IMG/VR virus record: IMGVR_UViG_3300037095_000059
DNA from: a virus
Reading direction: 5' to 3' (one strand)
Length of the DNA: 64,000 nucleotides
The number at the start of each line of letters is the position of its first letter. Position 1 is the first letter of the stretch. Below the pieces are notes generated by a model, which searched no databases, was not told the origin of the DNA, and saw nothing but the letters and a program-made list of their open reading frames with translations. Shown piece by piece: positions 1 to 64,000 of this stretch. The position numbers and the translations under genes are program-made.

Positions 1-100
1 GCAGCGTCTAGACGATCACCGGTAAAGATTTTCACCCGCGTAAACACTGGAGATAAATGAGATTTGCACAGATTATCCACAGTTTAGTGCGATATTGCAC

Positions 101-127
101 TTGACATACAAAGCAGGTTTGTATACT
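101..127 (+). promoter_or_regulatory. sigma70-like promoter candidate
   Basis: TTGACA (101-106), 15-nt spacer, TATACT (122-127) in an AT-rich ORF-free leader. The spacer is short, so this is weak. Confidence 0.3.
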
Positions 128-273
128 ATTTAATCATGCATCTGACTTACGAAAGGCTTACAGCATGAAAGAAATACCGCAAGTGTTGAACGTGATAACC
201 GATGTTGTCCTGTCGCACAGGCCAAAACCGAAGTCAAAAGCGGCGAAGAAGCGCAAACGGAAAGAGGACAAAA

Positions 274-1086
274 ATGCAAAAACTGCTCGTTAGCTTTTCA
301 GGGGGGCGATCCTCCGCTTACATGGCGTGGCATATTAAGAATGAATGGTCATCTACCCACGAACTCGCTTTTGTCTTCGCCAACACAGGTAAAGAACGAG
401 AAGAGACGCTTGTTTTCGTGCAACGGTGCAGCGATGAATGGGGTCTGGGAGTTGTATGGGTTGAGGCTGTGGCTCACGCCGAACGAGGAATTGCTTCGAC
501 TCATCGCATTGTGAATTTTTCCACTGCATCCCGAAATGGAGAGCCGTTCGAGGACGTTATCAAAGTCTACGGTATTCCGAATATGAATTACTTGCACTGT
601 ACCCGCGAACTCAAAGCCAATGCCATTCGTAGCTACATGCGGAGCATCGGATGGGAAGAGTATTTGACCGCCCAAGGAATTCGCATTGATGAGCCAAAGC
701 GTCTCAAACCGAAGGAAGGGGTCATCCGACCTTTGGCGGAGAATTGGCCCACAACCAAACCGGAAATCGTAGATTGGTGGAAAGATCAGAAGTTCGACCT
801 GGGTTTGAAGGACCATCAAGGGAACTGCGATTGCTGCCACAAAAAACACATTCCAAAACTTGTTAGGATCGCGCAGGAAACCCCCAACTCCTTTAATTGG
901 TGGGGCCATATGGAGCATCAATATGGGCTGGCCGGGCATAATGAAGACGGTACCCCTCGCACCTTTTTCCGTGGTCATAGATCAGCATCCGATATTGTGG
1001 AGATGTCCAAACTTATGACCCTTCCGCCCATTCCAGACGAAGATGAAGACGCTGGATGCAGCGAAAGCTGTGAGGCTTTCGTATGA
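274..1086 (+). CDS. PP-loop ATP pyrophosphatase, PAPS-reductase-like
   Basis: Frame of ORF 202..1086. ATG 274 follows AAGAGGA. N-terminal SFSGGRSS PP-loop motif and a C-terminal GNCDCCH Cys cluster. Confidence 0.7.
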   Translation: MQKLLVSFSGGRSSAYMAWHIKNEWSSTHELAFVFANTGKEREETLVFVQRCSDEWGLGVVWVEAVAHAERGIASTHRIVNFSTASRNGEPFEDVIKVYGIPNMNYLHCTRELKANAIRSYMRSIGWEEYLTAQGIRIDEPKRLKPKEGVIRPLAENWPTTKPEIVDWWKDQKFDLGLKDHQGNCDCCHKKHIPKLVRIAQETPNSFNWWGHMEHQYGLAGHNEDGTPRTFFRGHRSASDIVEMSKLMTLPPIPDEDEDAGCSESCEAFV

Positions 1087-1211
1087 AAGCACAAAACGGA
1101 AGTCAAGTATATAATTCCCAATCGTCCTGAGTGCAATAGCGTATTTTCAACGGTTTACAACAAAAGCGCATAAGAGCATACCTTGTGCGTCAAAGGAGAA
1201 ACAAAGTGGTA

Positions 1212-1568
1212 ATGAAACGCGAAGTGGACAAGGAAATACCCCGGCCTCCATCAATCAAACTGAGGGATTACTTTGGGGCGCTAGCGATACAGGCGATCAT
1301 CAGCCGGGGAGATTTGGACATGGACATGAACGTGATGCCCTATTGCCTGGACGCATACACGATAGCCGACGCGATGCTCGAAGTTCGGCAATTAAGCTCT
1401 ACGGAGTCAAAGACCCCAAAGTTGAATGCCGCTGAAGTCCGCCTCATCCTTGCTCTAAGGGGGATTGAAGAGAGTCCCGCCGATGGGAAATGTGACGAGA
1501 TGGACTTGGTTAATGCCGCTGTTGAGGCATACATCGAGGAAACCTCCGCCGCGCGGTCCTTGCCGTAA
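1212..1568 (+). CDS. hypothetical protein
   Basis: Frame of ORF 1185..1568. AGGAG lies upstream. The start is ATG 1212 or GTG 1206. No recognisable motif. Confidence 0.5.
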   Translation: MKREVDKEIPRPPSIKLRDYFGALAIQAIISRGDLDMDMNVMPYCLDAYTIADAMLEVRQLSSTESKTPKLNAAEVRLILALRGIEESPADGKCDEMDLVNAAVEAYIEETSAARSLP

Positions 1569-1622
1569 CAGGTGCAATATCGCACCAAAACGTAGTACAT
1601 CATGCAAGGGAGGAAACAAAAA

Positions 1623-1925
1623 ATGGAGATGCAGATGAAAAGGAAATTCAGGTACGCGGTAATTCTTGGCGCTGAAGATGGCGGGCGAATACTTTCCCGC
1701 CACTACCGCGATGATGATGCAGAAGCCTCGGCGAGGCGCTACCAAAATACTCCAGAGGGATGCTACTCTCATCCTTTCGTTGCGCCCATAGAAAGAGTTT
1801 CAGAAATACTCGGGCGGATCAGTGGCGCATCTGGCACACATCATGCAAGGGAGGAAACACCTATGAACAGCGACGGAAACGATGAACACCAGGATGGGTG
1901 CGTGTGCCGGGAATGCAGGCCATAA
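1623..1925 (+). CDS. hypothetical protein
   Basis: Frame of ORF 1602..1925. GGGAGG lies 9 nt before ATG 1623. A duplicated SD cassette occurs again inside the ORF at 1838-1859. Confidence 0.45.
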   Translation: MEMQMKRKFRYAVILGAEDGGRILSRHYRDDDAEASARRYQNTPEGCYSHPFVAPIERVSEILGRISGASGTHHAREETPMNSDGNDEHQDGCVCRECRP

Positions 1926-1955
1926 CAGCAGTACAGCGCATTGGAGGCGCAGGAA

Positions 1956-2543
1956 ATGATTGAACTCAAAAACATCTACGGCGCTGTGATTTATACAGCT
2001 CCGAACATTACGACGGTAAAAGCAACTGTGGAAGAGGCAGTATCAAGCGGTGCCGACCTGAGCGGTGCCTACCTGCGCGGTGCCGACCTGCGCGATGCCT
2101 ACCTGCGCGGTGCCGACCTGCGCGGTGCCTACCTGCGCGGTGCCGACCTGCGCGATGCCTACCTGCGCGGTGCCGACCTGCGCGGTGCCGACCTGAGCGG
2201 TGCCGACCTGAGCGGTGCCGACCTGAGCGGTGCCTACCTGAGCGATGCCTACCTGCGCGGTGCCGACCTGCGCGATGGAAGAATCTCGGCAATGCGGTGC
2301 ATGGCGTACTCAGCTTACCCTTACCAGATTCAGGCTGTACTTTTCCAAGACGGCTCCCGGTGGGTGCGTATGGGGTGCCTCTGGAAGTCACTCGAAGATT
2401 GGGAAAAGATAGGTATTCGCAAGAGCAACTTGTCTGAGTTCCCCGACGACGGCTCTGATCGCAGCGAAGAGCGTATTGCGGCATTTGAGTTTGCCAAAGC
2501 AGCCACGCTTCGTATGAAACTTCCAACGGAGATCGCAAAATGA
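1956..2543 (+). CDS. pentapeptide-repeat protein
   Basis: About 15 consecutive A(D/Y)L(R/S)G pentapeptides (GADLRGAYLRGADLRDAYL...) followed by a non-repetitive C-terminal domain. GGAGG precedes ATG 1956. Confidence 0.85.
   Translation: MIELKNIYGAVIYTAPNITTVKATVEEAVSSGADLSGAYLRGADLRDAYLRGADLRGAYLRGADLRDAYLRGADLRGADLSGADLSGADLSGAYLSDAYLRGADLRDGRISAMRCMAYSAYPYQIQAVLFQDGSRWVRMGCLWKSLEDWEKIGIRKSNLSEFPDDGSDRSEERIAAFEFAKAATLRMKLPTEIAK
2049..2276 (+). repeat. tandem 15-nt / 30-nt coding repeat (pentapeptide array)
   Basis: GGTGCCGACCTGCGC / GATGCCTACCTGCGC units are repeated almost identically at the nucleotide level for about 228 nt. Confidence 0.9.
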
Positions 2544-2638
2544 AAGCACTGCAAGCCGTACTCGACAACCGCGACGCACTAGCGCCGCTCGGAGCCTACG
2601 CAATCTTGGTTTTTGTGCTCTTTGCGCTGGCGTTTTGA
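2540..2638 (+). CDS. small hydrophobic peptide (32 aa), candidate
   Basis: ATGA overlap with the pentapeptide gene stop. Translation MKALQAVLDNRDALAPLGAYAILVFVLFALAF has one TM-like segment. It is below the ORF-track size cut-off. Confidence 0.35.
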   Translation: MKALQAVLDNRDALAPLGAYAILVFVLFALAF

Positions 2639-2664
2639 ACCACAATCGGCAGACTTGCTCTGCT

Positions 2665-2737
2665 CTGGCCGCTCCGAAGTCGCAAGCAAAGCTAGGAACT
2701 GAGAAGCCTAGACTTTAAGCGGGCCGGGAGCGGCCAG
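2665..2737. repeat. 11-bp perfect inverted repeat (long hairpin)
   Basis: CTGGCCGCTCC (2665-2675) pairs with GGAGCGGCCAG (2727-2737). An inner CTAGG/CCTAG pair is also present. The region is ORF-poor. Confidence 0.6.
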
Positions 2738-2769
2738 GAAAGCGCAAGATGCTAACAAGGAGAAAACAA

Positions 2770-2868
2770 ATGCTCTCAAATGAATGGGTTCTCAGGCACG
2801 AAAGATTCATCTATCGTGTAGGCTTCACAGTTATGTTTATAGCTGTGTTTATGCTTGTAGCATGGTAA
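2770..2868 (+). CDS. small hydrophobic peptide (32 aa), candidate
   Basis: AAGGAG lies 7 nt before ATG 2770. Translation MLSNEWVLRHERFIYRVGFTVMFIAVFMLVAW. The stretch is AT-richer than its surroundings. Confidence 0.4.
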   Translation: MLSNEWVLRHERFIYRVGFTVMFIAVFMLVAW

Positions 2869-2897
2869 CATTCTCGCTGTATCAAGAAAGAGGCAAC

Positions 2898-3056
2898 ATG
2901 ATAGTCAAGCAAGGGAGTTTAGGCCCGACCTGGGCGGAGATAGTCGCGGCCAGGAACAAGCGGGAAGACGAGGCGGTCGCCCGGAGATTCAAACGTGACG
3001 AGCGCAGCCAGTGGGACAACCAGTGGGACAACGGGTACGAGAGGGGGCCACGATGA
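2898..3056 (+). CDS. hypothetical protein
   Basis: Frame of ORF 2784..3056. AAGAGG precedes ATG 2898. The product is charged and basic. Confidence 0.5.
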   Translation: MIVKQGSLGPTWAEIVAARNKREDEAVARRFKRDERSQWDNQWDNGYERGPR

Positions 3057-3220
3057 AGCATCTGTCCTGTCCGAAGTGCAGCCGGGTTGTCGATATTGAA
3101 GCGACCTATGTGACCACGGCGATGGTCAACAACGAACTCAAGACCTTCCGCGTGGAACACGGCCACAGTACCACGAAGGGGAGCGAGTTGCAGTGCGCTT
3201 GCGGCCAGTTTCTCAAGTAA
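3053..3220 (+). CDS. small zinc-ribbon protein
   Basis: ATGA overlap with the upstream stop. CPKC ... CACG cysteine pairs. Confidence 0.55.
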   Translation: MKHLSCPKCSRVVDIEATYVTTAMVNNELKTFRVEHGHSTTKGSELQCACGQFLK

Positions 3221-3300
3221 CGCAGATGGGCCGGACAAACCAGTCCGGTTAATGCGGCAGCGCCCGGTTCCAAATGCCGGGGCAACGCAGAGGAGGAACA

Positions 3301-3582
3301 ATGCACGATTTAGCAACGATCATCGCCATCAATCGGCAGCCCACACCGCCCAGCATGAAAGACCGCTTCGGCTGCTTCACCGAGCAGGAACAAATTATCC
3401 TGCAACGGGCTTTGTTGGACTTTTCGATGAAGCAGACCTCGGCCTATAGAACGGCCAATGACTTCACAATTCGGAGTTTGATGGCGGGGGGCACTCTTCC
3501 CTTGGTCTACTTCGGAATTGAAACCACCAACCGTTTGGTGGATGAGATCAGCCAGACCGGGTCTCGACCGGAGGCCGCTTGA
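3301..3582 (+). CDS. hypothetical protein
   Basis: GAGGAGG precedes ATG 3301, in the frame of ORF 3274..3582. Confidence 0.55.
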   Translation: MHDLATIIAINRQPTPPSMKDRFGCFTEQEQIILQRALLDFSMKQTSAYRTANDFTIRSLMAGGTLPLVYFGIETTNRLVDEISQTGSRPEAA

Positions 3583-3818
3583 TACTCTCAACCCCAACGT
3601 GTGACACTCTCGGCTGCACGAAGACTCACACAGCCTCGAACGGTTGGTGGGTTGTCCGGGTAGTGGACTTTTACAAAGAACTCTGGAAGTGGGAGGACGC
3701 AGAAGCCGTGGGCGTACTCAAGGGCCCGAAGACCTTCCACTTCTGCGGGCAAACGCACGCTCTACAGTTTCTATCCTCAGAGATGGGGAGCAAGACAGAT
3801 AAACCGGAGGAGAAATGA
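3579..3818 (+). CDS. hypothetical protein
   Basis: ORF-track ORF. The TTG start overlaps the upstream TGA. Confidence 0.45.
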   Translation: MILSTPTCDTLGCTKTHTASNGWWVVRVVDFYKELWKWEDAEAVGVLKGPKTFHFCGQTHALQFLSSEMGSKTDKPEEK

Positions 3819-3928
3819 CCAACCACAACGACGGCCTCGGCTGCTTCCGGGGCTTAATGTACGCTCTGCCTTTGGCGCTGCTGTGCTGGGTGCTGATTAT
3901 CCTGGCCGTCAGGTGGGGGATGAAATGA
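3815..3928 (+). CDS. small membrane peptide (37 aa), candidate
   Basis: ATGA overlaps at both ends. Hydrophobic core LMYALPLALLCWVLIILAV. Confidence 0.4.
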   Translation: MTNHNDGLGCFRGLMYALPLALLCWVLIILAVRWGMK

Positions 3929-4158
3929 CCGACTTATCTCTGAGAACCACCCGGCTGAACTTCAAAACCTCGGACGCCGTTTGGGAAAGGGGGAAGCACC
4001 GGGAGGTTGTGATCGAAGCCCGCCCCCGAACCTGCACCGTGCGCCTTGCCGGAATGAGAACTTCCTTCACCATCGAGTGGTCCGCGATTCACAGCTTGGC
4101 GGCGAAGATGGCCGTCGCCGCTGAGAAAGCAGAGAAGAAGAAAGCGAAGAAAAAGTGA
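3925..4158 (+). CDS. hypothetical protein
   Basis: Frame of ORF 3883..4158. GGTGGGGG precedes ATG 3925. The C-terminal tail is Lys-rich. Confidence 0.55.
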   Translation: MTDLSLRTTRLNFKTSDAVWERGKHREVVIEARPRTCTVRLAGMRTSFTIEWSAIHSLAAKMAVAAEKAEKKKAKKK

Positions 4159-4261
4159 GTTTTCCACAGATTTCTTTGCAAAGGTTGCGAGTTTGGCACG
4201 GGAATTGCTAGTAGTATAGCGGGCCAATTCAGACCCCAATTCCCTACAAAGAGGCAACTTA

Positions 4262-5092
4262 ATGCAAATTGAAGATTTTGAACGGTTTATGTCCGAACAA
4301 CTGACGTGCAGCATCGACGACGTACCCGCTGGACAGGGGGCAATCTACTTGATTACGAATCTTGTCAATGGAAAAGTGTATGTTGGGCAGACTTGGGGTT
4401 CGGTGTCCGCTCGGTGGACGAGCCATCTGCACGACGCCGAGAATCGTCCGCAGTTTTATTTTCACCGCGCTCTCAACAAGTACGGGAAGGAAAATTTTGT
4501 AGCGGGGGTTTTGGGGTGGGCCAAAACCGAAGAAGAGTTGAACGATTTGGAAATCCTTTGGATACTGCTTCTCGACTCTGCTGACCGAAAATATGGGTAC
4601 AACTCTACCCACGGCGGAAGAGGAGGAAAGTTCAACAGCGAAGCGAAAGAAAAAATGTCAGAAGCTCATAGACGACGGTATGAAGACCCGGCGGAGCGCA
4701 AGAGGCAGTCTGACTCCATGAAACGAATGTGGTCCGACCCCGACATCAGAAAGAATATACTGGCTGGCCAAACAAAATGGCTTGAAAACCCCCAAGGGAG
4801 GCCGATCCGGTCAAAACGCGCCAAGCAAGTAGCAAACCGCCCGGAGATTAAGCAGAAAATGTCCGAGAACATGACAAAACGGTGGTCTGATCCAGAAAAA
4901 CGTCAGAAACAATCCGAAAAATCGAAGGAAGCCTTGGCCGACCCGAAAGTCCGAAAGAAAATCTCAGAAGGAACACGAAAGGGATTGGAAGAAGCCAAAC
5001 TCCGGCGAAAAGAGCAAGGAATTGTGAAACCAAAGAGAGTTCAAAGCCGAAACGCCTTGGGAAAGTTTATTAAGGAGGAGGGGAAGAAATGA
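4262..5092 (+). CDS. GIY-YIG homing endonuclease with repeated NUMOD-like C-terminal modules
   Basis: GAIYLITNLVNGKVYVGQT ... R ... H ... YGYNS matches the GIY-YIG core. Repeated K(M/I)SE..(R/K)..W.DPE.R modules follow. Confidence 0.85.
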   Translation: MQIEDFERFMSEQLTCSIDDVPAGQGAIYLITNLVNGKVYVGQTWGSVSARWTSHLHDAENRPQFYFHRALNKYGKENFVAGVLGWAKTEEELNDLEILWILLLDSADRKYGYNSTHGGRGGKFNSEAKEKMSEAHRRRYEDPAERKRQSDSMKRMWSDPDIRKNILAGQTKWLENPQGRPIRSKRAKQVANRPEIKQKMSENMTKRWSDPEKRQKQSEKSKEALADPKVRKKISEGTRKGLEEAKLRRKEQGIVKPKRVQSRNALGKFIKEEGKK

Positions 5093-5322
5093 AACACGTC
5101 ATTGTGATTGAAACCTCGGACGACCGGCCCCTGAATAAGCGGACGCTGTGTCTATTCCGAGCGCAAGCTATCTGCGCCCTTCACGACCTGGCGACAAAGT
5201 ACGTGGGTTTGTCCTTCATTAACACGCGGTTCAACGTATCGTCCGCCACCGTCGCTATTCACGAAATGTACAATCTACCGCCCTGGAACCCGGAAACGGG
5301 AACCAGCGAGTCGTCCAGGTAA
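5089..5322 (+). CDS. hypothetical protein
   Basis: ORF-track ORF with ATGA overlap to the endonuclease gene. Its TAA stop lies inside the motif copy at 5313. Confidence 0.6.
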   Translation: MKHVIVIETSDDRPLNKRTLCLFRAQAICALHDLATKYVGLSFINTRFNVSSATVAIHEMYNLPPWNPETGTSESSR

Positions 5323-5327
5323 TGGAC
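5313..5327 (+). repeat. dispersed motif GTCCRRNTAATGGAC, exact
   Basis: gtccaggtaatggac. Its TAA is the stop of CDS 5089..5322. It lies 15 nt upstream of start 5343. Confidence 0.9.
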
Positions 5328-5342
5328 AGAAAGTGAGATGTT

Positions 5343-5633
5343 ATGGCACAGTGGCAGCGACACTTGGACATGAAGGACGTGTGGGACAGCGGAGACATTC
5401 CTCTTGTTGCCCGCACTGCGGCAGACCGTTTGGAGGTTTTGGCCCCCTTCGGCGGCAACTACCTGGACGACGAAAAGCTGGACCTCGTGGACGAACTACG
5501 CGCCCTAGCCGAAGACGAAGGAGCAACAACCAGCGACTTCGACAACGTGTGGGGCCGGGTTTACGATTGGGCCGACACGCCACTCGACTCCAGCTTCGGC
5601 GGAAAGAAAGTTTGTTGGGTTGCGACGTTCTAA
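5343..5633 (+). CDS. hypothetical acidic protein
   Basis: ORF-track ORF with plausible coding composition. The overlapping Arg-rich alternative frame 5333..5650 is rejected. Confidence 0.6.
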   Translation: MAQWQRHLDMKDVWDSGDIPLVARTAADRLEVLAPFGGNYLDDEKLDLVDELRALAEDEGATTSDFDNVWGRVYDWADTPLDSSFGGKKVCWVATF

Positions 5634-5640
5634 ACAACAA

Positions 5641-5655
5641 GTCCAGGTAATGGAC
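5641..5655 (+). repeat. dispersed motif, exact
   Basis: gtccaggtaatggac. It is intergenic and lies directly upstream of the 31-nt initiation cassette at 5659-5689. Confidence 0.9.
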
Positions 5656-5682
5656 AACCAACCAAAACCCGAAGGAGGGTTT

Positions 5683-5844
5683 ATGAAGCGATGGAAGATT
5701 GATTTCGGAGGCTCTGTAATCGTAGAGGCCGACGACCAATATGAAGCCGAAGCCTTGGCACGAGAGCGCGTTTCTTCTGACGGCGACTGGGCTGAACAGA
5801 GGCGGTGTCGGCAAATCAGCGGTTTTGACTACGAGGAGAACTAA
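5683..5844 (+). CDS. hypothetical protein
   Basis: GAAGGAGGG lies 5 nt before ATG 5683, in the frame of ORF 5620..5844. Confidence 0.55.
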   Translation: MKRWKIDFGGSVIVEADDQYEAEALARERVSSDGDWAEQRRCRQISGFDYEEN

Positions 5845-6060
5845 ATGGGCTTGCAAAACCTGATTACCTATTTCTACCCCGACCATTGGCGCACGAATGA
5901 CCTAGCCGTTGAAGTCAGGCTTCTGGGCAAGCGTGTAGGGTATATTCGTCAAGAACGGCTGCGCGATTTCAAGGACGAGATCGAGAATTTGGAAGATGTG
6001 GCCCGCCGCGCCGTCGATGCCCTTGAGTGTGCAATCGAAACCTTGTCCGAACAGGTCTAA
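5845..6060 (+). CDS. hypothetical protein
   Basis: ORF-track ORF starting 1 nt after the upstream stop. Confidence 0.55.
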   Translation: MGLQNLITYFYPDHWRTNDLAVEVRLLGKRVGYIRQERLRDFKDEIENLEDVARRAVDALECAIETLSEQV

Positions 6061-6082
6061 CCAAAGTTGGCGGAATAACCAT

Positions 6083-6097
6083 GTCCATTAGCCGGAC
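6083..6097 (-). repeat. dispersed motif, exact (reverse orientation)
   Basis: gtccattagccggac. It lies directly upstream of the second copy of the 31-nt initiation cassette (6099-6129). Confidence 0.9.
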
Positions 6098-6122
6098 GCA
6101 ACCAAAACCCGAAGGAGGGTTT

Positions 6123-6389
6123 ATGAAGCAAGTTGTAACAGTCACCGAAATAGAAGGCGAGGGTCTCGAAGCCTTGCTCAACGAAAACGTTCTGATCTAT
6201 TGCATGAACTACTTCTACACCGGCAAGCTCGTCGGAGTCAATGACAAGTTTGTCAAGTTGGAAGGGGCAAAGATCGTGTACGAAACCGGGCCATCCAGCG
6301 AGAAGGACTACAAAGACGCACAGCCTTTGCCGAACAACACCTGGTACGTCCAAACTGCCGCCATCGAGTCCTTTGGCCTCGGAAAGTAG
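6123..6389 (+). CDS. hypothetical protein
   Basis: GAAGGAGGG precedes ATG 6123, in the frame of ORF 6027..6389. Confidence 0.6.
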   Translation: MKQVVTVTEIEGEGLEALLNENVLIYCMNYFYTGKLVGVNDKFVKLEGAKIVYETGPSSEKDYKDAQPLPNNTWYVQTAAIESFGLGK

Positions 6390-6421
6390 GCCGAGCATGA
6401 GGGCTAGCAAACAGAAATATC

Positions 6422-6625
6422 GGTCGCGGTCGTGGTCGGGGTCGCGGTCGTGGTCGTGGTCGCGGTCGTGGTCGGGGTCGCGGTCGTGGTCGTGGTCGCG
6501 GTCGTGGTCGGGGTCGCGGTCGTGGTCGGGGTCGCGGTCGTGGTCGGGGTCGCGGTCGTGGTCGGGGTCGGGGTCGCGGTCGTGGTCGTGGTCGGGGTCG
6601 CGGTCGTGGTCGTGGTCGGGGTCGT
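6422..6625. repeat. hexanucleotide microsatellite (GGTCGN) x 34
   Basis: An uninterrupted array of GGTCGC/GGTCGT/GGTCGG units with 18-nt higher-order periodicity. It ends 33 nt upstream of the integrase start. Confidence 0.95.
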
Positions 6626-6658
6626 TTTAGTCCTGCCCGCAAAAAACAAAGGAAACCC

Positions 6659-7771
6659 ATGTCCAATTTAATCAAACGCGGAGCCTCTTACCACCTGGAC
6701 CTCACATCCGGGGGGAGAAGGCTTCGCTTCTCTCTGGGCACACGCCTCCCCCAGGCCGCTCGAACCCTGGCGCGTCAGATCGAGTGCGCTATCGCTGGCG
6801 GGCCCAAGGCAGAGGAGTGGGAAGTTTTGAAGCTGGTCCTGCCCCCCAAGAGCTTCGCAATCTTGGCCTCGGGCCGGGGTCTCACGGCGCAGCCAAACAT
6901 GGCAGAATTTGAAACCCTCTTTCAAGAAAAACTTGACCGGCGAGTGAAGCTCGGGGAGTTGGCGGAGAGCAGCCGGAACTTGTACCTGTGGGCGGCGGAC
7001 AGGTTCTTCTCCCGCATGGCTGAACTCAAAGTCCGGAAAATGGACGCCGTTACCCCGACTCTGGCCGAGGAGTATTTGATATTCAGGAAAGAAGCCACGT
7101 TGGCCAAAGGCGGCTCGGGGCGCGGGCTTGTGACCGAAACCACCGTACTCCAAGCTGTCTTCAACCTAGCCGTGGAAGAAGGACTCATCAAGAGCAGCCC
7201 CTTGCGGAACAAGTACAAACCAGATTCAGACCCCAAAGGCCCAGACCCATTTACACCGGAAGAGATCGCCAAACTCGACGCGGCGGCTACTGGACCAGAC
7301 AGACTGCCCTTCCTTTTGCTGAGATGGACCGGCCTGAGAGGATCAGACGCGGTGACGGTGCGCTGGTCGTCCATTAACTGGACAGACAGAAAGCTGCACG
7401 TTCAAACTAGGAAGAGAAAGACCTGGGTGGTTGTTCCGCTGTACGGCGAACTGTTGGAGACGTTGGAGGCTGTCTATCTTGGCCGCACCGGAACTGTATC
7501 GGGGGCAGACGACTCTCCCATTCTGTTCGGGCTCTCTCGCGCCAAGCTGTACAAACTCGTCGCTGACTTGGGCATCCGTGCCGGAGTCAAGAACTGCCAC
7601 CCCCACAAATTTCGGGCCTCCCTCGCCTGTACGCTACTCGAACGAGGAGCGACTCTATTCGACGTAGCCAAACTGCTCGGGGACTCACACGCGGTCGTTG
7701 AGAAATTTTACGCAGCAACAACAGACAAGCAGCAGGAACGAATCCGTGGTATAATGGAAAAGTCCGGGTAA
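6659..7771 (+). CDS. int: tyrosine recombinase / phage integrase
   Basis: WTGLRGSD (catalytic Arg) and HPHKFRASLACTLLERGATLFDVAKLLGDSHAVVEKFY (HxxR ... H ... Y). AAGGA precedes the ATG. Confidence 0.9.
   Translation: MSNLIKRGASYHLDLTSGGRRLRFSLGTRLPQAARTLARQIECAIAGGPKAEEWEVLKLVLPPKSFAILASGRGLTAQPNMAEFETLFQEKLDRRVKLGELAESSRNLYLWAADRFFSRMAELKVRKMDAVTPTLAEEYLIFRKEATLAKGGSGRGLVTETTVLQAVFNLAVEEGLIKSSPLRNKYKPDSDPKGPDPFTPEEIAKLDAAATGPDRLPFLLLRWTGLRGSDAVTVRWSSINWTDRKLHVQTRKRKTWVVVPLYGELLETLEAVYLGRTGTVSGADDSPILFGLSRAKLYKLVADLGIRAGVKNCHPHKFRASLACTLLERGATLFDVAKLLGDSHAVVEKFYAATTDKQQERIRGIMEKSG
7031..7045 (+). repeat. dispersed motif, 1-mismatch variant
   Basis: gtccggaaaatggac inside the integrase gene (codes VRKMD). 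Confidence 0.6.
7745..7755 (+). promoter_or_regulatory. extended -10 promoter element (cGTGGTATAAT)
   Basis: TGgTATAAT lies in the 3' end of int, 7 nt before the motif copy at 7762. No good -35 element. Confidence 0.35.
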
Positions 7772-7776
7772 TGGAC
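7762..7776 (+). repeat. dispersed motif, exact
   Basis: gtccgggtaatggac. Its TAA is the integrase stop. GAGGAGG and start 7791 follow. Confidence 0.9.
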
Positions 7777-7790
7777 GAGGAGGTAGCGAG

Positions 7791-8018
7791 ATGGTTGACT
7801 ACAGTTTTTGTGAGGCCGTAACTGCTGGTTCTGCGAGCCGGTGGCACATTCGGCCCTTGTCCAACAAAGGAAGGAAGCCCTCCGGAGGCGCGGATACTGC
7901 AGCTCTTTGCGGTCGTCAAGTATCTTGGGATGTGAACTGCAACATCCACCCCGCTGCCCTCGCAGGAGCGTGCTTAGTTTGCGCGGAAATTTACAAGAAC
8001 AGAGAAGGGGTAGAATGA
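7791..8018 (+). CDS. hypothetical Cys-containing protein
   Basis: ORF-track ORF. GAGGAGG lies 7 nt upstream of the ATG. Confidence 0.55.
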   Translation: MVDYSFCEAVTAGSASRWHIRPLSNKGRKPSGGADTAALCGRQVSWDVNCNIHPAALAGACLVCAEIYKNREGVE

Positions 8019-8119
8019 CAGAGCAACTTTGTTTACGCTTAGAACGTTTTGCAACACAAAAGGCTCTTGCCCACAACGATTGGCAACCGCTTACAAACTT
8101 TACGAATCCTTGGTGGTAA
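8015..8119 (+). CDS. small protein (34 aa), candidate
   Basis: ATGA overlap with the upstream stop. It shares its frame with the tail of track ORF 7841..8119. Confidence 0.35.
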   Translation: MTEQLCLRLERFATQKALAHNDWQPLTNFTNPWW

Positions 8120-8127
8120 CAATCTTG

Positions 8128-8156
8128 TGGACAAAACTAGGAATGTGTGGTATAGT
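8128..8156 (+). promoter_or_regulatory. sigma70-type promoter with extended -10
   Basis: TGGACA, 17 nt, TGgTATAGT in an intergenic gap. The motif copy at 8175 falls at about +12 to +26. Confidence 0.5.
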
Positions 8157-8174
8157 GAACTTGAGGATTGAAAA

Positions 8175-8189
8175 GTCCATTACCTGGAC
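8175..8189 (-). repeat. dispersed motif, exact (reverse)
   Basis: gtccattacctggac between promoter 8128-8156 and the SD/start at 8201. Confidence 0.9.
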
Positions 8190-8200
8190 GGAGGCACCAC

Positions 8201-8581
8201 ATGTCTGAGATGAGCGCAAATGAGAAGCTGGTACGGGCGGCGTGGAATAAACTGACGTTCTGCAACGACTACTACCCTGGTACAGCCTGCACACTTCGTC
8301 TCTATGGAGAATTCAATGGTCACAGAGTAGCTCCGATCATAGCTAAACTTGTCGGCGCGACTAAAGCCTCAACATGGAAAGCCGGTGCCGAATGGATTAT
8401 CAAACGCCAGCAGGAGATCACGGAGTTGCGGGAACAACTTAATCAACTCGTGAATCTAAGCGCGTGCTATTATTGTCCAGAACCTATGCAAATAATGCAG
8501 CGCACGATAGCCCTCGTGCAATCCGCGCTCACAGAGGCGCAACGCGGCATGAAGGAGGAACCACATGGCACCACTGAGTGA
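8201..8581 (+). CDS. hypothetical protein
   Basis: GGAGG precedes ATG 8201. The first 6 codons (MSEMSA) and the 5' UTR are identical to those of CDS 8755. Confidence 0.6.
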   Translation: MSEMSANEKLVRAAWNKLTFCNDYYPGTACTLRLYGEFNGHRVAPIIAKLVGATKASTWKAGAEWIIKRQQEITELREQLNQLVNLSACYYCPEPMQIMQRTIALVQSALTEAQRGMKEEPHGTTE

Positions 8582-8762
8582 CAAAACAATGACCGAGCCG
8601 GGGCATAGTGTACGAATTCCTTGGAACAGCGATACGGTAGAGCTAGTGAGCTTTGGGTATGTTCTCGTCGATAATCCTCAGCCTTTAGATGAGTTTCAAC
8701 GGGAACTGGCTGAAATGGAACTGAGCTTTAGAACCGGCATGACGGAGGCACCACATGTCTGA
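8565..8762 (+). CDS. hypothetical protein
   Basis: ORF-track ORF overlapping both neighbouring genes. Confidence 0.45.
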   Translation: MAPLSDKTMTEPGHSVRIPWNSDTVELVSFGYVLVDNPQPLDEFQRELAEMELSFRTGMTEAPHV

Positions 8763-9525
8763 GATGAGCGCATATCCCTACTACCGCAGAGAGGCGGAAA
8801 TCGTGAAGGAAACAGGCATACTTTTTACGTCGGATAACATTCGAGCGATCCGTGAAGGGCGCAAGACTCAGACACGCCGCGTCTGGAATAAGCAGCCGTA
8901 TATGTCACGAACCAGCCCTCCCAATTTCAACGATACGAAGGTTGGGAATCTGTTCATCTGCCGTGATCCGTTTCCTACCGGAGGTCCGGTTGGACTCGTG
9001 ATCGAGGAGTGTGAATCGCTAGGTGTGTATCACGGCATGGGATCAGACGCTTTCGTTAGAAAGCATGGACCAAAGAATTACGGAGTGGCGGGCGACCGGC
9101 TCTACATCAAAGAGGGCGTGATCGTCCAAAGGAAGGGGTGGTCTGCGTTAACAGAGAGACAAGACGGGACACTCATCGGCTATTACATGGATGGACGCCG
9201 TGTAGAAAATGAGTCAGAGAAGCGCCTGGCGGCTATGTTCATGGCAAAGCGGTACGCTAGGACTTGGCTGGAGATTACGGAAGTTCGCGTAGAGCGTGTG
9301 CAGGACATAAGCGCATACGATTGTTTTGAGGAGGGCATACCGCGTCCACAATCTTTGCTCGATGGAACAAGACTTGGTAGCGAGGTAACTTTGCGCGATA
9401 ATGCACGTGGAGATTACCGTAAACTCTGGGACTCCATCAACAGAAATAAGCATCTATGGTCCAGCAATCCGTGGTGCTGGTGCTTGACGTTCAAGGTATT
9501 ACTGGAAGAGAGGCGGAAGCCATGA
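8755..9525 (+). CDS. hypothetical protein, possible ASCH/PUA-like N-terminal domain
   Basis: IRAIREGRKTQTRR resembles ASCH-type motifs (tentative). The start region duplicates that of CDS 8201. Confidence 0.55.
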   Translation: MSEMSAYPYYRREAEIVKETGILFTSDNIRAIREGRKTQTRRVWNKQPYMSRTSPPNFNDTKVGNLFICRDPFPTGGPVGLVIEECESLGVYHGMGSDAFVRKHGPKNYGVAGDRLYIKEGVIVQRKGWSALTERQDGTLIGYYMDGRRVENESEKRLAAMFMAKRYARTWLEITEVRVERVQDISAYDCFEEGIPRPQSLLDGTRLGSEVTLRDNARGDYRKLWDSINRNKHLWSSNPWCWCLTFKVLLEERRKP

Positions 9526-9929
9526 GCAAGACAACAGCGAATGGGACGCTGAACAACGAGGAGCTAATCGAAATAATAAACATCTGGCAGCGTTACGGTA
9601 ACACACCACTGGTCGAATACAACCTGAACATGGTAAGAGTAGACATTGCAGCCGTACTCGCCAAGCGCCCCGCGTCGTACACGCTGGAGCAGATCAAAGC
9701 GGCGGTCACGGATGAGTTTGGCTACTGTCAGATTCCCATGCCACCAGCTTTCCTTGACGATATGATATTCCGCCTCACCGCGCCAAAGCCGAAGACAGCG
9801 GAGGAGCGGATCAAAGATGTGCTTATAAAGCATGTCTACATCAGCGGGAGCAGGCTACAACCCAGCGATGAACTTGTGAGTGAATTATTGCTCGCTGCGC
9901 TCAAGGAAAGCGAGGCCCACAATGGCTGA
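9522..9929 (+). CDS. hypothetical protein
   Basis: ATGA overlap with the upstream stop, in the frame of ORF 9456..9929. Confidence 0.55.
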   Translation: MSKTTANGTLNNEELIEIINIWQRYGNTPLVEYNLNMVRVDIAAVLAKRPASYTLEQIKAAVTDEFGYCQIPMPPAFLDDMIFRLTAPKPKTAEERIKDVLIKHVYISGSRLQPSDELVSELLLAALKESEAHNG

Positions 9930-10197
9930 GTTGAAGATACCGGAGAAGTGGCGAGATGTTTATCGGCAATGCAGCGAATTCCTTGCGCATCCTGGCGAGC
10001 CCTCTACCAAGCCAATAGAGTGGTGCGTTTCGCTTATCGAAGAACTCGCCCTCCTCGAAGAAAATATCGAGATTGTGGTTGACAATATGCCGTCGGAGAG
10101 TGTGGTACGAATTCAAGAGGGTGGAGGTTTTGAAGACATACACGCCACGCTGGCCGTGTCTGTTGCAAAGCTGTCAGATATGTGGGCGTTTAGATGA
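9922..10197 (+). CDS. hypothetical protein
   Basis: ATG 9922 in the frame of ORF 9880..10197. It overlaps the upstream gene end. Confidence 0.55.
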   Translation: MAELKIPEKWRDVYRQCSEFLAHPGEPSTKPIEWCVSLIEELALLEENIEIVVDNMPSESVVRIQEGGGFEDIHATLAVSVAKLSDMWAFR

Positions 10198-10304
10198 AGC
10201 TCAACATCGCTTTAGCTCTATTCGTGATCCTCGTCTTCGGGGCCGAGTTCTATCACCAGGCGCACACGCCGCCCCAAGCAGAAAATTGTGTTGTGTCCAG
10301 GTAA
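10194..10304 (+). CDS. small signal/TM peptide (36 aa), candidate
   Basis: ATGA overlap with the upstream stop. N-terminus MKLNIALALFVILVFGA. The TAA stop lies inside the motif variant at 10295. Confidence 0.35.
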   Translation: MKLNIALALFVILVFGAEFYHQAHTPPQAENCVVSR

Positions 10305-10309
10305 GGGAC
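10295..10309 (+). repeat. dispersed motif, 1-mismatch variant
   Basis: gtccaggtaagggac. GGAGG and ATG 10319 follow. Confidence 0.6.
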
Positions 10310-10318
10310 GGAGGACGT

Positions 10319-10771
10319 ATGCGGATTGTCTTTCTCGATTTCGACGGGCCGATTATCCCCTCACTCTCTTATCCTCCCTCTGGAAAACAAGCTAGGGCCT
10401 GGCCGCCCTGCGTCTCCGCTTTGAACCGGATCACAGAAGAGACAGGAGCCAAGATCGTGGTCAGCAGCGTGTGGCGGACTGACGGATTGATGAAGTGTCG
10501 AGAAAATCTCCACTCTTGGGGCGTAGTGGCTCCTGTGATTGGTGTGACCCCTCGTTTATATGAAGGGTATAATCAGCTTCCTCGGGGATTAGAAATCTCA
10601 AAGTGGTTGGAGGAATACGACCGAGAAGAGGTCGAGTCCTTTGTGATCCTGGATGATGACCACGACATGGAACATTTGCTGCCTTTCTTGGTTCACACGC
10701 CTTTTGAAACGGGCCTGACGGAAGAGCACGCCGACCTTGCAATCAAAATTCTAACAGGTGTGTCCAGGTAA
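10319..10771 (+). CDS. HAD-superfamily-like phosphatase
   Basis: The N-terminal MRIVFLDFDGPI matches the DxDx(T/G) motif I of HAD hydrolases. LDDD lies near the C-terminus. Confidence 0.6.
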   Translation: MRIVFLDFDGPIIPSLSYPPSGKQARAWPPCVSALNRITEETGAKIVVSSVWRTDGLMKCRENLHSWGVVAPVIGVTPRLYEGYNQLPRGLEISKWLEEYDREEVESFVILDDDHDMEHLLPFLVHTPFETGLTEEHADLAIKILTGVSR

Positions 10772-10776
10772 TGGAC
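10762..10776 (+). repeat. dispersed motif, exact
   Basis: gtccaggtaatggac. Its TAA is the stop of CDS 10319..10771. It lies upstream of the polymerase start at 10788. Confidence 0.9.
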
Positions 10777-10787
10777 GAAAGTAGAGA

Positions 10788-13040
10788 ATGACCGACTTCC
10801 ACCTTGATTGGGAAACACGCGCAGTTCCTCCTCTTGACGAGGTGGGACTCGATGTGTATCTGGCACACCCCTCCGCCGAAATCATCATGGGTCAGTATGC
10901 TAGAGGCGACCGGGCGGTCACGGTATGGGAGCCTCACCTCCATCCACAAATCCCCGCCGAGTTAGAAGACGCGCTGCTCGACCCCTTCTGCATCATTCAC
11001 TCTTGGGGAGCTAACTTCGAAAGACAAGTATCCAAGTCGCTTCTGGGCATAGACAAGCCAGCGACTGAATGGGTTTGTACGATGTCCCATGCCAGATACG
11101 CCGGGGTTCCAGGAAAGCTGCATGAGGCGGGCGAGGTCTTGGGTCTCGGGGCCAAGGCCAAGCTGCGCCTCGGCGGGGGGAAAACCGGAAAGGGCGCGGC
11201 GCTCATTCGGTTGTTCTGCGAACCCGTGGACAAGGGCGGGAAAGAAACGTTGTTCGGCCTCTCCGGGCCTACTTTCAATACCCCCTACACCCACCCCAAA
11301 GAGTGGGAACAGTTTCGTGAATACGGAAAAATGGACGTGGAGGCAGAGAGAGCGGCGGGGAAGAAACTAGCACAGTTCCCCATGTCCGAAGAAGAATTGG
11401 AAACCTGGAGACTGGATAGCAAGATCAACGAAACCGGGTGGCCCACGGACTCGCTTCTAGTTCAAAATGCCAGGGAGATTGCTCTACGAGCCCGGGAGCC
11501 GTTGCTGGCCCGGCTCAAGGAAATAACCCAACTCGAAAACCCAAGTTCTCGTGACCAACTGATCGGTTGGGTGCAGGAAAACGGAGGGTATCTCTTCACG
11601 TCCTTGGGAAAAGACTTCATAGCCCGGGCCCTGGCCGGAGAGTGTGACCTGACACCAGAAGGCCGCGAAGTCTTGGAACTCCGCCTGCAAACCGCCAAGT
11701 CCTCTATCTCAAAGTACACGGCGCTCGCCGACATGACCGCCGAGGACGGACGCCTTCGCTATCAGTACACCTACTACGGGGCGCACACGGGCCGCTGGGC
11801 CGCGCACGGAGTCAATGTGGGCAACTTGTTGAAGCCCACCAAAGAAGTCGAGAAGAAGTTGGACCGGGCCATCAATCTTGTCCGGGAAATGGACTACGAA
11901 GGGATCGTCCGCGAGTTCGGAAAACCTTTGAACGTGGCTGCCGGGGTTCAGCGGTCGGCCTTCCGCGCACCCTCCGGATACAAATTCGTCGTGGCGGATT
12001 TGAACGCAATCGAAAATAGAGTGATCGGTTTTCTTGCTAGATGCCCGAGCATTCAGGGGGTGTTCACCAGTACCTTCACCTATCACGGACCCGACTACCC
12101 TGAAAAAGAAATCTTGGATGGGATGCAGTTTCCCTTAGACCCGTACATCCAATTTGCCACTAGAATGTACAACCAGAGCTACCACGATCTGTGGGTGGAA
12201 TGGAAGATCAAGGGAGATTCCAGCAAACGGACTTTCTGCAAACCCCCGGTTTTAGGTGGAGGATACGCCTTGGGCCCCGGGGATGAGTATGTGGATAAGG
12301 ACACTGGCCTGAAATACTGGACCGGCCTACAGGGGTACGCCCGCAACATGGGAATTGAACTCCCCGCTGAAGTGGCTGAGGAGTCCATTGCAGTTCTCAG
12401 AAAAGAGTGGATAGAAGTCACCTGGTTGTGGAAGGATATGGAGAGGGCGGCGGTTTTTGCTATCCGAAACCCGGGACACTTGACGGGGGTAGGGGTCCCG
12501 GAGCTACAGTGGGAAATCCAAAAATTCGAGAAACTCGGGCGCAAAGTTCTGCCCCCGGTGTTGTTCTTTAAGTGTCACTCGGACAAGGTGTTGGAGATGG
12601 TCCTTCCCTCCGGGAGACCTCTGTATTATTGGAGCCCCCGCGTAGAAGTCCAGCATAAAACATGGAATACGGGACAAATTGATCCGAGAACTCTCAAGCC
12701 CATCCTGCGCGAGTACGACCAGGACGTTATCCTCTACAAAGCCAAGAGCCAAAAGACAGGGCAGTGGGTAGAGAAGGACACGTTCGGCGGGCACCTGGTT
12801 GAAAATGGGACTCAGGGAGAAGCGAGAGACATCCTTGTGGACGGACTGAAAGAAGCCGACCGACTAGGTTTTGAAGTGGTCGGCCACACATACGATGAAG
12901 CGGTGACACTGGTTCGAATCAACTCAGGACTTGGAGTGAAAGAACTCTGCGCCTGCCTGTCCAAAGAACACCCGAGATACGGAGGACAGCTTCCCCTCGC
13001 TGCCGAAGGATTTGAAGACGAGGTCTACCGCAAGAATTAG
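10788..13040 (+). CDS. family A DNA polymerase with 3'-5' exonuclease domain
   Basis: DWETRA (Exo I), ADLNAIENRV (motif A), KPPVLGGGYALG (motif B), GHTYDEAV (motif C). 750 aa. Confidence 0.9.
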   Translation: MTDFHLDWETRAVPPLDEVGLDVYLAHPSAEIIMGQYARGDRAVTVWEPHLHPQIPAELEDALLDPFCIIHSWGANFERQVSKSLLGIDKPATEWVCTMSHARYAGVPGKLHEAGEVLGLGAKAKLRLGGGKTGKGAALIRLFCEPVDKGGKETLFGLSGPTFNTPYTHPKEWEQFREYGKMDVEAERAAGKKLAQFPMSEEELETWRLDSKINETGWPTDSLLVQNAREIALRAREPLLARLKEITQLENPSSRDQLIGWVQENGGYLFTSLGKDFIARALAGECDLTPEGREVLELRLQTAKSSISKYTALADMTAEDGRLRYQYTYYGAHTGRWAAHGVNVGNLLKPTKEVEKKLDRAINLVREMDYEGIVREFGKPLNVAAGVQRSAFRAPSGYKFVVADLNAIENRVIGFLARCPSIQGVFTSTFTYHGPDYPEKEILDGMQFPLDPYIQFATRMYNQSYHDLWVEWKIKGDSSKRTFCKPPVLGGGYALGPGDEYVDKDTGLKYWTGLQGYARNMGIELPAEVAEESIAVLRKEWIEVTWLWKDMERAAVFAIRNPGHLTGVGVPELQWEIQKFEKLGRKVLPPVLFFKCHSDKVLEMVLPSGRPLYYWSPRVEVQHKTWNTGQIDPRTLKPILREYDQDVILYKAKSQKTGQWVEKDTFGGHLVENGTQGEARDILVDGLKEADRLGFEVVGHTYDEAVTLVRINSGLGVKELCACLSKEHPRYGGQLPLAAEGFEDEVYRKN
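11880..11894 (+). repeat. dispersed motif, 1-mismatch variant
   Basis: gtccgggaaatggac inside the polymerase gene (codes VREMD). Confidence 0.6.
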
Positions 13041-13052
13041 CGAAATTTCTTG

Positions 13053-13080
13053 TTGACAGCCAACGATCCTGTGGTATACT
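13053..13080 (+). promoter_or_regulatory. sigma70-type promoter with extended -10
   Basis: TTGACA, 16 nt, TGgTATACT in the gap after the polymerase gene. Confidence 0.55.
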
Positions 13081-13114
13081 GATTTTGCTAGGAAAGTTAG
13101 GAAAAGGAGAGCAA

Positions 13115-13924
13115 ATGTGCAAAGCATTTAGCGGGCTGGTCGATTTCAACGACAAAGTAACTTGGAAGTTGGGTGTGGATTCGCACGCGGACTTGGCCGA
13201 GCTCGGCGGGTACTTGGATACTCAGCTAGGGGAATTTGCCAAGTTCGAGTACACCCCCAAGAATGGCAACTACCTGAACCCCGATGAATGGGTTTTCCGC
13301 TGGGACGAGGACGTGTTGCCCCCGTGGTGCGGGACGAAGCAAAAGGAACTCGCTTTGGCCGCGCACAAAAACTGGCTCAAGCAGTTGGAGAAGTTTATCA
13401 ACCGGCATCCTGTAGTACATCCGTTCAAGCTGCCCCCGCCTTCAATCGAGCGCAAGCACATTCTACTCCTCAAAAAGTGGGGCTCGGTTTGGGGCTCGGT
13501 TTGGGACTCGGTTGGGGACTCGGTTTGGGGCTCGGTTGGGGGCTCGGTTTGGGGCTCGGTTGGGGGCTCGGTTCGGGACTCGGTTGGGGGCTCGGTTCGG
13601 GACTCGGTTCGGGACTCGGTTTGGGGCTCGGTTTGGGACTCGGTTCGGGACTCGGTTTGGGGCTCGGTTCGGGACTCGGTTTGGGACTCGGTTCGGGACT
13701 CGGTTTGGGGCTCGGTTTGGGCGTACACCGGCTCCTTCTTCAAAATCCCGGTCTGGAAGTACGTCAAACACCCCAAGGGCAAGTATCCGTTCCAGCCCCT
13801 TGTTACCCTGTGGAATCAAGGGCTTGTGCCCTCGTTCGACGGCACGACCTGGAGGCTGCACGGCGGACCGAAAGCTGCTGTTTTGTTCTCCATCTCGAAG
13901 GCGGAGTTGGGGAAGTACAAGTAA
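13115..13924 (+). CDS. protein with 20 tandem [W/G/R][G/D]SV tetrapeptide repeats
   Basis: AAGGAG precedes ATG 13115. Non-repetitive N- and C-terminal domains flank [16 protein letters not shown]... . Confidence 0.65.
13478..13717 (+). repeat. 12-nt tandem repeat x 20 (NGGGRCTCGGTT)
   Basis: A perfectly phased 240-nt array, in frame within CDS 13115..13924. Confidence 0.95.
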
Positions 13925-13925
13925 A

Positions 13926-13940
13926 GTCCGGATAATGGAC
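13926..13940 (+). repeat. dispersed motif, exact
   Basis: gtccggataatggac. It is intergenic. GGAGG and ATG 13958 follow. Confidence 0.9.
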
Positions 13941-13957
13941 AAATCCTCGGAGGAAGA

Positions 13958-14371
13958 ATGAAAATTGTAATCAACAGATGCTGGGGCGTTTTCGGCCTGA
14001 GCGCCAAAGCTACCAAGAGGTTGGCAGAACTCAACGGAAGAGACTGCTATTTCTTCGTGCAAGATTACTCAAGCAGGAAACTTACGCCCATCTCCCCGGA
14101 AGACGCGGATGCAGAACGAAAATACTGGTCCGCCTACGATATTCCGAACCCCACAGAAAAAGGATCGGACAAACATTTCGTCCACTACTCCGGAAGTGTC
14201 GAGCGTACCGATCCGAAATTGATCCAAGTAGTGGAAGAGCTTGGAGAAGAGGCCGCAAGCGGGTCTTTGTCCAAACTCCGAATTATCGAAATTCCGGAAG
14301 GGACTGCCTGGGAAATCGACGACTACGACGGAATGGAATCGGTCGAAGAAGTCCACCAGAGTTGGAACTAG
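13958..14371 (+). CDS. hypothetical protein
   Basis: ORF-track ORF with a good SD. The overlapping Arg-rich frame 13978..14625 is rejected for this stretch. Confidence 0.65.
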   Translation: MKIVINRCWGVFGLSAKATKRLAELNGRDCYFFVQDYSSRKLTPISPEDADAERKYWSAYDIPNPTEKGSDKHFVHYSGSVERTDPKLIQVVEELGEEAASGSLSKLRIIEIPEGTAWEIDDYDGMESVEEVHQSWN

Positions 14372-14379
14372 GAGGAGCC

Positions 14380-14625
14380 ATGTACCAAGAAGACCTTGTA
14401 GACGAAATCGTTGAGATCGCCTTCCACTCAGAGCCCTCAGACCCAAACCGCTACACCAACGAACGAATGAAGCGTGCGGAAATCTGGGACCTGATCCAAA
14501 CCTACGACAAGGAACGCGAGAAGGAAGAAGGCGAACTCCTGTCCGACCAGCTTGAAGACGCGGAAGACACAATCCAAGCTCAGAAAACCGAACTCTTGCG
14601 GTACCGACCGGAGGCCCCCGAATGA
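14380..14625 (+). CDS. hypothetical acidic protein
   Basis: AGGAGG lies 4 nt before ATG 14380. Confidence 0.55.
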   Translation: MYQEDLVDEIVEIAFHSEPSDPNRYTNERMKRAEIWDLIQTYDKEREKEEGELLSDQLEDAEDTIQAQKTELLRYRPEAPE

Positions 14626-14816
14626 GCAACAGAGAACTAGAAATCTGGGCGTGGAGTTGCCTTGCCTTTGGGTGGGTTTTCGAGCTTGCCGGAACTTATT
14701 TGGGAGACCCCAACGTCTATTGGGTGGCTGTAATCCTGTTTGGAGTGGCCGCCCTCGCGCTCTTCGCCGTTTTTATTGCACAAGCCTCGGGCGGGGGGCC
14801 TTTGAAACCCGCATAG
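14622..14816 (+). CDS. small membrane protein
   Basis: ATGA overlap with the upstream stop. Two hydrophobic segments (WSCLAFGWVFELAG, VAVILFGVAALALFAVFI). Confidence 0.55.
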   Translation: MSNRELEIWAWSCLAFGWVFELAGTYLGDPNVYWVAVILFGVAALALFAVFIAQASGGGPLKPA

Positions 14817-14822
14817 GACACC

Positions 14823-15011
14823 ATGACCGACTTAGAGATTATTGAAGGGCAGCACAAAGTAATAGTGCAGCAGGCAAAGCACATCAAGAAACTCACACGC
14901 CGACTCCTGGAGAAAAAGAAGTACGAGCTTGAGTTCTTGAAGATGGCCGGGGCTTCAACCGAGTACCGGCAAAACATTGATGCAAAAGACAGAAAGGCTT
15001 TGGAGGAGTAA
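14823..15011 (+). CDS. hypothetical protein
   Basis: ORF-track ORF with coiled-coil-like charged sequence. Confidence 0.5.
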   Translation: MTDLEIIEGQHKVIVQQAKHIKKLTRRLLEKKKYELEFLKMAGASTEYRQNIDAKDRKALEE

Positions 15012-15202
15012 TGGACAAACCGAGGTATTATCAGCTACTTTCGCCCGACGATATTCCGGAAATATACACCTGCGACGGGTGCGGGGACGAAGACGACACG
15101 TTTTTATCCACACCCGAAGGACTCTGGCTGTGCCCCGTGTGTTATACTGCATACCGGGAAGTAAAGTTCCCGAGCAACGAGGAGGAAGAGTGCGAGAACT
15201 AA
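15011..15202 (+). CDS. small zinc-ribbon protein
   Basis: TAATG junction with the upstream gene, in a half-motif context (gagtaatggac). CDGCG ... CPVC. Confidence 0.5.
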   Translation: MDKPRYYQLLSPDDIPEIYTCDGCGDEDDTFLSTPEGLWLCPVCYTAYREVKFPSNEEEECEN

Positions 15203-15948
15203 ACCCACACGATCTGAATTGGGCGGTGCGTTTGCTGCCCGTCCGGCTTCGCAACCAAATGCTTGAGTACGGGCCGCGCCTGGTCCTGGGCGGAGGCTAC
15301 CTTCGGTCCACAGTCTCGGGGGAAAAACCCAACGACCTGGACTTGTTTACGCAGACAGCGGAAGACGCCAAGTTGTTTGCCGAGGCTCTGGCCAAAGAAG
15401 CAAAGAAGAAGACTTATGAAACAGGCAATGCTTTGTCCGTTAAGCTATCGCCCCGGCATTTTGTCCAATATATTCACCGTTGGTCGTTCCCAACCCCGGC
15501 GTACCTTTTGGAGTCCTTCGACTTCACTATCGCTTGTGCCGCAATTTGGTTCGAGTCCGGGAAATGGACAAGCCTGATCGACGACGAGTTCTACTCGGAC
15601 TTGGCGGCTAAACGATTGGTGTACCGTTCGCCCGACCGAAATGAAGACGCGGGTGGGAGTCTCCTTCGGGTCTTGAAGTTCTATCAGCGCGGATTTCGTA
15701 TACCCTTGGATTCCCTGGGGGCTGTCGTCGCCCGAATGGTTGACAGCGTAGACCTAAAAGGGATCGAGGTTATCGACACTGGAGCCTTCGTGGGAACATC
15801 CAGCATCGGGGACACAACTGAAAAGCGGTGGGCTTCTGTAATCACGGGCCTCCTGCGGGAAGTAGATCCCCAGGTTGATCCTGAACACTTCTCCCACTTG
15901 CCCAGCACGCCCGTCGAAGTCAAACCCGAGGAGGAAACCAATGGCTGA
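15190..15948 (+). CDS. Pol-beta-fold nucleotidyltransferase (CCA-adding / poly(A) polymerase head-domain-like)
   Basis: GTG 15190 follows GAGGAGGA. LGGGYLRSTVSGEKPNDLDLF resembles the GGxVRD...DxD nucleotidyltransferase motif. Confidence 0.55.
   Translation: MRELNPHDLNWAVRLLPVRLRNQMLEYGPRLVLGGGYLRSTVSGEKPNDLDLFTQTAEDAKLFAEALAKEAKKKTYETGNALSVKLSPRHFVQYIHRWSFPTPAYLLESFDFTIACAAIWFESGKWTSLIDDEFYSDLAAKRLVYRSPDRNEDAGGSLLRVLKFYQRGFRIPLDSLGAVVARMVDSVDLKGIEVIDTGAFVGTSSIGDTTEKRWASVITGLLREVDPQVDPEHFSHLPSTPVEVKPEEETNG
15555..15569 (+). repeat. dispersed motif, 1-mismatch variant
   Basis: gtccgggaaatggac inside the nucleotidyltransferase gene. Confidence 0.6.
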
Positions 15949-16129
15949 CATCAAGCAAGCGGCAAAGTGGATGCAGGGAGGCGAGGTAGTCAAGCGCACG
16001 TCTTGGGGAGGATCACCAGTCCGGCTGCACGTCTGCAATCCGTGGGAGAAGGTCATGGACGATCTGGAACGTGAGGCTGATTTTACAGCACTGGAACTGC
16101 TCGCCGACGATTGGGAGGTAGCTGAATGA
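15941..16129 (+). CDS. small protein, DUF2829-like (tentative)
   Basis: GGAGGA precedes ATG 15941. IKQAAKWMQGGEVVKRTSWGG fits the A..L..G..v.R..W pattern of DUF2829-type proteins. Confidence 0.45.
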   Translation: MADIKQAAKWMQGGEVVKRTSWGGSPVRLHVCNPWEKVMDDLEREADFTALELLADDWEVAE

Positions 16130-16302
16130 ACATCCTTGAAGCGGCGGAGTTCCTGATCCAAGGGAAGAAAATCTTTAGTGAACGTCCAAACTTTCCCGTA
16201 CACCTAGACCCACGGGGGTTGGTGGTTTTCGACAGCGGGGAAGCCCCTCCCGTCCACATTCAAGACCTGTTGTCCGACAAATGGAGCGTGGTAGATGAGT
16301 AA
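16126..16302 (+). CDS. small protein (58 aa), second DUF2829-like copy (tentative)
   Basis: ATGA overlap with the upstream stop. ILEAAEFLIQGKKIF ... W shows the same pattern. It is below the ORF-track cut-off. Confidence 0.4.
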   Translation: MNILEAAEFLIQGKKIFSERPNFPVHLDPRGLVVFDSGEAPPVHIQDLLSDKWSVVDE

Positions 16303-17251
16303 CCTGGCCGAAATTTTAGCCCCAACCCGATTGGACCAAGTCCTGGGCCAGGAACACGCCAAGAAAGCAATAGCGTCCTGGATCGAGAAGGACAACTTCC
16401 CCCGCTGCCAGCTTTACACAGGGCCCGTGGGGACAGGAAAGTCCACTTTGGCCGGGATCGTAGCCCGGGCTTGCCAAGGACCTGGAAGTTGGGAAGGGTC
16501 GGACATCCGGCAGATCAACGCCGGGGTTGTGGGCAAAGTGGACGACATGCGGGCCTTGACGGAGGAAGCGAAAAGCGTTCCTTTCGTCGGGCGATACCGC
16601 GTCTTTATCTTGGAAGAGGCTCAGCGGGTTACAGAGGCCGCAGCCGACGCCCTCCTAGTTCCAATGGAAACCTGTCTGAGTACCGTGTGGATTCTGACAA
16701 GCTCGGAACCGGCAAAACTACCGGCAGCAATCAGGTCCCGGTGCGCGGCAGCTACGTTCGATTTGAAGCCTTTGAACCGGGGGCAGTTAAGTTCTTTGGT
16801 ACGCGACGTTCTTCTCCGAGAATCAATAGACACGGAGAGGGGCGAACCGGGTTTGACCGATTTCTTGTGGAAGCATGGGATCACAGCCCCGCGTGAAATC
16901 CTAGGTGTCCTCGACCAGTACCTGGCGGGCGTCCCCCTCGAAGAAGCAATCCACGGCTCTGAGCACGAGCCTCTGTACCCGGAAATTGCTACCACTGTTC
17001 TGTCCGGGAACTGGACAAAAACCTCAGCTTTGCTCAAGAAGGTCCCGACCGGGGACTATCGGGCGATGGTGGCCGTGGTTTCTGCTAAACTGAGTTGGGC
17101 TCTGCTTGACTCCGACTTTGGACCAAGGGCCGACGCTCTGGCAACGTGCCTGGTCGGCCTCGGGAACTCCGGATTTGCTGACGGGGTTGCGTATTCGAGT
17201 TTGAAAGGTTTGCTGTATAAGGCTTGCAAGGCGTTGGGGGCGAAACAATGA
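16295..17251 (+). CDS. AAA+ clamp-loader subunit (DnaX/HolB-like)
   Basis: GPVGTGKST Walker A, ILEEAQ Walker B / DEAD-like box, RSRC sensor motif. The N-terminal L..v.GQ....l layout is typical of clamp loaders. Confidence 0.8.
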   Translation: MSNLAEILAPTRLDQVLGQEHAKKAIASWIEKDNFPRCQLYTGPVGTGKSTLAGIVARACQGPGSWEGSDIRQINAGVVGKVDDMRALTEEAKSVPFVGRYRVFILEEAQRVTEAAADALLVPMETCLSTVWILTSSEPAKLPAAIRSRCAAATFDLKPLNRGQLSSLVRDVLLRESIDTERGEPGLTDFLWKHGITAPREILGVLDQYLAGVPLEEAIHGSEHEPLYPEIATTVLSGNWTKTSALLKKVPTGDYRAMVAVVSAKLSWALLDSDFGPRADALATCLVGLGNSGFADGVAYSSLKGLLYKACKALGAKQ

Positions 17252-17451
17252 TGTCCGTTTATAAGACCATCCACCATTGCCTGGATAAGCCCGCCTACTC
17301 CTCGCACGGGGAAGCTGTCCGGGCGATGTATCGGGCGGTCTTGCGCAAGAACTGCATCAACCCCCGAATCCACCCTTATGAATGTGCCTTCGCTCCACAT
17401 TTTCACCTTGGAAAAACCAGACAAGAAAGACAGGAAAGGAAAGCAGCATGA
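17248..17451 (+). CDS. hypothetical protein
   Basis: ATGA overlap with the clamp-loader stop. Confidence 0.5.
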   Translation: MMSVYKTIHHCLDKPAYSSHGEAVRAMYRAVLRKNCINPRIHPYECAFAPHFHLGKTRQERQERKAA

Positions 17452-17654
17452 CCAGATTCATCGAAATTGAGCAGGATGGGAAAAAGGGGTATGTGAACGT
17501 GGACCACGTGGCCCTCGTGCTCCCGACTCAGATAATAGGAACCTCGGCGGTCGTCATTGACGCGCAACCCGCTTTGTCCCTTACCATCAAAGGCTCGGTC
17601 GAACAAGCGGTCACCCGGCTGGAAGGAAAAGATACTCTCCTCCTGGAAGCGTAA
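17448..17654 (+). CDS. hypothetical protein
   Basis: ATGA overlap with the upstream stop. GGAAAGGAAAG lies upstream. Confidence 0.55.
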   Translation: MTRFIEIEQDGKKGYVNVDHVALVLPTQIIGTSAVVIDAQPALSLTIKGSVEQAVTRLEGKDTLLLEA

Positions 17655-17661
17655 AAAAGAT

Positions 17662-17689
17662 GTTGCGCCGGGGCAGAAGTGTGGTATAA
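17662..17689 (+). promoter_or_regulatory. sigma70-type promoter with extended -10
   Basis: TTGCGC, 16 nt, TGgTATAAT immediately after the stop of CDS 17448..17654. Confidence 0.55.
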
Positions 17690-17692
17690 TGA

Positions 17693-17791
17693 TTTTGGTG
17701 GTGATGATTGCGGGCGAGACTCCTTCGGGGTCTGATTGACAACGCAACAGCGGGACGCCCCGTGTACCGATTCAAGTCGGGCCACCACCAA
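17693..17791 (+). ncRNA. candidate structured RNA (cloverleaf-like, closed by a 10-bp stem)
   Basis: TTTGGTGGTG (17693-17702) pairs with CACCACCAAA (17782-17791). Three internal hairpins at 17716-17732, 17750-17761 and 17766-17779. No ORF. It starts a few nt after the promoter. Confidence 0.4.
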
Positions 17792-17795
17792 AAAG

Positions 17796-17863
17796 TTTGT
17801 GGGGAAGCGCCGGAAGCCCCAAGCGGGCCGTAGCAGCGCCGGATTTCCCAAGCGGGCCCCACA
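17796..17863 (+). ncRNA. second structured element with internal 29-nt direct repeat
   Basis: TTGTGGGG pairs with CCCCACAA to close the element. AGCGCCGGA-N3-CCCAAGCGGGCC occurs twice (17805-17828 and 17834-17857). It lies upstream of the SD of CDS 17885. Confidence 0.3.
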
Positions 17864-17884
17864 ATTCAAGTTTTAGGAGGAAAA

Positions 17885-18175
17885 ATGGTAACCGATTTGC
17901 ATGAGTTCTATGAGGAGCACAACGACGAGTTCCTCAAGTTCGACCGAGTCGAGAACAAGCTGTCTCTCCGGCCAGACCTTCACGCCTTTCTGCTGTTGGA
18001 CAAGCTCCTGCCCGGGAAGGAGGACATCGTTGCCTCAGCAGAGCATGACGAAATCTATTTGGACGTGGATGTCGAAAAGCTGCTCGAAGCAGCAAACAAG
18101 GCGGAGTTGATTGATCTCCATCGTTGCGGAGTTCTTGTCTTCTCAGAATATGACAGCCTGGGAATGTTTGTTTAG
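17885..18175 (+). CDS. hypothetical acidic protein
   Basis: AGGAGG lies 5 nt before the ATG. The TAG stop abuts the motif copy at 18175. Confidence 0.6.
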   Translation: MVTDLHEFYEEHNDEFLKFDRVENKLSLRPDLHAFLLLDKLLPGKEDIVASAEHDEIYLDVDVEKLLEAANKAELIDLHRCGVLVFSEYDSLGMFV

Positions 18176-18189
18176 TCCATTAACCGGAC
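18175..18189 (-). repeat. dispersed motif, exact (reverse)
   Basis: gtccattaaccggac. Its first G is the G of the upstream TAG stop. AAGGAG and ATG 18201 follow. Confidence 0.9.
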
Positions 18190-18200
18190 AAGGAGAAGTA

Positions 18201-19493
18201 ATGAGCATGGATTTTACGGAAGCAGAATTAGTGGCCATCCGAGCGGAATACTGCAAGGGGGCGACCGATACGCAGTTCGAGCTTTTCATCAGCGAATGCA
18301 AAGCGCGAGCCCTGAGACCGGGACCCCATGTCGTTTTCCAACTCAGGAACGCCAAGGAGTGGGACGCAGACACAGGGGCTTCCCGGTTTGTGAAAAAGCC
18401 CTATTGGATTACCACCATTGGAGCTTTGCGGCTTATCGCTCTGCGCACGGGGCAATATGGGGGGTCTACCCCGGCGGAATACATCTACCTCGACGACAAC
18501 GGAGACCCCACTGTTATCTCTCAAATTCCTCTGCCGAGCAAGACCAACAAGTCTCTCCCCCGGGAACCTTGGGCCGTCCGGATTTCTGTCAAGCGCAAGG
18601 ACTTCGACGAGCCAATCACCAGCATTGTCCGGTTTGACTCCGTCGCCGCCACCCAAAAGAGGGATAACATCCTTGTTTTGACAGATATGTGGCAAAAGCG
18701 AGGCGATGCCCAGACCGCCAAATGTTCTGAGGCAGACGCTCTGCGCAAGGCTTTTCCAGAGGAACTCGGGTCGCTCTACCTGTCCGAAGAAATCAAGAAC
18801 GAGGAAGAGCCGCACCAAGCAGCTACCGCCCCGGCCTCCGTCGTCCCCCTTCCTCCCCCTGTGCCAAAAGTGAATCAGGAGCCAGCCAAACCCGTCGAGG
18901 CTCCGAGGCCGAACGAGCCTTGGAGGGGAAACGCTTCAAAACTTCAAGAGGCTGAAATGATTCCCGGGGTAAAAGACCGAGAAAAGCCTGCCGTTCCCCC
19001 CGTCAACCCCGAGTTGGAGAAAGCCCTAGCCGCCCTTCCCCCGGGGACTGTTAAGCCCGCCGCCGAACTTCCTCCTCCAGCAAAGAAGAAAGGTGGTCGT
19101 CCCAAGAAGGTAGAAAGTCCGGATAATGGACAACCGGCCCCGGTCGATCAGGGTATCACCCAGGCGGACATCGAGAATGCGGGGAAACCGGCCCCGGCGG
19201 TAGACGAAGCAGCAAACAAGGCGGCTGCCGAAGAGTTCGTGGAGGCCCTAGACCCAACCCCAACCAAAGAAGAGCAAGCAGGGTTCTCCTCCAGAGTTAG
19301 GGCGCTGGCGGCTGCGGGAGCCAACACCCAGGACTTGAGAAACTACATCCTGGCCGTGGGGCACAAGGACGAGCCCAAGCAACTGACGGTCGCAAACTGG
19401 AATGATGCTTTGACCCGGCTCGAAACCGCCTTGGGAGAAGGCAAAGACAAGCTGTTGGAGGCCACCAAGAATGCGCCATTACCGGCTTTCTAA
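18201..19493 (+). CDS. recT: RecT/Bet-family single-strand annealing protein with long Pro/Ala/Glu-rich C-terminal tail
   Basis: CKGATDTQFELFISECKARALRPG is the typical RecT N-terminal signature. The last roughly 200 aa are low complexity. Confidence 0.75.
   Translation: MSMDFTEAELVAIRAEYCKGATDTQFELFISECKARALRPGPHVVFQLRNAKEWDADTGASRFVKKPYWITTIGALRLIALRTGQYGGSTPAEYIYLDDNGDPTVISQIPLPSKTNKSLPREPWAVRISVKRKDFDEPITSIVRFDSVAATQKRDNILVLTDMWQKRGDAQTAKCSEADALRKAFPEELGSLYLSEEIKNEEEPHQAATAPASVVPLPPPVPKVNQEPAKPVEAPRPNEPWRGNASKLQEAEMIPGVKDREKPAVPPVNPELEKALAALPPGTVKPAAELPPPAKKKGGRPKKVESPDNGQPAPVDQGITQADIENAGKPAPAVDEAANKAAAEEFVEALDPTPTKEEQAGFSSRVRALAAAGANTQDLRNYILAVGHKDEPKQLTVANWNDALTRLETALGEGKDKLLEATKNAPLPAF
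19117..19131 (+). repeat. dispersed motif, exact
   Basis: gtccggataatggac inside the RecT tail (codes SPDNGQ). Confidence 0.9.
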
Positions 19494-20004
19494 AAGGAAG
19501 GGTTGGATTGAAGACGGCATAGGACACATTCCCTTAACCCAAGGACAGGTCGTTTTCGTAGACGCCGAAGATGTAGAATCCCTCAGCCAATGGAAATGGT
19601 ATGCCGCTTGGAATAAAACCACCCAAAGCTACTATGCACAACGTAGCCGTTGGGTGCCCGAAACAGACACTCTCGAAACCATTTTGATGCACCGTTTTAT
19701 CCTTGGTTTAGAGGCAAATGATCTCAGAACAGGAGACCACCACGATGTCAATTCTCTCAACAACCAAAAACACAACCTTCGGATAGCTACTGACGCGGAG
19801 CAAGCGCGAAACCAAAAACTTCGAAAAACCAATAAAAGCGGATTCAAAGGAGTGTGTAAAATCAACGAGAACCGATACGTCGCTCATATAACCTTCAACA
19901 GAAAAACCATTTATTTGGGGGTTCGCAACACTGCCGAAGAAGCCTCCGAGCTTTATTCCGTAGCAGCCGAAAAATATCACGGGGCTTTTGCGAGGCTTGT
20001 ATGA
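19471..20004 (+). CDS. HNH homing endonuclease with AP2 DNA-binding domain
   Basis: GDHHDVNSLNNQKHNLR (HNH) and GFKGVCK...YVAHI...IYLG......EEA...Y (AP2-like). Confidence 0.8.
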   Translation: MRHYRLSKRKGWIEDGIGHIPLTQGQVVFVDAEDVESLSQWKWYAAWNKTTQSYYAQRSRWVPETDTLETILMHRFILGLEANDLRTGDHHDVNSLNNQKHNLRIATDAEQARNQKLRKTNKSGFKGVCKINENRYVAHITFNRKTIYLGVRNTAEEASELYSVAAEKYHGAFARLV

Positions 20005-20183
20005 TTCAACACTATGAAGTTTACCTGAAAGACAACCCGATACCACTCCCGATAGACGCGGACAAAATGTGCTGCGACGAGCTTGGGTATGTGGTATTTT
20101 ACTCGCGGCCTGCCCCCGGAGAGAAATTCGGAGAGGTTGCACGAATCAAATCTCCCAACATGAAAGGAATCAAGGAGACCTGA
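20001..20183 (+). CDS. hypothetical protein
   Basis: ATGA overlap with the upstream stop. ORF-track ORF. Confidence 0.5.
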   Translation: MIQHYEVYLKDNPIPLPIDADKMCCDELGYVVFYSRPAPGEKFGEVARIKSPNMKGIKET

Positions 20184-20684
20184 ATGTTACCCATTATCCG
20201 AAACATCCTCTGGGAAAAGAAGCCCTATTTCATCGTGGTGTCGGACGAAGGCCCGGCCTCAAGCCCAAAACAGCACCCGGACTTTGCCTCGGCCTACAAC
20301 GAGAGTCTGCGTCTGGCCAAACTCCACCCCAACATCAAATTCGGGGTGTTCGAATACAAGGGGCACGCTGACAGCGCCCGGTTGAAGACGAAGGTAACCA
20401 AGTGGTTTGCCGTGTACAACAACAACGGTTCCGGAAATTTCAGGGTGTGCAAGGAAGACCTTTGGGACCAAAGCGATAGCCCCAAGAGCAAGCTATTTGA
20501 CACCAAACAAGAAGCCCTAGAAAGCATTGAAGGATTCCCCGCGCCTATTGGGGCCTTCCCCATCGAAACCGAAGTTCCCGCTGAAACCCCCGTTCGGTTC
20601 AACACGTACACCGATCCGTATCCAATCCGGCGAATCTGGCAAAACGGCGAGTTGTGGCCCATCTACACCGGCCCACAGAACTAA
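20184..20684 (+). CDS. hypothetical protein
   Basis: ORF-track ORF starting 1 nt after the upstream stop. Confidence 0.6.
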   Translation: MLPIIRNILWEKKPYFIVVSDEGPASSPKQHPDFASAYNESLRLAKLHPNIKFGVFEYKGHADSARLKTKVTKWFAVYNNNGSGNFRVCKEDLWDQSDSPKSKLFDTKQEALESIEGFPAPIGAFPIETEVPAETPVRFNTYTDPYPIRRIWQNGELWPIYTGPQN

Positions 20685-20694
20685 AGTTCTAACC

Positions 20695-20709
20695 GTCCAT
20701 TACCTGGAC
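20695..20709 (-). repeat. dispersed motif, exact (reverse)
   Basis: gtccattacctggac. It is intergenic. AAAGGAG and ATG 20721 follow. Confidence 0.9.
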
Positions 20710-20720
20710 AAAGGAGAAGT

Positions 20721-21281
20721 ATGCCAACGTTCGTTATCAAAACCGACGATCCTTCCGTTGACTTCGCAATCGAAGCCGAAGAATTTAACCTGACCCGGGA
20801 CAACACCTACGCCTTCTACGACGAAGAATGTGACCTCGTGGCCGAGCTTAACGCTGTGCAGGTCCGGGCCATCATCCGGGAAGACCACCTGCTCACGTCC
20901 GACTACGGGGACGAGGACGACGTGTGCGACGACTGCCGGACCGGTGAACTCCTGGACGACCCGGCCTTCTGCAACGCTGTTTTTGACCTCAGCGAGGGGT
21001 ATCACGCCACGATTGCCGAGGACGAAGCACCAGCGGCCCCCCAAGTTTCCCCGGCGGACCCAAACTCGCCCCCAGTCTCCTACCCGGTCGAGTACAGAAA
21101 GACACCAGTTGGCCCTTGTTGGGGGATCGTGAATGTGGAGCGAAATCACTTCGTCCCCTTCGGCTCCGAAGCAGGCGCGAGGGTCATGGTGGAAAGATAC
21201 GCCGACCCTCAGAGCCCAGACGGATGGGCGGTTGAATCTCTCTCCAACTGCCCGTTAGTGGAGGTTCCGTCCAATGGCTAA
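20721..21281 (+). CDS. hypothetical acidic protein
   Basis: ORF-track ORF with a good SD. Confidence 0.6.
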   Translation: MPTFVIKTDDPSVDFAIEAEEFNLTRDNTYAFYDEECDLVAELNAVQVRAIIREDHLLTSDYGDEDDVCDDCRTGELLDDPAFCNAVFDLSEGYHATIAEDEAPAAPQVSPADPNSPPVSYPVEYRKTPVGPCWGIVNVERNHFVPFGSEAGARVMVERYADPQSPDGWAVESLSNCPLVEVPSNG

Positions 21282-21726
21282 AGGATTCTCTTTTGCGCAA
21301 GTAGGCGGGGGTTTGGGGCGTGATCCTGATATTCGCTCTACCCCCAACGGAGTCAAAGTGGCCAATTTCAGCGTGGCCGTGGACAAGGGTTTCGGAGACA
21401 AGAAATCTACCCATTGGTTTAATGTGGTGGCTTTCAAGGACCTCGCAGAGTTCGCCCAAAAGTACCTCAAGAAGGGATCGACCGTGAATGTGACGGGAGA
21501 CCTCCAAACCAAGTCCTGGGTGGACAAGCAAACGGGGGCTAACCGAACAGCAACCGAAATCGTTGCCTTGCGGATTGACTTTGCCGACGGAGGCTCCAAG
21601 TCCGACTCCGGCCAACCGGCTCGAACGTTGGCTCCGGCGCAAACCAGGCAGCAAGCAGCCCCGGCCCCACGAGCAACAACCCCCGCAGCCGACGACGATC
21701 CTTTCGGGGATAACGAACCGTTCTAG
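21274..21726 (+). CDS. ssb: single-stranded DNA-binding protein
   Basis: OB-fold SSB signature (VANFSVAV...THWFNVVAF...L.KGS.V.V.G.LQT..W) and an acidic C-terminal DDDPF...EPF tip. Confidence 0.9.
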   Translation: MAKGFSFAQVGGGLGRDPDIRSTPNGVKVANFSVAVDKGFGDKKSTHWFNVVAFKDLAEFAQKYLKKGSTVNVTGDLQTKSWVDKQTGANRTATEIVALRIDFADGGSKSDSGQPARTLAPAQTRQQAAPAPRATTPAADDDPFGDNEPF

Positions 21727-21734
21727 GAGGAACC

Positions 21735-21971
21735 ATGCAAACGAAATTCTGGTACGTGTTCAAACGCGGGGGAGGGGCTCCTTCGTATAGGCACCCCACT
21801 TACAACTCAGCGGTCGAGGAAGCACAGAGACTGGTAGATGACCTCGGGGGTGAGTACGAAATCCTCGAATGTCAATCTATCGTCAAGGCTGCCCCGAGGT
21901 GGATCGTCGAACCGACGCAGGACGCGGGCTTAATCTCGAAAGAGCAAGACCCCCAAGACTGCCCGTTTTAG
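21735..21971 (+). CDS. hypothetical protein
   Basis: AGGAGG precedes the ATG. ORF-track ORF. Confidence 0.55.
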   Translation: MQTKFWYVFKRGGGAPSYRHPTYNSAVEEAQRLVDDLGGEYEILECQSIVKAAPRWIVEPTQDAGLISKEQDPQDCPF

Positions 21972-21980
21972 GAGGCCACC

Positions 21981-22241
21981 ATGAAAATCCAGGTCACACA
22001 ACAGCACATCAATTCGGGGTCTATGGGTTCGTGTACAAACGACCCCATCGCTCTTGCCCTAAAAGACTCCGGGTTTTGCGAGGCGTGGGTATCTCCGGCC
22101 CAGATTCGGGCCAGAACGGCAAGGGGGGAACCCATGATCGACCACCCCATGCCGGAAGAGGTTCTGGCTTTTATGTACAACTTTGACAACGGGCGTCCGC
22201 AATGCGCGGCACCGTTTGAGTTTGAATTGGAGGAAGTATGA
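21981..22241 (+). CDS. hypothetical protein
   Basis: AGGAGG precedes the ATG. ORF-track ORF. Confidence 0.55.
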   Translation: MKIQVTQQHINSGSMGSCTNDPIALALKDSGFCEAWVSPAQIRARTARGEPMIDHPMPEEVLAFMYNFDNGRPQCAAPFEFELEEV

Positions 22242-22423
22242 CACCAGACGAAATTCGCAATATCAACATCCCGACCTATGTCTGCGGCAATCCCGCCGAC
22301 GAGCAGAACACTGCTTTGCTGCTCCTAGCCCGAGAGTTCGTGGCCCAATACGCAGAGGCCGTCGAAATTTCCAGGAAGGCAATCGGCCCGGCCCTAGCCG
22401 TAACGGCTTCAGGAGGCCCATAG
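22238..22423 (+). CDS. hypothetical protein
   Basis: ATGA overlap with the upstream stop. The Arg-rich alternative frame 22183..22443 is rejected. Confidence 0.5.
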   Translation: MTPDEIRNINIPTYVCGNPADEQNTALLLLAREFVAQYAEAVEISRKAIGPALAVTASGGP

Positions 22424-22442
22424 AAGAAGCTTTGAATGGCTA

Positions 22443-22457
22443 GTCCGGATAATGGAC
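22443..22457 (+). repeat. dispersed motif, exact
   Basis: gtccggataatggac. It is intergenic. AGGAGG and ATG 22471 follow. Confidence 0.9.
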
Positions 22458-22470
22458 GAAAGGAGGGGTG

Positions 22471-22683
22471 ATGGCTTTATTTTGTTTGATCGTCGGATTG
22501 CTTCTGGTAACGTGGGGTATTTGGAAAGGACCCATTTTTAATATCAAGCACTATCTGATCGAAGACGGAGAGGACACCGGAAGAATACTGTTCTTTGGGT
22601 CAGTAATGGCGTTCAGCTTCGGTGTTGTGGTTGTTGGCATTTCCATTATGTTCTTGACCGGACTTTTGCCCAAGGCCCACTAA
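22471..22683 (+). CDS. small membrane protein (two TM segments)
   Basis: MALFCLIVGLLLVTWGIW ... VMAFSFGVVVVGISIMFLTGLL. Confidence 0.6.
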   Translation: MALFCLIVGLLLVTWGIWKGPIFNIKHYLIEDGEDTGRILFFGSVMAFSFGVVVVGISIMFLTGLLPKAH

Positions 22684-22704
22684 GAAACCAGTCCCGAGGA
22701 GCGT

Positions 22705-23736
22705 ATGGATACTGTCCGCACGAAAAAGAACGAGAAGAAAGACTCTCCTCCCCCCAATGAAGAGCAACTAGACGCGATCAACTTTGGCGAAGGGTACGCT
22801 TGTGTGGAAGCCGGACCAGGCTCTGGAAAAAGTTTCGTCCTGGTTCAACGCTTTGCCCGGTTGATCCGGGACGGAGTTTCTCCGGACGATACTTTGAGTT
22901 TGAGCTTCACCCGGACGGCAGCGAAGAACCTCCGGGACCGGGTCGAAGCCCAAGTAGGAAAACTAACCACAACACGCACAGCAGGCGCACAGACCTTTCA
23001 TGCTCTGGGGCTCGCTTTTGCTATGGAGGAACGAGATGCTTTTCCCTACGAGTTGGCCGAATTCCCCTTGGCGGGGGAGCCTGTCTCCGCAAAATTGTCC
23101 GGAGACGCTGCCAGACGATACGAACTTGATCCCCGCGCTTTTCGGCCCTTGGTCAGCCTTTGGAAACGGAAACGGCTTCGTGCTCCTTCGCTCATCCGAG
23201 ATTTTGAAGATAAGGTGGACGCAAAGAGTCTGAGGATGGCCCTGGCCTACAAGGACTATGACAAGCGCATGAAAGCCGCTGGCGTTCTCGATTTTGATAG
23301 CTTGATTTTGGAAATGGTCGAAATCCTGGACAAGAATCCCGAAGTGAGAAAACGGTGGGTTCGAGACTGGCTTCAACTAGACGAGGCCCAGGATATGTCC
23401 AGAATCGAATGGGATTTAGCCAAGCTGATCTCTGGTAAGTCGGTGTGTGCGGTGGGCGACGTTTCGCAGGGTATCTACGGATTTCGAGGATCAGATTCTC
23501 GCCTGTTCCTAGAAATGGAAAGTATGTTCCCGGGAACCGAAACCCTCTTCTTATCCGCTAATTTTCGCAGCAGCCCTGAAATCGTGAACTTTATCCGGCC
23601 CATTGCAGCAACGCAAGACCTGGCCTCGAAGTTCCACACACAAAACCCCTCGGGGCCGGAGGTTTCTATACGGGGTTTCAACTCGACTGGGGACGAAGCG
23701 GCTTGGGTTATTTCAGAGATAAAAGGAGAAGTATAA
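22705..23736 (+). CDS. UvrD/Rep/PcrA-type helicase, N-terminal fragment (motifs Q-IV)
   Basis: AGPGSGKS (motif I), LDEAQDMS (motif II), GDVSQGIYGFRGSD (motif III). It ends abruptly after EIKGEV. Confidence 0.85.
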   Translation: MDTVRTKKNEKKDSPPPNEEQLDAINFGEGYACVEAGPGSGKSFVLVQRFARLIRDGVSPDDTLSLSFTRTAAKNLRDRVEAQVGKLTTTRTAGAQTFHALGLAFAMEERDAFPYELAEFPLAGEPVSAKLSGDAARRYELDPRAFRPLVSLWKRKRLRAPSLIRDFEDKVDAKSLRMALAYKDYDKRMKAAGVLDFDSLILEMVEILDKNPEVRKRWVRDWLQLDEAQDMSRIEWDLAKLISGKSVCAVGDVSQGIYGFRGSDSRLFLEMESMFPGTETLFLSANFRSSPEIVNFIRPIAATQDLASKFHTQNPSGPEVSIRGFNSTGDEAAWVISEIKGEV

Positions 23737-23773
23737 GTGGCCCCAAAACGAATGGAAATGATAGGAAAGAAGT

Positions 23774-24055
23774 TTGGAAAACTTAACTTTCGACATCGAG
23801 CCGGAGGACATAAACATACCCGAACTATGCCCAATTTTAGGTGTCAGGCTAAAATCTAATGTTGGTGGCCACATGAAAACGAACAGTCCGTCATTAGATA
23901 GAATTATTCCGGAATTGGGATATGTTCGAGGAAATATAGAGGTGATAAGCCGCCGAGCGAACACCATAAAAAATGACGGAACTGCTGAAGAGCATCGGAA
24001 AATAGCAGACCATATCGACTCGTTCGTGGTAAAATGTATCAAGGAGGGGTTATGA
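23774..24055 (+). CDS. HNH endonuclease (small, free-standing)
   Basis: CPILG ... SPSLDRIIPELGYVRGNIEVISRRANTIKN is a His-Me finger signature. TTG start. Confidence 0.8.
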   Translation: MENLTFDIEPEDINIPELCPILGVRLKSNVGGHMKTNSPSLDRIIPELGYVRGNIEVISRRANTIKNDGTAEEHRKIADHIDSFVVKCIKEGL

Positions 24056-24153
24056 ACACGGACACGATAATAGACCTGGCTCTGTGCGCTCTGAGCCTAG
24101 CCGTGCTTATCTGGTATTGGAAGCGCGGCGACTGGGAGGGCTGGGGGTGGTGA
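24052..24153 (+). CDS. small membrane peptide (33 aa), candidate
   Basis: ATGA overlap with the HNH stop. Hydrophobic core IIDLALCALSLAVLIWYW. Confidence 0.35.
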   Translation: MNTDTIIDLALCALSLAVLIWYWKRGDWEGWGW

Positions 24154-24281
24154 TGAGAAAACTCTGGTACGTCCTTAAAAAACTGATAGATGGGGGATAC
24201 GACCGACCCCAGCACCAGCCAGGCACCGACCCAAACTGCCCGTTTTGTCAAGAAATGAAGCGCACTAAGGAGTCCAGATAA
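24153..24281 (+). CDS. small protein (42 aa), candidate
   Basis: TGATG overlap with the upstream stop. A CPFC pair is present. The stop is the TAA of the motif copy at 24272. Confidence 0.35.
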   Translation: MRKLWYVLKKLIDGGYDRPQHQPGTDPNCPFCQEMKRTKESR

Positions 24282-24286
24282 TGGAC
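24272..24286 (+). repeat. dispersed motif, exact
   Basis: gtccagataatggac. TAA is the stop of CDS 24153..24281. The overlapping ATG is the start of the helicase C-fragment. Confidence 0.9.
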
Positions 24287-25132
24287 AGTACGGCCATACT
24301 TTCGAGGACCAATCTCGGCCTCCGCCCCTTCGAGCAGGCGCTGACCGAGGCGGGGGTGCCCTATCACCTAGTTGGGAAGTCCGGTTTCTGGAGTCAGCCG
24401 GAGGTCCGCGTCGGCCTGGCCTTTCTCCAGGCCGCCGTCTACCCCTCGGACTACGCTCTCGGAACCTGCATAAGAAGTCCGTTTTGGATCGCCAAGTTTC
24501 TGCCCAAAGCTAGACTTATGGAGGCCCTGAAAAAGGAAAAGGACCTCAACAACGTTTCGTATTGGAACTCCTTGGTTGCCGCCCGAGGATTTTTAGTTGA
24601 CGCAAAGAATCAAGAAGCACTGACCAACTTTACGTCCTTCATCCACTCGCTGAGTCGATACAAAAGCCTGGCCGCCGCTGATGCCTTCAAGCAAATCCTG
24701 GGGGCCCTCCGAGCCGGGGACTACTATTCCGAAGAAGAGGCAAGCCCAGACAATGATCCTCTAGGAAATTTGGCAGAATTGAGCAAGCTCGCCTCCCGGT
24801 TTCAGACTATCAAGGAGTTTTTGGACTACTGCCGGAAAGTGACCGCCGCTTCTAAGAGCCGCAAGGGCGTTGCCTTGTCTACGGTGCACAGCTTCAAGGG
24901 GTCCGAGGCGGACGTAATTTATGTCGTTGGGGTGTCTGACGGAGTGCTCCCGCATTCCAAGGCGACTGATCTTCAAGAAGAGCGGAATATCTGGTTCACG
25001 GCTTGCTCGCGCCCCCGTCACCGGCTCGTGATAACGTACAGCGGGCCCCCCTCCCCCTTCCTAAAAGGGATGAAGTGTGTTATAATGGAACCTGAGAAGG
25101 AGCAAAAGGATGCAAACCAAACCCATGTTTAA
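24281..25132 (+). CDS. UvrD/Rep/PcrA-type helicase, C-terminal fragment (motifs IV-VI)
   Basis: ILSRTN...FEQAL...GVPYHLVG...F....EV..GLAFL and TVHSFKGSEADVIYVVG continue exactly where the N-fragment stops. Confidence 0.85.
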   Translation: MDSTAILSRTNLGLRPFEQALTEAGVPYHLVGKSGFWSQPEVRVGLAFLQAAVYPSDYALGTCIRSPFWIAKFLPKARLMEALKKEKDLNNVSYWNSLVAARGFLVDAKNQEALTNFTSFIHSLSRYKSLAAADAFKQILGALRAGDYYSEEEASPDNDPLGNLAELSKLASRFQTIKEFLDYCRKVTAASKSRKGVALSTVHSFKGSEADVIYVVGVSDGVLPHSKATDLQEERNIWFTACSRPRHRLVITYSGPPSPFLKGMKCVIMEPEKEQKDANQTHV

Positions 25133-25664
25133 CTTTGGAGACTATGTCTACCACGCTTATCTTGAGGCCAGTACAAAGTGGGTTCCCTGTGTGAGTTGCT
25201 CTGGCTCGGGGTATTTGACCATCATTCTCAACGGAGAAACCTTTACCATCGACTGCGAGGACTGCAAACGAGGGTATGAAGGCTCGAACGGAAGCAGAAG
25301 CGGTTACACCTTTGAACCAGCCACCAGAGAGGGGCGCATCTGCGGAGTAGAAAAACAAACCTATGAACCCTTCGACTTCGAGTATCGAATCTCCGCCGGA
25401 AGTAACAGTTCTTGGGTCCTGAAAGAGCCCGATGTCTTCGCTACCGAGGAAGAAGCTCTGGCACGAGCCGAAGAGTTGAAGACGAAAAGCGAAGCAGAAG
25501 AAGCCAAACGCCTTCTCTCCAAGACTAAACCGGACAAAACATGGGCTTGGCATGTCCGCTACTATCAGGGACAGATCAGGGAGGCGCAAAAGACAATCGA
25601 GCGAGCAACTATCCAACTCGACTCCGCCAAGCGGCACGCCAAGGAGAAGACCGATGTTTCCTGA
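25110..25664 (+). CDS. hypothetical protein with CxxCxGxG-type zinc motif
   Basis: AAGGAG precedes the ATG. CVSCSGSGY ... CEDCKRG. Confidence 0.6.
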   Translation: MQTKPMFNFGDYVYHAYLEASTKWVPCVSCSGSGYLTIILNGETFTIDCEDCKRGYEGSNGSRSGYTFEPATREGRICGVEKQTYEPFDFEYRISAGSNSSWVLKEPDVFATEEEALARAEELKTKSEAEEAKRLLSKTKPDKTWAWHVRYYQGQIREAQKTIERATIQLDSAKRHAKEKTDVS

Positions 25665-25986
25665 ACCTGACAGCATCTGGCACAAGTATCCTTTGATGGC
25701 CAAGCTGGAAAAGATTATGCCCAAGAAACCGAAGGAGGGGCCCGACGACCCGTGGATGTTCAGAGTCCAATATGAGCCCATCCGGATCAGCGCCGAAGCA
25801 TTTGTCCATTACCTGGACAGCGACCTACCTACGAACGAAAAAGAGCTTCGAGATGTCTTGTGGGTTTTCGGAGAACTCCTCTGCGGGTATATGGAAAAAA
25901 TGCTCAACCAGTCCTTCAAAATCGCAGATGATTTAGCCGCTTGCACAATCAACCCCGTCCGGATAATGGACAAGGAGTCTCAATGA
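25654..25986 (+). CDS. hypothetical protein
   Basis: AGGAGAAG precedes ATG 25654. It contains two motif copies (25804 and 25957). Confidence 0.55.
   Translation: MFPEPDSIWHKYPLMAKLEKIMPKKPKEGPDDPWMFRVQYEPIRISAEAFVHYLDSDLPTNEKELRDVLWVFGELLCGYMEKMLNQSFKIADDLAACTINPVRIMDKESQ
25804..25818 (-). repeat. dispersed motif, exact (reverse)
   Basis: gtccattacctggac inside CDS 25654..25986 (codes VHYLD). Confidence 0.9.
25957..25971 (+). repeat. dispersed motif, exact
   Basis: gtccggataatggac in the last codons of CDS 25654..25986 (VRIMD). AAGGAG and ATG 25983 follow. Confidence 0.9.
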
Positions 25987-26198
25987 AACGCTTAGTCATC
26001 GACGGCACCAAACCCGGACCCCTCGACCTGCGGATAGAGGACAACAACTCTCCCTGGGGCTGGTTTCTGAGGAGACACATGCTGATGCAACCCGACGAGT
26101 TCCACGAACTGATCCTGCAAGGGAGCGACAAGTTTGTGGACTTCTTGAAAGAAGTAGTAGACTACGGATGTGGAGGAAAACATGACCTGGTGGAATAA
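25983..26198 (+). CDS. hypothetical protein
   Basis: ATGA overlap with the upstream stop, in the frame of ORF 25941..26198. Confidence 0.55.
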   Translation: MKRLVIDGTKPGPLDLRIEDNNSPWGWFLRRHMLMQPDEFHELILQGSDKFVDFLKEVVDYGCGGKHDLVE

Positions 26199-26625
26199 AA
26201 AGCCGAAGAAAGAACCCGAGACAGAAGAATCATTTCAGTCGGGATATGCTTGTTTGACAAATCACCACGTTCTTAGGACGGCCTGGGCGGTTTCCCCAAC
26301 ACCCAAAAACCCTTGGATAGTTTGCCCGGACTGCGGAGATTGTATGAAACCGGCAGTCCTCCGAATAGTCGAACACGCACAGAAAGGAGGGTGGTTGCGG
26401 GAGGTGCCTTTGAGTGTAGAATTTGTCCGTTACCTGGACGAACCCAAACCCGAAAAGAAACCCAAAAGTGTGGCTCAGTACGAGTTGTGGCTGATCGAAG
26501 TTGAAAAGTACCTTCGTCGTTCCTTGTACCGGACAGAGATGTGCTTGGCCGCCGGGCTCTACACACAACCATCTACTGCGAAAGATGCGGCGGCGGAGAT
26601 TCGGAGATTGAGAGGGAAAAAATGA
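26182..26625 (+). CDS. hypothetical protein
   Basis: GGAGGA precedes ATG 26182. A CPDCGDC pair is present. Confidence 0.55.
   Translation: MTWWNKKPKKEPETEESFQSGYACLTNHHVLRTAWAVSPTPKNPWIVCPDCGDCMKPAVLRIVEHAQKGGWLREVPLSVEFVRYLDEPKPEKKPKSVAQYELWLIEVEKYLRRSLYRTEMCLAAGLYTQPSTAKDAAAEIRRLRGKK
26425..26439 (-). repeat. dispersed motif, 1-mismatch variant (reverse)
   Basis: gtccgttacctggac inside CDS 26182..26625 (VRYLD). Confidence 0.6.
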
Positions 26626-26828
26626 GCCTGTGCGCCTCGCATTGGAAACCAACCGGGGAATGCGATTGCCCTTTTACGGGCTTTTGTTGTGAATGCGGGT
26701 CCCCTTGTAAGGACCACGATCTTGTTGGGAACGCTACAGAGCAGGACGGCCTGGGCGAGTGGCCAAAACATTGGTGTAACAACTGTATTAACACGCACCT
26801 AGAAGAAGATGCAAGGAGTAACGCATGA
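26622..26828 (+). CDS. small Cys-rich protein
   Basis: ATGA overlap with the upstream stop. Multiple Cys (CDCPFTGFCCECGSPC). Confidence 0.5.
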   Translation: MSLCASHWKPTGECDCPFTGFCCECGSPCKDHDLVGNATEQDGLGEWPKHWCNNCINTHLEEDARSNA

Positions 26829-28012
26829 GTTTTCTGTACACCAGCGCCTCGGGGCGGGAAGTCGCCCACGGGTCTTCGTCGTCATTGGATCAGTTCCGGT
26901 TCTGCCGCCGCAAGTTCCGGCTGTCCCGCGTAGACGGGTGGAAGGAAAAGGCTAAGAAAGCCAGTTTGGAATTTGGAAAGTGCATCGAGGCCGCGATCCA
27001 GTTCTACTGCGACAACGGGAAGAAACCAGGAGAAGCTACTTCGGAATTCGAGCGCCTGTGGCTCAAGTGGTCCGATAACAAGGAACTGGTCTACACCGCC
27101 CAGGAGAACAACTGGTTCGATCTCTACACGATGGGCAAGGAGATGACTAAGCTCTTCGAGATTCTGCTCCCGACCCTGCCCATCAGGAATCCGAAGTGGC
27201 AGCTACAATTCTTGAAGAAGCTGTGGCCCGGGACCGACCTGGACGACCTGGAATTCATGGCATACATCGACTTGCTGTCTACCCTGGAAGACGGATCACG
27301 CTTGGTGCTCGACATCAAAACCGCAAAATCTGCTTTGGAAGCAGACCCTAAGTTGTTGACTATGGACGGACAACTTCGAAAATATGCGTGGGTTACAGGA
27401 TGCCGGGACGTGGGATTCCTCAATTTCGTGAAGGCCGGGAATCCAAACGAGTTCCGCAAAGGAACGGTAGTAACTCTGCTTTCGGACGTTCGAGAACTTG
27501 GGTGGGACGCCGGACGACCTTTGGTAGTAGTAAAAACCGAGGAGATAACCGACCCCCTTGTCAACAGCAAGCTCGCTCTCGTCGTTGGGGTCGCCGAAGA
27601 TGTCCGGATAATGGACGAAGCCTTGGAGCAGATAAAAGGAAAGGGAAGCACCGAAGCCAAATCCCAAGTGTTGGCGGACTACCTGTTGGAAGGAAAGTTG
27701 TGTAAAGTAACCCGCGAATCCGTGACCCGCGTAAAAATCCAACTGGTGAAAGGCACAATACCCGAAGAAGAAATGGCCGAGATCGGGCAGCAGATTGGTA
27801 CGGACATGATGGCAATCCGAGAAGCCTCTAAGTCCAATGCTTTCTTTATGGATGGCGGTACGAGATTTCCGAACGCAATCTGTGTATGGTGTTCCTTCAA
27901 TTCTATCTGCCTTCGAGACAACAAGAGGCGCGATGAAACTTTAGTCAAGATCGGTCCCGCAGCAAAAGAGGATGACTGGCTTACCGAATTAGAAGCCGGG
28001 GAGGAAGAATAA
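26825..28012 (+). CDS. PD-(D/E)XK nuclease, Cas4/RecB-like with Fe-S cysteine cluster
   Basis: YIDLL...LVLDIKTAK (D...D-x-K), QLRKY (QhxxY), an N-terminal Cys plus C-terminal CVWCSFNSIC. Confidence 0.75.
   Translation: MSFLYTSASGREVAHGSSSSLDQFRFCRRKFRLSRVDGWKEKAKKASLEFGKCIEAAIQFYCDNGKKPGEATSEFERLWLKWSDNKELVYTAQENNWFDLYTMGKEMTKLFEILLPTLPIRNPKWQLQFLKKLWPGTDLDDLEFMAYIDLLSTLEDGSRLVLDIKTAKSALEADPKLLTMDGQLRKYAWVTGCRDVGFLNFVKAGNPNEFRKGTVVTLLSDVRELGWDAGRPLVVVKTEEITDPLVNSKLALVVGVAEDVRIMDEALEQIKGKGSTEAKSQVLADYLLEGKLCKVTRESVTRVKIQLVKGTIPEEEMAEIGQQIGTDMMAIREASKSNAFFMDGGTRFPNAICVWCSFNSICLRDNKRRDETLVKIGPAAKEDDWLTELEAGEEE
27602..27616 (+). repeat. dispersed motif, exact
   Basis: gtccggataatggac inside the nuclease gene (VRIMD). 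Confidence 0.9.
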
Positions 28013-28332
28013 TGTTCACACGACTCAGAAACGCTTGGGCAGTTCTCCGGAGCAAAACGGTTATGCCACAAAGCATCTATGTCTACCCCGCCGAGCATAA
28101 CCCGAACAACCCCTTTCTGCCCGACCCAGAGTTCGACAAACGCTTTTGGGCGGCCTGGCCGCGCTGGCATTTTATCAACTGTTGGAAAAGCTACCAAGGA
28201 CTCCGTAGCTTTAGCTTATTGGGGGTGTGGCGGGCTAAAGGAGGTTCTTTCGGCCTGAACCTGTTTAATTTTGCGGTCGAGTTTAACCCTCACCACAAGG
28301 AGAACCGAAAGGATTTCAAAACATGCGCGTAG
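28012..28332 (+). CDS. hypothetical protein
   Basis: TAATG junction with the upstream gene. ORF-track ORF. Confidence 0.5.
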   Translation: MFTRLRNAWAVLRSKTVMPQSIYVYPAEHNPNNPFLPDPEFDKRFWAAWPRWHFINCWKSYQGLRSFSLLGVWRAKGGSFGLNLFNFAVEFNPHHKENRKDFKTCA

Positions 28333-29090
28333 TTCTCATAAGCGACACGCACGGCCAGCACCGGAAATTTGCAATCCCGGAGGGAGACGTTTTGATCCAC
28401 GCAGGGGACTTCATGTACTCCGGACGATACATGATGGAGATCAGTGACTTCAACGATTGGCTGGGCTCCCTCCCACACAAGCATAAAGTTGTGGTGGCAG
28501 GAAATCACGACATCCTGTTTGAAACGCAGCACGGTTCTCGGGCTCTGTTGACCAACGCAACCTACTTGGAAAACTCCGGGGCGGTGATTGAGGGGCTCAA
28601 ATTTTGGGGTTCCCCCGTCCAACCGGAGTTTAACGACTGGGCATTCAACGTAAAAAGAGGGCAGGACATTAAGAAATACTGGGATATGATCCCCGACGAC
28701 ACCGACGTTCTGATTACGCACGGTCCTCCGTGGGGACTGCTAGATCAGATTCGTCCGGGACGGGAAGTTGAGCATCTGGGTTGCGGGGAGTTGCTCAAAG
28801 CTGTCCGCCGAATCAAACCAAAGCTGCATGTCTTCGGGCACATCCACGGGGGGTATGGGACGTTCAAAGAAGGACCCACCCAATTTGTAAATGCTTCTCT
28901 CTTGAATGAAGCATACAAGCCGGTGAATGCTCCAATTGTAGTAGACTTTCAAAGCGAGAAAGACTTGGTAGCCAAACTCCCCGCGTTTCCCCTCCCCCGG
29001 CAGAAAGAACTTACGGATCGGGAGCTTGCGCTGTTGGTTGACATGCTGACCGAAGAACCGAAAATTGTGGGCGGGAAGTTGTCCGAATAG
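28323..29090 (+). CDS. calcineurin-like metallophosphoesterase (1 of 2)
   Basis: ISDTHG, HAGDF, GNHD, THGPP, GHIHG are the canonical MPE motifs. It ends ...KLSE. Confidence 0.8.
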   Translation: MRVVLISDTHGQHRKFAIPEGDVLIHAGDFMYSGRYMMEISDFNDWLGSLPHKHKVVVAGNHDILFETQHGSRALLTNATYLENSGAVIEGLKFWGSPVQPEFNDWAFNVKRGQDIKKYWDMIPDDTDVLITHGPPWGLLDQIRPGREVEHLGCGELLKAVRRIKPKLHVFGHIHGGYGTFKEGPTQFVNASLLNEAYKPVNAPIVVDFQSEKDLVAKLPAFPLPRQKELTDRELALLVDMLTEEPKIVGGKLSE

Positions 29091-29596
29091 TGGCAAACAT
29101 ATTCTTCATCTCGGATACCCATTTCGGACATGCGGGGATTCTTTCCTTCAAGAAAGAGGATGGTTCTCCCCTTCGGCACTTTGCTTCTGTCCAGGAAATG
29201 GACCAACACACCATCGACCGATGGAACTCCGTCGTGCGCCCGCAGGACCATGTCTACCATTTGGGCGATGTGGCAATGAAGAAGTCATGTTTGGAGACGA
29301 TCTCCCGCTGCAACGGACATCTACGCCTGGTGAGGGGAAACCACGACATATTCCCTACCAAAGAATATCTGAAGTTCTTCGACGAAATCTACGGGGTGCG
29401 CGTGCTCGACGGCATGATTTTCACCCACATACCGATCCATCCCGAGAGCCTGGGACGGTTCAAGGCCAACGTACACGGCCATACCCACGGATCGCCTTAC
29501 GGAAAGTTCGGGCCCCGGTACATCCATGTCAGCGTCGAGGCCGTGGACTACGTTCCGGTTTCGCTGGAAGATTTGAAACTGAGGTTGTCCGAATAA
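29090..29596 (+). CDS. calcineurin-like metallophosphoesterase (2 of 2)
   Basis: The GTG start overlaps the upstream TAG (TAGTG). ISDTHFGH, HLGD, GNHD, HGHTH. It ends ...RLSE with its stop in the motif at 29587. Confidence 0.8.
   Translation: MANIFFISDTHFGHAGILSFKKEDGSPLRHFASVQEMDQHTIDRWNSVVRPQDHVYHLGDVAMKKSCLETISRCNGHLRLVRGNHDIFPTKEYLKFFDEIYGVRVLDGMIFTHIPIHPESLGRFKANVHGHTHGSPYGKFGPRYIHVSVEAVDYVPVSLEDLKLRLSE
29189..29203 (+). repeat. dispersed motif, 1-mismatch variant
   Basis: gtccaggaaatggac inside MPE gene 2 (VQEMD). Confidence 0.6.
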
Positions 29597-29601
29597 TGGA
29601 C
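29587..29601 (+). repeat. dispersed motif, exact
   Basis: gtccgaataatggac. TAA is the stop of CDS 29090..29596. AGGAG and ATG 29612 follow. Confidence 0.9.
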
Positions 29602-29611
29602 AGGAGAACAG

Positions 29612-30013
29612 ATGCCAGCCAGAGTAGTTGATGGAGACGCAATCTACCTCTCCGGAAAAGTCAAAGCCTTGAAGCCAGAACACCGGGCAGAGTATTCGTA
29701 CCTGATCCCCCTGGCCGAGGCTAATGGTGTGTTCGAAGCAGACCCTAACAGAATCTGGGCCAAGGCTTACGCATACCTGCGGGATGGGATTGATCCGGGA
29801 TGGGTCCGGGACTTGCTTGAAGACTTTAAGAGTGTTGATTTGCTCCGCACATGGGAAGAAAATGGAAAGATTTGGGGGTGGTGGACCGGGATTGACAAGA
29901 CAGGGAGGCTCCCTTCCAAGAAACATTTGGACCGATACAAGAACCTACCGCCAAGTGCCCCCCTTTCAGTAACTTCCGACTGTCCGGGAGAGTCCGGGAC
30001 TGGTCCGGAGTAG
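29612..30013 (+). CDS. hypothetical protein
   Basis: ORF-track ORF with a good SD. The 3' end carries three GTCCGG half-motifs. Confidence 0.55.
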   Translation: MPARVVDGDAIYLSGKVKALKPEHRAEYSYLIPLAEANGVFEADPNRIWAKAYAYLRDGIDPGWVRDLLEDFKSVDLLRTWEENGKIWGWWTGIDKTGRLPSKKHLDRYKNLPPSAPLSVTSDCPGESGTGPE

Positions 30014-30020
30014 TCCCGCT

Positions 30021-30060
30021 AGGATTGGTATTGGTTTGGTATAGGATTGGTAAGGATAGG
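30021..30060. repeat. iteron-like direct repeats
   Basis: AGGATTGGTA at 30021 and 30043 (22-bp phasing), a partial AGGATAGG at 30053, and TTGGT(A/T)T in between. It lies in a 103-bp intergenic gap. Confidence 0.5.
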
Positions 30061-30116
30061 AACGGAGCCTGCGGCGCTCTTTTTCAAAAACTTTTTAAGA
30101 CGGACAAGGAGAAGAA

Positions 30117-30746
30117 ATGAAAATCAAGAAAGAACTTCAAGCAGTGTGTGCAGGATTTGGGGTTAAGGCCGGGGGCTACCAATCGACCTGGGAGGAGATT
30201 CAAACGCTGGCGACCGTCCACTCGGTCGGGGCTGTTGTCAGAGACTTCGAGGATTGGATGCAGGAGTACCGGGGTGACGATTTCCCGCAGGGGGCCGTCT
30301 CGAAGTACCTCCACGTCGCTGCGGAGCGCCTGGGGGCCGATTCTTCCCCCGCAGCAGCCTCTCTGAAGTCCCCAGAGGTAGTTTCCCTTGTCCGGGAGCT
30401 TGTCTACGCAGCAGACGGCCAACTGAGCTTCATAGACAAGCAAAAGATTCGACTAGCGGAAGTCCTGAAAGAGTTCTCGCAGGAAGAAGTGGTCTCCGTC
30501 TTCAAGACCTGGCTCAAGGACCAAGACCTGACCGACGCCAAAAACCTATCGTTTGCCCCGGGGAAGTTCGTCCAGGTAGTGGACAGCTTCGCCTACTGTG
30601 CCCGAAGGCGGAGGGAAGAAGCCAAGCGGACGGCGGTTCTTCGAGAAGCGGCAGTTGCCCAACTCCAGGCCCAGGCCGAAGAAGAGAGAGCGGAGTCCGA
30701 GAAGAAGAAAATGGCGGAAGACTCTCAGTTTGACCCTTTGGCTTGA
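30117..30746 (+). CDS. hypothetical protein
   Basis: AAGGAGAAG precedes the ATG. ORF-track ORF. Confidence 0.55.
   Translation: MKIKKELQAVCAGFGVKAGGYQSTWEEIQTLATVHSVGAVVRDFEDWMQEYRGDDFPQGAVSKYLHVAAERLGADSSPAAASLKSPEVVSLVRELVYAADGQLSFIDKQKIRLAEVLKEFSQEEVVSVFKTWLKDQDLTDAKNLSFAPGKFVQVVDSFAYCARRRREEAKRTAVLREAAVAQLQAQAEEERAESEKKKMAEDSQFDPLA
30570..30584 (+). repeat. dispersed motif, 1-mismatch variant
   Basis: gtccaggtagtggac inside CDS 30117..30746. Confidence 0.6.
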
Positions 30747-30754
30747 AAATAGTT

Positions 30755-30769
30755 GTCCGGGTAATGGAT
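30755..30769 (+). repeat. dispersed motif, 1-mismatch variant
   Basis: gtccgggtaatggat. It is intergenic and occupies the -35 to spacer region of the promoter at 30773-30783. Confidence 0.6.
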
Positions 30770-30772
30770 TTC

Positions 30773-30783
30773 TGTGGTATAAT
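30773..30783 (+). promoter_or_regulatory. extended -10 promoter (TGTGGTATAAT)
   Basis: A perfect TGTGGTATAAT lies 20 nt upstream of AGGAGG/ATG 30804. A TTGTCC -35-like hexamer overlaps the motif. Confidence 0.5.
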
Positions 30784-30803
30784 GAGTTTTGTAGGAGGTA
30801 ACC

Positions 30804-31019
30804 ATGAAATACGAAAACGTGAAACAAGCGATCATCGAGGCACACACCTTCATAGACAAGGCCACCGACCTTCTTATCTTGACGGACAAAGAGGGCCTGA
30901 ACAACCTTGACACCGTGGTCCAGGGGTCCGGCGCGGCCTCAACCCGAAGGGCCTCCCTCGAACTTACTAAAGCTCTCGCACGGATGCGAGCTTCGGACTG
31001 GGTGGAGGTGGGGGCATGA
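30804..31019 (+). CDS. hypothetical protein
   Basis: AGGAGG lies 6 nt before the ATG. Confidence 0.5.
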   Translation: MKYENVKQAIIEAHTFIDKATDLLILTDKEGLNNLDTVVQGSGAASTRRASLELTKALARMRASDWVEVGA

Positions 31020-31189
31020 GCGGATTCGACAAGAAGTCCAACGCAAATTTCATCAACGACGTTGTGAACCAGGACCTCCTGGACACAGCCGTTGTCTGGA
31101 TCGGGGACAACCTCCAACCGGAAGATGTGTTTTCCCAGAGAGAGCTTGAAGACTGGGCGTTCGCCGACGGATTTAGGAAATTCGAGTAG
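31016..31189 (+). CDS. small acidic protein (57 aa), candidate
   Basis: ATGA overlap with the upstream stop. It is below the ORF-track cut-off. It fills an otherwise empty gap. Confidence 0.4.
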   Translation: MSGFDKKSNANFINDVVNQDLLDTAVVWIGDNLQPEDVFSQRELEDWAFADGFRKFE

Positions 31190-31198
31190 GAGGAAGAG

Positions 31199-31510
31199 AT
31201 GAATCAGCAAGATTGGGTCGAAAAGTTCAAAGCAATTCGCGCTCTCAGCCCCCTCGATACGGGATTGTTTATGCGGAACGACGGAAGTTGGTATTTTCTC
31301 CAACACGGTGTCGAACGCAAAGAAGGCGGGTGCTCAAGCAGTGGATATGAGGCCGGGAGTTGCCCAGAACAAGCGACACACCAACGGTGGGCCTGGCTTA
31401 CCAATCCGAAGTATTACCTTGTCCTTAATTCCTCTCGGGAAAACCGCAGGGCCGTCCGGTGGAACAGTTTCATGTGGGAAGATGTTGTAGAGGAGAAGCG
31501 GGTTGACTGA
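31199..31510 (+). CDS. hypothetical protein
   Basis: AGGAGGAAG precedes the ATG. Confidence 0.55.
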   Translation: MNQQDWVEKFKAIRALSPLDTGLFMRNDGSWYFLQHGVERKEGGCSSSGYEAGSCPEQATHQRWAWLTNPKYYLVLNSSRENRRAVRWNSFMWEDVVEEKRVD

Positions 31511-33377
31511 GGACCTCGATGCCCTAAAATCCGACCCCGGAGTTCTCCGGATATACGGGCAACTTGTTCCCGGTCTGAAGAAGGCAGGGAACAAGTACGT
31601 CGGCTGCTGTCCATTACCCGGACACAACGACAAAACACCCAGTTTCACGATCTTCCAGGACATGCGGTGCTCCTGCTTCGGTTGCGGGGAAAACCTCAAC
31701 ATTTTCCAACTCATCCAAAAAGTGGAAAACTGCGATTTTGCAACGGCGGTCGAGCGCGTGAAGAAAGAACTGGGACAGTCCGATTGGGAAGCTACTAAGC
31801 AGAAAGTGGAGTCTACTTTCAAGCCCGTTGCCGAGCCTAAGACCTACCGGACACTACCCCTATCTTCCTGGACCAAGCTGGAAACTGCTCTGGCCAACTC
31901 CAAGGATGCTGTCCATTATCTGGACAAAGAGCGCGGAATAACACTTGCGACTGCGCAGCAGCTTAGACTTGGGTTTGTGCAGAACATTGGTAACCTGACA
32001 GGAGAGCAGGGAGCCGACATCGCCGACCAAGGCTGGTTGGCCTTCCCTTGCATAGAGGGCAACCAGATCGTCTCTGTCAAATACCGCAGCCTGCAAAGGA
32101 AAAAGCCTGGTGGGTTTGCCCGGCAGCCAGGAATGGCGACTGCTCTGTGGAACACGGAAGCCATCGACTGTTTTGAACCTGTCTACCTCGTAGAAGGAGA
32201 ATTTGATTGTGCTATCTTAGCGCAGGCCGGGTACAACGCTGTTTCTGTTCCAAGCGCCGGGACAAAACTAACCCCAGCCCAGAAAGACCAACTGATGCAA
32301 GCCTCGATGGTTATCCTATCCGGGGACACCGACCAGACGGGCTCTTCTTATATGTCGAAACTTTGGCAAGAGCTTGGGACGAAATGCTATCTGCTTTCCT
32401 GGCCTTCGCCAATGAAAGACGCGAACCAGACGTTTCTTGAGCACTGCGGACGAGACTTAGACAAGTTCCGGGCCCTGGTCGAGGAACTGACGAGCAAGGC
32501 TAAGTCACAGCCGATGCCCGACATCTATTCCATTCAGGAAGTCATGCAACACGGAGAAGACACTAGCCTCGTGGACCGAGCCGACCGGCTGCGATTTCCT
32601 TGGAAAGCGGTGGACGAAATGGCGGTGCTGCTTCCGGGCTCCGTACTGGGTTTGATGAGCACCAGCACCGGCCAAGGCAAGACTTGCTATTCTTTGCAAT
32701 TTAGTTTATTTGGGTCTAGGAAATACAACGAAGTTGTGATAAATTGGCAATGCGAATTGTCCCCGTCTGAACTCGCCGTAATGGTAGCGGCTCAGGTTCT
32801 ACATAAGAACAGGAATTTCCTATCCAAAGCAGATTTGAAACAGGCGGCGGATCAACTCAGTGACGCTCAATACTACGTGGGCAATAATTCAACCATCAAC
32901 AACATCATGGACGTTCTGGATTTGATGGAGGCTGCTGTTCGGCGCACCGGGGCTACAGTTTGTGTACTGGATAACTTGACCTTTTACACAACGGGAGTGG
33001 ATGACGAGGTTCGAGTTCAAGCAGCAGCAATGAAGCGCATCAAGCAAATGGCCATTCAATATGGATTGAAATTTATTGTCGTAAGTCAGCCAAGGAAGGC
33101 TTCGGCTCAGTCCAAAGGAAAGAAAACACATATCTCTGACGCAAAAGGATCAGCCAGTCTTGGAGACACGTGCGACAGCTTCATGGCCCTTCATCGGGAA
33201 TTGTCCAAGGATACGGACGGGACTGGTGTCAATGATCCGTATGAAGAGAAAACGCTAATCGAGATGCTGAAGACGAGGTCTAAAGGTTTGGGAAAGTCCA
33301 GCACGACTCTCCAGTTCTTCGGAGAGTTCGCAGAATTTCAAGCCATCGAGAATAATTACGAAGGAGCACCAGAATGA
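31503..33377 (+). CDS. bifunctional primase-helicase (gp4-like: zinc finger + TOPRIM + DnaB-like ATPase)
   Basis: CCPLPGHNDKTPSF...CFGCG (CHC2 finger), VYLVEGEFD...SGDTDQTG (TOPRIM), GLMSTSTGQGKT (Walker A). TTG start. Confidence 0.9.
   Translation: MTEDLDALKSDPGVLRIYGQLVPGLKKAGNKYVGCCPLPGHNDKTPSFTIFQDMRCSCFGCGENLNIFQLIQKVENCDFATAVERVKKELGQSDWEATKQKVESTFKPVAEPKTYRTLPLSSWTKLETALANSKDAVHYLDKERGITLATAQQLRLGFVQNIGNLTGEQGADIADQGWLAFPCIEGNQIVSVKYRSLQRKKPGGFARQPGMATALWNTEAIDCFEPVYLVEGEFDCAILAQAGYNAVSVPSAGTKLTPAQKDQLMQASMVILSGDTDQTGSSYMSKLWQELGTKCYLLSWPSPMKDANQTFLEHCGRDLDKFRALVEELTSKAKSQPMPDIYSIQEVMQHGEDTSLVDRADRLRFPWKAVDEMAVLLPGSVLGLMSTSTGQGKTCYSLQFSLFGSRKYNEVVINWQCELSPSELAVMVAAQVLHKNRNFLSKADLKQAADQLSDAQYYVGNNSTINNIMDVLDLMEAAVRRTGATVCVLDNLTFYTTGVDDEVRVQAAAMKRIKQMAIQYGLKFIVVSQPRKASAQSKGKKTHISDAKGSASLGDTCDSFMALHRELSKDTDGTGVNDPYEEKTLIEMLKTRSKGLGKSSTTLQFFGEFAEFQAIENNYEGAPE
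31609..31623 (-). repeat. dispersed motif, exact (reverse)
   Basis: gtccattacccggac coding part of the primase zinc finger (CPLPGH). Confidence 0.9.
31911..31925 (-). repeat. dispersed motif, exact (reverse)
   Basis: gtccattatctggac inside the primase domain (VHYLD). Confidence 0.9.
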
Positions 33378-33384
33378 GTGACAC

Positions 33385-33888
33385 TTGGTGAAACCCGGGG
33401 AGTTGCCCGCCAATTGGGGTTTGTACGTCGCGCAGAAGACCAAACTGAAGTGCGTAGCTCCCTGCCCGAAGATGGAACCCTTACCGATGGACCGAGGAAT
33501 GCTGACAGCCCTGCTTTACGCCGTGCAGACGAAGCACTTAAAATTGGACGCTTCTGTCCTCACCAAAGCTCGGAACGACGGCTACGCAGAAGGAGTTGCT
33601 CGGACTCAAGAGGGAACCTACGAGAAAGCATATCGAGAACTTCAGGAGAGAGTCGAAGCCTTTGATAAAGCGTCGGGGATTGATGTTCAATATGGTTGGA
33701 AAGTAGAAAAAATAGGAGAGGCTGTTCGTGTTATAATGAGTGGAGACTCGGAGATAAAGAGACTTTTATCCCAAGCCAAGTACGGGGTGCAGTCGGCGGA
33801 GAGACTAAAGACGGAACTACAGAACCACGCCGACATTTTGGAATCTGTGCTCTCTAAGCTACCCCAAGAAAAGGATGAAGAAGAATGA
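33385..33888 (+). CDS. hypothetical protein
   Basis: ORF-track ORF. The start is uncertain (TTG 33385 or a downstream ATG). Confidence 0.5.
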   Translation: MVKPGELPANWGLYVAQKTKLKCVAPCPKMEPLPMDRGMLTALLYAVQTKHLKLDASVLTKARNDGYAEGVARTQEGTYEKAYRELQERVEAFDKASGIDVQYGWKVEKIGEAVRVIMSGDSEIKRLLSQAKYGVQSAERLKTELQNHADILESVLSKLPQEKDEEE

Positions 33889-34955
33889 ACATCGCCGCCA
33901 CCGACCTCAAACATGCCCTCAAGCGCCTATCCGGCGTGAAGACGGAGACCTACCAAGTCAGCGAGACCTCGGTCTCCGCACAAGACAGTGATGCCTGGGT
34001 TGTCGTCGATTGTCCATTATCCGGACTTGGTTCGGCCTTCAACATCGCGGGCAAGAAGTTATCGTCCGTGGTCAACAGGATGTCGGGCCAAATCGAGATT
34101 CTACGCGAAGACAAGAAGCTGACACTCCGTTCTGCCAAGGCGAGGATCGAGCTTGAAATCCAACCGGCAAAAACACCGGCAACCCCGAGCCAACCGGACA
34201 AGGTGCTGTCCCTGCCTGCCGCAGAATTCAAACAGGCTCTGGCCCTCGCTTTTGCCTCCGCATCTCCCGCCAAATCAGCGCCGTTCGGGGGCTGTGTCCA
34301 GCTTCAAAGCTTGGGTTTGGGTCTTGAGGAGGAAGGACCGAAGGGCTACCGGATCACCGGCACAGATGGTATCATTCTGACCACGGTCAACGCCAAAGTG
34401 GAACTTCCCTTCGAGTTCCGGATGCTCCTGAACCTGACTGCGGCATCCATTGTCCAACTAATGGATGGGGCCCAAATCGAAGTGGGTGAAACCAATACCC
34501 ACCTGAAGATAACCTCCGGCGGCACAACGGTCTACGCCTCGAAGCCAATCCAGACGTACCCAAATTATGACAGCTTGCTGTCCGCCGTTCCTCACACAAA
34601 ACTGAGCTTTCTCGCGGAAGACCTGCTGTCCGTCCTGCGCACGGTCGAGCCTATGGTTGATGAATCAGTAGACCAAGGGGCTGTCGCTTTACATTTCAAA
34701 GACGGTGTGGTACAATGTCTTAGTGGGGGAGTGGGGAGCGCGGCCCAGGACGAAACGGTTTACGAGCAGATTGACCCCGACCCGATCTTCGAACCCCGAG
34801 AAGTCCGCTTGAAGCTGAACGTCAAGTACCTGTCCAGTTTCCTTTCCAAGACTAAAGGACCGGCGGTTTTGAGCATTACGAACAAGCCCGTCTTTCTGGA
34901 GTCCGGAAACATGCTGGTACTGACCATGCCGATGCTTACCAAGGAGAAGAAATGA
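33885..34955 (+). CDS. sliding-clamp-like protein (DnaN-size), tentative
   Basis: 356 aa, beta-rich, and the genome also encodes a clamp loader and polymerase. No sharp motif, so the call is by size and context. Confidence 0.5.
   Translation: MNIAATDLKHALKRLSGVKTETYQVSETSVSAQDSDAWVVVDCPLSGLGSAFNIAGKKLSSVVNRMSGQIEILREDKKLTLRSAKARIELEIQPAKTPATPSQPDKVLSLPAAEFKQALALAFASASPAKSAPFGGCVQLQSLGLGLEEEGPKGYRITGTDGIILTTVNAKVELPFEFRMLLNLTAASIVQLMDGAQIEVGETNTHLKITSGGTTVYASKPIQTYPNYDSLLSAVPHTKLSFLAEDLLSVLRTVEPMVDESVDQGAVALHFKDGVVQCLSGGVGSAAQDETVYEQIDPDPIFEPREVRLKLNVKYLSSFLSKTKGPAVLSITNKPVFLESGNMLVLTMPMLTKEKK
34012..34026 (-). repeat. dispersed motif, exact (reverse)
   Basis: gtccattatccggac inside CDS 33885..34955 (CPLSGL). 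Confidence 0.9.
34688..34716 (+). promoter_or_regulatory. internal sigma70-type promoter with extended -10
   Basis: TTTACA, 17 nt, TGTGGTACAAT inside the 3' part of the clamp-like gene, 236 nt upstream of the secreted-protein gene. Confidence 0.45.
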
Positions 34956-35311
34956 AGCGCATAATCCTGTTTCTCACTTTACTGTTGGCTCCTGCGCTGT
35001 ACGCGCAGACGGTTAAGCCTGCACTACCAACCACGGCGACGGACAATGCTGCTATCAAGCCAGCACTACCGACTATTACAGTACCTCCGGCAAGTTTGCT
35101 GCATTCTGACAACCTCGTCGATTTTTCTACTATTGCGTCGTTTGTTGTTCCGTTGTGCGGGTGGCAGGGTCGCGAGCGAGACGATGGCCAGTGCGAGATT
35201 ACAATAACTGCTCCACCTGATTACGAAAACTTCAAATGCACAGTCCATCAACATAAGCAGGGTGAACTGTACGTCATCACCTGCACATGGAAACCGAAGG
35301 CCAAGCCATGA
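34952..35311 (+). CDS. secreted protein with N-terminal signal peptide
   Basis: MKRIILFLTLLLAPALYAQT signal-like N-terminus, a duplicated KPALPT segment, 4 Cys. Its codon choice looks AT-richer than that of its neighbours. Confidence 0.6.
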   Translation: MKRIILFLTLLLAPALYAQTVKPALPTTATDNAAIKPALPTITVPPASLLHSDNLVDFSTIASFVVPLCGWQGRERDDGQCEITITAPPDYENFKCTVHQHKQGELYVITCTWKPKAKP

Positions 35312-36015
35312 CCGATCTTGAAATTCTTCCCCCGGTCAACTCAGAAGCGGCGCAGCAGAAACAGACAGAGATCGACGGGCTTCTCGAACAAATCTCTGCC
35401 CACGAGCTACGCCTGGCCAAACACTTCGCTCGCCTCTCCCGCTTGGTCCGGGAAGTGAAGGTCGAGCAGTATTGGATTCCCTTGGGGTATGACCGCTTCA
35501 CCTCCTACTTGGAAGTAATCCGAAAGAAGATAGGGAGGGAACGCAGCCAGATGTACGCCGTGCTCTCCGTGTCAGAAGTTTTACACCCTTTTCTGACAGA
35601 CGAGGAGCTTGAGACCGTCGGAATCACAAAGGCGCACGAACTCAAGCGCCTGGTCAAACAAGGAGGCAGGGTAGACGCGGAGGTTCCCGGGCTTTTGAGC
35701 CCCGTCCGGATAATGGACTTTGCTGCTGATCCAAAGACAACAGCTTTAATGCTCCGCGCCAAAGTCAGCGAGTTGCTACACGTCCACGAAGCTCCGAAGG
35801 GGTTGTGGTACGAGTTTGACCCTCCCGGGTTCTACGCCACCGCAGACGAACGGAAAGAGATCGCGGAGTTTTGGGAACTCGGAAAACTGATTTTGCAGGA
35901 TACGTTCGAGTCCGAGCACGAAGAAAAGAAGCAGGTGTTCTTGGCCGCAGCCCGGGAATCCACATCAACTTGGAGAGGGGAGTTGGCGAATGCCGAGCAA
36001 ACTCGTCCGCGTTGA
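35308..36015 (+). CDS. hypothetical protein
   Basis: ATGA overlap with the upstream stop, in the frame of ORF 35287..36015. Confidence 0.6.
   Translation: MTDLEILPPVNSEAAQQKQTEIDGLLEQISAHELRLAKHFARLSRLVREVKVEQYWIPLGYDRFTSYLEVIRKKIGRERSQMYAVLSVSEVLHPFLTDEELETVGITKAHELKRLVKQGGRVDAEVPGLLSPVRIMDFAADPKTTALMLRAKVSELLHVHEAPKGLWYEFDPPGFYATADERKEIAEFWELGKLILQDTFESEHEEKKQVFLAAARESTSTWRGELANAEQTRPR
35704..35718 (+). repeat. dispersed motif, exact
   Basis: gtccggataatggac inside CDS 35308..36015 (VRIMD). Confidence 0.9.
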
Positions 36016-36400
36016 ACTCGGGGATGAAGGACGCCCAATCCGAATTTTCAGGGACAAGTCCTGGCTGACGTGCGAGAACCCCGTCCAGTTAATGGACAGA
36101 GCTAGGGCTGTTCTCTCGATTAGAGAGCAGGTGTTTTGGCGGGCGAGAGACTTCAAGAATATGCGCCCCGTATTTTGTATCGAAGCCTACGCCTGTGAAC
36201 GCTGCGGACGACGAATAACCTGGGAGACCTTTGAAATGAACGAAATCCGGCCCAAGGGGGCCGGGGGAGGTAAGACCGGCGGAGAAGTTTCCCTCGAAAA
36301 TTGTGAGGCATTGTGCCACCAATGCCACCAGGGTAGTCCAGATTCCGCTCACGGGAATCGGCGGTGGCAAACAGCAAAACTCGATCCCGAAGGATCATAA
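35990..36400 (+). CDS. HNH endonuclease
   Basis: CERCGRR ... NEIRPKG ... ENCEALCHQCH (HNH with two CxxC pairs). Confidence 0.75.
   Translation: MPSKLVRVELGDEGRPIRIFRDKSWLTCENPVQLMDRARAVLSIREQVFWRARDFKNMRPVFCIEAYACERCGRRITWETFEMNEIRPKGAGGGKTGGEVSLENCEALCHQCHQGSPDSAHGNRRWQTAKLDPEGS
36083..36097 (+). repeat. dispersed motif, exact
   Basis: gtccagttaatggac inside the HNH gene (VQLMD). Confidence 0.9.
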
Positions 36401-36919
36401 ATGGACGCTCTCAAATACCAACCCGTAATCAAAGATGTCATGGCCAAACTGAAGGTGCGTAAAAACCAGCAGGAGGATATGACACAAGAATGCTACTTGG
36501 CTCTGCTTGCCGGAGAAGATAAGCTGAAAGCAGCAGACGACGACATGGGGTACGCAGCTACAATCTGCCGGAACAGAATTCGACAGTGTTGGTCGAAGGA
36601 GCGATTCGGGATTCCAAATTTCAACCAGATAAAAGACGACCCGCCCCAGATCAGATTCGATTCCTTGTCTGAGCCTAAGATACAGAGGAAGGCGGCCAAG
36701 GTTGCTTCTCTTTCTCCGGCCCCGGACGCTGGGCTTTTATTCATGGACCTGCGGGCGGCTGTTTCCAAGCTCTCGGAGGAGGAACAAGACGTGGTTCAAA
36801 GGATTCTTGGGGGCGAGTCCCGGGAGCAGATAGCAGCCGCTTTGGGGCTTAGTCGGAGAGCAGTGGGCAGGCGGTACAAAGCCGCTGTCGAGAAACTGAA
36901 GAAAGTGCTGGGGGTTTGA
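36401..36919 (+). CDS. ECF-like (group 4) RNA polymerase sigma factor
   Basis: Region-2-like EDMTQECYLALL...ICRNRI. Region-4 HTH LSEEEQDVVQRILGGESREQIAAALGLSRRAVGRRYKAAVEKLKK. Confidence 0.8.
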   Translation: MDALKYQPVIKDVMAKLKVRKNQQEDMTQECYLALLAGEDKLKAADDDMGYAATICRNRIRQCWSKERFGIPNFNQIKDDPPQIRFDSLSEPKIQRKAAKVASLSPAPDAGLLFMDLRAAVSKLSEEEQDVVQRILGGESREQIAAALGLSRRAVGRRYKAAVEKLKKVLGV

Positions 36920-36920
36920 A

Positions 36921-37319
36921 ATGGGCGTATCGAAAACAGTAACGGTTATTTGCGATTATTCCAAATGTTTGGGCAACAAAACCGGCCCGGCTGTGGTACA
37001 ATGGAATGAGACGGATGTCTCGTCTGGAAAAGCCGAACTTCCGGAAGAAGCAAAGTACCTGGTCCTCATCACGCACAACAACATTCAAAAAGCCTTTTGC
37101 TGTCAACTACACGCGGCGGAATACTTCCTTCCCCCCGGGTACGAAGCGAAGCAGAAACAAGTGATTGAGTTTCCAACCCCGAAGGAAGAGCCGGGACCTT
37201 GCCCGCCGATGCGTGCTTGGGTGGATGAACCGCTTCGGTCAGAAGAAAGTCCGGATAATGGACAATCCGGTTTTGTCTACGGCGAGAAGAACAACGGACC
37301 GGGAGGAATCAACGAATGA
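36921..37319 (+). CDS. hypothetical protein
   Basis: ORF-track ORF starting 2 nt after the sigma gene. It contains TGTGGTACAAT at 36992-37002 and the motif at 37249. Confidence 0.55.
   Translation: MGVSKTVTVICDYSKCLGNKTGPAVVQWNETDVSSGKAELPEEAKYLVLITHNNIQKAFCCQLHAAEYFLPPGYEAKQKQVIEFPTPKEEPGPCPPMRAWVDEPLRSEESPDNGQSGFVYGEKNNGPGGINE
37249..37263 (+). repeat. dispersed motif, exact
   Basis: gtccggataatggac inside CDS 36921..37319 (SPDNGQ, the same peptide as in the RecT tail). Confidence 0.9.
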
Positions 37320-37681
37320 TTACTACTTCCGACTACTCCAATGCCACCATAGCCACCGCTTGCTGGCGGGCGGCCCGGGGGGAGCTACACTCGGTCATGC
37401 TGTCTGTCTGCATGGTCTTCAAGAACCGGGCGGACGCTGGGTGGTTCGAACACGACCTTTATCAGAACTGCGTTCAGTGGCTGATCGAAAACCCCGGGGA
37501 GTTTCCGGACACACGCGACCCAGAGTTCCGACAAATGCTGGCCAGGCTTGACTCCGTAACCTCGGGGTTGGTGCCTGACCGAACAGGTGGGGCTATGTAC
37601 TTCTGCCCCAAGTCTCAACTGCCCGAAAAGATCGAGGGGCAAATAACCACAACGATTGGTGGTGTTGTGTTCATCCGGTGA
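37316..37681 (+). CDS. SleB/CwlJ-like cell-wall hydrolase (tentative)
   Basis: ATGA overlap with the upstream stop. ATACWRAARGE...MLSVCMVFKNR resembles the SleB-family hydrolase core. Confidence 0.5.
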   Translation: MITTSDYSNATIATACWRAARGELHSVMLSVCMVFKNRADAGWFEHDLYQNCVQWLIENPGEFPDTRDPEFRQMLARLDSVTSGLVPDRTGGAMYFCPKSQLPEKIEGQITTTIGGVVFIR

Positions 37682-37686
37682 GGGAT

Positions 37687-37785
37687 ATGGACGAGAAATT
37701 TCAGTGGTGGGAGTTCCTGGCCGGGGTCTGCATTGGGGCCTGCCTCATGTTCCTTGGCCTGTTCCTCGCTGCCTTTTTCGAATAG
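37687..37785 (+). CDS. small membrane peptide (32 aa), candidate
   Basis: ATGGAC start. Hydrophobic core FLAGVCIGACLMFLGLFLAAFF. It follows the hydrolase-like gene. Confidence 0.35.
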   Translation: MDEKFQWWEFLAGVCIGACLMFLGLFLAAFFE

Positions 37786-37791
37786 GAGATT

Positions 37792-37956
37792 ATGCCGATT
37801 CAAACGTTTACTTGTACGAACTGCGGGCACAAGTTCGAGGAAATCGTCAGGCAGGGTGCGCCGCCTCTTCCCTGCCCGAAGTGCGGAGAGCCCACTGTTC
37901 AGGTGTGGAGTGTACCAGCCGTCGCTTTTTGGAAATGTTCGAGAGGGAGCTTGTGA
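37792..37956 (+). CDS. FmdB-family-like zinc-ribbon protein (54 aa)
   Basis: AGGAG precedes the ATG. MPIQTFTCTNCGHKFEE...PCPKCG matches the FmdB/CxxC ribbon pattern. It is below the ORF-track cut-off. Confidence 0.5.
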   Translation: MPIQTFTCTNCGHKFEEIVRQGAPPLPCPKCGEPTVQVWSVPAVAFWKCSRGSL

Positions 37957-38459
37957 TGGGAATATCAAAGCACGGCGGAAACCCGAACTATAAACCGCCA
38001 ACGAAGAAAGCCAAGACGCAAGCGCAACTCGACCGCGCCACAGACCTTCGGCTGCAAAAAGCGTACAACATCACCTTAGCCGACTATGAAAAAATGGAGA
38101 AGACCCACGGGGGCAAGTGTTGGATAAGCGGAAGACCTCCAGGTTCAAGGCGGTTGCACGTCGATCACGACCATAGCTGGAAGAAGGTAAAAATCACCAC
38201 CAGCAAACTTTCCGAAACGGGCAATTGGGTGGCAACAGCGAATTACCTTCACACGGACTACACGGGGTACGGAGCCAAGAAGTCTTTGGCTGTTCGAGAA
38301 GTCAAACGTAAACTGCTTCGTGCTTCGGTTCGGGGGCTGCTCACATACTCCATCAATGCGGGGTTGCAGAAATTTTCAGACGACCCAAAACTTCTTAGAG
38401 TGGCGGCGGACTACCTTGAGAAACACCAAGGTCCATTAACTGGACAGGAGACAACATGA
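37956..38459 (+). CDS. endonuclease VII-type junction-resolving / HNH-like nuclease
   Basis: TGATG overlap with the upstream stop. AYNITLADYEKM...GGKCWISG...LHVDHDHS matches the T4 endonuclease VII family core. Confidence 0.75.
   Translation: MGISKHGGNPNYKPPTKKAKTQAQLDRATDLRLQKAYNITLADYEKMEKTHGGKCWISGRPPGSRRLHVDHDHSWKKVKITTSKLSETGNWVATANYLHTDYTGYGAKKSLAVREVKRKLLRASVRGLLTYSINAGLQKFSDDPKLLRVAADYLEKHQGPLTGQETT
38431..38445 (-). repeat. dispersed motif, exact (reverse)
   Basis: gtccattaactggac in the last codons of the endonuclease VII gene. AGGAG and ATG 38456 follow. Confidence 0.9.
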
Positions 38460-38665
38460 CCGAACCCATTCCAGATTTCGCAACACCTCGCAAGTGTGGT
38501 ATCTGCCAAGAGCCCGCTAACTGCTGGCACTTCCGTCCAAACAGATCGCGGCGGAATCTCCCGTCGCATCCGTCCGCGAAGAAGCTCGCCGTTTGGTGCG
38601 GGTTACGGGTGAGCGCGTGGAGTTTGTCGATCACATGGTCGCCTGCCCACGGTGCGACGGAATGA
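38456..38665 (+). CDS. hypothetical protein, 3' half doubtful
   Basis: Good SD and ATGA overlap with the upstream stop. The first roughly 25 codons look coding (CGICQEPANCWH). The rest looks like an out-of-frame read of the next gene. Confidence 0.35.
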   Translation: MTEPIPDFATPRKCGICQEPANCWHFRPNRSRRNLPSHPSAKKLAVWCGLRVSAWSLSITWSPAHGATE

Positions 38666-38940
38666 ATCTCTCTTGCGAGTTCTGTGATGGAAGAGGACAT
38701 GTATTATCCTCGCAGGCGCGGGAGTACCGGCGGCAGTTCAACGTTGACGAGCTGATCCGCCACGATGAATCACGCACTGACGAAAAGCTCTTACATGCAA
38801 TTGCAGCGGCGGACGCGGAGGCGGACCGTGATGACGGCAGAGAGCCTGGCGACACTAGAGACGAGGAATCTCTGGAAGATCACAACATTCAAGGACTCGG
38901 AGCCTTTCGGGACGTGTTCGATGCGGGCGGTGAGCAATGA
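38593..38940 (+). CDS. hypothetical protein with CxxC...CxxCxGxG zinc motif
   Basis: The frame is open from 38521. No ATG occurs before 38635. CPRCDG...CEFCDGRG, then an acidic tail. Confidence 0.45.
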   Translation: MVRVTGERVEFVDHMVACPRCDGMNLSCEFCDGRGHVLSSQAREYRRQFNVDELIRHDESRTDEKLLHAIAAADAEADRDDGREPGDTRDEESLEDHNIQGLGAFRDVFDAGGEQ

Positions 38941-39245
38941 GCGATGACGAAATGGTTGTCAAGTCGGTTTGGAAGAGCGCCCATGCTGTGCGGGATTGGC
39001 CGGGAATGGTAACGATCCGCCGCTTTAGCCCGTTCAAGAATGAACAAGTTGAGGGCCAAGGCGCAACGGAAGCGGATGCTTGGAAGAACGTGGCCGACAA
39101 AATTCGCGCTATTGGGAAGCCTGAGTGGACTGTCGATGTTATTACGTCAGAGCAACAGGCGATTGCCGATGAAGCCGACTGGCAGGCAATGGTTGACGAA
39201 AAGGAAAAAGAAAGACGACGTGCGAATCGAAAGGCGGACCGATAA
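38937..39245 (+). CDS. hypothetical protein
   Basis: ATGA overlap with the upstream stop. ORF-track ORF. Confidence 0.55.
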   Translation: MSDDEMVVKSVWKSAHAVRDWPGMVTIRRFSPFKNEQVEGQGATEADAWKNVADKIRAIGKPEWTVDVITSEQQAIADEADWQAMVDEKEKERRRANRKADR

Positions 39246-39628
39246 TGAAGCCCATCGACAGAATGTGCCCAGCTTGCAAGGTTCCTCCTGGCGTTGGTTG
39301 CCTACCGTTTGGCGTTAAACCTGGCTGTGGGTATCCGATGAAAGGGTTCCACTGGGAACGGCGCACGCGGACGGAAAGCATTAGCGCCGGTCCTATTGAG
39401 GGCCCAGGGCGGTGCGACATCGAGATTCGCTGGAATGCGCAGGCTAGAGCGTTCTTTGTGGACTATGGCAATGTGCACTTTTCGGTGACGCGGTTAGGCG
39501 CGATTCTCCTCGGAGACGCTTTGCGCGAAGCTGTAAGGACTCTAACGGTTGCTCAGTATACCGGACATGACGACGACGATCTTATGACGAAACGGTGGTA
39601 CGCGGCAGGTTGCCGCAAGGAGGATTGA
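39245..39628 (+). CDS. hypothetical protein
   Basis: TAATG junction with the upstream gene. An N-terminal CPAC pair is present. Confidence 0.5.
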   Translation: MKPIDRMCPACKVPPGVGCLPFGVKPGCGYPMKGFHWERRTRTESISAGPIEGPGRCDIEIRWNAQARAFFVDYGNVHFSVTRLGAILLGDALREAVRTLTVAQYTGHDDDDLMTKRWYAAGCRKED

Positions 39629-39689
39629 CAATCGCACCAAACCACAGTACAAATCAACACAGCGGTAATCAACCGCACAAGGAGCAGCA

Positions 39690-39863
39690 ATGAAACTGCC
39701 TGACTCAGTGGTTGAAGGTTTGAGAAAGATAGCGGGCCGCCCCCTGTTGGACTACACCTTCGCCTTCGGGGAAGACCGCGACATCTACGAAGCGGGAGTC
39801 CTGGACGGGGGAGCAAGCTTGGCGCAGTATGTTCTGGACGGTCTTGAAAAGGAGTCCGAATAA
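39690..39863 (+). CDS. small protein (57 aa), candidate
   Basis: AAGGAG lies 5 nt before the ATG. The stop is the TAA of the motif copy at 39854. It is below the ORF-track cut-off. Confidence 0.45.
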   Translation: MKLPDSVVEGLRKIAGRPLLDYTFAFGEDRDIYEAGVLDGGASLAQYVLDGLEKESE

Positions 39864-39868
39864 TGGAC
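39854..39868 (+). repeat. dispersed motif, exact
   Basis: gtccgaataatggac. TAA is the stop of CDS 39690..39863. The overlapping ATG is the start of CDS 39863..40048. Confidence 0.9.
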
Positions 39869-40048
39869 AAAACTGATGAAGAATTGGTGGAGTTGACCCT
39901 GGCGGGGATGACTCCCGAGGAAGCAAAAGAAGTAGTCAAGGAGATAAGCTATCGGGCGGCCCTCCTTCTCGGTTTGCCTGTTCAATACCCTTGGTTAACA
40001 GATATGTTTAAGAAAACTCTCAAGAAAGAGGAGGTCTCGAATGCCTAA
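39863..40048 (+). CDS. hypothetical protein
   Basis: ORF-track ORF. The start codon is the ATG of the motif. Confidence 0.5.
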   Translation: MDKTDEELVELTLAGMTPEEAKEVVKEISYRAALLLGLPVQYPWLTDMFKKTLKKEEVSNA

Positions 40049-41519
40049 GACAACCCCCGTACCCGAATACCTGAAGAAGTCAGTCCACCAGATTCATTCC
40101 TTGCATCCCGAAACATCGGCGCGGACGATTGCCAAGCAAATAGGTCTTCATCACAAGACCGTTTCGAGAATACTCAAACAGCAGGAAGTGGACGAGATTG
40201 TGCAGGGGATTCAAGCGGACGATCAGGAGCCCGTCCAGTTACTGGACGAGACAGCGAATGAAGTTCCCAACGGACAGTGGGTGGAGGGGAAGTCCTACGT
40301 CTACAACGGAACAAGTGACAGCTATGTTACAGTCCTCAAGTGCCGCCCGAAACCCCTGGTAATGACGGGAACCAAATTCCGAGCCATGAAAAAGGCGTAC
40401 AGCAACTGGGACGGAAACCCGGCGACGATCAACGAAATATGCCGTAGATTTGCTGTTCCCCGGGATCAGTTCATCGAACTAAAAGCCATTCATGGTTGGA
40501 CCCACGAGCAGGAGCCATATACCCGGGAAGAGGTGATGTCTCGTGAAGTTGACGACCTCGCCGACGACGCTTTCCAGCAACGCAGGCAGTCTATCTGGGA
40601 AGGGTTTGAGAAGAAAAAGTGGCACCAGACCAAGGAGGACGCTCAGAAGTGGAACAACTTGGAGCAGAACTTCATGCTCCCCTTGCAAGATCAACTGTCC
40701 ACTTTGATTCCTTCTTATGAGCCTCCTCGCTTGAACTTAAAGACTTCTCGTAATCCTTTTGCGGTTGTGACCAGCGCGGGAGAACTTCACTACGGGGGGA
40801 GCGGCTGGGTTCTGGAAACTGGGGAAGAGTTTAACCGAGCAGATGCGGAAGAGCGTCTGATTTATGCCCGAACCAGGATGCTAGAAGAAGTGGCGGACAA
40901 GGGGAGGCCCGAGAAGTTCTTCTATTGTGTGGGCCATGACTTCTTAACAGTTGACACCGATTTCGGAACCACGACCAAGGGAACTCCGCAGGAAATGGAC
41001 GGAACCGCCGCTCAGATTCTGGCGGAAGGCTTCGATCTGGCTGTTCGAGACATTGACGCTCTCCGAAGCGTATCTCGAATTCAGATTCTGTCAATTCCCG
41101 GGAACCACGACAGACTTTTGACTGTGGCCTTGCTCAAATTCCTCCAAGCCTGGTACAGAAACCAGGACGACGTGGAAATCGAATTCAGCGCCAAGTCTCG
41201 GTCGTATGCTGCCTATGGAGACACGCTGCTTGGGTTTGCACACGGGGATGGGGCCTTAAAACCCAAGGACTACATGGCGACAATGGCCAAGGAGGCTCCT
41301 GGGTTGTGGGCAAACACGATCTATCGGGCCTTCTTTACAGGGCACCTGCATTCGGAAGTTGTCCGCGAGTTGGTGGGGGGCACCCACTATCAGATGCCGT
41401 CTCTCAGAGGACGCGACCGATTCCACGAACGTCAAGCCTACCTGTCTGAAGCAGCTTTGGCGAGTTATGTAGTAGACCGAGCAAAAGGGATCACTAGCAC
41501 GATCTACACGCGAGTCTGA
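40041..41519 (+). CDS. HTH DNA-binding domain fused to a metallophosphoesterase (SbcD/Mre11-like) domain
   Basis: N-terminal SARTIAKQIGLHHKTVSRILK helix-turn-helix. C-terminal VGHDF, GNHD, FAHGDG, GHLH phosphoesterase motifs. Confidence 0.65.
   Translation: MPKTTPVPEYLKKSVHQIHSLHPETSARTIAKQIGLHHKTVSRILKQQEVDEIVQGIQADDQEPVQLLDETANEVPNGQWVEGKSYVYNGTSDSYVTVLKCRPKPLVMTGTKFRAMKKAYSNWDGNPATINEICRRFAVPRDQFIELKAIHGWTHEQEPYTREEVMSREVDDLADDAFQQRRQSIWEGFEKKKWHQTKEDAQKWNNLEQNFMLPLQDQLSTLIPSYEPPRLNLKTSRNPFAVVTSAGELHYGGSGWVLETGEEFNRADAEERLIYARTRMLEEVADKGRPEKFFYCVGHDFLTVDTDFGTTTKGTPQEMDGTAAQILAEGFDLAVRDIDALRSVSRIQILSIPGNHDRLLTVALLKFLQAWYRNQDDVEIEFSAKSRSYAAYGDTLLGFAHGDGALKPKDYMATMAKEAPGLWANTIYRAFFTGHLHSEVVRELVGGTHYQMPSLRGRDRFHERQAYLSEAALASYVVDRAKGITSTIYTRV
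40233..40247 (+). repeat. dispersed motif, 1-mismatch variant
   Basis: gtccagttactggac inside CDS 40041..41519 (VQLLD). Confidence 0.6.
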
Positions 41520-41521
41520 CA

Positions 41522-42178
41522 ATGATCGAGTCCATAAAAACTAAGATTTGTGCGGGTTGTCGATCTTTACTGGAGGCCGACAACTTTCACAAAAACCAAA
41601 ACTCTCCAGACGGGCTTTGCCGACTGTGTAAGGGCTGCACGAGAGAGTATCAAAAAAGATGGAGAGCAGACAACAAGGAGTCTATAAAAACTCGTTTTCA
41701 AAACAGACCGAAGGCTCGGAAAGAGAGGGACAACGCCCGAACAAGGGCCTGGACGGCGGAGCATCCCGAAGAAAAGAAAGCAATGGATGCCCAATATCGA
41801 AGTCTCCACAAGGACGAGAAGAAGAAACGACACGACCTCCGGATGGGAAATGATGTTCAGTACAAGTTAGCGTGCGACTTGCGTTGGAGAATGAATCGGG
41901 CTATTCGTCTCTGTTCTAAGTCTGGATCGGCTGTCAAGGATTTGGGGTGCTCAATTGAAGAACTCAAGAAGCACCTCGAATCAAAATTTCAACCGGGAAT
42001 GACTTGGGACAATTGGGGGTTTGGGGAAGGTTGTTGGCATATCGACCATGTTCGTCCTCTAATATCCTTCAACTTGGAAGATCGAACGCAGTTTCTAATC
42101 GCTTGTAACTTTCGTAATCTTCAACCCTTATGGGCGAAAGAAAACATTTCAAAGGGCGGAAAATTTACGCGAGTTTAG
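41522..42178 (+). CDS. HNH endonuclease with N-terminal Cys-rich and basic repeat region
   Basis: CAGC...CRLCKGC, then basic repeats, then WHIDHVRPL...NLQPLWAKENISK (HNH). Confidence 0.7.
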   Translation: MIESIKTKICAGCRSLLEADNFHKNQNSPDGLCRLCKGCTREYQKRWRADNKESIKTRFQNRPKARKERDNARTRAWTAEHPEEKKAMDAQYRSLHKDEKKKRHDLRMGNDVQYKLACDLRWRMNRAIRLCSKSGSAVKDLGCSIEELKKHLESKFQPGMTWDNWGFGEGCWHIDHVRPLISFNLEDRTQFLIACNFRNLQPLWAKENISKGGKFTRV

Positions 42179-42192
42179 TCCGGATAATGGAC
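42178..42192 (+). repeat. dispersed motif, exact
   Basis: gtccggataatggac. Its first G is the G of the upstream TAG stop. AGGAGG and ATG 42203 follow. Confidence 0.9.
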
Positions 42193-42202
42193 AGGAGGAA
42201 TC

Positions 42203-42415
42203 ATGTCAGACGGTTTGAAGATGAAGTATTTCGTGCTGAAACCCGAGGGGACGGACGACTACGCTCGGGCTTCGAGAGCCGCGATGATGACGTATGCGGA
42301 TTTTATCGTCACAAAGAACCCGGAGCTTACAGAAGAACTTCGGGCCTGGGCTGGCCGAGAATTCATCAATGCTCTTGAAACTGGGGAGAAGGAACGAGAG
42401 GCGGCAAGACAGTAA
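42203..42415 (+). CDS. hypothetical protein
   Basis: AGGAGG lies 6 nt before the ATG. Confidence 0.5.
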   Translation: MSDGLKMKYFVLKPEGTDDYARASRAAMMTYADFIVTKNPELTEELRAWAGREFINALETGEKEREAARQ

Positions 42416-42801
42416 TGGCCTACCAGAAAACCATTTGTGTCGATTTCGATGGCACCATAGTAGACCACGAGTTCCCAAAGATCGGTGCGCTCAAACCCGG
42501 GGCCCGGTCTGCGCTCCAGGCTTTCCGTCGGATGGGATTCCGCATCATTGTTTGGTCCTGCCGAACTTGTAAGTGGCAGGAAGACACCTTCGGGAGTTGG
42601 GACTGCCCGACTTTGGAACGGCCTCTAGTCCGGGAGATGATTGAGTTCTTGGACAAAGAAGGTGTTCCCTACGACGAGATTGACGACGGGGAAAAGGGTA
42701 AACCCTTGGCTGATCTTTACCTCGACGACAAAGCTCTCCGGGTCGAGGATAACTGGGGAGACGTAGCGCAATGGGTGCGTGAGAACGGGGGGCGGCTTTG
42801 A
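42415..42801 (+). CDS. HAD-superfamily-like hydrolase
   Basis: TAATG junction with the upstream gene. ICVDFDGTIV is HAD motif I. YLDDKA lies near the C-terminus. Confidence 0.65.
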   Translation: MAYQKTICVDFDGTIVDHEFPKIGALKPGARSALQAFRRMGFRIIVWSCRTCKWQEDTFGSWDCPTLERPLVREMIEFLDKEGVPYDEIDDGEKGKPLADLYLDDKALRVEDNWGDVAQWVRENGGRL

Positions 42802-43118
42802 GCTTACTGCCGAGCGGAGCAAAAAAGCGGAAGGAAACCCCAATAGCCACAGGAGTCCTCGACTACTTCCCCAAGTCTATGGCCGAGATTTCACGTGTGT
42901 CTCTGGCGGGCAACAGGCAGCATTTTCCTCCTGGGACTCCTTTGCACTGGGACCGGGATAAGTCCGTGGACGACGCGGATGCCCTTATTCGACATTTCAT
43001 CGAGAGAGGGACAGTAGACGAGAACGGAATCAGGGCCACCGCCCGCATGGCTTGGAGAGCTTTGGCTGTTTTGGAGCGGGAACTGGACGCCGTCGAAGTT
43101 ACCGTTCAGGAATCTTAA
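42798..43118 (+). CDS. DUF5664-like (dATP/dGTP diphosphohydrolase N-terminal domain-like), tentative
   Basis: LDYFP.....ISRVSLAGN......W......DADALIRH pattern recalled from that family. The TTG start overlaps the upstream TGA. Confidence 0.45.
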   Translation: MSLLPSGAKKRKETPIATGVLDYFPKSMAEISRVSLAGNRQHFPPGTPLHWDRDKSVDDADALIRHFIERGTVDENGIRATARMAWRALAVLERELDAVEVTVQES

Positions 43119-43161
43119 CGCAATACCGGCTTAGGACCAGAATAATGTTCCCGAGCGGGAA

Positions 43162-43176
43162 GTCCATTAACCGGAC
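43162..43176 (-). repeat. dispersed motif, exact (reverse)
   Basis: gtccattaaccggac. It is intergenic, 6 nt before ATG 43182. Confidence 0.9.
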
Positions 43177-43181
43177 AGACT

Positions 43182-43688
43182 ATGTACAAAGAAGCAGTTA
43201 TTAGCGACGACGAGGTTTATCGCTATTCTCTTTACCGAGAGTGGTCGGAGGACCTGTTTGATGTTCGGATTCTAAACTTCGTTATGTTGAACCCCAGTAC
43301 CGCCGACGCCGACAAGGACGATCCGACTATACGAAAATGCGTGGGGTTAGCAAAACTTGGGAACTTTAATGCAATCCGGGTAGTCAATTTATTTGCCTTC
43401 AGAGCAACTAAGCCCGGAGACATGCAGTGGTCACATATCAATGGTGGGGACATAGTAGGGCCAAACAACGATTCCTATGTCCAGGAAATTCCTCCCAAAG
43501 AGACTGTAGTAGCTGCCTGGGGAGCAACCTTCAAGAACGAATACTTCTGGAAAAGACGAGTTAGTAAAACCATAGAACTTCTTAATCGGAGTTTGTGGTG
43601 CCTGAAGAAAACCAAAGATGGAAATCCGTGGCATCCTTTGTATGTGCCCTACGGACCGCTGATTGAGTTTCAAAACGTCAACACTTAA
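43182..43688 (+). CDS. DUF1643-family protein
   Basis: YRYSLYREW...NFVMLNPSTADADKDDPTIRKC...VVNLFAFRATKP matches the conserved DUF1643 core as I recall it. Confidence 0.65.
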   Translation: MYKEAVISDDEVYRYSLYREWSEDLFDVRILNFVMLNPSTADADKDDPTIRKCVGLAKLGNFNAIRVVNLFAFRATKPGDMQWSHINGGDIVGPNNDSYVQEIPPKETVVAAWGATFKNEYFWKRRVSKTIELLNRSLWCLKKTKDGNPWHPLYVPYGPLIEFQNVNT

Positions 43689-43709
43689 CCACAAGTAATG
43701 AGGAGAAAC

Positions 43710-44036
43710 ATGGAGCACACTCGGGAATTTATAGCCGGATACCGGCAAGCGGTTGGAGAGGCGACAGAGCCTTTTCCACTGCTTGAAGTTCCGGGGAAGA
43801 CCGTCAACAATTTGATGGAAGACCGGCGAAAGAAACTGCTCACCAAGAAGGTAACCCGGTGGCTGATCGTAATACCGGCTACCGAACAAGGGTGCGTGTC
43901 TGACCCGGCCAGGCAGTATGAATACTACTCGTCGGATCGACTTCTTTACGACTCCAAAGAATCCGCAGAGGCCGCTTCAGTCCGTTATGAAGAAACCTTT
44001 GGCATATTCCCCGTCGAAATCGAAGTACCACTTTAG
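43710..44036 (+). CDS. hypothetical protein (last gene of the + arm)
   Basis: GAGGAG lies 5 nt before ATG 43710. The TAG stop abuts the motif at 44036. Confidence 0.55.
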   Translation: MEHTREFIAGYRQAVGEATEPFPLLEVPGKTVNNLMEDRRKKLLTKKVTRWLIVIPATEQGCVSDPARQYEYYSSDRLLYDSKESAEAASVRYEETFGIFPVEIEVPL

Positions 44037-44050
44037 TCCGGGTAATGGAC
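44036..44050 (+). repeat. dispersed motif, exact
   Basis: gtccgggtaatggac. Its first G is the G of the last + strand stop codon. No gene follows. Confidence 0.9.
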
Positions 44051-44140
44051 AAGGTTCTCGAAGGCCGGTGTCGCATCCGCCATCAGTCGGAGCCGGTCTC
44101 ATAAAGCAAGCCGCCTGTCTTGTGAGAAAAACAGGCACAC

Positions 44141-44175
44141 AAAAAGGCCCTCCGTTTTGGAGGGCCTTAGTGTTT
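44141..44175. terminator. bidirectional rho-independent terminator
   Basis: AAAAA GGCCCTCC gtttt GGAGGGCC TTAGTGTTTG. An 8-bp GC-rich stem has an A-run on one side and a T-rich tract on the other. It sits exactly between the convergent gene arms. Confidence 0.65.
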
Positions 44176-44190
44176 GTAGCGGGTTGTTAG

Positions 44191-44832
44191 TTATTCTTCT
44201 AGTCTGAGCTTCTTCATTTCTTTCGGGTCCTTGTCTGGCATGTTTCCCTCCCCCTTGTATGAGGGAGTATACACCCTGTCCGGTGTTCCGGTATTGGTCC
44301 AGGCGTGTGTTTGTCCCGCGTATTTATCTGCCGCATCTCCGCTAGAAAAGACTCCAAGATGTTCTTTGGTTTTGACGTAGTGTTTCTTGGCCTCCTCGTA
44401 CAAAGCGTCGTTAGCCTCCTTGTCTTTTTCGTCCGGTTTCTTTCCGGAGGAGGTCAAGAACTTACCGTCGGCTATCTGCGGGATCAGGGCGTACCTCGGG
44501 GCGTGGTCGTAATCTTCTTCCGGCCACAGTTCTCCCTTTTCATCGAGGGGGATGGTTGCTGAATAAATACTGCTATAGGAGCCATCCTCGTTCCGAATTC
44601 CAGGACGGTGGTTGACATCAATATTTCCGGACTGAACCATGCCGGGAACAGGCGTTCCTTGAAGCGGCCCCACGTCGTAAACAGGAGGGGGAACCGGCTG
44701 CGGGTTTGGTTTGGTTGTTCCGGGGGTCGGGACTCCGGAGTCCATCACATACCCAGCCGGAAGAGCCGCGTCTAATACATACCCCGGGGGAGGGGTTGGT
44801 TGTCCGGATAATGGACTTGCTGGGCTACCCAT
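44191..44832 (-). CDS. virion-module protein, Pro-rich N-terminus
   Basis: ORF-track ORF. The start overlaps the giant ORF stop (ATGGGTAG). A GNIDVNHRPGIRNEDGS segment is present. No function assigned. Confidence 0.65.
   Translation of the reverse strand: MGSPASPLSGQPTPPPGYVLDAALPAGYVMDSGVPTPGTTKPNPQPVPPPVYDVGPLQGTPVPGMVQSGNIDVNHRPGIRNEDGSYSSIYSATIPLDEKGELWPEEDYDHAPRYALIPQIADGKFLTSSGKKPDEKDKEANDALYEEAKKHYVKTKEHLGVFSSGDAADKYAGQTHAWTNTGTPDRVYTPSYKGEGNMPDKDPKEMKKLRLEE
44802..44816 (+). repeat. dispersed motif, exact
   Basis: gtccggataatggac within codons 6-11 of the - strand CDS 44191..44832 (SPLSGQ). Confidence 0.9.
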
Positions 44833-47800
44833 TTATAGGTTCTCCCGTTTGGCGATCAACCCAATTGTGCCCGTCATTCGAAGCGACCTGGTGTCCTGTT
44901 ATCGGATGAGTTGCCGTGTGAAGATACTGTTGGACGCCCGCGTTAAGATGTGCTGCTTCTTGCTGAACCGCAGGAGGAATAACAGGAGCGGGTGCCGCCG
45001 ATGCTTGCGGGATTCCCCCTGGGTGCATCATGTTCAGAATCCTCTGGAGCACCGGGTCCTTGGCTCTTTCAGAGGGAGTCATGTCCTTCATGGCCTTGGC
45101 TGTGTACCGTTTCATCACCGACTGAGTTAAGGGGATGAGCGCGGTTTTCTCGCTGTTGTTCATTGTATCGAACAGCTTGAAAAACTCAGCAGCGGGCAGC
45201 CTAGATGCTCTCGTGTACAACGAGGCCATCGTGGAGTCCATGCCTTTTGTCTTGGTCAGGTTGAGTTGGATTTTCTTCAGTTCGGACTCTTTGAGTTGGT
45301 CTGTGTTATAAGCCAACTTGACCAACTCCGGCCACGAAGTTTCCCCGGACCTTACCTGATCTTCCAGGTCCATGATTCTCCGGTGCCTGTCCATTTGAGC
45401 CTTGTCTATCGGGCCGTCTTCGTTGTGATTTGCGGCAAGCTCGGCTGCCATCTTCTGTGCAGGAGTAGCGTACACTTGGGCGGTTCCGCCCCCCGCTTTC
45501 CAAACCTGGCCCACGGTTCCAACTTGGGGCCCGGTTCCGGTGACAGCCTGTCCGATAGCCTGTCCAGGGATAGGCATCATGTTGTGGAACACGTCAGCCC
45601 ACAGGTCTTCCGGACCTAGCTTACGCCCGAAGGAGTCGCGCTGCGTCAGTAGTTCTTGTCCGGCATGAATTGTGGGCGACAACCGGCCCTTGATGAAGCC
45701 CACAGGGTCTGTAGCAGCGTGAAGAAGGTCAGTCGGCAACGTCCTCATCCCGAAGATGATTTCCTTGCCTTCCTTGTTCTTGACAGCCAAGCCGAAGGGG
45801 GCTTCCAAGTGCGGACTTCCCGTGGACAAGGTGTTGAGGACTCTTGCGATTCCCCACATTCCCAGGGTCATCATCACGACCTGTTTGCGGCCTATGTTAC
45901 CTTCTTCTCGGTTGAAGAGTCGGGCCCCACTTCTCATTTCCGATTCTAACCAGTCCGGGGCCAGAAGCATTAAGCGGCCCCAGTCCTGCGTAGTTGTGGA
46001 GCGCCCCATCGCTCTCCAATTGATACCGCCAAAACTTTCGTTTGCGTGCAGAGCCGCAGCTTTGGCCACGCGGTCATTGGACCACTCTGGGTGAGACGCT
46101 CGGTACTGGTCAAACAAGTGCTCGCCCGCCGTCGCTTTCATGGCAGGAATGTAACGTTTGAACAAGAAGTCCTGATACCAGTTCATGGAGTTGGCAATTG
46201 TGTTTCCAATTCCTGGAATCCTGCGCAAGGCATCACCCCCCGTGGACAAGCCTTCGGACATCTGTTGTTGGCCCCGGAAGTCCGTTCCAGTGGTGTAGCC
46301 CTGGCGAACCATTGCCAGGAGCTTCGTTTCTGAATGTGGATTAGATGGGTCGATCTTAGCCCCATCCAAAAGGTCAGGTCCGTGGAGAGTAAACGGGTTG
46401 ATCCCAGTCATCACACCACGGAGCCCAATCTGGACCATGTGGAATGGAGACAGAGACAGCAGGACATGCTTAGCCGCAGACCCCGCGCCCAACAACGCTT
46501 TGCCTATGGGGTTTTTGGCGATTCCAGACTCTTCCAAGCCCAGCCTGTTCTTCAGGTACTGAGCAAATTCGGGGTGGGCCTTGATGTCGGCATCAACTAG
46601 GATACCGTGCCCGGCGGAGTCGTTGGTCACAAAGTTCCAGCCGCGCATAGCGTTGTGATCCAGCGTGACGTAGTCCTGCGGGTCCCAGGCATAGACGGGC
46701 TTCTGTGCGCCGTTGAACTCGCGCAGGCCCGAGTAGTCTTTGTTCGCCAGCATGGACTTCAGGTACATGAGGTCGGTCCGAAGTTTATTGTTTCCCATTT
46801 CGTCGTACTGTGCGTTCTTACTCAGAGCCTGCTTTTCCAGACGATCAATTGCCATCCCGATGTTGTCCGGATGAACGTGGGGCGTTATGTCCTTGATGGT
46901 GCCGTCGGCCAGGAAGCGGTCGAAGTACCCCGTCTTCTTCATTTCGTCAATGTTGCTCTGCGCGATGTTGATTTTCTGCACGCGGTCCGGGGAGATGAAT
47001 GTCTTGGGGTCTTCCCCGTCTTGACCAGTTACAACTCTGCCCGATCCCGCGAGAACCACCGCCGGTCGGCCATCGCTTCCCCGGGAGAAATCGTCTCTCA
47101 GGCTACGAATGAACTGCCGGTTGGCTGCGGCCTTGATGATTTCGGCTCTGCCCCTGGCCATGTTGTTCACTATGTCGAACTTCAACTGCTTGGGGGATTT
47201 CAACAGCCCGGTCAAGGTTGAGTCATATACGCGGCGGCGTGCCATCGTTACGTTGGTGGCAAACTTTCCGTTCTTGGCATCAGAGGATATAACTCGACCT
47301 TCCGGGTTGGAGTTATCCCATGTCCGCTGGAAGTAGTCGTCGATGTAGTGTTGCAATATGTCGTTTGTCGAGCCTATTTCGAAGCTGCGGTCGTGCTCGT
47401 TCCTGATGAAGTCCATTGCGGATTTCATCTGGGGGTCAGGCGCGGTGGTTGCCGCTTTCCTATGCACACTCATCACCAAGTCCCGGTATTCCTTGGGCTT
47501 GTCTTTGAAGACGTTATTCTGGATCATGTCGTCGATGTTCGGCGGGAGATGTCCATTATCCGGACTTTCTCTTGAGAACAGCGGCTGACCTTGATGCAGG
47601 ACAGACTCACGCATGGAATCTGTGATGGGGAAGTAGGGAACAGCAGAAGTTTTGACTTCCTTTTGGATATTTAACTTTCCGCCGATTTTTTCTGCGTAGG
47701 CTTCCGATCCAAAATCCCGTACAGCTTCTGCAAAAGGAATCCGGCTATAACGCACTTCATAAGCAACAGCCCGGGCTTGCCCCTCAAGTTGAGTTCCTTC

Positions 47801-50800
47801 TGCTTCCGAAGCTATTTTGTCTAGGTCCGCTGTCGATAGGGTCGGTCCCTCATATATTCTTGTTTTAGACCCGTCAGATACCTTGATCTTCGTCTCCCCA
47901 ACCTTAGCCCCAAACTGTTTTCCAAGTTTGTTGGCAACCTGCGGGGTGATCTGATCGTAGTAGCTTTCGAATCCTTCCTTCCGGGGCATGCTCGCTCCGG
48001 TTGGCTCTGTCTGCATCCGATCCCAGAGTTTCTTGGTGACAGCGTCTACCTTCTCACGACCAGCAATATGCAGGACCCGGTGTACAATTGCTCTCAGGTC
48101 GGCTTGGGACTTTACTTGTCCTCCACTTTTGTTGAGCAATCCCCGGCGCGTAGCTTCGCCTTCTAGATCAACCCCTCCGGCATTTCCGCCGTGCTGATAT
48201 GTTCCAGCAACCGTCCATTTTCCGTCTTCGGTCTTTTCCCAATCGAAGCGTTCCGACCCCCACCGGTTGAAGTGTTCAACTCCCGGGGTCCACGAGATTC
48301 CATCATATCCGTTTTCGGCGGCGTATCGGATCATTCTCTTGAAGAATAATCCGGTCCATTCGTCTGTCTTCTTGAAGGGGGCGTCGGGGACTCCAGAATG
48401 GACAGTCTCTTTGCTGATTTCGTTCAGACGAGCCTGTAGCTCCGGATGAACGTCTCCGGCGTCCGGTCTTGTTGAGTGGGTCCGGTCGTATTCTCGGGGG
48501 TCTAGTTCTCCCGTTTCCGGGTCTATCGCATGAACCTTGACACTCCAAACACGATCCCATCCCTTTCCGTTGGGGTCTGCGGGATGGAAAGAGATTACCT
48601 TGTCTTTTCCTCCGTAGCTGTTTACAATATTTCCTGGCTTGAAGTAGTTCGCAAGTTCTTCGTCGGTTACCGGGTCCTTCAGTCTTTCGCGGAGATCGGA
48701 CGCTTCCTTACGGAGACTCTCAATTCTTGCTGGGTCGAGATTGTACCCCTGTGTCCTTCCTTTCTGGTGCCAATCAGATTGCAGTTCTTCCAGGTGCAGC
48801 AGCTTCTCGCCGTTGGGGCCTGTGCGGTCGTTGAAGCGGACATGGCCTACTACGTTGGGTTCGTCCCAGTGAGCGGAGCGGAAGTCCTCGTTATAATCGA
48901 ATACATTCTTCGATTGCCCGTAGTTTGGAAGCGTCATCAACAACTCTCGGTACGAACCTGGTTCTGCTCCGGGGAGGGTGTATGTGCCGAATTTGGCGGG
49001 GTCAAATTTTTCTCCGGCATCCCACCTGTTTACCGCACTATCAACGACCTCTCTTTGGTCTTCAGAAAGACCACCATAATCTCTTCCATAAAGCTGTCTG
49101 GAAATCCTATCCGGCGGGGGAGTGTTTTCCTGTTTCGTAACCTCTTGTACCTGCAAGTTATTCGCCGCCAGGTAGTCCTTGACTTCTTCCGGACGCACGG
49201 GGGCGCTTCCCTTCTCGCGGAGGAAGTCAGAGAGACCTGTGTATTTTAGCTCGTCCGGTTTTACGCCGTTGTTCTCCAGCATTTTGAGAACGGTGTCGGC
49301 GGGCATGGGTCCTTGCATCCGGCTATCAACTAGCTGGTTGGACTTCAAGTACCAGACGGGAGCGCGGTTATCCTTCTCTTTGGAAAACAGTCCATTATCC
49401 GGACCGAATTCTGTGTCAAATAATGAAGCTCCTGATTTCCGAGCAAGGTGTGAGGCTATCCGCGAGTCTCTGCGGGCGGCTTCGAGTCTACCAGCCGCGT
49501 TAAGAAGTTCAGGACTAGAGCCCGCAGCTTCTCCGGTGGAAGGTTTTCTTGGGACGTAGGTTTCGAGTTTTGTGTCGAGGGCATTGAGGTCTCCTCCAAG
49601 TTTCTTGATTACGCCCCTGATTTCGGGGTTGGTTTTGAGCATGTCCGCAAAGTCAGCAGAGTGTTGGGCCACAAGTTCGGGTGTTAGCAGTCCTTGCTTG
49701 ATAATTTCTTGCGGGGGTATCCAGCGGTCGTTCCCCCAACCAGACAGTTCGGCCAGAGATTTGATGAAGCACCAGATTGCGGCCTGCGCCTGGCGAGGCT
49801 CGACGCCCTCCGCCTTGGCCGCTTCGCGGACCTTGGCAGACATGGCGTCATAAACTGCTGGTTTGTTAATCCGATTCGGGTCGTGATCTCCGAAGACCGC
49901 CATCCAGGTGTCGTTTGTGACCCGGCTTGAATCCTTGCCCAGGTTCTTTGTGAAAGAAGATACCTTGGGGCCGGATAGAGGCTCTCCCTGTAAGGCGTGA
50001 ATAGCGTTGCCCATTCTTGCAGGCAGGTCTACGCCTTGTGTTTCTCCACGACCGGCGAGAACTCTGTAGAGAGAAGCGTTCTTGCTGGCGACCTTCCCGT
50101 CTTTCCAGGTTACGTCCTGGGGGCGGCCCGCCTTGTCCCACTTGGCCCAGAGGTTGAGGGCCATGCGCAGGTTGGCTTGAACCGGCTGAACCGGGGATAG
50201 AGCGGCGGTAAAGTTCAGGAACTTGTCTTTGTCCGCTTTCCCCAGCCACGGAATTCCAGAGTCGATCAGAGCGTCGAAGGCCCGGGTCGATCTTTCATAC
50301 CACAACTGTCCGGCTTTGCCCGCACGAATAGCAGCCGTCCACTCTTCGTGGTCGGGCATGGAGTTGAAGGCGGCGGTGAGCAGGTTCTGCTTTTCGGGTG
50401 TGTCGTGCTTCTGAACTTCCTCTGGGGTAAGGTGGGACTTGATGTCTTCCCACTCTGCGGGTTTTTCTCGGGAAGCCAGTCCGGATAATGGACTGATTGG
50501 TTCTCCGCGAAGAGCAGCTTTTTGAACGGCTTCCCCGCCTTGGTATGAGTCTACCCGTACCCCTTGTCCGGGTTCGTAAGGTCCTTTGTACGTTGGGTCA
50601 TACGCCATGAACACAACGTCGGGATGGCCACCGTTGTACTGCTTCATTTTGTCGTAGTTCCAACCTTCGGGGGCATATGCGTCATTCCACGGAAGACGAG
50701 CCACGACCTTCATTCCCTCCCGAGCGTTTATTGCCGGAAGGTAGGTATCGAATCCGTCGGACCGACGCCCTCCATTTTCAATAGCAACGCGCATCAAATT

Positions 50801-53800
50801 GGCATTAGCTCTTGGGGTATCAGTAGGATGAGAGAACTTCGACACAATAAGGTCTCCATCCAGAGCGATTCCGGTCTTTCCGTCCGGGCTCATAAAGGTT
50901 TTCATTCCTTTATACTCTTCTGGAGAGTAGACAGAAAGCTGCTGATCCGCTCCGGAGGACTCGTGCGCTTTCTTGACTTGGGAAATAGCAGAGTGGAACT
51001 TCTCCGCCGACGTTGGCACTATGCCATAGTCACGGAAAACTTTGACAGGTTCGAAGGATTTGACTACGTTTTGGGCTCTGTACCCGGAGAAGCCTTTTTG
51101 CTGAAGCAGCTTTTCGAGGTTATATTCAATCGGATCGCCATTTTTGCGAGTTAATTTGCGGGCCTGGTCTACAAGACTGAGCGGGTCTTTCGCCCTGTCG
51201 TAGATTTTGTTGTAGTCAAGGTTCGCAAAATACTTCTTGGAGTTTCCCTGGACAGCGGGTTCTCTGTAGGATTCTTCTCCGAAGTACGTTCCTGGAACCT
51301 GTAAACGATCCCGTTCGGCCCCGCGCACACCTGTTCCTGCCAACTCCGGGTTGGTTTCCGTGAAGTCTGGTTTTCTGCTCCAATGGTAGACGCGGCGAAG
51401 GTCCTTGTTTTCGTCCAGTTCCCGGACGCGGGAAGCTAGACCTTGCTGTTTTCCTTTAGTAGGCTCAAATCGAACTTCAGCCTGAGTGCCCTCAGATTCT
51501 GCTGCTTTGGTAGCTTCTTCGTGGGTTGGGAAAGAATCTAGGAGATGGCCTTCCCCGTCGTAGACGTACCATTCTCCTTCAGCACCTTGGCCAGCCCCGC
51601 CTTCCCCTCCTTCTTCCAGGCGTCGTACACTTCCAGCGCCCGTTCCTTGCTCGGCCAACCCACTTGCTCTTGCTTCTGCTGCTTGTCTTTCGGCATAAAT
51701 GTCCTCCACGTGTTGTCTTGCAATTTCGTTGATGCGGGCAAATTTCTCCCGCGCTTGGGGTCCGTGCTTGGCTTCAAGTTCCTTGAAATACTCATCTAGG
51801 AAATTGATTCTCTCTGTTTTTGATGCGCCCGTGTCCACGCCCGCCTGATATTTAGCAGCGGTCTCGGCCACACGAACAACCGGGTTTTGGTCATAATCCA
51901 GCGAATCAAAATATGAATGAGTCACTGTTGGTATTATACCATGTAAACGGTCCCAGGGGGAACCCGGTTCCACTTTAATTTCTCCGCTTGGAAGCCTTGT
52001 GGCCCCGTCTAGGAGGTTGTATACCTCCCCGTTTTGGGAGAGCCATCTTTGCTCGGCGTGTTGAGCTTCTTCTTGTGCAACTAGAATTGAAAACTCAGGA
52101 TTCTCCCCCGGGGTTTTGAGGACAGATGTAGGTCCGGCGAGTTGACGGGCCTTGGAAATCAACTGTCCGATTGAACTCTCTGGATTGAAACGACTTAGGA
52201 GGATGTCCGCTTCCCTCGGAGAGTAGTTTACGCCCGTGCCCGGAGCTTGAGCAATCGTTTGAAAGTCGCCGTAATCTTCTGGACTGAGCCAAACAACAGG
52301 CCGACCATCTGAGCCTACACGCACTTCTCCCGAAGAGGTAGTAGCAACGGACTTGGTTCCTGCTCTCGGCGGGGCTTCGTTGTCGGCTAGAGGGGTTCCC
52401 AGCGGGGCCGGTATGGGCTGGTACTCTCCACCACCTTGGGCTTCAACCAAAACGTTATGTAGTACCCGCGCCTTTTCCGGGTCGGTTTCTGTCGCTATAC
52501 GGGTTTGGCATTCGGCGAGGCGCTCGGTATTGAAGGCTTTATCCTCTTTGGACAAACCGAGAACTGGGTGTGCTTTTCGGAGACCTAGCAGGTCGAAGGC
52601 TGTGTTGTACTTGTTGACAGCGTCCTGCTCAGCGACCGCGTGGGCGGCCTCCCTGTCCTTGTTGACTCTCTCTATTGCCAACCAGCGGTCGGACAGCCTG
52701 GGAACGTCTGTGGAGCCTAGCAGGGGGTTAAACAACTCGCCCGCCGAGCGCAAAGCGTGCGGGGCCCCCAAAGCTCCCATAGCCCCGGAGGCGAACATTT
52801 CTGTTCCATATTCCCAAGCGTGATCGGCGTCCCCTTCTTTCAGGGCGTCGAAGAACCGGGGCGACATCTGAGCCGCTGTTTCCAACTGTTGGTAGGTGAA
52901 TCCCCAGTTCATCACAGTGTTCGCCGTGTCGGCGGCCTTGGTCAGGGCCCCAAAAGACACATCGGGCGCTGCTTTGTGCAGAATCTGGAAGGCTCCTCTT
53001 TGGAGAAGGTTTCCTCCCAGAAGGTCCTTGGTCACGTCCAGTTTTTTATCGGACAGTATGGCAGTTGCTTTTTTCCAATTGTCTACGTTGTACCCGGCGT
53101 CACGAACCGCGTCAGCCAGGGGGAGGAAACCGGACTTGGCTTTGGCTACCGTATCGCCCGTATCCGACAGAGCCTTCAGTTCGTCGGTGGAAAACCCGGG
53201 CATCTTTGTGTTCGCCGTGGCGATAGCAGACCTTTCCGCTTCGGAAAGTGTTCCTTCCTTTAGGGCAGTCCTCTGTGCTTCGCTCAAGCCTACTTCAGAC
53301 AGGTTCTTCTGAAGTTCTTCCGAGGCTAGTTCTGCGTCCCTGTTGATGGGGAAGGTTAGAGCCCGGGCTCGTTCCAACAAACCCAGGTCGTGTCCGCCCG
53401 CTTTCAGGGCACCAGAGATGACCGGCTCAATATCGGGCATACTCTTGGCGGTCTTCAGCGCGATTTTTGACGCACTTATGGCGTCGGCGATCTGAGCGGC
53501 GGTAAATTCCCCAGACTCTTTGAGCGCAGTTTCGCCCGCTCCGGCGATAAATCCTCCGGAGCCGAAAGTTGCGGCAGCTAGAGCCAGCGAAAGTGGACTC
53601 GTGAGACCCGCCGCGATGTGCTCCACACCGCGCCCAAACCCGCCCATTCCCAAATCTTCGGGAAGACCAAAGACAGAGGAGTCGAGCAGGGGGGTGTTCG
53701 CCCAATCCCAAGCGCGAGAGTACCAGCTTTGACTTGGGTCTTGGTACAAGTGCTGAGGAGGAGTGGCGGGGCCAACAGATTGTTGTCCATTACCCGGACT

Positions 53801-53956
53801 AGAAGCGGAAGAACCCCCAAATAATAGGCCAAACGCAGAAGACCCAGAACCCCCAACAGCCGGGGCCGCTGCGCCAACGGCGGCCTCTCCTGTCGAAGGA
53901 GTCTGGGTTTCTTTGTTTTCCGAAGAGAAAAGCAGGGAGTAAGCTGAATCGGGCAT
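44825..53956 (-). CDS. giant multidomain virion protein (3,043 aa), polyvalent / ejection-protein-like
   Basis: A single uninterrupted ORF with coding-like composition throughout. Gly/Ala/Ser-rich N-terminus, hydrophobic segments near the C-terminus, and a position inside the structural arm. Confidence 0.85.
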   Translation of the reverse strand: MPDSAYSLLFSSENKETQTPSTGEAAVGAAAPAVGGSGSSAFGLLFGGSSASSPGNGQQSVGPATPPQHLYQDPSQSWYSRAWDWANTPLLDSSVFGLPEDLGMGGFGRGVEHIAAGLTSPLSLALAAATFGSGGFIAGAGETALKESGEFTAAQIADAISASKIALKTAKSMPDIEPVISGALKAGGHDLGLLERARALTFPINRDAELASEELQKNLSEVGLSEAQRTALKEGTLSEAERSAIATANTKMPGFSTDELKALSDTGDTVAKAKSGFLPLADAVRDAGYNVDNWKKATAILSDKKLDVTKDLLGGNLLQRGAFQILHKAAPDVSFGALTKAADTANTVMNWGFTYQQLETAAQMSPRFFDALKEGDADHAWEYGTEMFASGAMGALGAPHALRSAGELFNPLLGSTDVPRLSDRWLAIERVNKDREAAHAVAEQDAVNKYNTAFDLLGLRKAHPVLGLSKEDKAFNTERLAECQTRIATETDPEKARVLHNVLVEAQGGGEYQPIPAPLGTPLADNEAPPRAGTKSVATTSSGEVRVGSDGRPVVWLSPEDYGDFQTIAQAPGTGVNYSPREADILLSRFNPESSIGQLISKARQLAGPTSVLKTPGENPEFSILVAQEEAQHAEQRWLSQNGEVYNLLDGATRLPSGEIKVEPGSPWDRLHGIIPTVTHSYFDSLDYDQNPVVRVAETAAKYQAGVDTGASKTERINFLDEYFKELEAKHGPQAREKFARINEIARQHVEDIYAERQAAEARASGLAEQGTGAGSVRRLEEGGEGGAGQGAEGEWYVYDGEGHLLDSFPTHEEATKAAESEGTQAEVRFEPTKGKQQGLASRVRELDENKDLRRVYHWSRKPDFTETNPELAGTGVRGAERDRLQVPGTYFGEESYREPAVQGNSKKYFANLDYNKIYDRAKDPLSLVDQARKLTRKNGDPIEYNLEKLLQQKGFSGYRAQNVVKSFEPVKVFRDYGIVPTSAEKFHSAISQVKKAHESSGADQQLSVYSPEEYKGMKTFMSPDGKTGIALDGDLIVSKFSHPTDTPRANANLMRVAIENGGRRSDGFDTYLPAINAREGMKVVARLPWNDAYAPEGWNYDKMKQYNGGHPDVVFMAYDPTYKGPYEPGQGVRVDSYQGGEAVQKAALRGEPISPLSGLASREKPAEWEDIKSHLTPEEVQKHDTPEKQNLLTAAFNSMPDHEEWTAAIRAGKAGQLWYERSTRAFDALIDSGIPWLGKADKDKFLNFTAALSPVQPVQANLRMALNLWAKWDKAGRPQDVTWKDGKVASKNASLYRVLAGRGETQGVDLPARMGNAIHALQGEPLSGPKVSSFTKNLGKDSSRVTNDTWMAVFGDHDPNRINKPAVYDAMSAKVREAAKAEGVEPRQAQAAIWCFIKSLAELSGWGNDRWIPPQEIIKQGLLTPELVAQHSADFADMLKTNPEIRGVIKKLGGDLNALDTKLETYVPRKPSTGEAAGSSPELLNAAGRLEAARRDSRIASHLARKSGASLFDTEFGPDNGLFSKEKDNRAPVWYLKSNQLVDSRMQGPMPADTVLKMLENNGVKPDELKYTGLSDFLREKGSAPVRPEEVKDYLAANNLQVQEVTKQENTPPPDRISRQLYGRDYGGLSEDQREVVDSAVNRWDAGEKFDPAKFGTYTLPGAEPGSYRELLMTLPNYGQSKNVFDYNEDFRSAHWDEPNVVGHVRFNDRTGPNGEKLLHLEELQSDWHQKGRTQGYNLDPARIESLRKEASDLRERLKDPVTDEELANYFKPGNIVNSYGGKDKVISFHPADPNGKGWDRVWSVKVHAIDPETGELDPREYDRTHSTRPDAGDVHPELQARLNEISKETVHSGVPDAPFKKTDEWTGLFFKRMIRYAAENGYDGISWTPGVEHFNRWGSERFDWEKTEDGKWTVAGTYQHGGNAGGVDLEGEATRRGLLNKSGGQVKSQADLRAIVHRVLHIAGREKVDAVTKKLWDRMQTEPTGASMPRKEGFESYYDQITPQVANKLGKQFGAKVGETKIKVSDGSKTRIYEGPTLSTADLDKIASEAEGTQLEGQARAVAYEVRYSRIPFAEAVRDFGSEAYAEKIGGKLNIQKEVKTSAVPYFPITDSMRESVLHQGQPLFSRESPDNGHLPPNIDDMIQNNVFKDKPKEYRDLVMSVHRKAATTAPDPQMKSAMDFIRNEHDRSFEIGSTNDILQHYIDDYFQRTWDNSNPEGRVISSDAKNGKFATNVTMARRRVYDSTLTGLLKSPKQLKFDIVNNMARGRAEIIKAAANRQFIRSLRDDFSRGSDGRPAVVLAGSGRVVTGQDGEDPKTFISPDRVQKINIAQSNIDEMKKTGYFDRFLADGTIKDITPHVHPDNIGMAIDRLEKQALSKNAQYDEMGNNKLRTDLMYLKSMLANKDYSGLREFNGAQKPVYAWDPQDYVTLDHNAMRGWNFVTNDSAGHGILVDADIKAHPEFAQYLKNRLGLEESGIAKNPIGKALLGAGSAAKHVLLSLSPFHMVQIGLRGVMTGINPFTLHGPDLLDGAKIDPSNPHSETKLLAMVRQGYTTGTDFRGQQQMSEGLSTGGDALRRIPGIGNTIANSMNWYQDFLFKRYIPAMKATAGEHLFDQYRASHPEWSNDRVAKAAALHANESFGGINWRAMGRSTTTQDWGRLMLLAPDWLESEMRSGARLFNREEGNIGRKQVVMMTLGMWGIARVLNTLSTGSPHLEAPFGLAVKNKEGKEIIFGMRTLPTDLLHAATDPVGFIKGRLSPTIHAGQELLTQRDSFGRKLGPEDLWADVFHNMMPIPGQAIGQAVTGTGPQVGTVGQVWKAGGGTAQVYATPAQKMAAELAANHNEDGPIDKAQMDRHRRIMDLEDQVRSGETSWPELVKLAYNTDQLKESELKKIQLNLTKTKGMDSTMASLYTRASRLPAAEFFKLFDTMNNSEKTALIPLTQSVMKRYTAKAMKDMTPSERAKDPVLQRILNMMHPGGIPQASAAPAPVIPPAVQQEAAHLNAGVQQYLHTATHPITGHQVASNDGHNWVDRQTGEPING
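47551..47565 (-). repeat. dispersed motif, exact (reverse on + strand)
   Basis: gtccattatccggac inside the giant ORF (codes SPDNGH on the - strand). Confidence 0.9.
49390..49404 (-). repeat. dispersed motif, exact (reverse on + strand)
   Basis: gtccattatccggac inside the giant ORF (GPDNGL). Confidence 0.9.
50479..50493 (+). repeat. dispersed motif, exact
   Basis: gtccggataatggac inside the giant ORF (SPLSGL on the - strand). Confidence 0.9.
53785..53799 (-). repeat. dispersed motif, exact (reverse on + strand)
   Basis: gtccattacccggac inside the giant ORF N-terminus (SPGNGQ). Confidence 0.9.
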
Positions 53957-53968
53957 GTTGTCCTATAT

Positions 53969-55789
53969 TTACCGAGAGGCGCTGGTTGTTACGTTCGAAG
54001 AATTCAAATTGGGATAGGGAGACATTACGCGGCCATCGGTTGGGCGGGGGGCAACAGTGATCCCCTTCTCCTGCGCCTGTTGAATTACTTTCCGAAGAGC
54101 AGCTTCTCGGGACATGGGGGTCTTAGCTATCAATTGATCGGCGGCTTCCGTGGCTCTTATCCAAGGCATCGGAGTTTTGGAATCCCGCAGCGCGGCTTGT
54201 TGGTCCTCTGGTTTGAGATTAGAAGACGTGATATACCTGTAAGCGTCCGGGGTTCCTGGCTGAATTTTATCATCCTGTTGCATCTTACCCAAGAGCAGGG
54301 ATGAAGGCGCATCGGGCGGAGGTGGCGGGTTAACTATGTCTTCTTTCTTCTTCTTGGTTCCGGGATGTAGCTCGTGGTACTTGTCCACGACAGCTTTCCA
54401 ACCGTCGTCCATTTGCGTCTGAAGAGCTTTGTAATTTGGGTCTGTTGGTTGCAATTCTTTCTGTTGCTTCAAAAGCTCGTCGTTCTGTGCCTTAGTTAGG
54501 TCGAACAAGTCCTTGTATTCCCTCTCCCCCTGCTCTCTGCTTGCGTTAGTATTCGCACGGTTCATATTTTGTTGCGCTCTAAATTGATTTCCCAACCCAA
54601 TAACTCGGTCAAGAGACATGTTGACAGTGCCTTCGGGATTCGGGAACACCGTTTCTCCCGCGAGTTTGTTTACCTGCGCCTTGTCCATAGGGAACAACTT
54701 AGTCATAGAATCTACCGGAACGTCGTAAATTCGAACGTTGGTATTCGCGGTCTTGTCCATTGGCTTGCCCGTGGTTTGATCCGTCCAAGCGTTTTGGTCT
54801 GGGTCCCATTTCTCTTGGTCCCCAGTAATCGTGTCCACGAAAATGCGATGTGAGTTTTGTTCTGTCGGATCATTATCCGGGTGTAGCGCAGCCCCTTTAG
54901 TCTCCACGACTTTGTCTCGAAGAGCATAGAAATTCATAATCGGGGGCAAGTCTTTAGGGTCTTGGGCCCCCCGCGCCTCTAGCGTGTCCATTATGACTCT
55001 TGTCGAATCATTGATCTTGTCAATACGACCCTGATCCTCAAAGTCCATTGTGTGCTGGGACTCTATGATGTTGTGCTGATACATTTTTATTTGGGCTTGT
55101 GACACCAGCTTTTGTTGGTAAGCAGTATCAGCCTTCTGTGCATCTTCAGTCGCCTGCCGCTGGTTCTGCCATTGTTCTTGTGCTTGGTCGTGGGCCCGCG
55201 CTCTTGCTTTGTCTTGCATTTCGGTTGCGGCGTTCCAGCCCATACCAGCACCAGCAACACCGTGCCCCGCTCCGGAGGCGGCCCCGGCCAAAACCCCGGC
55301 CAGGAGATTGCGGAAGAAGAAGCCAGGAGAGTTTTGTTTTGGCTGATTGACCGGAGCCCCTGTAGGATTTCCATCCGCGTCTACCGGCTGAACATATTGG
55401 TCGCTCTTGCCTTCGATGGCTTGCATGATCTTTGAATGAAGAAAACCGTGCTGCACGACGGGGTCCGATAGAGTGGTATGAAACGGCTTTCCAACATCGG
55501 ACATCGGCACAAACCCGACGGTCTTCCGAACAGCAGGAGCCGCCCCCTCAGCAGGGGTTCCGCCTGCCCTCGAAGCGGGGGCCGTCGTGGTTTGAGCCGG
55601 AGCTTGAGTAGGCGCAGGAGTTCCCGGGGTCGTGTTCGCCGCCGCAGCGGGGGGAACAGAAGACACGGTAGGCGGCACCTGGGCTGCTGCGGCGTCCCCG
55701 TTAGGCGACGGGGAAAAGCCCGACATATTGGAAGTTGCTGCGGGGGAGGGGGTTGCCATTGCGTTTGGGGAGTCGGTTGGTCCTGGCAT
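53969..55789 (-). CDS. virion-module protein (606 aa), Ala/Pro/Thr-rich N-terminus
   Basis: ORF-track ORF, 12 nt upstream of the giant ORF. No recognisable catalytic motif. Confidence 0.7.
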   Translation of the reverse strand: MPGPTDSPNAMATPSPAATSNMSGFSPSPNGDAAAAQVPPTVSSVPPAAAANTTPGTPAPTQAPAQTTTAPASRAGGTPAEGAAPAVRKTVGFVPMSDVGKPFHTTLSDPVVQHGFLHSKIMQAIEGKSDQYVQPVDADGNPTGAPVNQPKQNSPGFFFRNLLAGVLAGAASGAGHGVAGAGMGWNAATEMQDKARARAHDQAQEQWQNQRQATEDAQKADTAYQQKLVSQAQIKMYQHNIIESQHTMDFEDQGRIDKINDSTRVIMDTLEARGAQDPKDLPPIMNFYALRDKVVETKGAALHPDNDPTEQNSHRIFVDTITGDQEKWDPDQNAWTDQTTGKPMDKTANTNVRIYDVPVDSMTKLFPMDKAQVNKLAGETVFPNPEGTVNMSLDRVIGLGNQFRAQQNMNRANTNASREQGEREYKDLFDLTKAQNDELLKQQKELQPTDPNYKALQTQMDDGWKAVVDKYHELHPGTKKKKEDIVNPPPPPDAPSSLLLGKMQQDDKIQPGTPDAYRYITSSNLKPEDQQAALRDSKTPMPWIRATEAADQLIAKTPMSREAALRKVIQQAQEKGITVAPRPTDGRVMSPYPNLNSSNVTTSASR

Positions 55790-56184
55790 TATTTGTTCTC
55801 CAAGAAGTAGCTAAGTGGTGTGGTCCGGGAAATGGACGTGTCTTTCAGGGCCCTCTTCAGGAACTTCAAAATCTGATCTTGTCCAAGTTTTTCATTGAAT
55901 CCCAAGACCCTCATAAGGTTTTCGAGTTTGTCGTCCTTTTTAATACCGGCGCGAGACTCCCCTTTGATCTTGATCTCCAGGTCAAAGCAAGAAGCACGAT
56001 ACCCGGCGAGCCACGACGTAAACAACCTCATGCCTTTTTCATCTATCGAGTTTTTGCCCGGGCGACTGAAGTTCAAGACTCCAATTGGATTACGAGCCTG
56101 GTAGAGGTCTCCATCGGGGTTTGTGGTTGCCCCTTTGAGGTGCGCCAAAGCATCAACTAGGGCTTCTACGCGATTAACGGACAT
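55789..56184 (-). CDS. hypothetical virion-module protein
   Basis: ORF-track ORF. Its stop overlaps the downstream start. Confidence 0.6.
   Translation of the reverse strand: MSVNRVEALVDALAHLKGATTNPDGDLYQARNPIGVLNFSRPGKNSIDEKGMRLFTSWLAGYRASCFDLEIKIKGESRAGIKKDDKLENLMRVLGFNEKLGQDQILKFLKRALKDTSISRTTPLSYFLENK
55823..55837 (+). repeat. dispersed motif, 1-mismatch variant
   Basis: gtccgggaaatggac inside the - strand CDS 55789..56184. Confidence 0.6.
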
Positions 56185-56238
56185 GGCGTACCTTCTCTCT
56201 GTGCTTTTGCTTTTGCGAGTAAGTATTCAAACATCAGG

Positions 56239-56952
56239 CTATCCTCCCGACATCACTTTAGCGGCCCCGCCCATAGCTCCGGTAGCCAGACCCATGATGT
56301 TGTTCATCTCTTCTTGGTTGGCAGCCTGAACGGCGTTGGCCTCGGAGTTGGCGGAGTTGCTCATGCCCGTGGCGGCGTTGGCCATACCCGTAGCGTTTTG
56401 CTGACCGGCCACACTTAGTTCTCCGGATAAGGCGTTGTTGTAGTTCTGATAGCCTTGGTTGTAGCTGGCTTGCAGGTTTTGGGTCAGGCCGGATTGGGTT
56501 TCGTTTGCGGCGGCGGTTGCGAGGGTGGCCGCTTGCTGCGAAGCTACGCCGGAGGGCAGCATGGAGTTTCCTCCACCTTGGGCGGCTTGGTTTTCTTGCA
56601 GAGTCTTTTTCGCCGAGGCGTACTGCTGTCCAGTATTCTGAATCACCGAGGAGTTCAGGGTGTTCATTTCCTGCGTGTTGTAGCCCTGCTGGTTCGAACC
56701 CGCAGCGATTACAGAAGCGAACGTCGTGTTCAAAGACCCCAGGATGCTTTGGTTCGCCGCAAACTGTGTGTTTACGTCGTCAAGATAAGTCTTTTGCGCG
56801 GCAAGCTCGGCGTCCTGAGCTTGTGTTTGGGCTGCCGAAGCACCTTTCAGGAGAGCAAAGGGGCCCGTCCGGGTAATGGACTTTTCATAGAGCAGGATAT
56901 AGCGGGATTGGCGCTCGCTCCAAACATAGACTGCTTTTGTAGTGACCTTCAT
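56239..56952 (-). CDS. Gln/Asn/Ala/Gly-rich virion-module protein
   Basis: ORF-track ORF with a low-complexity Q/N/A/G-rich body, as in scaffold or internal proteins. Confidence 0.65.
   Translation of the reverse strand: MKVTTKAVYVWSERQSRYILLYEKSITRTGPFALLKGASAAQTQAQDAELAAQKTYLDDVNTQFAANQSILGSLNTTFASVIAAGSNQQGYNTQEMNTLNSSVIQNTGQQYASAKKTLQENQAAQGGGNSMLPSGVASQQAATLATAAANETQSGLTQNLQASYNQGYQNYNNALSGELSVAGQQNATGMANAATGMSNSANSEANAVQAANQEEMNNIMGLATGAMGGAAKVMSGG
56867..56881 (+). repeat. dispersed motif, exact
   Basis: gtccgggtaatggac inside the - strand CDS 56239..56952 (ITRTGP). Confidence 0.9.
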
Positions 56953-57363
56953 TTAGCCCTCTAATTCTCTGATCTTAACGCGGTAAACGGACCAAGGCAG
57001 CTTCTCAAAGACTTCCTGGTTCGTTGTCATGTGGTTCGTTCCGTCCTGTGTCCCCAGGAAATAAATCTCACCCACGCCCTTGAGGTGGGCTTGCGTAACC
57101 GTCTCCTGAAATAATTCTTTCATCGCGGTTGCAATTTGAAGCTTGGTGGCTCCCGGGCGGGCGGCGAAGCTGTCCATTATGAACGCTTGCTGAATCGGTT
57201 GGTAGGCCAAGGCCCCGTCTTTGTCGTAGGCGCAGAGCACGAACGTAGACGGGTATTTGACAACCTCCGGGTCGAACTCGTTGTCCGGGGTCTCCAGGGA
57301 CCAGTCTACAAATTTCTTCGTATCGTCAGGTTTTGCAGGCCGCACGAAAACAAGATTGTGCAT
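56953..57363 (-). CDS. GNAT-like acetyltransferase (tentative)
   Basis: ATG 57363 follows GGAGAAAC. About 136 aa. VFVRPAKPDD ... ARPGATKLQIATAMKEL has the layout of the GNAT acetyl-CoA motif. Confidence 0.4.
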   Translation of the reverse strand: MHNLVFVRPAKPDDTKKFVDWSLETPDNEFDPEVVKYPSTFVLCAYDKDGALAYQPIQQAFIMDSFAARPGATKLQIATAMKELFQETVTQAHLKGVGEIYFLGTQDGTNHMTTNQEVFEKLPWSVYRVKIRELEG

Positions 57364-57377
57364 TGTTTCTCCTTTAA

Positions 57378-57764
57378 CTATTTCCAAAAATGCCCTACGG
57401 CGTACATTATGGCGGCTAAGAACAAGGGCCAAAACTTTTCCAGCAAGCTCTTCTCACCGGACGAAGAGTCACGACTTGCCCGCAGGTCGTCTATCTCCTC
57501 GCAAAGCCGCTGATGCTCCCGGTCGTACACCTCTCGCTTGACAAAGTCCGCCCGGTCTTCGGCGAGTTGTTCCTTTGTCCTGTTTAGGTGTACCAAGTGA
57601 ATATCAGTTGCTGCCTTCGCCAAATCAAGAGCTTTGGCTTCCAGCCGATGGGTCTCCGGGTGCTGATCCTGCCACTTCTCAACCACCGCCAGGCGAACAA
57701 AGATCGACGGAAGAGCGGCGTGAACCTTCTCGAATTCTTTTGAAAGGTGATCTATGTCGGTCAT
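57378..57764 (-). CDS. coiled-coil protein with C-terminal TM segment
   Basis: ORF-track ORF. The C-terminal FWPLFLAAIMYAVGHFW is hydrophobic. Confidence 0.55.
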   Translation of the reverse strand: MTDIDHLSKEFEKVHAALPSIFVRLAVVEKWQDQHPETHRLEAKALDLAKAATDIHLVHLNRTKEQLAEDRADFVKREVYDREHQRLCEEIDDLRASRDSSSGEKSLLEKFWPLFLAAIMYAVGHFWK

Positions 57765-58133
57765 CTACGGCATCCTTGAGAGTAAGATGTTGATGCTGTC
57801 GCTTAAACGAGAAAACCCGTCTCGTAGGTCTTCTCGCAAGCCGTATAAAGCGTCGTTGGTCTTGTCCAGCTTATCGTTGGTCTTTTCCTGCTCGGCTTGA
57901 ATGTGCGCTAAATGGTTGTCTTTGATTTGGACAAGGTCGCCGCTGGCGGTATCAAGCTTATCCCCGTATTTTTCAAACTTACGGGCGACAGAATACAGCC
58001 GCTGAAGAAATAGCAGGAGCGCAGCCCAGCCCGCAACATACTGCCAGTTTTGAGAGAGCCACACACCGGGGTTCCAAGGAGAATTAAACATTTGTCGGCC
58101 TAAAGCAAGGGATGAGTCTCTAACGTAGTCCAT
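57765..58133 (-). CDS. protein with N-terminal TM segment and coiled coil
   Basis: The start codon is the ATG of the motif copy at 58128. WQYVAGWAALLLFL is a TM-like segment. Confidence 0.55.
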   Translation of the reverse strand: MDYVRDSSLALGRQMFNSPWNPGVWLSQNWQYVAGWAALLLFLQRLYSVARKFEKYGDKLDTASGDLVQIKDNHLAHIQAEQEKTNDKLDKTNDALYGLREDLRDGFSRLSDSINILLSRMP

Positions 58134-58142
58134 TATCCGGAC
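58128..58142 (-). repeat. dispersed motif, exact (forward relative to - strand genes)
   Basis: The - strand reads TAGTCCGGATAATGGAC. TAG is the stop of CDS 58142..58645. ATG is the start of CDS 57765..58133. Confidence 0.9.
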
Positions 58143-58645
58143 TAATTTACTGCAATAATGCTGAAAGTCCCCCCGGCGGTTGCGGGGTGTGTCACGGTAA
58201 TCTGCCCGTTGTTGGACTTCCCCGAAATATATACACCCGTCATGGCAGCGGCTGTCGCGTTGGTCGGGGTGAGCGTTACCGAACTGTTGGAAGTCACCCC
58301 CACGATTGTGACTATGTCCGAAGTTGAAGCTGTAGTAGTTAGCGTGCCAGTTAAAGACTTAGCCGGAGCGAGTGCCGGGGCTAACGTCGGAACAACAGCA
58401 GCGGGACTAGCAGTTAAAGCAGCGGCGGGGGTAAGCCTGTACTGCGGAATTTGCCCTCCGGTCTGATATTGACGAAGGCCATCAGGCGTTGAAGCCGTGG
58501 GCATGATCGGCAAGGGGCAGCGCAGAATCGGGCTCACTCCCGAGGTGGGCAAAGGAGGATGTGGTAGACTCCGGGGGGGAATTGGTCCTGCCCCCACAGC
58601 ACCGGAGCGTGGTTCGGAATCGAGTCTGGAGGCTATGCTTGGCAT
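58142..58645 (-). CDS. Thr/Ala/Pro-rich virion-module protein
   Basis: TAATG junction with the upstream 1,018-aa gene. An alternative internal start is at 58504. Confidence 0.5.
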   Translation of the reverse strand: MPSIASRLDSEPRSGAVGAGPIPPRSLPHPPLPTSGVSPILRCPLPIMPTASTPDGLRQYQTGGQIPQYRLTPAAALTASPAAVVPTLAPALAPAKSLTGTLTTTASTSDIVTIVGVTSNSSVTLTPTNATAAAMTGVYISGKSNNGQITVTHPATAGGTFSIIAVN

Positions 58646-61600
58646 TACAATTCCTGTTCCCAGTCCCCGAACAAGGACAAGCTAAGTAGCTCATTCTTAA
58701 CCACATCAGACCCAAAATTGACTTGTACCTGAAGGTGACGGCAGAGCGCGGGTTCTTCAGTTTGAGACAGCCAGAATCTTTGTGCTTCTACCGAGAGACT
58801 GGGAGACAACTGCGGGGGGTCTGTTGTGTAGACCGTCAGGGGTTCGAAATACCCGGAGGACACAGGAGCTATCTCGTCCAACTGTACAGCCAGAGTAAGG
58901 GGGGTTCCGACCTTGACCGAGTCCGTGGTGAAAAATGCGGTGTGTGCAGTTTGGCCGGGCTGTGCCAAAACCAAACTGCCCAATATGGCCCAGGCCGGGT
59001 AAGGAGCCCCGTCGTCCTCGTAAACAGCGGAATCCCGCTTCAGAATGGGTCCGCCTGCGGCTGGGGGGCCTATCAGAAGGGCATGAACCCCAGAAGAAGT
59101 CTCGACGGACTGCACCGCCGAAAAACCGGAAACGATTTGAGCTTTAGGGCTCCACACAGTTCCGGTCTCGGGCGAGGGGGTGGGACACATCCTCCACCAC
59201 GTATCGGCATAATCGGAGACGTACAGACCTTTGTCCGCCGACCCCGAAACGTGCCAAGTCAACTGAGTTTGCAGAGCGGTAAAGGTTGAGGTCGGGAACT
59301 GATCTCCAATTGGAAAGCCGATTTCGGACAGACCCGAACTGGGGTCCAGGGTTAAAATCTGATTGTCCGAGGAATACAGGAACACGATGCTTCCGTTGAC
59401 GGCAAAAGCGTCGTAGGAAGACAGCCCGATCCCGGTCATAAATGGAGTAGAGAAAAAGGAGCTAGACGAAGTCCCAAGCCCCTGAATGAGGTAGATGTCT
59501 GCTGTTGTGAAGACATACAAACCACTCGTGGTGGGGAACATCCGAATTACTGTGTCGGGGAAGACAAAGACATTGGCCGGAGGCCAAGCTTCATTTCCGC
59601 TCCCAACCAAAGCATCAGGACCGGCGGAGAAATAAACAGAGGTATTGACCGCGCCCCAGATTCTTCCCAAGTGATAAACCAAGGCGGATATTCCAACAGG
59701 CGGAGGGTCGTTCGAGTTGTCTACCGGAGCTTCAATAAGTTCGTCTAGGTTCGTGTCCGCTGTTGTGTCCGTGTAAATCCAGGTTTTTCCCCCGCCGGGG
59801 TTTGGAATTTCATCCAAGTAAAAGAGAGTGGAACCCCCTTGAACTGTGCGCCAAATGTAGATTTCATTAACCTGCGGGTCGGCTGATCCTAAACCCTGCA
59901 CCACGGCGAGGTTTCCAGCAGATACAACTATCGGAGCACTTTGAGGATCAGAAGTGCTGACTGTGTCCGTCAAAGTGTTGACGTAGCTGAAGGCATATAT
60001 CCACGCGCCCGTGTTGGCGGCTGTATACGGTCCGGTGTTTAGCCAAGTTTGCGTGTTATCATAAGTATAAGCTCCTGTGGTTGTGCTCCATCCTCCGGTA
60101 GGAACTGCCCCCGCTCCAGTTTCTCCGAACGCTTGTACTTGCTGTAAATTTCCGTTGGAGTCAAGAATCTGTGTAGCCAAACTTAGATTTTGACTAGCTC
60201 CCGGCCAGGTGGAAGAGGAAGCTCCCCGGTTAGTCCAGGACACCCCCGTGGTCTCGGTTACGGTTGTGCCGAGCCCATTAGTCCACTGCGGAGCCGAAGT
60301 CCCAGTTGTTCCCGCAACAGTGCATTGGAAAACACCCTCGGCGCTAACAAGCTGTTGGACATTGACTGTGGTGTAGGAGTAGTGGCCCGGGATCGACCCA
60401 TTAGCCGGAATCCATGTTGTTACAGTTTGCGGGACAGTGATGTAATAAAAGATGAGAGCTTCTATTACGTCCCCAACTGTGTAGGGAGTTGCGGCGACCC
60501 AAGCGGGGGTGCCAAGGCAAGTCCATTGTGCTGGGGTGGCTGGGGACCCGTGGTTGTCAATAGTAACGTGTCCTGTGTGTGTGTCCCAAGTAGGAGCCGA
60601 AGTCCCAGTTGTTCCGGCAGAAGTTAGCTGAAACAGATAGAGATTGCTCCCGACCGTGACTTCAATAACGAACGACGGAGCGTACCATGTGTTCTGTGCC
60701 CAGGATGAAGACAACGGAGCGGGAGCCTGTGTTACGAGAGGCGCGGAAACCGGAGTTGCTATTCCCCAATTCTCGGTCTGAAGCCCCGCGTTTTCCCACT
60801 GAGCCCCGCCATCTTGTGTTATTGCTCCAAACGTAGTGGCCCAGGTGGGTTGAGATGGTCCGGCTCCGCTCACTCCTGTTCCTGTGGTGGCGGTTCCGGT
60901 TTCTGCACGAGTACTTTGCGTCAGGGCGGAAGCGAATTGGACCTGTTGTCCGTTCACAACAGAAGTAACAGTTTGAGTAGTGCCGTTGAGAGCGGGAACC
61001 GAGGTTAGCCCGGTCAAATATAGCTTTGTACCAACAGGAATGGACAACTGAGTCGAAGGATCGAAAAACAGCGTGGCCGTGCCCGACCCAATCGAAATGT
61101 TGGTGATGGTCGCTGTCTGGCTGCCAATAACAACTTGTAGGTATCCGTTCGAGTCTACAATGAAGTTGCCTTGGTCATAGGAAGTCGAAGCCGTCCAGGA
61201 CAGCAGGCTTCCGACAATCTTTTGCACATCCACGCCGTCCGAAAAATACAGCGTGTTGCCCACACTCAGGAACGAGGATTTTCCAGCCCCCGCAGATTTA
61301 GTAAAGACCGGAGTTGGGCTCGCGTTTCCCGAGCCTGCGGGCGGAACATCGTAGACAGCATTCGCCGTATCCGCCAGAACTTTTATCTTCTCGGTATTGG
61401 AATTGAATAAGTGCCAGGAGTACCAGCGGTCAACGGCGGGGAAGGTGTCGGGAGTTCCTGTCTGATAGGGAGACGATCCTGGGCGACGGACAAGAGTTAG
61501 CTTGGTGCTGATCTCGGTGTTTAGGCCGTCGATCAGACATTCGGTTCTCTCGCCATAGAACTCAGCCTCAATATGCGCGGCGTTAGAACGAAGTGGGTTT

Positions 61601-61701
61601 CTTTGAGTTACGATACCGTCATAGAAGGAGTTGTTCCAGAGAACTCCGAACTTCGGCGGGCGGCTAGGCTGTGATCCCTTTTTCGCTAACTCGTTTGGCA
61701 C
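58645..61701 (-). CDS. large tail / host-recognition structural protein (1,018 aa)
   Basis: GTG start. Thr/Gly/Ser/Trp-rich, beta-rich sequence typical of tail or baseplate proteins. No motif copy inside. Confidence 0.7.
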   Translation of the reverse strand: MPNELAKKGSQPSRPPKFGVLWNNSFYDGIVTQRNPLRSNAAHIEAEFYGERTECLIDGLNTEISTKLTLVRRPGSSPYQTGTPDTFPAVDRWYSWHLFNSNTEKIKVLADTANAVYDVPPAGSGNASPTPVFTKSAGAGKSSFLSVGNTLYFSDGVDVQKIVGSLLSWTASTSYDQGNFIVDSNGYLQVVIGSQTATITNISIGSGTATLFFDPSTQLSIPVGTKLYLTGLTSVPALNGTTQTVTSVVNGQQVQFASALTQSTRAETGTATTGTGVSGAGPSQPTWATTFGAITQDGGAQWENAGLQTENWGIATPVSAPLVTQAPAPLSSSWAQNTWYAPSFVIEVTVGSNLYLFQLTSAGTTGTSAPTWDTHTGHVTIDNHGSPATPAQWTCLGTPAWVAATPYTVGDVIEALIFYYITVPQTVTTWIPANGSIPGHYSYTTVNVQQLVSAEGVFQCTVAGTTGTSAPQWTNGLGTTVTETTGVSWTNRGASSSTWPGASQNLSLATQILDSNGNLQQVQAFGETGAGAVPTGGWSTTTGAYTYDNTQTWLNTGPYTAANTGAWIYAFSYVNTLTDTVSTSDPQSAPIVVSAGNLAVVQGLGSADPQVNEIYIWRTVQGGSTLFYLDEIPNPGGGKTWIYTDTTADTNLDELIEAPVDNSNDPPPVGISALVYHLGRIWGAVNTSVYFSAGPDALVGSGNEAWPPANVFVFPDTVIRMFPTTSGLYVFTTADIYLIQGLGTSSSSFFSTPFMTGIGLSSYDAFAVNGSIVFLYSSDNQILTLDPSSGLSEIGFPIGDQFPTSTFTALQTQLTWHVSGSADKGLYVSDYADTWWRMCPTPSPETGTVWSPKAQIVSGFSAVQSVETSSGVHALLIGPPAAGGPILKRDSAVYEDDGAPYPAWAILGSLVLAQPGQTAHTAFFTTDSVKVGTPLTLAVQLDEIAPVSSGYFEPLTVYTTDPPQLSPSLSVEAQRFWLSQTEEPALCRHLQVQVNFGSDVVKNELLSLSLFGDWEQEL

Positions 61702-61717
61702 TAGAAGTCTCCGAAAA

Positions 61718-61732
61718 GTCCATTATCTGGAC
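61718..61732 (-). repeat. dispersed motif, exact (forward relative to - strand genes)
   Basis: gtccattatctggac. It is intergenic, 17 nt upstream of the - strand GTG start at 61701. Confidence 0.9.
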
Positions 61733-61741
61733 AGAAAAGTG

Positions 61742-61771
61742 TTGACAAAACTTGGGCGGGTGTGGTACAGT
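61742..61771 (+). promoter_or_regulatory. antisense sigma70-type promoter with extended -10
   Basis: TTGACA, 18 nt, TGTGGTACAGT on the + strand in the gap between two - strand structural genes. It points into the 3' end of CDS 61800..62894. Confidence 0.5.
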
Positions 61772-61799
61772 AATCTTGGAGGACTTATCTTGAGAAGTA

Positions 61800-62894
61800 T
61801 CAGAAACCTACGCCCGGACAAGGTCCATAAGGCCAAGCCGCCCCAATGTTTTGAGGAGCGTTCATCGCCCCATAGCCGCCGCCCATCAGGCTCTGCTCCG
61901 GTGTGAATCTGAAATCTTCTTGTTGACGATCTGCGGCGCGGAGGGCTTTTTGAAGAGTTTCGAGCCATTCGCCGTACATCTGCATTCCTTGTTGTAGATT
62001 GTTTTCTCTATAGAGGGCCGCCCGAACTCCAGCACGAAACAAATAAGACAGCTCAGCGGGAAGCGGCCAGATTGTCTGCTGCAAGGTATATAGTACGGGA
62101 GGCCGTACCTGGTATTGTACAACTGCCCACCACTCCAGCCCATTCAACGCGGGAACGGGGCTCATTCTCAAGCACATCCCCAACGGATCGGCGACGGTCC
62201 ACACAACCGTCCCATCCTGAATCATGGTCCCGGGCGTTGCGTTTGGGGGAGCGAAGGGTTGTGTGCTTCCCGAAATTCCATAGGGATAAAATCCGGGTGG
62301 GGTTAGGGTAGTTCCTGTGTAGCCGGGGGACTCGATGTTCAGCCCCAGATTGGTGGAGTCGATGTACAGGATGTTCCCGTTTATGTCCATGAATTGCTGA
62401 ATGGGCGACCGGGGAAGTTGAGCCTGGCCATACCCGCAGCTATACGCAGTATTAGCCTGCCACAAGCCGAGAGAAGCAAGAGAATTGGGAATGAAGGAGA
62501 TATTGAAGGGAACCGTCTGCGCGGCTGTCCAAGTCAAATCCCGGACAGTCTCCATCTCACGAATTGGCTTCGGCGCTCCGTTGTTGTTGGATGTGGAGTT
62601 GTTGATGTCCACGACCCAAGCGTTTTCCAGCCAGCCTATGTCGGTAACTTGCGTGCAATAGTCCTGCTGTAAGCTCACGGTCAGAAATGGGGGAATGATT
62701 TTCCGGTTCCACTTCCAAGGCATGTTTTCTGCCAGAATCCGCGAAAGCACTTCATTGCAAATGGAAAGGAAAGGTTCTGTGGTGTAACCAGGAGCGCCGC
62801 CCAAGACGCTATAGAAATCCGGATTCGCCTTCATCTGCATAACGATGGTTTGCAACGTCGGGCTTGTGCTCTGGCTTCCTGACAATACTGTCAT
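61800..62894 (-). CDS. virion structural protein (364 aa)
   Basis: ORF-track ORF. GGAGA SD with the motif just upstream. No function assigned. Confidence 0.7.
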   Translation of the reverse strand: MTVLSGSQSTSPTLQTIVMQMKANPDFYSVLGGAPGYTTEPFLSICNEVLSRILAENMPWKWNRKIIPPFLTVSLQQDYCTQVTDIGWLENAWVVDINNSTSNNNGAPKPIREMETVRDLTWTAAQTVPFNISFIPNSLASLGLWQANTAYSCGYGQAQLPRSPIQQFMDINGNILYIDSTNLGLNIESPGYTGTTLTPPGFYPYGISGSTQPFAPPNATPGTMIQDGTVVWTVADPLGMCLRMSPVPALNGLEWWAVVQYQVRPPVLYTLQQTIWPLPAELSYLFRAGVRAALYRENNLQQGMQMYGEWLETLQKALRAADRQQEDFRFTPEQSLMGGGYGAMNAPQNIGAAWPYGPCPGVGF

Positions 62895-62903
62895 ACTATC
62901 TCC

Positions 62904-62918
62904 GTCCGGTTAATGGAC
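62904..62918 (+). repeat. dispersed motif, exact
   Basis: gtccggttaatggac. It is intergenic. On the - strand it directly precedes the GGAGA SD of CDS 61800..62894. Confidence 0.9.
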
Positions 62919-62988
62919 TTTTTGTGTCTGTGTTCGGATCGTTTCCGATTACTGGATATGCAGCGCGTCCGTGTTCTGATTTCATGCC

Positions 62989-63885
62989 CTAGTTTCCGTC
63001 GCAGTGATAGAACAGGTTGCCGGTCAGTGCCGGAAAAGTGAATGTCACCGCTGTCTTGCTTTGGGTGCTGTTATAGACGTTGGTTGCCAGCGTTGTACTG
63101 GAATTGGCCGTGCAGAACGCTGCGTTCGTCCAGCCTGAGTTGGCAAAGGTGATGGTGACACTCGTTGCCGCGCTCAGGCCGGTGATCTTGCCACCTGCAT
63201 TGGTGGAGTAGGCTGCGATAGTTCCCGCTGAGGTTATGGGCGCTGTTGCTGTGATGTGCTGAGTGCCATTCAGCCATGTTCCCAGCGTTGTTGTGTTGCC
63301 CAGCGTTGTTGTGTTGCTGCCCTCCCCAACTGCTCCGTTGCCAATCACATTTTCATTCGTGTCGCCGCTGGCATTTGCCTCCGTGTTAACGCCCAAATAG
63401 ACGCTGTTTGAAGAGGTTGTGTTGGCTGTCGAACCGTCGCTGATAAATTGACCAGCGCTGTACCCCTGCGCGGTGTTGTTGTTGCCGGTGGTGTTGGAGA
63501 TGAGGGCCAGATACCCATTCGCGGTGTTGTCGGCGCCGGTGCCAGTCAGGTTTCCCGCTCCCCCAGAGTAGTAGTTATTGAGTGATGTCTGCGCCTGTAG
63601 GGCCGGAACCCCATTTAACAAAACACCGTTTGATCCTATGGTCGTAGGTGTTATAGTGCCAGCCGCGACGGTGCCTGGAAATGTGCTGACCTGCGAACTT
63701 GTGCCAAGCGTGCCAGTCTGTGTTACGCCGGTGATGTTCAGGTTTGCCCCCGCTGCTGTGGTTGCGCCTGTGCCGCCCGACGCCGGAAGCAATGGCGATC
63801 CAAGCGTCTCACTGCCAGCGGCCAAATTTCTGGAGACTAGCACGTCGCCTGTGGTATTAAGGGCTGGAGGTGTAAAAGACACCAC
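62989..63885 (-). CDS. tail-fibre-like protein (Thr/Asn/Gly/Ser-rich)
   Basis: ORF-track ORF. Repetitive T/N/G-rich beta-type sequence, with an 18-nt tandem duplication (NTTTLG x2) at about 63281-63317. Confidence 0.6.
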   Translation of the reverse strand: MVSFTPPALNTTGDVLVSRNLAAGSETLGSPLLPASGGTGATTAAGANLNITGVTQTGTLGTSSQVSTFPGTVAAGTITPTTIGSNGVLLNGVPALQAQTSLNNYYSGGAGNLTGTGADNTANGYLALISNTTGNNNTAQGYSAGQFISDGSTANTTSSNSVYLGVNTEANASGDTNENVIGNGAVGEGSNTTTLGNTTTLGTWLNGTQHITATAPITSAGTIAAYSTNAGGKITGLSAATSVTITFANSGWTNAAFCTANSSTTLATNVYNSTQSKTAVTFTFPALTGNLFYHCDGN

Positions 63886-64000
63886 AGATTGTCCAATATC
63901 GCTGGATGATGGTAGTGCGTTAGAGTTTGGACATACACTCGCTCCACTAGCCGAATTCTGCGGAAGCTGGTGTGCCGTATCAGTTTTAAGGACATCCCAA

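Follow-up and report, generated by a model that had tools for sequence, protein, structure and literature searches.

The window analyzed here is a 64,000-nt stretch of viral DNA (IMG/VR record IMGVR_UViG_3300037095_000059). Its genes form two arms, a + strand arm that includes integrase-like, DNA polymerase, RecT, primase-helicase and sliding-clamp genes, and a − strand arm that includes a 3043-aa ORF. Spread over both arms, as the initial annotation stated, are copies of a 15-bp word, GTCCRRNTAATGGAC (Table 1). There are 37 exact copies, 21 on the + strand, as previously counted, and 16 on the − strand, where 15 had been reported. The first begins at 5313 and the last ends at 62918, the range originally given; the first 5.3 kb of the window contain no exact copy. 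None occurs across 100 dinucleotide-preserving shuffles, in agreement with the huge enrichment claimed. One-mismatch variants also exist, although they number twelve rather than ten, bringing the copies with at most one mismatch to 49. One such variant, GTCCGGGAAATGGAC, does indeed occur three times (11880, 15555 and 55823). With up to two mismatches, there are 53 matches at 52 positions, since position 40233 scores on both strands; 1.3 are expected, and the largest number in a shuffle is 4. Among four copies previously described as looser, the one at 34452 has a single mismatch, the one at 17002 has two, and those at 3243 (GTCCGGTTAATGCGG) and 29081 (GTCCGAATAGTGGCA) have three each. The copy at 3243 falls within a Twister-P5 ribozyme.

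Anatomy and placement of the word

The word has a sharp, exact extent of 15 bp, and its flanks carry no information apart from two avoided bases: G almost never precedes it, and C almost never follows it. This exact length and flank avoidance are new here. The arms are always GTCC/GGAC, palindromic and 4 bp long, and the core is asymmetric, as first described. Half-site centers lie 11 bp apart, the information content is ~25 bits, and with the sites masked, half-sites show no enrichment. Inverted half-sites about one helical turn apart are the geometry of an operator for a dimeric helix-turn-helix protein.

Nineteen of the 37 exact sites touch non-coding DNA or a gene end, which together make up 3% of the DNA (P ~1e-14), and 17 of the 29 gaps of at least 10 bp beyond 5.3 kb contain a site. 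Junction copies often provide the TAA stop of the upstream gene, just ahead of the next ribosome-binding site, which follows the word by 0-8 nt at junctions of both kinds. Close to half of all sites fall within ORFs, in all frames free of a stop. Copies that point with transcription outnumber the others by only 2:1 (35:17 within the window and 137:67 family-wide), and opposite-facing copies are exact too, some of them conserved. On average, exact copies are 1.6 kb apart; counting one-mismatch copies as well brings this down to 1.23 kb. The spacing is more even than chance (CV 0.62-0.65 vs 0.96, P 0.0001-0.002). There is no switch in orientation along the window of the kind that would mark an origin.

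Some copies are coupled to extended −10 promoters (TGnTAnAAT), in two fixed placements. In both, in the window and in relatives, the word always points with transcription. In placement I, the word occupies +1..+15, starting 6-9 nt after the −10 box; there are eight non-redundant cases, pooled from the window and relatives, with 0.10 expected by permutation. In placement II, the word occupies about −36..−22; there are four cases, similarly pooled, at −29..−31, with 0.07 expected by permutation. Promoters alone do not explain the ORF-internal sites (including that in the primase zinc ribbon) and the even spacing, which suggest a chromosome-wide function.

Table 1. Copies of the word and associated features in the window (SD, Shine-Dalgarno sequence; L numbers, relatives)
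Position	Strand	Feature	Context
3654..3668	+	One mismatch (TAGT)	Within ORF 3579-3818; exact in L036 orthologue
5313..5327	+	Exact	Gene junction; own TAA is stop of ORF 5089-5322
5641..5655	+	Exact	Gene junction; own TAA is stop of ORF 5333-5650; shares 22 nt of right flank with 6083, core flipped
6083..6097	-	Exact	Gap 6061-6122, ahead of start 6123
7031..7045	+	One mismatch (AAAT)	Within integrase ORF; same variant in L021, L036
7369..7383	-	Exact	In integrase-like ORF 6659-7771, against transcription; not retained in orthologues
7747..7755	+	Extended -10 box TGGTATAAT	Site 7762 starts 6 nt downstream
7762..7776	+	Exact, placement I	+1..+15 of 7747 promoter; own TAA is integrase ORF stop; SD follows
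8148..8156	+	Extended -10-like box TGGTATAGT	18 nt ahead of site 8175
8175..8189	-	Exact	Gap 8120-8200, adjoins SD and start 8201
10295..10309	+	One mismatch (TAAG)	Within ORF 10073-10771
10762..10776	+	Exact	Own TAA is stop of ORF 10073-10771; DNA polymerase start 11 nt on
11880..11894	+	One mismatch (AAAT)	Mid DNA polymerase ORF; kept in L021, L036; exact in L055
13926..13940	+	Exact	Gap 3' of ORF 13085-13924
15555..15569	+	One mismatch (AAAT)	In ORF frame where TAA would be a stop; same variant in 3/4 orthologues
18175..18189	-	Exact	Adjoins SD and RecT start (18201); also in L040
19117..19131	+	Exact	Within RecT ORF, frame 1 (SPDNG); also in L040
20695..20709	-	Exact	Gap 20685-20720, adjoins SD and start 20721
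22443..22457	+	Exact	First G ends TAG stop of ORF 22183-22443; then SD
24272..24286	+	Exact	TAATG is stop of ORF 24084-24281 and start of ORF 24281-25132
25804..25818	-	Exact	Within ORF 25552-25986, against transcription; also in L002
25957..25971	+	Exact	3' end of ORF 25552-25986, ahead of start 25983; also in L057
26425..26439	-	One mismatch	Within ORF 26170-26625
27602..27616	+	Exact	Within PD-(D/E)XK nuclease ORF, frame 0 (VRIMD); same codons in 4/5 orthologues, one mismatch in fifth
29189..29203	+	One mismatch (AAAT)	Within ORF 29090-29596
29587..29601	+	Exact	Own TAA is stop of ORF 29090-29596; adjoins winged-helix gene 29612-30013
29612..30013	+	Candidate reader A, 133 aa	Core predicted winged helix-turn-helix
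30570..30584	+	One mismatch (TAGT)	Within ORF 30117-30746; same variant in L030
30755..30769	+	One mismatch (GGAT), placement II	About -36..-22 of 30775 promoter; arrangement also in L192, L193, L005
30775..30783	+	Extended -10 box TGGTATAAT	Precedes primase-helicase operon
31609..31623	-	Exact	Within primase zinc ribbon, against transcription; also in L053
31911..31925	-	Exact	Within primase-helicase ORF, against transcription; one-mismatch forms nearby in orthologues
34012..34026	-	Exact	Within sliding-clamp ORF, against transcription; kept in 3/6 orthologues
34452..34466	+	One mismatch, decayed	Clamp ORF; exact in 5/6 orthologues
35287..36015	+	Candidate reader B, 242 aa	Weak best fold matches: ParB/Spo0J/Noc DNA-binding domains
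35704..35718	+	Exact	Within 242-aa ORF (VRIMD), variable insert; kept in 5/6 orthologues
36083..36097	+	Exact	Within HNH ORF; kept in 3/4 orthologues
37249..37263	+	Exact	Within ORF 36921-37319, frame 1 (SPDNG)
38431..38445	-	Exact	3' end of endonuclease VII ORF, adjoins SD and start 38456
39854..39868	+	Exact	TAATG is stop of ORF 39690-39863 and start of ORF 39863-40048
40233..40247	+	One mismatch (TACT)	Within exonuclease ORF
42178..42192	+	Exact	First G ends TAG stop of ORF 41522-42178; then SD
43162..43176	-	Exact	In gap; start 43182 is 5 nt on
44036..44050	+	Exact	First G ends TAG stop of last + arm ORF
44802..44816	+	Exact	Just past stop of 3043-aa ORF (- strand), against transcription
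47551..47565	-	Exact	Within 3043-aa ORF (SPDNG); kept in 2/2 orthologues
49390..49404	-	Exact	Within 3043-aa ORF (GPDNG); kept in 2/2 orthologues
50479..50493	+	Exact	Within 3043-aa ORF (SPLSG), against transcription
53785..53799	-	Exact	Within 3043-aa ORF; kept in L009, flipped in L017
55823..55837	+	One mismatch (AAAT)	Within ORF 55789-56184 (-)
56867..56881	+	Exact	Within ORF 56239-56952 (-), against transcription; also in L038
58128..58142	-	Exact	Where ORFs 58142-58645 and 57765-58133 meet
61718..61732	-	Exact	Gap 61702-61799, ahead of SD and start of 1018-aa ORF
62904..62918	+	Exact	Gap 62895-62988, adjoins SD and start 62894 (- strand)

Conservation and lineage specificity

The word is carried by a large clade of uncultivated phages, on contigs up to about 110 kb. 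Sites are conserved in these relatives: with flanking proteins about 44-95% identical, 44 of 59 orthologue comparisons retain a site, and in 25 of 47 comparisons it lies at identical codons. Codon positions are stable even where the proteins are only 50-70% identical, and the word itself does not vary among relatives whose proteins are about 50% identical. Which version is present depends on the phage lineage, with another version or none in sister lineages. For example, sister lineage L189 has instead a 14-bp near-palindrome, GTCCGGWWCCGGAC, with half-site centers 10 bp apart. Relatives occur only on contigs of at most 110 kb, never chromosome-sized, and there is no sign among them of integrated prophage copies. 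The first 50 kb (the part examined) of the 97.6-kb genome of Tunturi_3, the nearest cultured phage, do not contain the word.

Could the word belong to the host? Invariance across many divergent phages is what a conserved host reader would be expected to produce, and the word would fit the loose 15-bp Fis-type pattern GNNYRNNWNNYRNNC. The word could thus be a site for a nucleoid-associated protein or global regulator, or a copied host uptake-sequence, Chi or REP-type word. However, in a scan of 185,579 species, one genome each, no bacterial locus among the matches listed (L064-L183) has more than one copy, and single copies are at chance level, with about 1,100 expected in 596 Gb by our own arithmetic. 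The lineage-dependent versions and the stretch of Tunturi_3 that lacks the word also argue against a host origin, which is highly improbable.

Comparison within the window and with relatives also reveals rearrangement around sites. There are two in-place core flips with unchanged flanks, and the cassette at 13085-13924 has a different location in L036, with sites on its flanks. Sites are densest in L036, whose accessory region of small genes has 1.3 per kb. Homology blocks shared with relatives end within 20 nt of a site in 12% of cases vs 3.4% expected; part of this excess is trivial, since sites are located at gene junctions and form conserved islands themselves. Some ORF-internal sites are at small insertions, one in the primase zinc ribbon and one in the 242-aa protein, and the phage has GIY-YIG and several HNH endonucleases and an integrase-like gene. 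These observations are consistent with a self-propagating or recombination-linker sequence whose main role would be as a joint for shuffling gene cassettes. It could spread by insertion either way round, by in-place inversion, or by gene conversion after cleavage, using the homing-type endonucleases or tyrosine recombinase of the phage. Nevertheless, this explanation has only a slim chance of being correct. First, a 15-bp site with 4-bp arms falls far below the size of the known tyrosine-recombinase core sites. Second, orientation and position in orthologues are mostly stable, with one flip in about 45 comparisons. Third, fixed promoter geometry and even spacing point to selection for function, not drive alone.

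How the word might be read

Our preferred reading, held tentatively and judged a little less than evenly probable, is that a dimeric helix-turn-helix protein specific to the lineage binds the copies as duplex DNA, and that they serve as operators and as stoperator-like “punctuation.” What the data show is how the sites are built, where they lie, how they are conserved, how they are coupled to promoters and that they are specific to the lineage; we infer the binding of a protein, its identity and any repressive effect. The reader would be a sequence-specific DNA-binding protein borne by the phage lineage, most likely a dimeric (winged) helix-turn-helix protein. Each of its two recognition helices would read one of the inverted GTCC/GGAC half-sites, one helical turn apart, and the A/T-rich asymmetric center would be read via DNA shape or by a wing. 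At some promoters, a site that covers the start point (+1..+15) or spans the −35/spacer region would act as an operator. The remaining copies may punctuate operons, between genes and at intervals within long genes, acting as roadblocks to RNA polymerase or as points where it reloads or makes contact. Exact copies in both orientations, kept in orthologues (e.g., 3/6 for site 34012), fit a reader of duplex DNA rather than a reader of a single transcript. If this reading is true, one phage protein would control transcription across the whole chromosome.

The initial annotation drew an analogy with stoperators, and this holds in part. Half of the exact sites lie at junctions and promoter placements are fixed, an arrangement of operators plus dispersed sites like that in Cluster A mycobacteriophages (PMC9283540). 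The analogy fails in other respects: orientation is biased only 2:1, with exact and sometimes conserved opposite-facing copies; nearly half of the sites are ORF-internal and remain at the same codons in orthologues; Pfam and PHROGs yielded no repressor homologue; prophage copies are not apparent; and the word is invariant, unlike fast-evolving immunity specificities. Several observations count against the duplex-DNA reading: the word is more stable than is usual for immunity repressors, the ORF-internal sites and even spacing go beyond what promoters alone explain, and there is no sign of lysogeny.

A role in RNA is a possible, if unlikely, alternative. The sense RNA of the word is predicted to form a hairpin whose stem has 5 bp, one of them an R-U pair (A or G at position 5, opposite U11), and whose loop is GNUAA, recalling lambda boxB in size and loop; its energy is −6 to −7 kcal/mol (z −3.6 to −4.6). 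Such a hairpin would lie at the 5' end of primary transcripts and just before ribosome-binding sites, where it could stabilize mRNA segments or be the target of an RNA-binding regulator or antiterminator. Indeed, the word begins at the predicted transcript start in the eight placement I promoters and is close to ribosome-binding sites at both kinds of junction, positions that fit an RNA role equally well. The 2:1 bias favors the sense strand, ORF-internal sense copies are retained more often than antisense copies (19/24 vs 6/23, P = 0.0004), and this phage does process RNA, as it carries the twister ribozyme. However, one third of copies are antisense yet exact, some of them conserved, and RNA from these would fold with another loop on a less stable stem (−4.6 kcal/mol). 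In the stem there is no covariation, with GTCC/GGAC in 37/37 complementary-arm cases, and conserved one-mismatch forms, such as TTCC...GGAC, break it uncompensated. Moreover, ribosomes would unfold the many ORF-internal copies, and placement II is upstream of the promoter and hence outside that transcript.

A replication, recombination or nuclease signal read on DNA is quite unlikely. There are three versions of this idea: a site where the T7-like primase-helicase primes or loads, since each strand of the word begins 5'-GTC; a Chi-like mark of phage “self” for the UvrD-like helicase and PD-(D/E)XK nuclease of the phage; and programmed nick sites of the T5 type. The even spacing of about 1.2-1.6 kb is near the scale of Okazaki fragments, both strands are used with a 2:1 bias, like Chi relative to replication, and sites are kept within essential ORFs. 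A word of this information content would by chance be absent from the host genome, so it could mark phage DNA as self, and it co-varies with phage lineage. The phage also has its own primase-helicase, clamp, clamp loader, RecT, helicase and nucleases, and the enrichment of homology-block ends at sites, in part trivial as noted, would fit. On the other hand, fixed, orientation-specific promoter placement is unexpected for such signals, and 15 nt is too long when known primase and Chi words are 3-8 nt. No switch of orientation marks an origin in the window, and the HNH gene adjacent to the clamp is swapped for other types in relatives, making it a poor candidate nickase.

What might the reader be under the duplex-DNA reading? 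The initial annotation named no binding protein, and this is still so, with only two weak candidates suggested by predicted folds. Candidate B has no Pfam match, and its orthologue is present in L191, where the motif is absent. For candidate A, the fold matches are to MecI, SmtB/ArsR and Fur-type proteins (probability 0.9-1.0); L193, which has the motif, lacks an orthologue of this gene at the corresponding locus. The Foldseek E-values of the two candidates are weak, at 0.03 and 0.5. Most of the motif clade shares candidate A at 65-92% identity.

Distribution and conservation of the word

The 15-bp word GTCCRRNTAATGGAC is a genuine cis-element, under strong selection and shared across its clade. 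The 64 kb of the window contain 37 exact copies of it, 21 on the (+) strand and 16 on the (−) strand, against none in 100 dinucleotide-preserving shuffles of the window, so the enrichment claimed in the initial annotation holds against a shuffled control. Another 12 copies have one mismatch, and a tolerance of two mismatches raises the number of matches to 53, where 1.3 would be expected (the match at 40233 is counted once per strand). The variant GTCCGGGAAATGGAC, which had been reported three times, lies at 11880, 15555 and 55823. Four looser copies had also been listed; that at 34452 has one mismatch and that at 17002 has two, while those at 3243 and 29081 are more distant, with three each. 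The resemblance at 3243 arises because this copy is part of a Twister-P5 self-cleaving ribozyme whose stem, CCGGAC...GTCCGG followed by UAAUGC, is 15-mer-like. The ribozyme (3221–3280, (+) strand; full-length match scoring 46.9 bits, above the gathering score of 37.6) is in the gap between the ORFs 3011–3220 and 3274–3582.

Alignment of the 37 exact copies and their flanks sets the length of the word at exactly 15 bp. Eleven of its positions do not vary, the fifth is A or G, the sixth is G in 35 of the 37 copies and the seventh is free, which by our own arithmetic from the counts in these 37 copies amounts to ~25 bits. Apart from avoidance of G just before the word and of C just after it, the flanking bases are uninformative, and masking of the word sites leaves no enrichment of the half-sites GTCCGG and ATGGAC. 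The most frequent departure from the word is T8 to A, giving AAAT.

Megablast of 9 kb and 20 kb found no close relatives among GenBank phages. The nearest cultured phage is Tunturi_3, an acidobacterial podovirus with 31% identity in one structural protein (PMC11924767); its first 50 kb contain neither this word nor any other repeated word. The same phage as in the window is present in JGI metagenome contigs of 55–62 kb, and contigs of its relatives reach 104–110 kb. Homologues of two of the phage proteins occur only on contigs of up to 110 kb, with none in the 0.2–1 Mb or larger classes. Many IMG/VR contigs carry the word, at 0.3–1.3 per kb in a scan that used one version of it, and they encode orthologues of window proteins with 45–90% identity. 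The phage group is unrelated to mycobacteriophages, and probably infects soil bacteria. The version GTCC-RRN-W-AAT-GGAC is common to the window clade and the contigs L190, L192 and L193. The sister lineage L189 (IMG/VR 3300037067_010289; primase 45% identical) has instead a 14-bp near-palindrome, GTCCGGWWCCGGAC, with copies at, for example, 3381, 5798, 7162, 8855 and 18672; most of these lie within ORFs, for instance in the linker of the SSB tail. The word was not found in L191 (primase 40% identical). In a full-text literature search, the sequence string matched nothing but unrelated primers.

Conservation of the sites in relatives had been proposed as a check in the initial annotation. Sites within ORFs lie at exactly the same codons in 25 of 47 orthologue comparisons, and the site between flanking anchors is kept in 44 of 59 comparisons, with flanking nucleotide identity averaging 52%. 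Retention is greater for sense sites (19/24) than for antisense sites (6/23; Fisher P = 0.0004, from comparisons that are not phylogenetically independent). The sites constrain protein sequences (e.g., SPDNG and VRIMD), pointing to DNA-level selection that overrides coding constraints.

Gene junctions, orientation and predicted promoters

The layout of the window is phage-like, with genes on the (+) strand to about 44.2 kb and on the (−) strand thereafter. The two gene arms converge at a G+C-rich hairpin (44140–44168; GGCCCTCC GTTTT GGAGGGCC) that is probably a two-way terminator.

Genes and ORFs of the window discussed here
Feature	Position	Remark
PAPS-reductase-like protein	left 5.3 kb	
Pentapeptide-repeat protein	left 5.3 kb	encoded by tandem repeat 2047–2274
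GIY-YIG endonuclease	left 5.3 kb	
Integrase-like recombinase	6659–7771	
UvrD-like helicase	22705–23736 and 24281–25132	two ORFs, split by HNH gene
Candidate A	29612–30013	133 aa; putative word-binding protein
Candidate B	35287–36015	242 aa; putative word-binding protein
HNH endonucleases	35990–36400, among others	several
ECF-like sigma factor	36401–36919	
Family A DNA polymerase		recognised in the window
Clamp loader and sliding clamp		recognised in the window
RecT and SSB		recognised in the window
PD-(D/E)XK nuclease		recognised in the window
T7-type primase-helicase		recognised in the window
Endonuclease VII		recognised in the window
Exonuclease		recognised in the window
3043-aa ORF	44825–53956 (−)	only match is DUF7178

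Exact sites are concentrated at gene junctions: 19 of 37 touch a gap or a gene end in a region where non-coding DNA makes up 3% (P about 1e-14), and beyond 5.3 kb a site is found in 17 of the 29 gaps that measure 10 bp or more. The TAA of the sense word often terminates the gene upstream (5313, 5641, 7762, 10762 and 29587), TAATG serves as stop and start in one at 24272 and 39854, and the first G of the word completes a TAG stop at 22443, 42178 and 44036. A ribosome-binding site follows 0–8 nt after the word, in both orientations. The remaining sites are within ORFs. They face either way and use all frames in which the word brings no stop; where TAA would end the reading frame, AAAT takes its place, and this variant is conserved (15555). 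The 3043-aa ORF contains four exact sites plus one with two mismatches. Neither an RNA-polymerase nor any other signature was found in it, and no PDB sequence matches it; the idea that it is a virion RNA polymerase using hairpin promoters was rejected because Pfam, PHROGs and PDB sequences give no RNA-polymerase signal.

Sites are also more evenly spaced than expected, with a coefficient of variation of 0.62–0.65 versus 0.96–0.97 in simulations (P 0.0001–0.002). The left 5.3 kb (1–5300), with its PAPS-reductase-like, pentapeptide and GIY-YIG genes, has no exact copy. The densest stretch seen, 19 copies in 14.4 kb, is the orthologous small-gene stretch of the contig L036. In the window, 35 copies are oriented with transcription and 17 against it. 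The family as a whole has 137 with and 67 against, in non-redundant contexts in which orthologous sites are counted repeatedly; the coding strand was inferred here from A/T skew because gene direction from long ORFs is too ambiguous in this G+C-rich DNA. In two cases the core has been inverted in place with the flanks unchanged, at 5641 versus 6083 and at 53785 versus its orthologue in the contig L017. The first pair belongs to a duplicated intergenic module (5641–5682 and 6083–6122) made up of the word and 22 nt that include the ribosome-binding site, with the 7-bp core inverted.

Extended −10 boxes of the TGGTATAAT type are enriched in the window (16 versus 4.7 expected). In the window and its relatives, the word occurs at two narrow positions relative to TGnTAnAAT boxes, which are predicted promoters. 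In the first placement, the word starts 6–9 nt after the box (8 non-redundant cases, including 7762 in the window), and so would lie on the predicted start point. In the second, it starts 29–31 nt upstream of the box end (4 probably orthologous cases, including 30755 in the window), across the predicted −35/spacer region. The permutation expectation is 0.10 and 0.07, respectively, with a maximum of 2 in 3,000 trials, and the word is co-oriented with the predicted promoter in 12 of 12 cases. Strong sigma-70-like or extended −10 boxes also exist without an adjacent word, at 13053–13080 (TTGACA-16-TATACT with an upstream TG), 17682–17690 and 51933–51941 (−).

Could the word itself be a promoter? 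Separate −10 boxes stand upstream or downstream of it, and flank alignments revealed no second promoter element or extra conserved flank beside it. A phage RNA-polymerase or sigma promoter family of the T7 or T4-late type is contradicted by the mixed orientation and the copies within ORFs. Moreover, with the ribosome-binding site so close behind the word no leader is left, which argues against a promoter-repeat family. The ECF-like sigma factor was rejected as reader of the word, which is too short for a −35 plus a −10 element and is adjoined by separate −10 boxes.

An operator reading and its rivals

A role in transcription is suggested by the fixed promoter positions and the concentration at gene junctions. 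The reading that we favour, tentatively and at a little short of an even chance, is a genome-wide operator and stoperator-like system in which a dimeric protein of the helix-turn-helix (HTH) type would bind the word as duplex DNA. There are three reasons for the duplex, dimeric part of this reading. First, the word has inverted half-sites one helical turn apart. Second, the sister lineage has a palindromic version. Third, exact copies are conserved in both orientations.

Two proteins are candidates for the reader. Candidate A is 65%–92% identical within most of the clade, and a word site directly precedes its gene. A winged helix-turn-helix is predicted for its core, with fold matches to MecI, SmtB/ArsR, Fur and plasmid-initiator proteins (probability 0.9–1.0, E about 0.03). 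The contig L193 has a different gene at this locus. Candidate B sits in a conserved block of clamp, 242-aa ORF, HNH and sigma-factor genes, and its family comprises ~300 clusters at 50% identity. Neither candidate B nor 46 distant members of its family match Pfam, and family profile searches, which yielded no more than a borderline match to PUR-alpha and TPR artefacts caused by repeats, were set aside. The AlphaFold model (mean pLDDT 84) has its best PDB fold matches in the DNA-binding domains of ParB, Spo0J and Noc, all weak (E 0.5–9). Pfam and PHROGs detected no repressor family in the ORFs tested; for Pfam, small proteins were concatenated with GS linkers, which produced spurious “Serglycin” matches and probably lowered sensitivity. 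The neighboring HNH gene (35990–36400) was discarded as a nickase candidate, given the other HNH types at that locus in relatives.

How does such a system compare with those already known? Nearest to it is the operator/stoperator network of Cluster A mycobacteriophages, which is bound by an L5 gp71-type repressor and in which site orientation strictly follows transcription (PMC9283540). As there, the window phage has dozens of copies of one short asymmetric word across its genome, some sites lie on promoters (predicted here) and most in short intergenic spaces, relatives share the word, and the promoter copies follow transcription. Unlike in Cluster A, overall orientation is only 2:1 with transcription, nearly half of the copies are within ORFs and kept at orthologous codons, and the word sequence is unrelated. 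In Cluster A the sites are read by an immunity repressor that acts as a monomer and combines an HTH with a second DNA-binding domain. The two candidate binders here have other folds, and the palindromic arms of the word suggest a dimer rather than a two-domain monomer. Cluster A phages are temperate and their sites silence lytic genes in the lysogen; the window has an integrase-like gene, but neither a repressor homologue nor evidence of lysogeny was found for its phage. The stoperator analogy drawn in the initial annotation thus stands in three features, wholly or in part, and fails in the strict orientation rule, which suggests that the system works like that of Cluster A without being a member of it.

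Phage P1 has 22 dispersed C1 operators with an asymmetric 17-bp consensus (PMC8546580). As here, one asymmetric regulator word is dispersed over a phage chromosome of roughly 100 kb. P1 is a plasmid with a tyrosine recombinase, and the same lifestyle would fit the lack of integrated copies of the window phage. P1 operators are at promoters of separate operons, whereas the word is at most gene junctions and inside ORFs, at a density about four times higher. No relatives of C1, Coi or Lxc were detected.

The OB sites of RK2 KorB and the Noc sites are palindromic or near-palindromic 13–16-bp words located at promoters, far from them and within genes, and the HTH protein that reads words of the KorB/ParB type acts at a distance. 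L189 has its 14-bp near-palindrome; the word of the window clade is asymmetric, with symmetry only in its 4-bp arms. The best fold matches of candidate B are to domains of such proteins, but they are not significant. No ParB-family protein was found in the window, nor were a ParB N-terminal CTPase (ParB/Srx) domain or ParA, and L191 has a candidate B orthologue without the word.

The operator and stoperator-like reading does not explain why sites are evenly spaced and kept within essential ORFs, why the word is so deeply invariant, or why it coincides with the transcript start and ribosome-binding site. These gaps keep rival explanations alive. One is that the word acts as an RNA hairpin, which we consider unlikely. 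Folding of the sense strand can give a 5-bp stem closed by a 5-nt loop (−6 to −7 kcal/mol as RNA, −3 to −4 as DNA), and the antisense fold is weaker (−4.6 and −2, respectively). The lambdoid boxB is likewise a 15-nt hairpin, with a 5-bp stem and a GNRNA-type pentaloop; the loop of the word is purine-rich, and the hairpin would lie near the transcript 5′ end. In the L188/L190 sublineage the loop is GAAAA, as in lambda nutL. However, lambdoid phages have two nut sites, all sense and accompanied by boxA, whereas the word has about 50 copies, one third of them antisense, and no conserved flanking element that might be a boxA-like partner. Nor do the genes recognised in the window include one for an N-like protein, the arginine-rich RNA binder of nut systems. 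Among RRNTAAT cores with complementary 4-bp arms, 37 of 37 have GTCC/GGAC; there is therefore no compensatory variant and no stem covariation, and conserved variants break the stem.

It is quite unlikely that the word is a replication, nuclease or priming signal. Chi, DUS/USS and KOPS are 5–12-nt words of cellular genomes read by translocating or uptake machines; like them, the word is highly over-represented, dispersed over coding and non-coding DNA, present in both orientations with a bias, and lineage-specific. Unlike them, it is 15 bp long, restricted to phages, and at fixed positions relative to promoters. A host factor as reader is highly improbable: in contrast to host words (Chi, DUS/USS, REP), which are dense in the host chromosome, a bacterial genome scan gave only single, chance-level copies per locus among the matches listed. 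A self-spreading recombination joint is very unlikely. The asymmetric 7-bp spacer fits the lox, dif and attC core sites, which have arms of about 9–13 bp and a 6–8-bp spacer, but a tyrosine-recombinase core site was rejected since the word has arms of just 4 bp and uninformative flanks. BoxB, Chi/DUS words, phage promoter repeats and recombinase cores each differ from the word in a tested defining feature.

There is also a minor chance that the word is a chromosome-wide “self” punctuation code, read on DNA by a conserved core machine rather than by an immunity repressor. Across a large uncultivated clade, with contigs of up to about 110 kb, the code would be read at regular intervals of ~1–1.5 kb. 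The machine could be a factor that rides with RNA polymerase or reloads onto it, as at ops or Q sites; alternatively, it could be the phage’s own helicase-nuclease or primase. Such a code might link transcription to replication, or shield phage DNA. It would be selected so strongly that the word could be imposed on essential proteins, among them the primase (in its zinc ribbon) and the 3043-aa virion protein, and inverted where it stands.

What are the implications of the word system? First, if one protein reads about fifty identical sites per 64 kb, this would be a second, independent example of one-word whole-genome regulation, under rules that differ from those of the mycobacteriophage system: palindromic arms, tolerance of both orientations, and conservation within genes. 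Second, the word makes a large clade of uncultivated phages easy to recognise by sequence, and its sites are a ready set of predicted promoters and operators. Third, the system is experimentally tractable, as a synthetic 15-mer could be used to fish for the word-binding protein.

Other features of the window

Between the apparent halves of the UvrD-like helicase (22705–25132) is a free-standing HNH endonuclease ORF (23774–24055); in L189 and L191 the helicase is a single ORF. Long in-frame tandem repeats occur at 2047–2274 (period 15 bp), 6422–6625 (18/24) and 13478–13721 (12). Palindromes of 6 bp are avoided throughout the window, with 330 observed versus 811 expected and 24 of 64 absent (for example, CCGCGG 0 versus 26 expected and CGGCCG 0 versus 23), whereas the 4032 non-palindromic hexamers lack only 7 of their number. 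This extreme avoidance looks like a strong restriction-avoidance signature. Finally, 559 bp at 25921–26479, containing the site at 25957, are 100% identical to the otherwise dissimilar IMG/VR contig L027, an identity that suggests that a small cassette was exchanged very recently.

Follow-up and report, generated by a model that had tools for sequence, protein, structure and literature searches.

How did two different genes of one phage come to start with the same 31 nucleotides, each behind the same short motif, once in forward and once in reverse orientation? The locus lies in a stretch of 64,000 nucleotides (the window) that comes from the central part of an uncultured tailed phage genome of ~110 kb. 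A first-pass annotation had described an identical cassette, CAACCAAAACCCGAAGGAGGGTTTATGAAGC, at 5659-5689 and 6099-6129. It is indeed an exact repeat, with two copies and no third in the window, and 100 shuffles gave zero matches even with three mismatches tolerated. As described, both copies carry an SD (GGAGG) and a gene start (ATG AAG C), copy 1 opening ORF 5683-5844 (53 aa, MKRW...) and copy 2 opening ORF 6123-6389 (88 aa, MKQV...), which are unrelated to one another. The forward motif ahead of copy 1 (5641) and the reverse motif ahead of copy 2 (6083) are also present, 3 nt and 1 nt away.

The cassette is a strain-specific, recent and local duplication or conversion of one translation-initiation region. 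Its two copies bracket a two-gene segment. It was not found in relatives, nor in scans of metagenome and viral collections in which single-copy versions were sought. The ortholog of ORF 6123-6389 in the relative L021 has another leader, its second codon is AAA where the cassette has AAG, and a look-up of the ORF 6123-6389 protein gave one short contig. The cassette hairpin AAACCC-GAAGGA-GGGTTT has a predicted energy of -8.2 kcal/mol (z = -2.7) and, as folded in this model, partly occludes the SD. The cassette is a separate thing, outside the motif system, and begins beside a motif only because the motif fills the remainder of each short spacer. Another pair of duplicated initiation regions occurs at 8187/8741.

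The motif has a 15-bp core, GTCC-RGNTAAT-GGAC, present in about 51 copies in the window where 1.6 are expected (Table 1); the looser pattern GTCC-N7-GGAC occurs 52 times, again against 1.6 expected. The extended site is a 19-bp quasi-palindrome, YW-GTCC-RGNTAAT-GGAC-WR, found about once per 1.2 kb in this genome and in those of the related phage family, with outer half-sites 11 bp apart around an A/T-rich asymmetric centre. Its mismatch spectrum is bimodal, with 35, 13 and 4 copies at 0, 1 and 2 mismatches against 0, 0.07 and 0.9 expected. Dozens of related viral contigs carry the same motif at 0.3-1.5 per kb, and the centre has drifted in the most distant relatives. The family of ~105-110-kb phage contigs has 266 copies. 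A literature search for the 15-mer gave no match. A reading of GATAAT as a DnaA box, Fur hexamer or -10-like element was dropped, as the exact hexamer occurs in only 116 of the 266 copies (GGATAAT or AGATAAT centres). The information content is about 25 bits, which exceeds what a repressor needs to find its sites in a phage or host genome and also fits a DNA-cutting or DNA-modifying enzyme.

Table 1. Motif and cassette copies in the window; L numbers denote relatives, and distances are to the named codon or element.
Feature	Position	Strand	Remarks
Motif GTCCGGGTAGTGGAC	3654..3668	+	its GTG is start of ORF 3663-3818; kept in L021
Motif	5313..5327	+	its TAA is stop of ORF 5089-5322; ATG 5343 15 nt on
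Motif GTCCAGGTAATGGAC, forward	5641..5655	+	3 nt ahead of cassette copy 1
Cassette copy 1	5659..5689	+	exact repeat; SD GGAGG, ATG of ORF 5683-5844, hairpin AAACCC-GAAGGA-GGGTTT
Motif GTCCATTAGCCGGAC, reverse complement of GTCCGGCTAATGGAC	6083..6097	-	1 nt ahead of cassette copy 2; reverse also upstream of L021 ortholog
Cassette copy 2	6099..6129	+	exact repeat; SD and ATG of ORF 6123-6389
Motif in tyrosine recombinase gene	7031..7045	+	encodes VRKMD; retained in L021
Motif in tyrosine recombinase gene	7369..7383	-	missing from L021
Motif	7762..7776	+	its TAA is recombinase stop; 8 nt past cgTGgTATAAT, 14 nt ahead of ATG 7791
Motif	8175..8189	-	11 nt ahead of ATG 8201; downstream of promoter-like site 8128-8156
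Motif	10295..10309	+	9 nt ahead of ATG 10319
Motif	10762..10776	+	its TAA is stop codon; 11 nt ahead of DNA polymerase ATG 10788; conserved in L020, L021
Motif in DNA polymerase gene	11880..11894	+	retained in L020, L055, L021, L036 at 46-55% aa identity
Motif	13926..13940	+	1 nt past stop codon, 17 nt ahead of ATG 13958
Motif in ORF 15190-15948	15555..15569	+	TAAT changed to AAAT, so in-frame stop avoided
Motif variant in clamp-loader gene	17002..17016	+	
Motif	18175..18189	-	overlaps stop codon; 17 nt ahead of ATG 18207 (RecT-like)
Motif in RecT-like gene	19117..19131	+	encodes PDNG
Motif	20695..20709	-	11 nt ahead of ATG 20721
Motif	22443..22457	+	13 nt ahead of ATG 22471
Motif	24272..24286	+	its TAATG is stop of ORF 24153-24281 and start of ORF 24281-25132
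Motif in ORF 25654-25986	25804..25818	-	
Motif at 3' end of ORF 25654-25986	25957..25971	+	11 nt ahead of ATG 25983
Motif variant in ORF 26344-26625	26425..26439	-	
Motif in PD-(D/E)XK nuclease gene	27602..27616	+	retained in 7/7 orthologs; 15/15 identical in L002, L031, L012, flanks 46-60%
Motif	29189..29203	+	its ATG is start of ORF 29198-29596
Motif	29587..29601	+	its TAA is stop codon; 10 nt ahead of ATG 29612
Motif variant in ORF 30117-30746	30570..30584	+	
Motif variant	30755..30769	+	5 nt upstream of TGTGGTATAAT; arrangement conserved in L191, L192
Motif in primase-helicase gene	31609..31623	-	
Motif in primase-helicase gene	31911..31925	-	
Motif in clamp gene	34012..34026	-	15/15 identical in L019, L030, L008 at 53-56% aa identity
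Decayed motif in clamp gene	34452..34466	+	intact copy in orthologs
Motif in ORF 35287-36015	35704..35718	+	recognisable in 7/7 gap-free aligned orthologs (L191 decayed variant); absent from L053, a further ortholog
Motif, intergenic, past ORF 35287-36015	36083..36097	+	
Motif in ORF 36969-37319	37249..37263	+	
Motif at 3' end of Endonuclease VII gene	38431..38445	-	followed by aggag, ATG 38456
Motif	39854..39868	+	its TAATG is stop of ORF 39690-39863 and start of ORF 39863-40048
Motif variant in exonuclease-like gene 40041-41519	40233..40247	+	
Motif	42178..42192	+	10 nt ahead of ATG 42203
Motif	43162..43176	-	5 nt ahead of ATG 43182; L058 ortholog opposite: forward variant GTCCAGATAATGGAA, right arm GGAA, directly upstream of start
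Motif at stop of ORF 43710-44036	44036..44050	+	ahead of bidirectional terminator 44144-44168
Motif in minus-strand ORF 44191-44832	44802..44816	+	
Motif in 3043-aa gene	47551..47565	-	15/15 identical in L037, L009
Motif in 3043-aa gene	49390..49404	-	
Motif in 3043-aa gene	50479..50493	+	antisense to gene
Motif variant in 3043-aa gene	51413..51427	-	
Motif in 3043-aa gene	53785..53799	-	flipped in place in L017 (SPGNGQ vs GPLSGQ)
Motif in minus-strand ORF 55789-56184	55823..55837	+	
Motif in minus-strand ORF 56239-56952	56867..56881	+	
Motif	58128..58142	-	directly past stop of minus-strand ORF 58142-58504
Motif	61718..61732	-	16 nt upstream of minus-strand 1018-aa gene start
Motif	62904..62918	+	9 nt upstream of minus-strand ORF 61800-62894 start; same antisense orientation in L004

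The motif had been thought to end just ahead of an SD in either orientation. This is the case for gene-boundary copies, where identical motif-SD junctions occur with forward and reverse motifs: GGACaggag at 29587 (forward) and 38431 (reverse), GGACaaggag at 25957 and 18175, and GGACggagg at 10295 and 8175. Intergenic copies end 0-8 nt ahead of the SD, and over 136 intergenic copies of the family the motif most often ends 8-19 nt from the start codon, whichever way it points. As a general rule, however, the claim fails, for about 45% of copies lie in coding sequence (25/51 in the window, 121/266 in the family), where they occupy every possible reading frame and no SD follows. In long spacers the motif adjoins the stop codon about as often as the start, and a forward copy can itself supply TAA as a stop or ATG as a start codon. 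The start-associated sequences of Cluster K phages are short repeats immediately upstream of many starts, adjoining or including the SD and in a single orientation. The motif resembles them as a repeated short sequence adjoining or including the SD upstream of starts, but differs in occurring in both orientations, in its many intragenic copies and in lying equally often far from starts.

An orientation-independent function was the second part of that proposal, and it stands in part. Both orientations are found at equivalent positions and two in-place flips were seen between relatives, but sense copies outnumber antisense copies 167:90 in the family (1.9:1), and in ortholog comparisons of intragenic copies ~88% of sense copies are retained against ~29% of antisense copies. 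Orientation is not fully neutral. In each of the two gene blocks (144:76 and 23:14) the bias tracks the direction of the genes, and on this ground a replication-strand polarity of the Chi, KOPS or primase kind was rejected. Neither the sense bias nor the longer retention of sense copies is predicted by purely symmetric binding.

The flanks bear on whether the motif is read as DNA or as RNA. They are mirror-symmetric, positions -2/-1 (T/C, then T/A/C, with G in only 3%) mirroring +1/+2 both inside and outside genes, and beyond them nothing is conserved within 50 nt on either side. An action in RNA would mean that a short GUCC/GGAC hairpin just ahead of the SD adjusts how the message is translated, stabilised or processed; the predicted fold of the 15-mer (-3.4 to -5.5 kcal/mol), the closeness of intergenic copies to the SD and the sense excess that follows transcription are all compatible with this. 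However, the arms are invariant and never covary, the stem is not extended, complementarity of flank pairs is no better than chance (77 vs 88 expected), and which strand is transcribed has no bearing on whether position 5 is A or G (p=0.43). The loop would differ in reverse copies, and still these keep the asymmetric centre as an exact complement at the DNA level; the flank preferences are symmetric on DNA, and no Rfam family matches the motif. The covariation tests, together with the intragenic copies conserved far from any SD, led us to reject the hairpin, to which we assign a very low probability.

These results agree with the earlier argument against a strand-specific RNA signal. The companion argument against a promoter is borne out by the two orientations and by the lack of promoter-like conservation within 50 nt. 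Promoters of the sigma-70, ECF or phage RNA polymerase type were also set aside for want of a partner element and because a separate TGTGGTATAAT-type repeat exists. This promoter-like element has four copies in the window and only two have an adjacent motif, so the motif cannot act mainly as a classical operator controlling initiation. A generic promoter and terminator scan stayed near shuffle levels and was uninformative. Of the dimeric DNA-binding protein first proposed, the two-fold symmetric reading of double-stranded DNA survives, through the flank symmetry and the exact complement, but the general tie to translation starts does not, near half of the copies being deep in genes and conserved there.

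Across 36 ortholog pairs with intragenic copies, the motif is 94% identical in nucleotides, compared with 61% for 90 flanking coding bases. Ancient copies that stay near-perfect while their flanks fall to ~60% identity need purifying selection, and the motif is under selection at the DNA level. This, with the even spacing described below, counts against a motif with no selected function of its own that serves as a recombination linker or a tiny copy-and-paste element driving mosaic gene exchange. Such a linker would suit L021, which has different genes between conserved flanks and a motif at every junction, as well as the presence of RecT and exonuclease genes and the duplicated initiation cassettes that adjoin motifs. 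However, homology breakpoints are not clearly enriched at motifs (3/30 within 25 nt vs 1.3 expected, P=0.14), equally many lie at gene starts that lack a motif, and a recombination hot spot was rejected on this negative or weak enrichment. Intragenic motifs arise by point changes from similar pre-existing codons and not by clean insertion (e.g., 31609 compared with L058), and the copies share no flank beyond 2 nt per side, so nothing suggests target-site duplication. We regard the linker as highly improbable.

The copies are spaced more evenly than chance, with a gap CV of 0.61 vs 0.97 expected (P=5e-5 with uniform placement as the null, P=1.5e-4 when the null takes genes into account), and one 9-kb gene (3043 aa) holds five of them. 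On balance, and with modest confidence, we favour a genome-wide array of high-specificity double-stranded DNA sites bound by a two-fold symmetric (dimeric) protein, with the 31-nt cassette a separate duplication. We infer that a protein binds, that the phage encodes it and that binding has an effect. The putative dimer would contact both outer half-sites at their 11-bp distance, and the asymmetric A/T-rich centre would be read by it or required as well. The sites cover the genome, mostly at gene boundaries and, in long genes, in the coding sequence. The array most likely provides distributed operators or transcription roadblocks, or genome-organising anchors. A rather unlikely alternative is that the sites are not operators and form a new genome-wide cis system: either loading or barrier points for a DNA-tracking machine (e.g., for clamp-coupled late transcription, replication priming or fork management), or a sequence mark by which phage proteins would tell phage from host DNA. 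Either version, if true, would explain the even spacing, information far above the needs of a repressor, and sites in essential genes despite the fixing of five codons.

The phage has genes of its own for a DNA polymerase (whose identity to those of Nazgul- and Salvo-type phages is only about 33%), clamp, clamp loader, primase-helicase, SSB and RecT-type recombinase, as well as an exonuclease gene. It also encodes an ECF-like sigma factor, a tyrosine recombinase, a PP-loop/PAPS-reductase-like protein, and Endonuclease VII, GIY-YIG and HNH nucleases. About 80% of genes in the lineage are without known function; no methyltransferase and no tRNAs were found, and a megablast of 16 kb against cultured phages gave no match.

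Several of these proteins could make the motif the target of a DNA-acting enzyme, namely a site-specific nickase, a base or backbone modification enzyme, or the tyrosine recombinase working on a small core-type site. We consider this unlikely. Very high information and near-invariant positions are typical of nucleases and recombinases, of which the phage has several, and the PP-loop protein is a further candidate for such an activity. Core sites of the lambda and Cre type have inverted binding arms around a 6-8-bp asymmetric spacer; the 7-bp asymmetric centre fits this lox/dif/att-type geometry and is seen flipped in place, but arms of only 4-6 bp are below known recombinase arm length. The catalytic residues of the recombinase, read by eye, are apparently intact, and there are two motifs within its gene and a third at the gene's end. 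Contigs with homologs are all 110 kb or shorter, so the recombinase may not be an integrase. However, ~90 active recombination sites would scramble the genome, and the doubtful breakpoint enrichment at motifs and the missing methyltransferase also weigh against an enzyme target, which would leave the even spacing and deep positional conservation unexplained.

As for the dimeric binder favoured here, the sole candidate is the product of ORF 35287-36015. Its structural model (pLDDT 84) has ParB/Spo0J/Noc DNA-binding domains as top PDB matches, a weak likeness (Foldseek E 0.6-9) that has no sequence-level support. Among the window proteins, searches of Pfam, PHROGs and NCBIfam gave no repressor-type protein, and the sigma factor is the only regulator; for the 9.7 kb upstream of the window (L184) the coverage consisted of precomputed Pfam marks. 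The lack of a phage-encoded binder would suit a host signature, that is, a sequence recognised by a host protein or repeated throughout the host (uptake-signal-like, highly iterated) and adopted by the phage. Uptake sequences and highly iterated palindromes are dense and occur in both orientations inside and outside genes, as the motif does at ~1 per 1.2 kb. In representative bacterial genomes, however, the matches listed are isolated single copies in unrelated taxa and no stretch has two, which argues weakly against a host origin. Positions are also conserved between phages and the centre drifts with phage phylogeny, and we judge a host signature very unlikely.

The motif is a highly conserved double-stranded DNA site and most likely a place where a DNA-binding protein with two-fold symmetry docks. 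Short dispersed repeats are on record for several phage groups, most without known function, and a binder has been identified only for stoperators, P1 operators and SPBRE. This phage family is an unusually clean case: each genome has ~90 near-perfect sites, those inside genes have kept their positions over long evolutionary periods, and public data contain more than 100 divergent relatives. What the phage gains, which protein reads the sites, and whether they could serve as a portable roadblock or tag are therefore directly testable. For annotation, the motif marks gene boundaries and supplies stop and start codons in a little-annotated lineage.

The closest analogues are the Cluster O dyad repeats, the stoperators and the phage P1 C1 operators. 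Cluster O mycobacteriophages (Corndog and relatives) carry more than 30 copies of a 17-bp dyad, TGTTCGG-N3-CCGAACA, in a roughly 70-kb genome; the authors, who also mention the Cluster K start-associated sequences, predicted that a dimer binds the repeats, for which no function is known (PMC4351075). The likeness, in kind only, extends to more than 30 dispersed inverted repeats around a short, often asymmetric centre whose orientation is untied to transcription, to the mixture of intergenic, near-start and mid-gene copies uninvolved in rearrangements, and to a phage-encoded clamp and AAA ATPase (PMC4351075). The sequence and the phage lineage are unrelated, however, and Cluster O arms are 7 bp around a 3-bp centre, whereas here arms of 4-6 bp enclose a strongly conserved 7-bp asymmetric centre. 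The density here is about twice that of the Cluster O repeats, and the even spacing and deep intragenic conservation found here are not reported for Cluster O (PMC4351075). Unlike Corndog, this phage has a tyrosine recombinase.

Stoperators, the L5 repressor sites of Cluster A phages, are more than 20 near-invariant 13-14-bp sites scattered along the genome, lying mostly in short gaps between genes and often touching start or stop codons, and are thought to silence the genome by blocking elongation (PMC9283540). The 51 near-invariant copies in 64 kb, their bimodal mismatches and the location of about half of them at gene boundaries are similar. Stoperators are asymmetric, monomer-bound and strictly aligned with transcription, and reversal abolishes their function (PMC9283540), whereas the arms and flanks of the motif are palindromic and one third of its copies are antisense. 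In addition, no window protein matched an L5-type immunity repressor (HTH and stoperator domain) in Pfam, PHROGs or NCBIfam. Phage P1 has 22 dispersed 17-bp asymmetric C1 operators (PMC8546580), and the SPBRE sites of SPbeta, bound by MrpR, gave 10 ChAP-seq peaks with a 15-bp motif, with MrpR showing that a recombinase-fold protein can be the binder (PMC10516654). In both phages one repressor serves many scattered sites in genomes of roughly 94-135 kb. P1 has a tyrosine recombinase and, as a prophage, stays unintegrated, a state that may also hold here, since no integrated copies were seen. The P1 and SPbeta sites number 10-22 and lie at promoters, whereas here there are ~90 per genome, half of them intragenic and most away from recognisable promoters.

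The arms GTCC and GGAC, separated by seven bases, occur 52 times in the window against 1.6 expected, and about 51 of these are copies of the 15-bp motif GTCC-RGNTAAT-GGAC, distributed from position 3654 to 62904. Copies with 0, 1 and 2 mismatches number 35, 13 and 4 (0, 0.07 and 0.9 expected), so that sites are either intact or gone. Twelve further copies lie in the 9.7 kb upstream of the window, which corresponds to about 22,332-86,331 of a 110,535-bp JGI metagenome contig. When one exact motif variant was scanned over viral contigs, 63 loci were recovered, many of them from phages whose proteins are 45-95% identical to those of the window; in these phages the motif density is 0.3-1.5 per kb. 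Two NCBI-deposited relatives (104 and 107 kb) have a slightly drifted motif centre (GTCC-RAATAAT-GGAC or GTCC-GGAAAAT-GGAC). Among the matches listed from a scan of representative bacterial genomes, we found only single scattered copies in unrelated taxa.

Our own ORF model places about 100 genes in the window. Those up to 44036 lie on the + strand and those from 44191 onward on the - strand, with a bidirectional terminator between the two blocks. Gene products were assigned with Pfam and PHROGs (see table). Homologs of one window protein form more than 100 clusters. None of the contigs that carry them exceeds 110 kb, several measure 104-110 kb, and among them the phage family was never found within a larger host contig. 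No close cultured phage was found. The family is abundant and uncultured.

Coordinates of annotated genes and promoter-like elements in the window
Feature	Position	Strand	Assigned with
GIY-YIG nuclease	4262-5092		Pfam/PHROGs
Tyrosine recombinase	6659-7771		Pfam/PHROGs
Family A DNA polymerase	10788-13040		Pfam/PHROGs
Clamp loader	16295-17251		Pfam/PHROGs
RecT-like protein	18207-19493		Pfam/PHROGs
HNH nuclease	19471-20004		Pfam/PHROGs
SSB	21274-21726		Pfam/PHROGs
Split UvrD-like helicase	22705-23736 (N-terminal ORF), 24281-25132 (C-terminal ORF)		Pfam/PHROGs
PD-(D/E)XK nuclease	26825-28012		Pfam/PHROGs
Primase-helicase	31503-33377		Pfam/PHROGs
Sliding clamp	33885-34955		Pfam/PHROGs
ECF-like sigma factor	36401-36919		Pfam/PHROGs
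Endonuclease VII	37956-38459		Pfam/PHROGs
Exonuclease	40041-41519		Pfam/PHROGs
3043-aa protein	44825-53956	-	
Extended -10 promoter-like element TGTGGTATAATGA	13070-13089, 17680-17699, 30773-30792, ~7743-7753		

Several other features of the genome were recorded. Three tiny ORFs lie between the two parts of the split helicase (22705-25132), and one of them, a 37-aa ORF at 23942-24055, is found in different genomic surroundings in several relatives, as a small mobile insertion might be. A PP-loop ATPase (SGGxxS; 274-1086, +), weakly similar to PAPS reductase, could give the phage a DNA or nucleotide modification activity. Tandem repeats are translated in frame at 2047-2274 (15 copies of a 15-nt unit, in a pentapeptide-repeat protein) and at 13478-13721 (20 copies of a 12-nt unit, giving (WGSV/RDSV)n in ORF 13115-13924). 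Cumulative GC skew climbs steadily over the entire window, including the minus-strand genes, so strand composition does not follow transcription direction. An iteron-like run of GGTATTGG/GGATTGG/GGTATGG units at ~30027-30060, upstream of ORF 30117-30746 and beside replication genes, is a candidate replication origin; it is kept in four related loci (L002, L191, L005 and L012).

The motif carries about 24.7 bits of information in its 15 positions, and its flanks are mirror images of each other. Position -2 prefers T (46%) and C (29%) where +2 prefers A (50%) and G (30%); likewise, -1 is T 42%, A 32%, C 20% and G 3%, and +1 is A 43%, T 30%, G 21% and C 4%. These preferences are equal for intragenic and intergenic copies, and no conservation beyond the two flank bases was detected within 50 nt on either side. 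Base pairing was excluded as the source of this symmetry: positions -1 and +1 are complementary in 77 sites against 88 expected from base frequencies, the A/G choice at position 5 is independent of the transcribed strand (p=0.43), and the arms are invariant and never covary. The half-site centres are 11 bp apart, or one helical turn. Mirror-symmetric flanks without pairing, at this half-site distance, are the pattern that a dimeric DNA-binding protein would produce; the function of the motif is inferred. The sequence data thus support a two-fold symmetric site in double-stranded DNA for a predicted dimeric protein, and with it the core of the first-pass annotation, which had favored a dimer that binds DNA in either orientation over an RNA signal or promoter.

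Selection acts on the motif as a DNA sequence. Intragenic copies occupy every possible reading frame, encoding VRIMD, PDNG or SGKWT one way and VHYLD, PLSG or SIIRT the other, and TAAT becomes AAAT where TAA would be an in-frame stop. In orthologs with 45-65% protein identity the motif is often found at the same codons with 15 of 15 bases identical (for example, sites 27602, 34012 and 47551); over 36 such ortholog pairs it is 94% identical, compared with 61% for 90 flanking coding bases. Some intragenic copies were built by point changes from similar pre-existing codons (31609 compared with the related locus L058), and others are decaying, such as the window copy at 34452.

Placement was surveyed for 266 non-redundant copies from the window and 45 related loci. 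Intergenic copies comprise 96 sense and 40 antisense sites, and copies inside genes 71 and 50; nine between convergent genes were not assigned a sense. Motif orientation is mostly inherited between orthologous positions, and we found two in-place flips between relatives. At 53785, gene-sense GTCCGGGTAATGGAC is replaced by GTCCATTATCTGGAC in the related locus L017, changing PGNG to PLSG. In L058, the counterpart of the antisense copy that precedes ORF 43182 by 5 nt is a forward-oriented variant, GTCCAGATAATGGAA (right arm GGAA), immediately before the start of the ortholog. These flips favor the orientation-independent function proposed earlier, but orientation is not neutral, with 167 sense and 90 antisense copies. 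Polarity tied to the replication strand was excluded, since the bias goes with gene direction: sense copies predominate in the early/replication block (144:76) and likewise in the structural block, which is oriented the other way (23:14). The sense excess arises partly because only the forward copy fits into a gene end via TAA or ATG. Together with the better intragenic retention of sense copies (~88%, against ~29% for antisense, in ortholog comparisons that are not phylogenetically independent), it makes a mild functional polarity possible.

Intergenic copies of either orientation most often end 8-19 nt before the start codon. Of the forward intergenic copies, 17 supply the start codon through their own ATG and 25 supply the upstream gene's stop codon through their TAA, and many intergenic copies begin 1 nt within the stop codon or 1-4 nt beyond it. 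Among spacers of at least 70 nt, 18 have the motif beside the start, 14 beside the stop and 24 beside neither. These counts indicate a preference for gene boundaries in a tightly packed genome, with contact to the Shine-Dalgarno sequence (SD) largely a by-product of that packing. The claim that the motif ends just before the SD therefore holds for gene-boundary copies only, and a general tie to translation starts was overstated.

The 50 motif gaps in the window average 1185 bp with a CV of 0.61, against 0.97 under random placement (P=5e-5), and the spacing is also even relative to a null respecting gene boundaries (P=1.5e-4). Five copies lie within the 9.1-kb gene. Such even coverage points to a function needing a site about every kilobase rather than control of a few promoters. 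A type-P5 twister self-cleaving ribozyme (Rfam RF02684; E 1.2e-6, score 46.9 bits with a gathering threshold of 37.6) occupies 3221-3280 (+), immediately behind ORF 3053-3220 in the sole long motif-free stretch (~3.8 kb). A separate promoter-like repeat, TGTGGTATAAT, is found at 13070, 17680 and 30773, with a fourth copy, cgTGgTATAAT, at 7745. These extended -10-like elements are probably real promoters; the copy at 13053-13080 has a perfect TTGACA 16 nt upstream. The motif adjoins only two of them, upstream of 30773 (an arrangement kept in the relatives L191 and L192) and downstream of 7745. In the early region, motifs precede TTGACA-like boxes by a variable 8-21 nt. Of 30 homology breakpoints between the window and related phages, 3 fall within 25 nt of a motif where 1.3 would be expected (P=0.14), which is no clear enrichment, and motif-free gene starts have equally many.

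The 31-nt initiation cassette CAACCAAAACCCGAAGGAGGGTTTATGAAGC is identical at 5659-5689 and 6099-6129 and occurs exactly twice; 100 shuffles gave zero matches with up to 3 mismatches allowed. Each copy holds GGAGG and ATG AAG C and begins an ORF, the first 5683-5844 (53 aa) and the second the unrelated 6123-6389 (88 aa); together they bracket the two-gene segment 5683-6060. In confirmation of the earlier observation, forward motif GTCCAGGTAATGGAC (5641-5655) ends 3 nt before the first copy and GTCCATTAGCCGGAC (6083-6097), the reverse complement of GTCCGGCTAATGGAC, 1 nt before the second. The predicted cassette fold AAACCC-GAAGGA-GGGUUU (-8.2 kcal/mol, z = -2.7) would pair part of the SD and the first bases of AUG. 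We did not find the cassette in related loci L001-L063 or in viral and metagenome scans; it is present in two nearly identical contigs of the same population (L184 and L185). In the relative L021 the ortholog of ORF 6123-6389 is 95% identical and retains the reverse motif, with another leader, AAA instead of AAG at codon 2, and different genes between the conserved flanks. Given the missing counterparts and this different leader, the two copies seem to stem from a short conversion or recombination that took place recently. The opposite motif orientations in front of them are whatever already stood at each boundary, and the significance of the cassette was overstated. Two kilobases away, GACGGAGGCACCACATGTCTGAGATGAGCGCA occurs at 8187 and 8741 in a second duplicated cassette, made up of GGAGGCACCACATG and the first six codons (MSEMSA), that heads two different genes (8187-8221 and 8741-8775, 34/35 identical), with a weaker, diverged third copy between them at 8551-8585; only the copy at 8187 follows a motif. 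An event of this kind is described for Cluster O phages, where a 17-bp direct repeat lies on both sides of a gene and is present only once in relatives (PMC4351075).

For a small ORF, the conservation of 6123-6389 (+) is unusually strong: it is 95% identical in a relative whose neighboring proteins are 50-70% identical. It weakly matches the MM0924 family (E 0.0013). Between it and the tyrosine recombinase gene lies a tandem array (6422-6625) of ~11 copies of an 18-nt unit, (GGTCGY)n, also present in L021. The corresponding gap is ~270 nt in the window and only 96 nt in contig L193, so the array must be much shorter or absent in L193. The array could be a low-complexity ORF, or non-coding DNA such as an attachment region or arm sites for the recombinase.

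Pfam, PHROGs and NCBIfam searches revealed no repressor-type protein among those of the window. All relatives have ORF 35287-36015, which is flanked by the clamp and sigma genes and contains a motif copy still recognisable at the same position in seven of seven gap-free-aligned orthologs (decayed in L191); an eighth ortholog, in L053, is without it. Sequence and profile searches gave no match, and the best PDB matches to its structure model (pLDDT 84) are Spo0J-parS, the ParB DNA-binding domain with parS, and Noc (E 0.6-9, TM 0.3-0.46). The ORF is at most a weak candidate for the motif binder. The tyrosine recombinase may be another, by analogy with MrpR of SPbeta (PMC10516654).

We would file the motif under a known kind, the dispersed phage repeat bound by a regulator; although its kind is known, the system is a good target for experiments. 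In kind, it comes closest to the Cluster O 17-bp dyad repeat, which has more than 30 intergenic and intragenic copies without an orientation rule, a predicted dimeric binder and unknown function (PMC4351075). Stoperators likewise occur as dispersed, near-invariant copies with a preference for gene boundaries, but are asymmetric, monomer-bound and strictly oriented (PMC9283540). Phage P1 has 22 dispersed asymmetric C1 operators (PMC8546580), and SPbeta shows ten MrpR binding peaks at promoters with a common 15-bp SPBRE motif (PMC10516654). The motif differs from all four systems in joining palindromic arms to a strongly conserved asymmetric centre, in its higher density, in its even spacing and in its deep conservation within genes, and it stands outside every named family.
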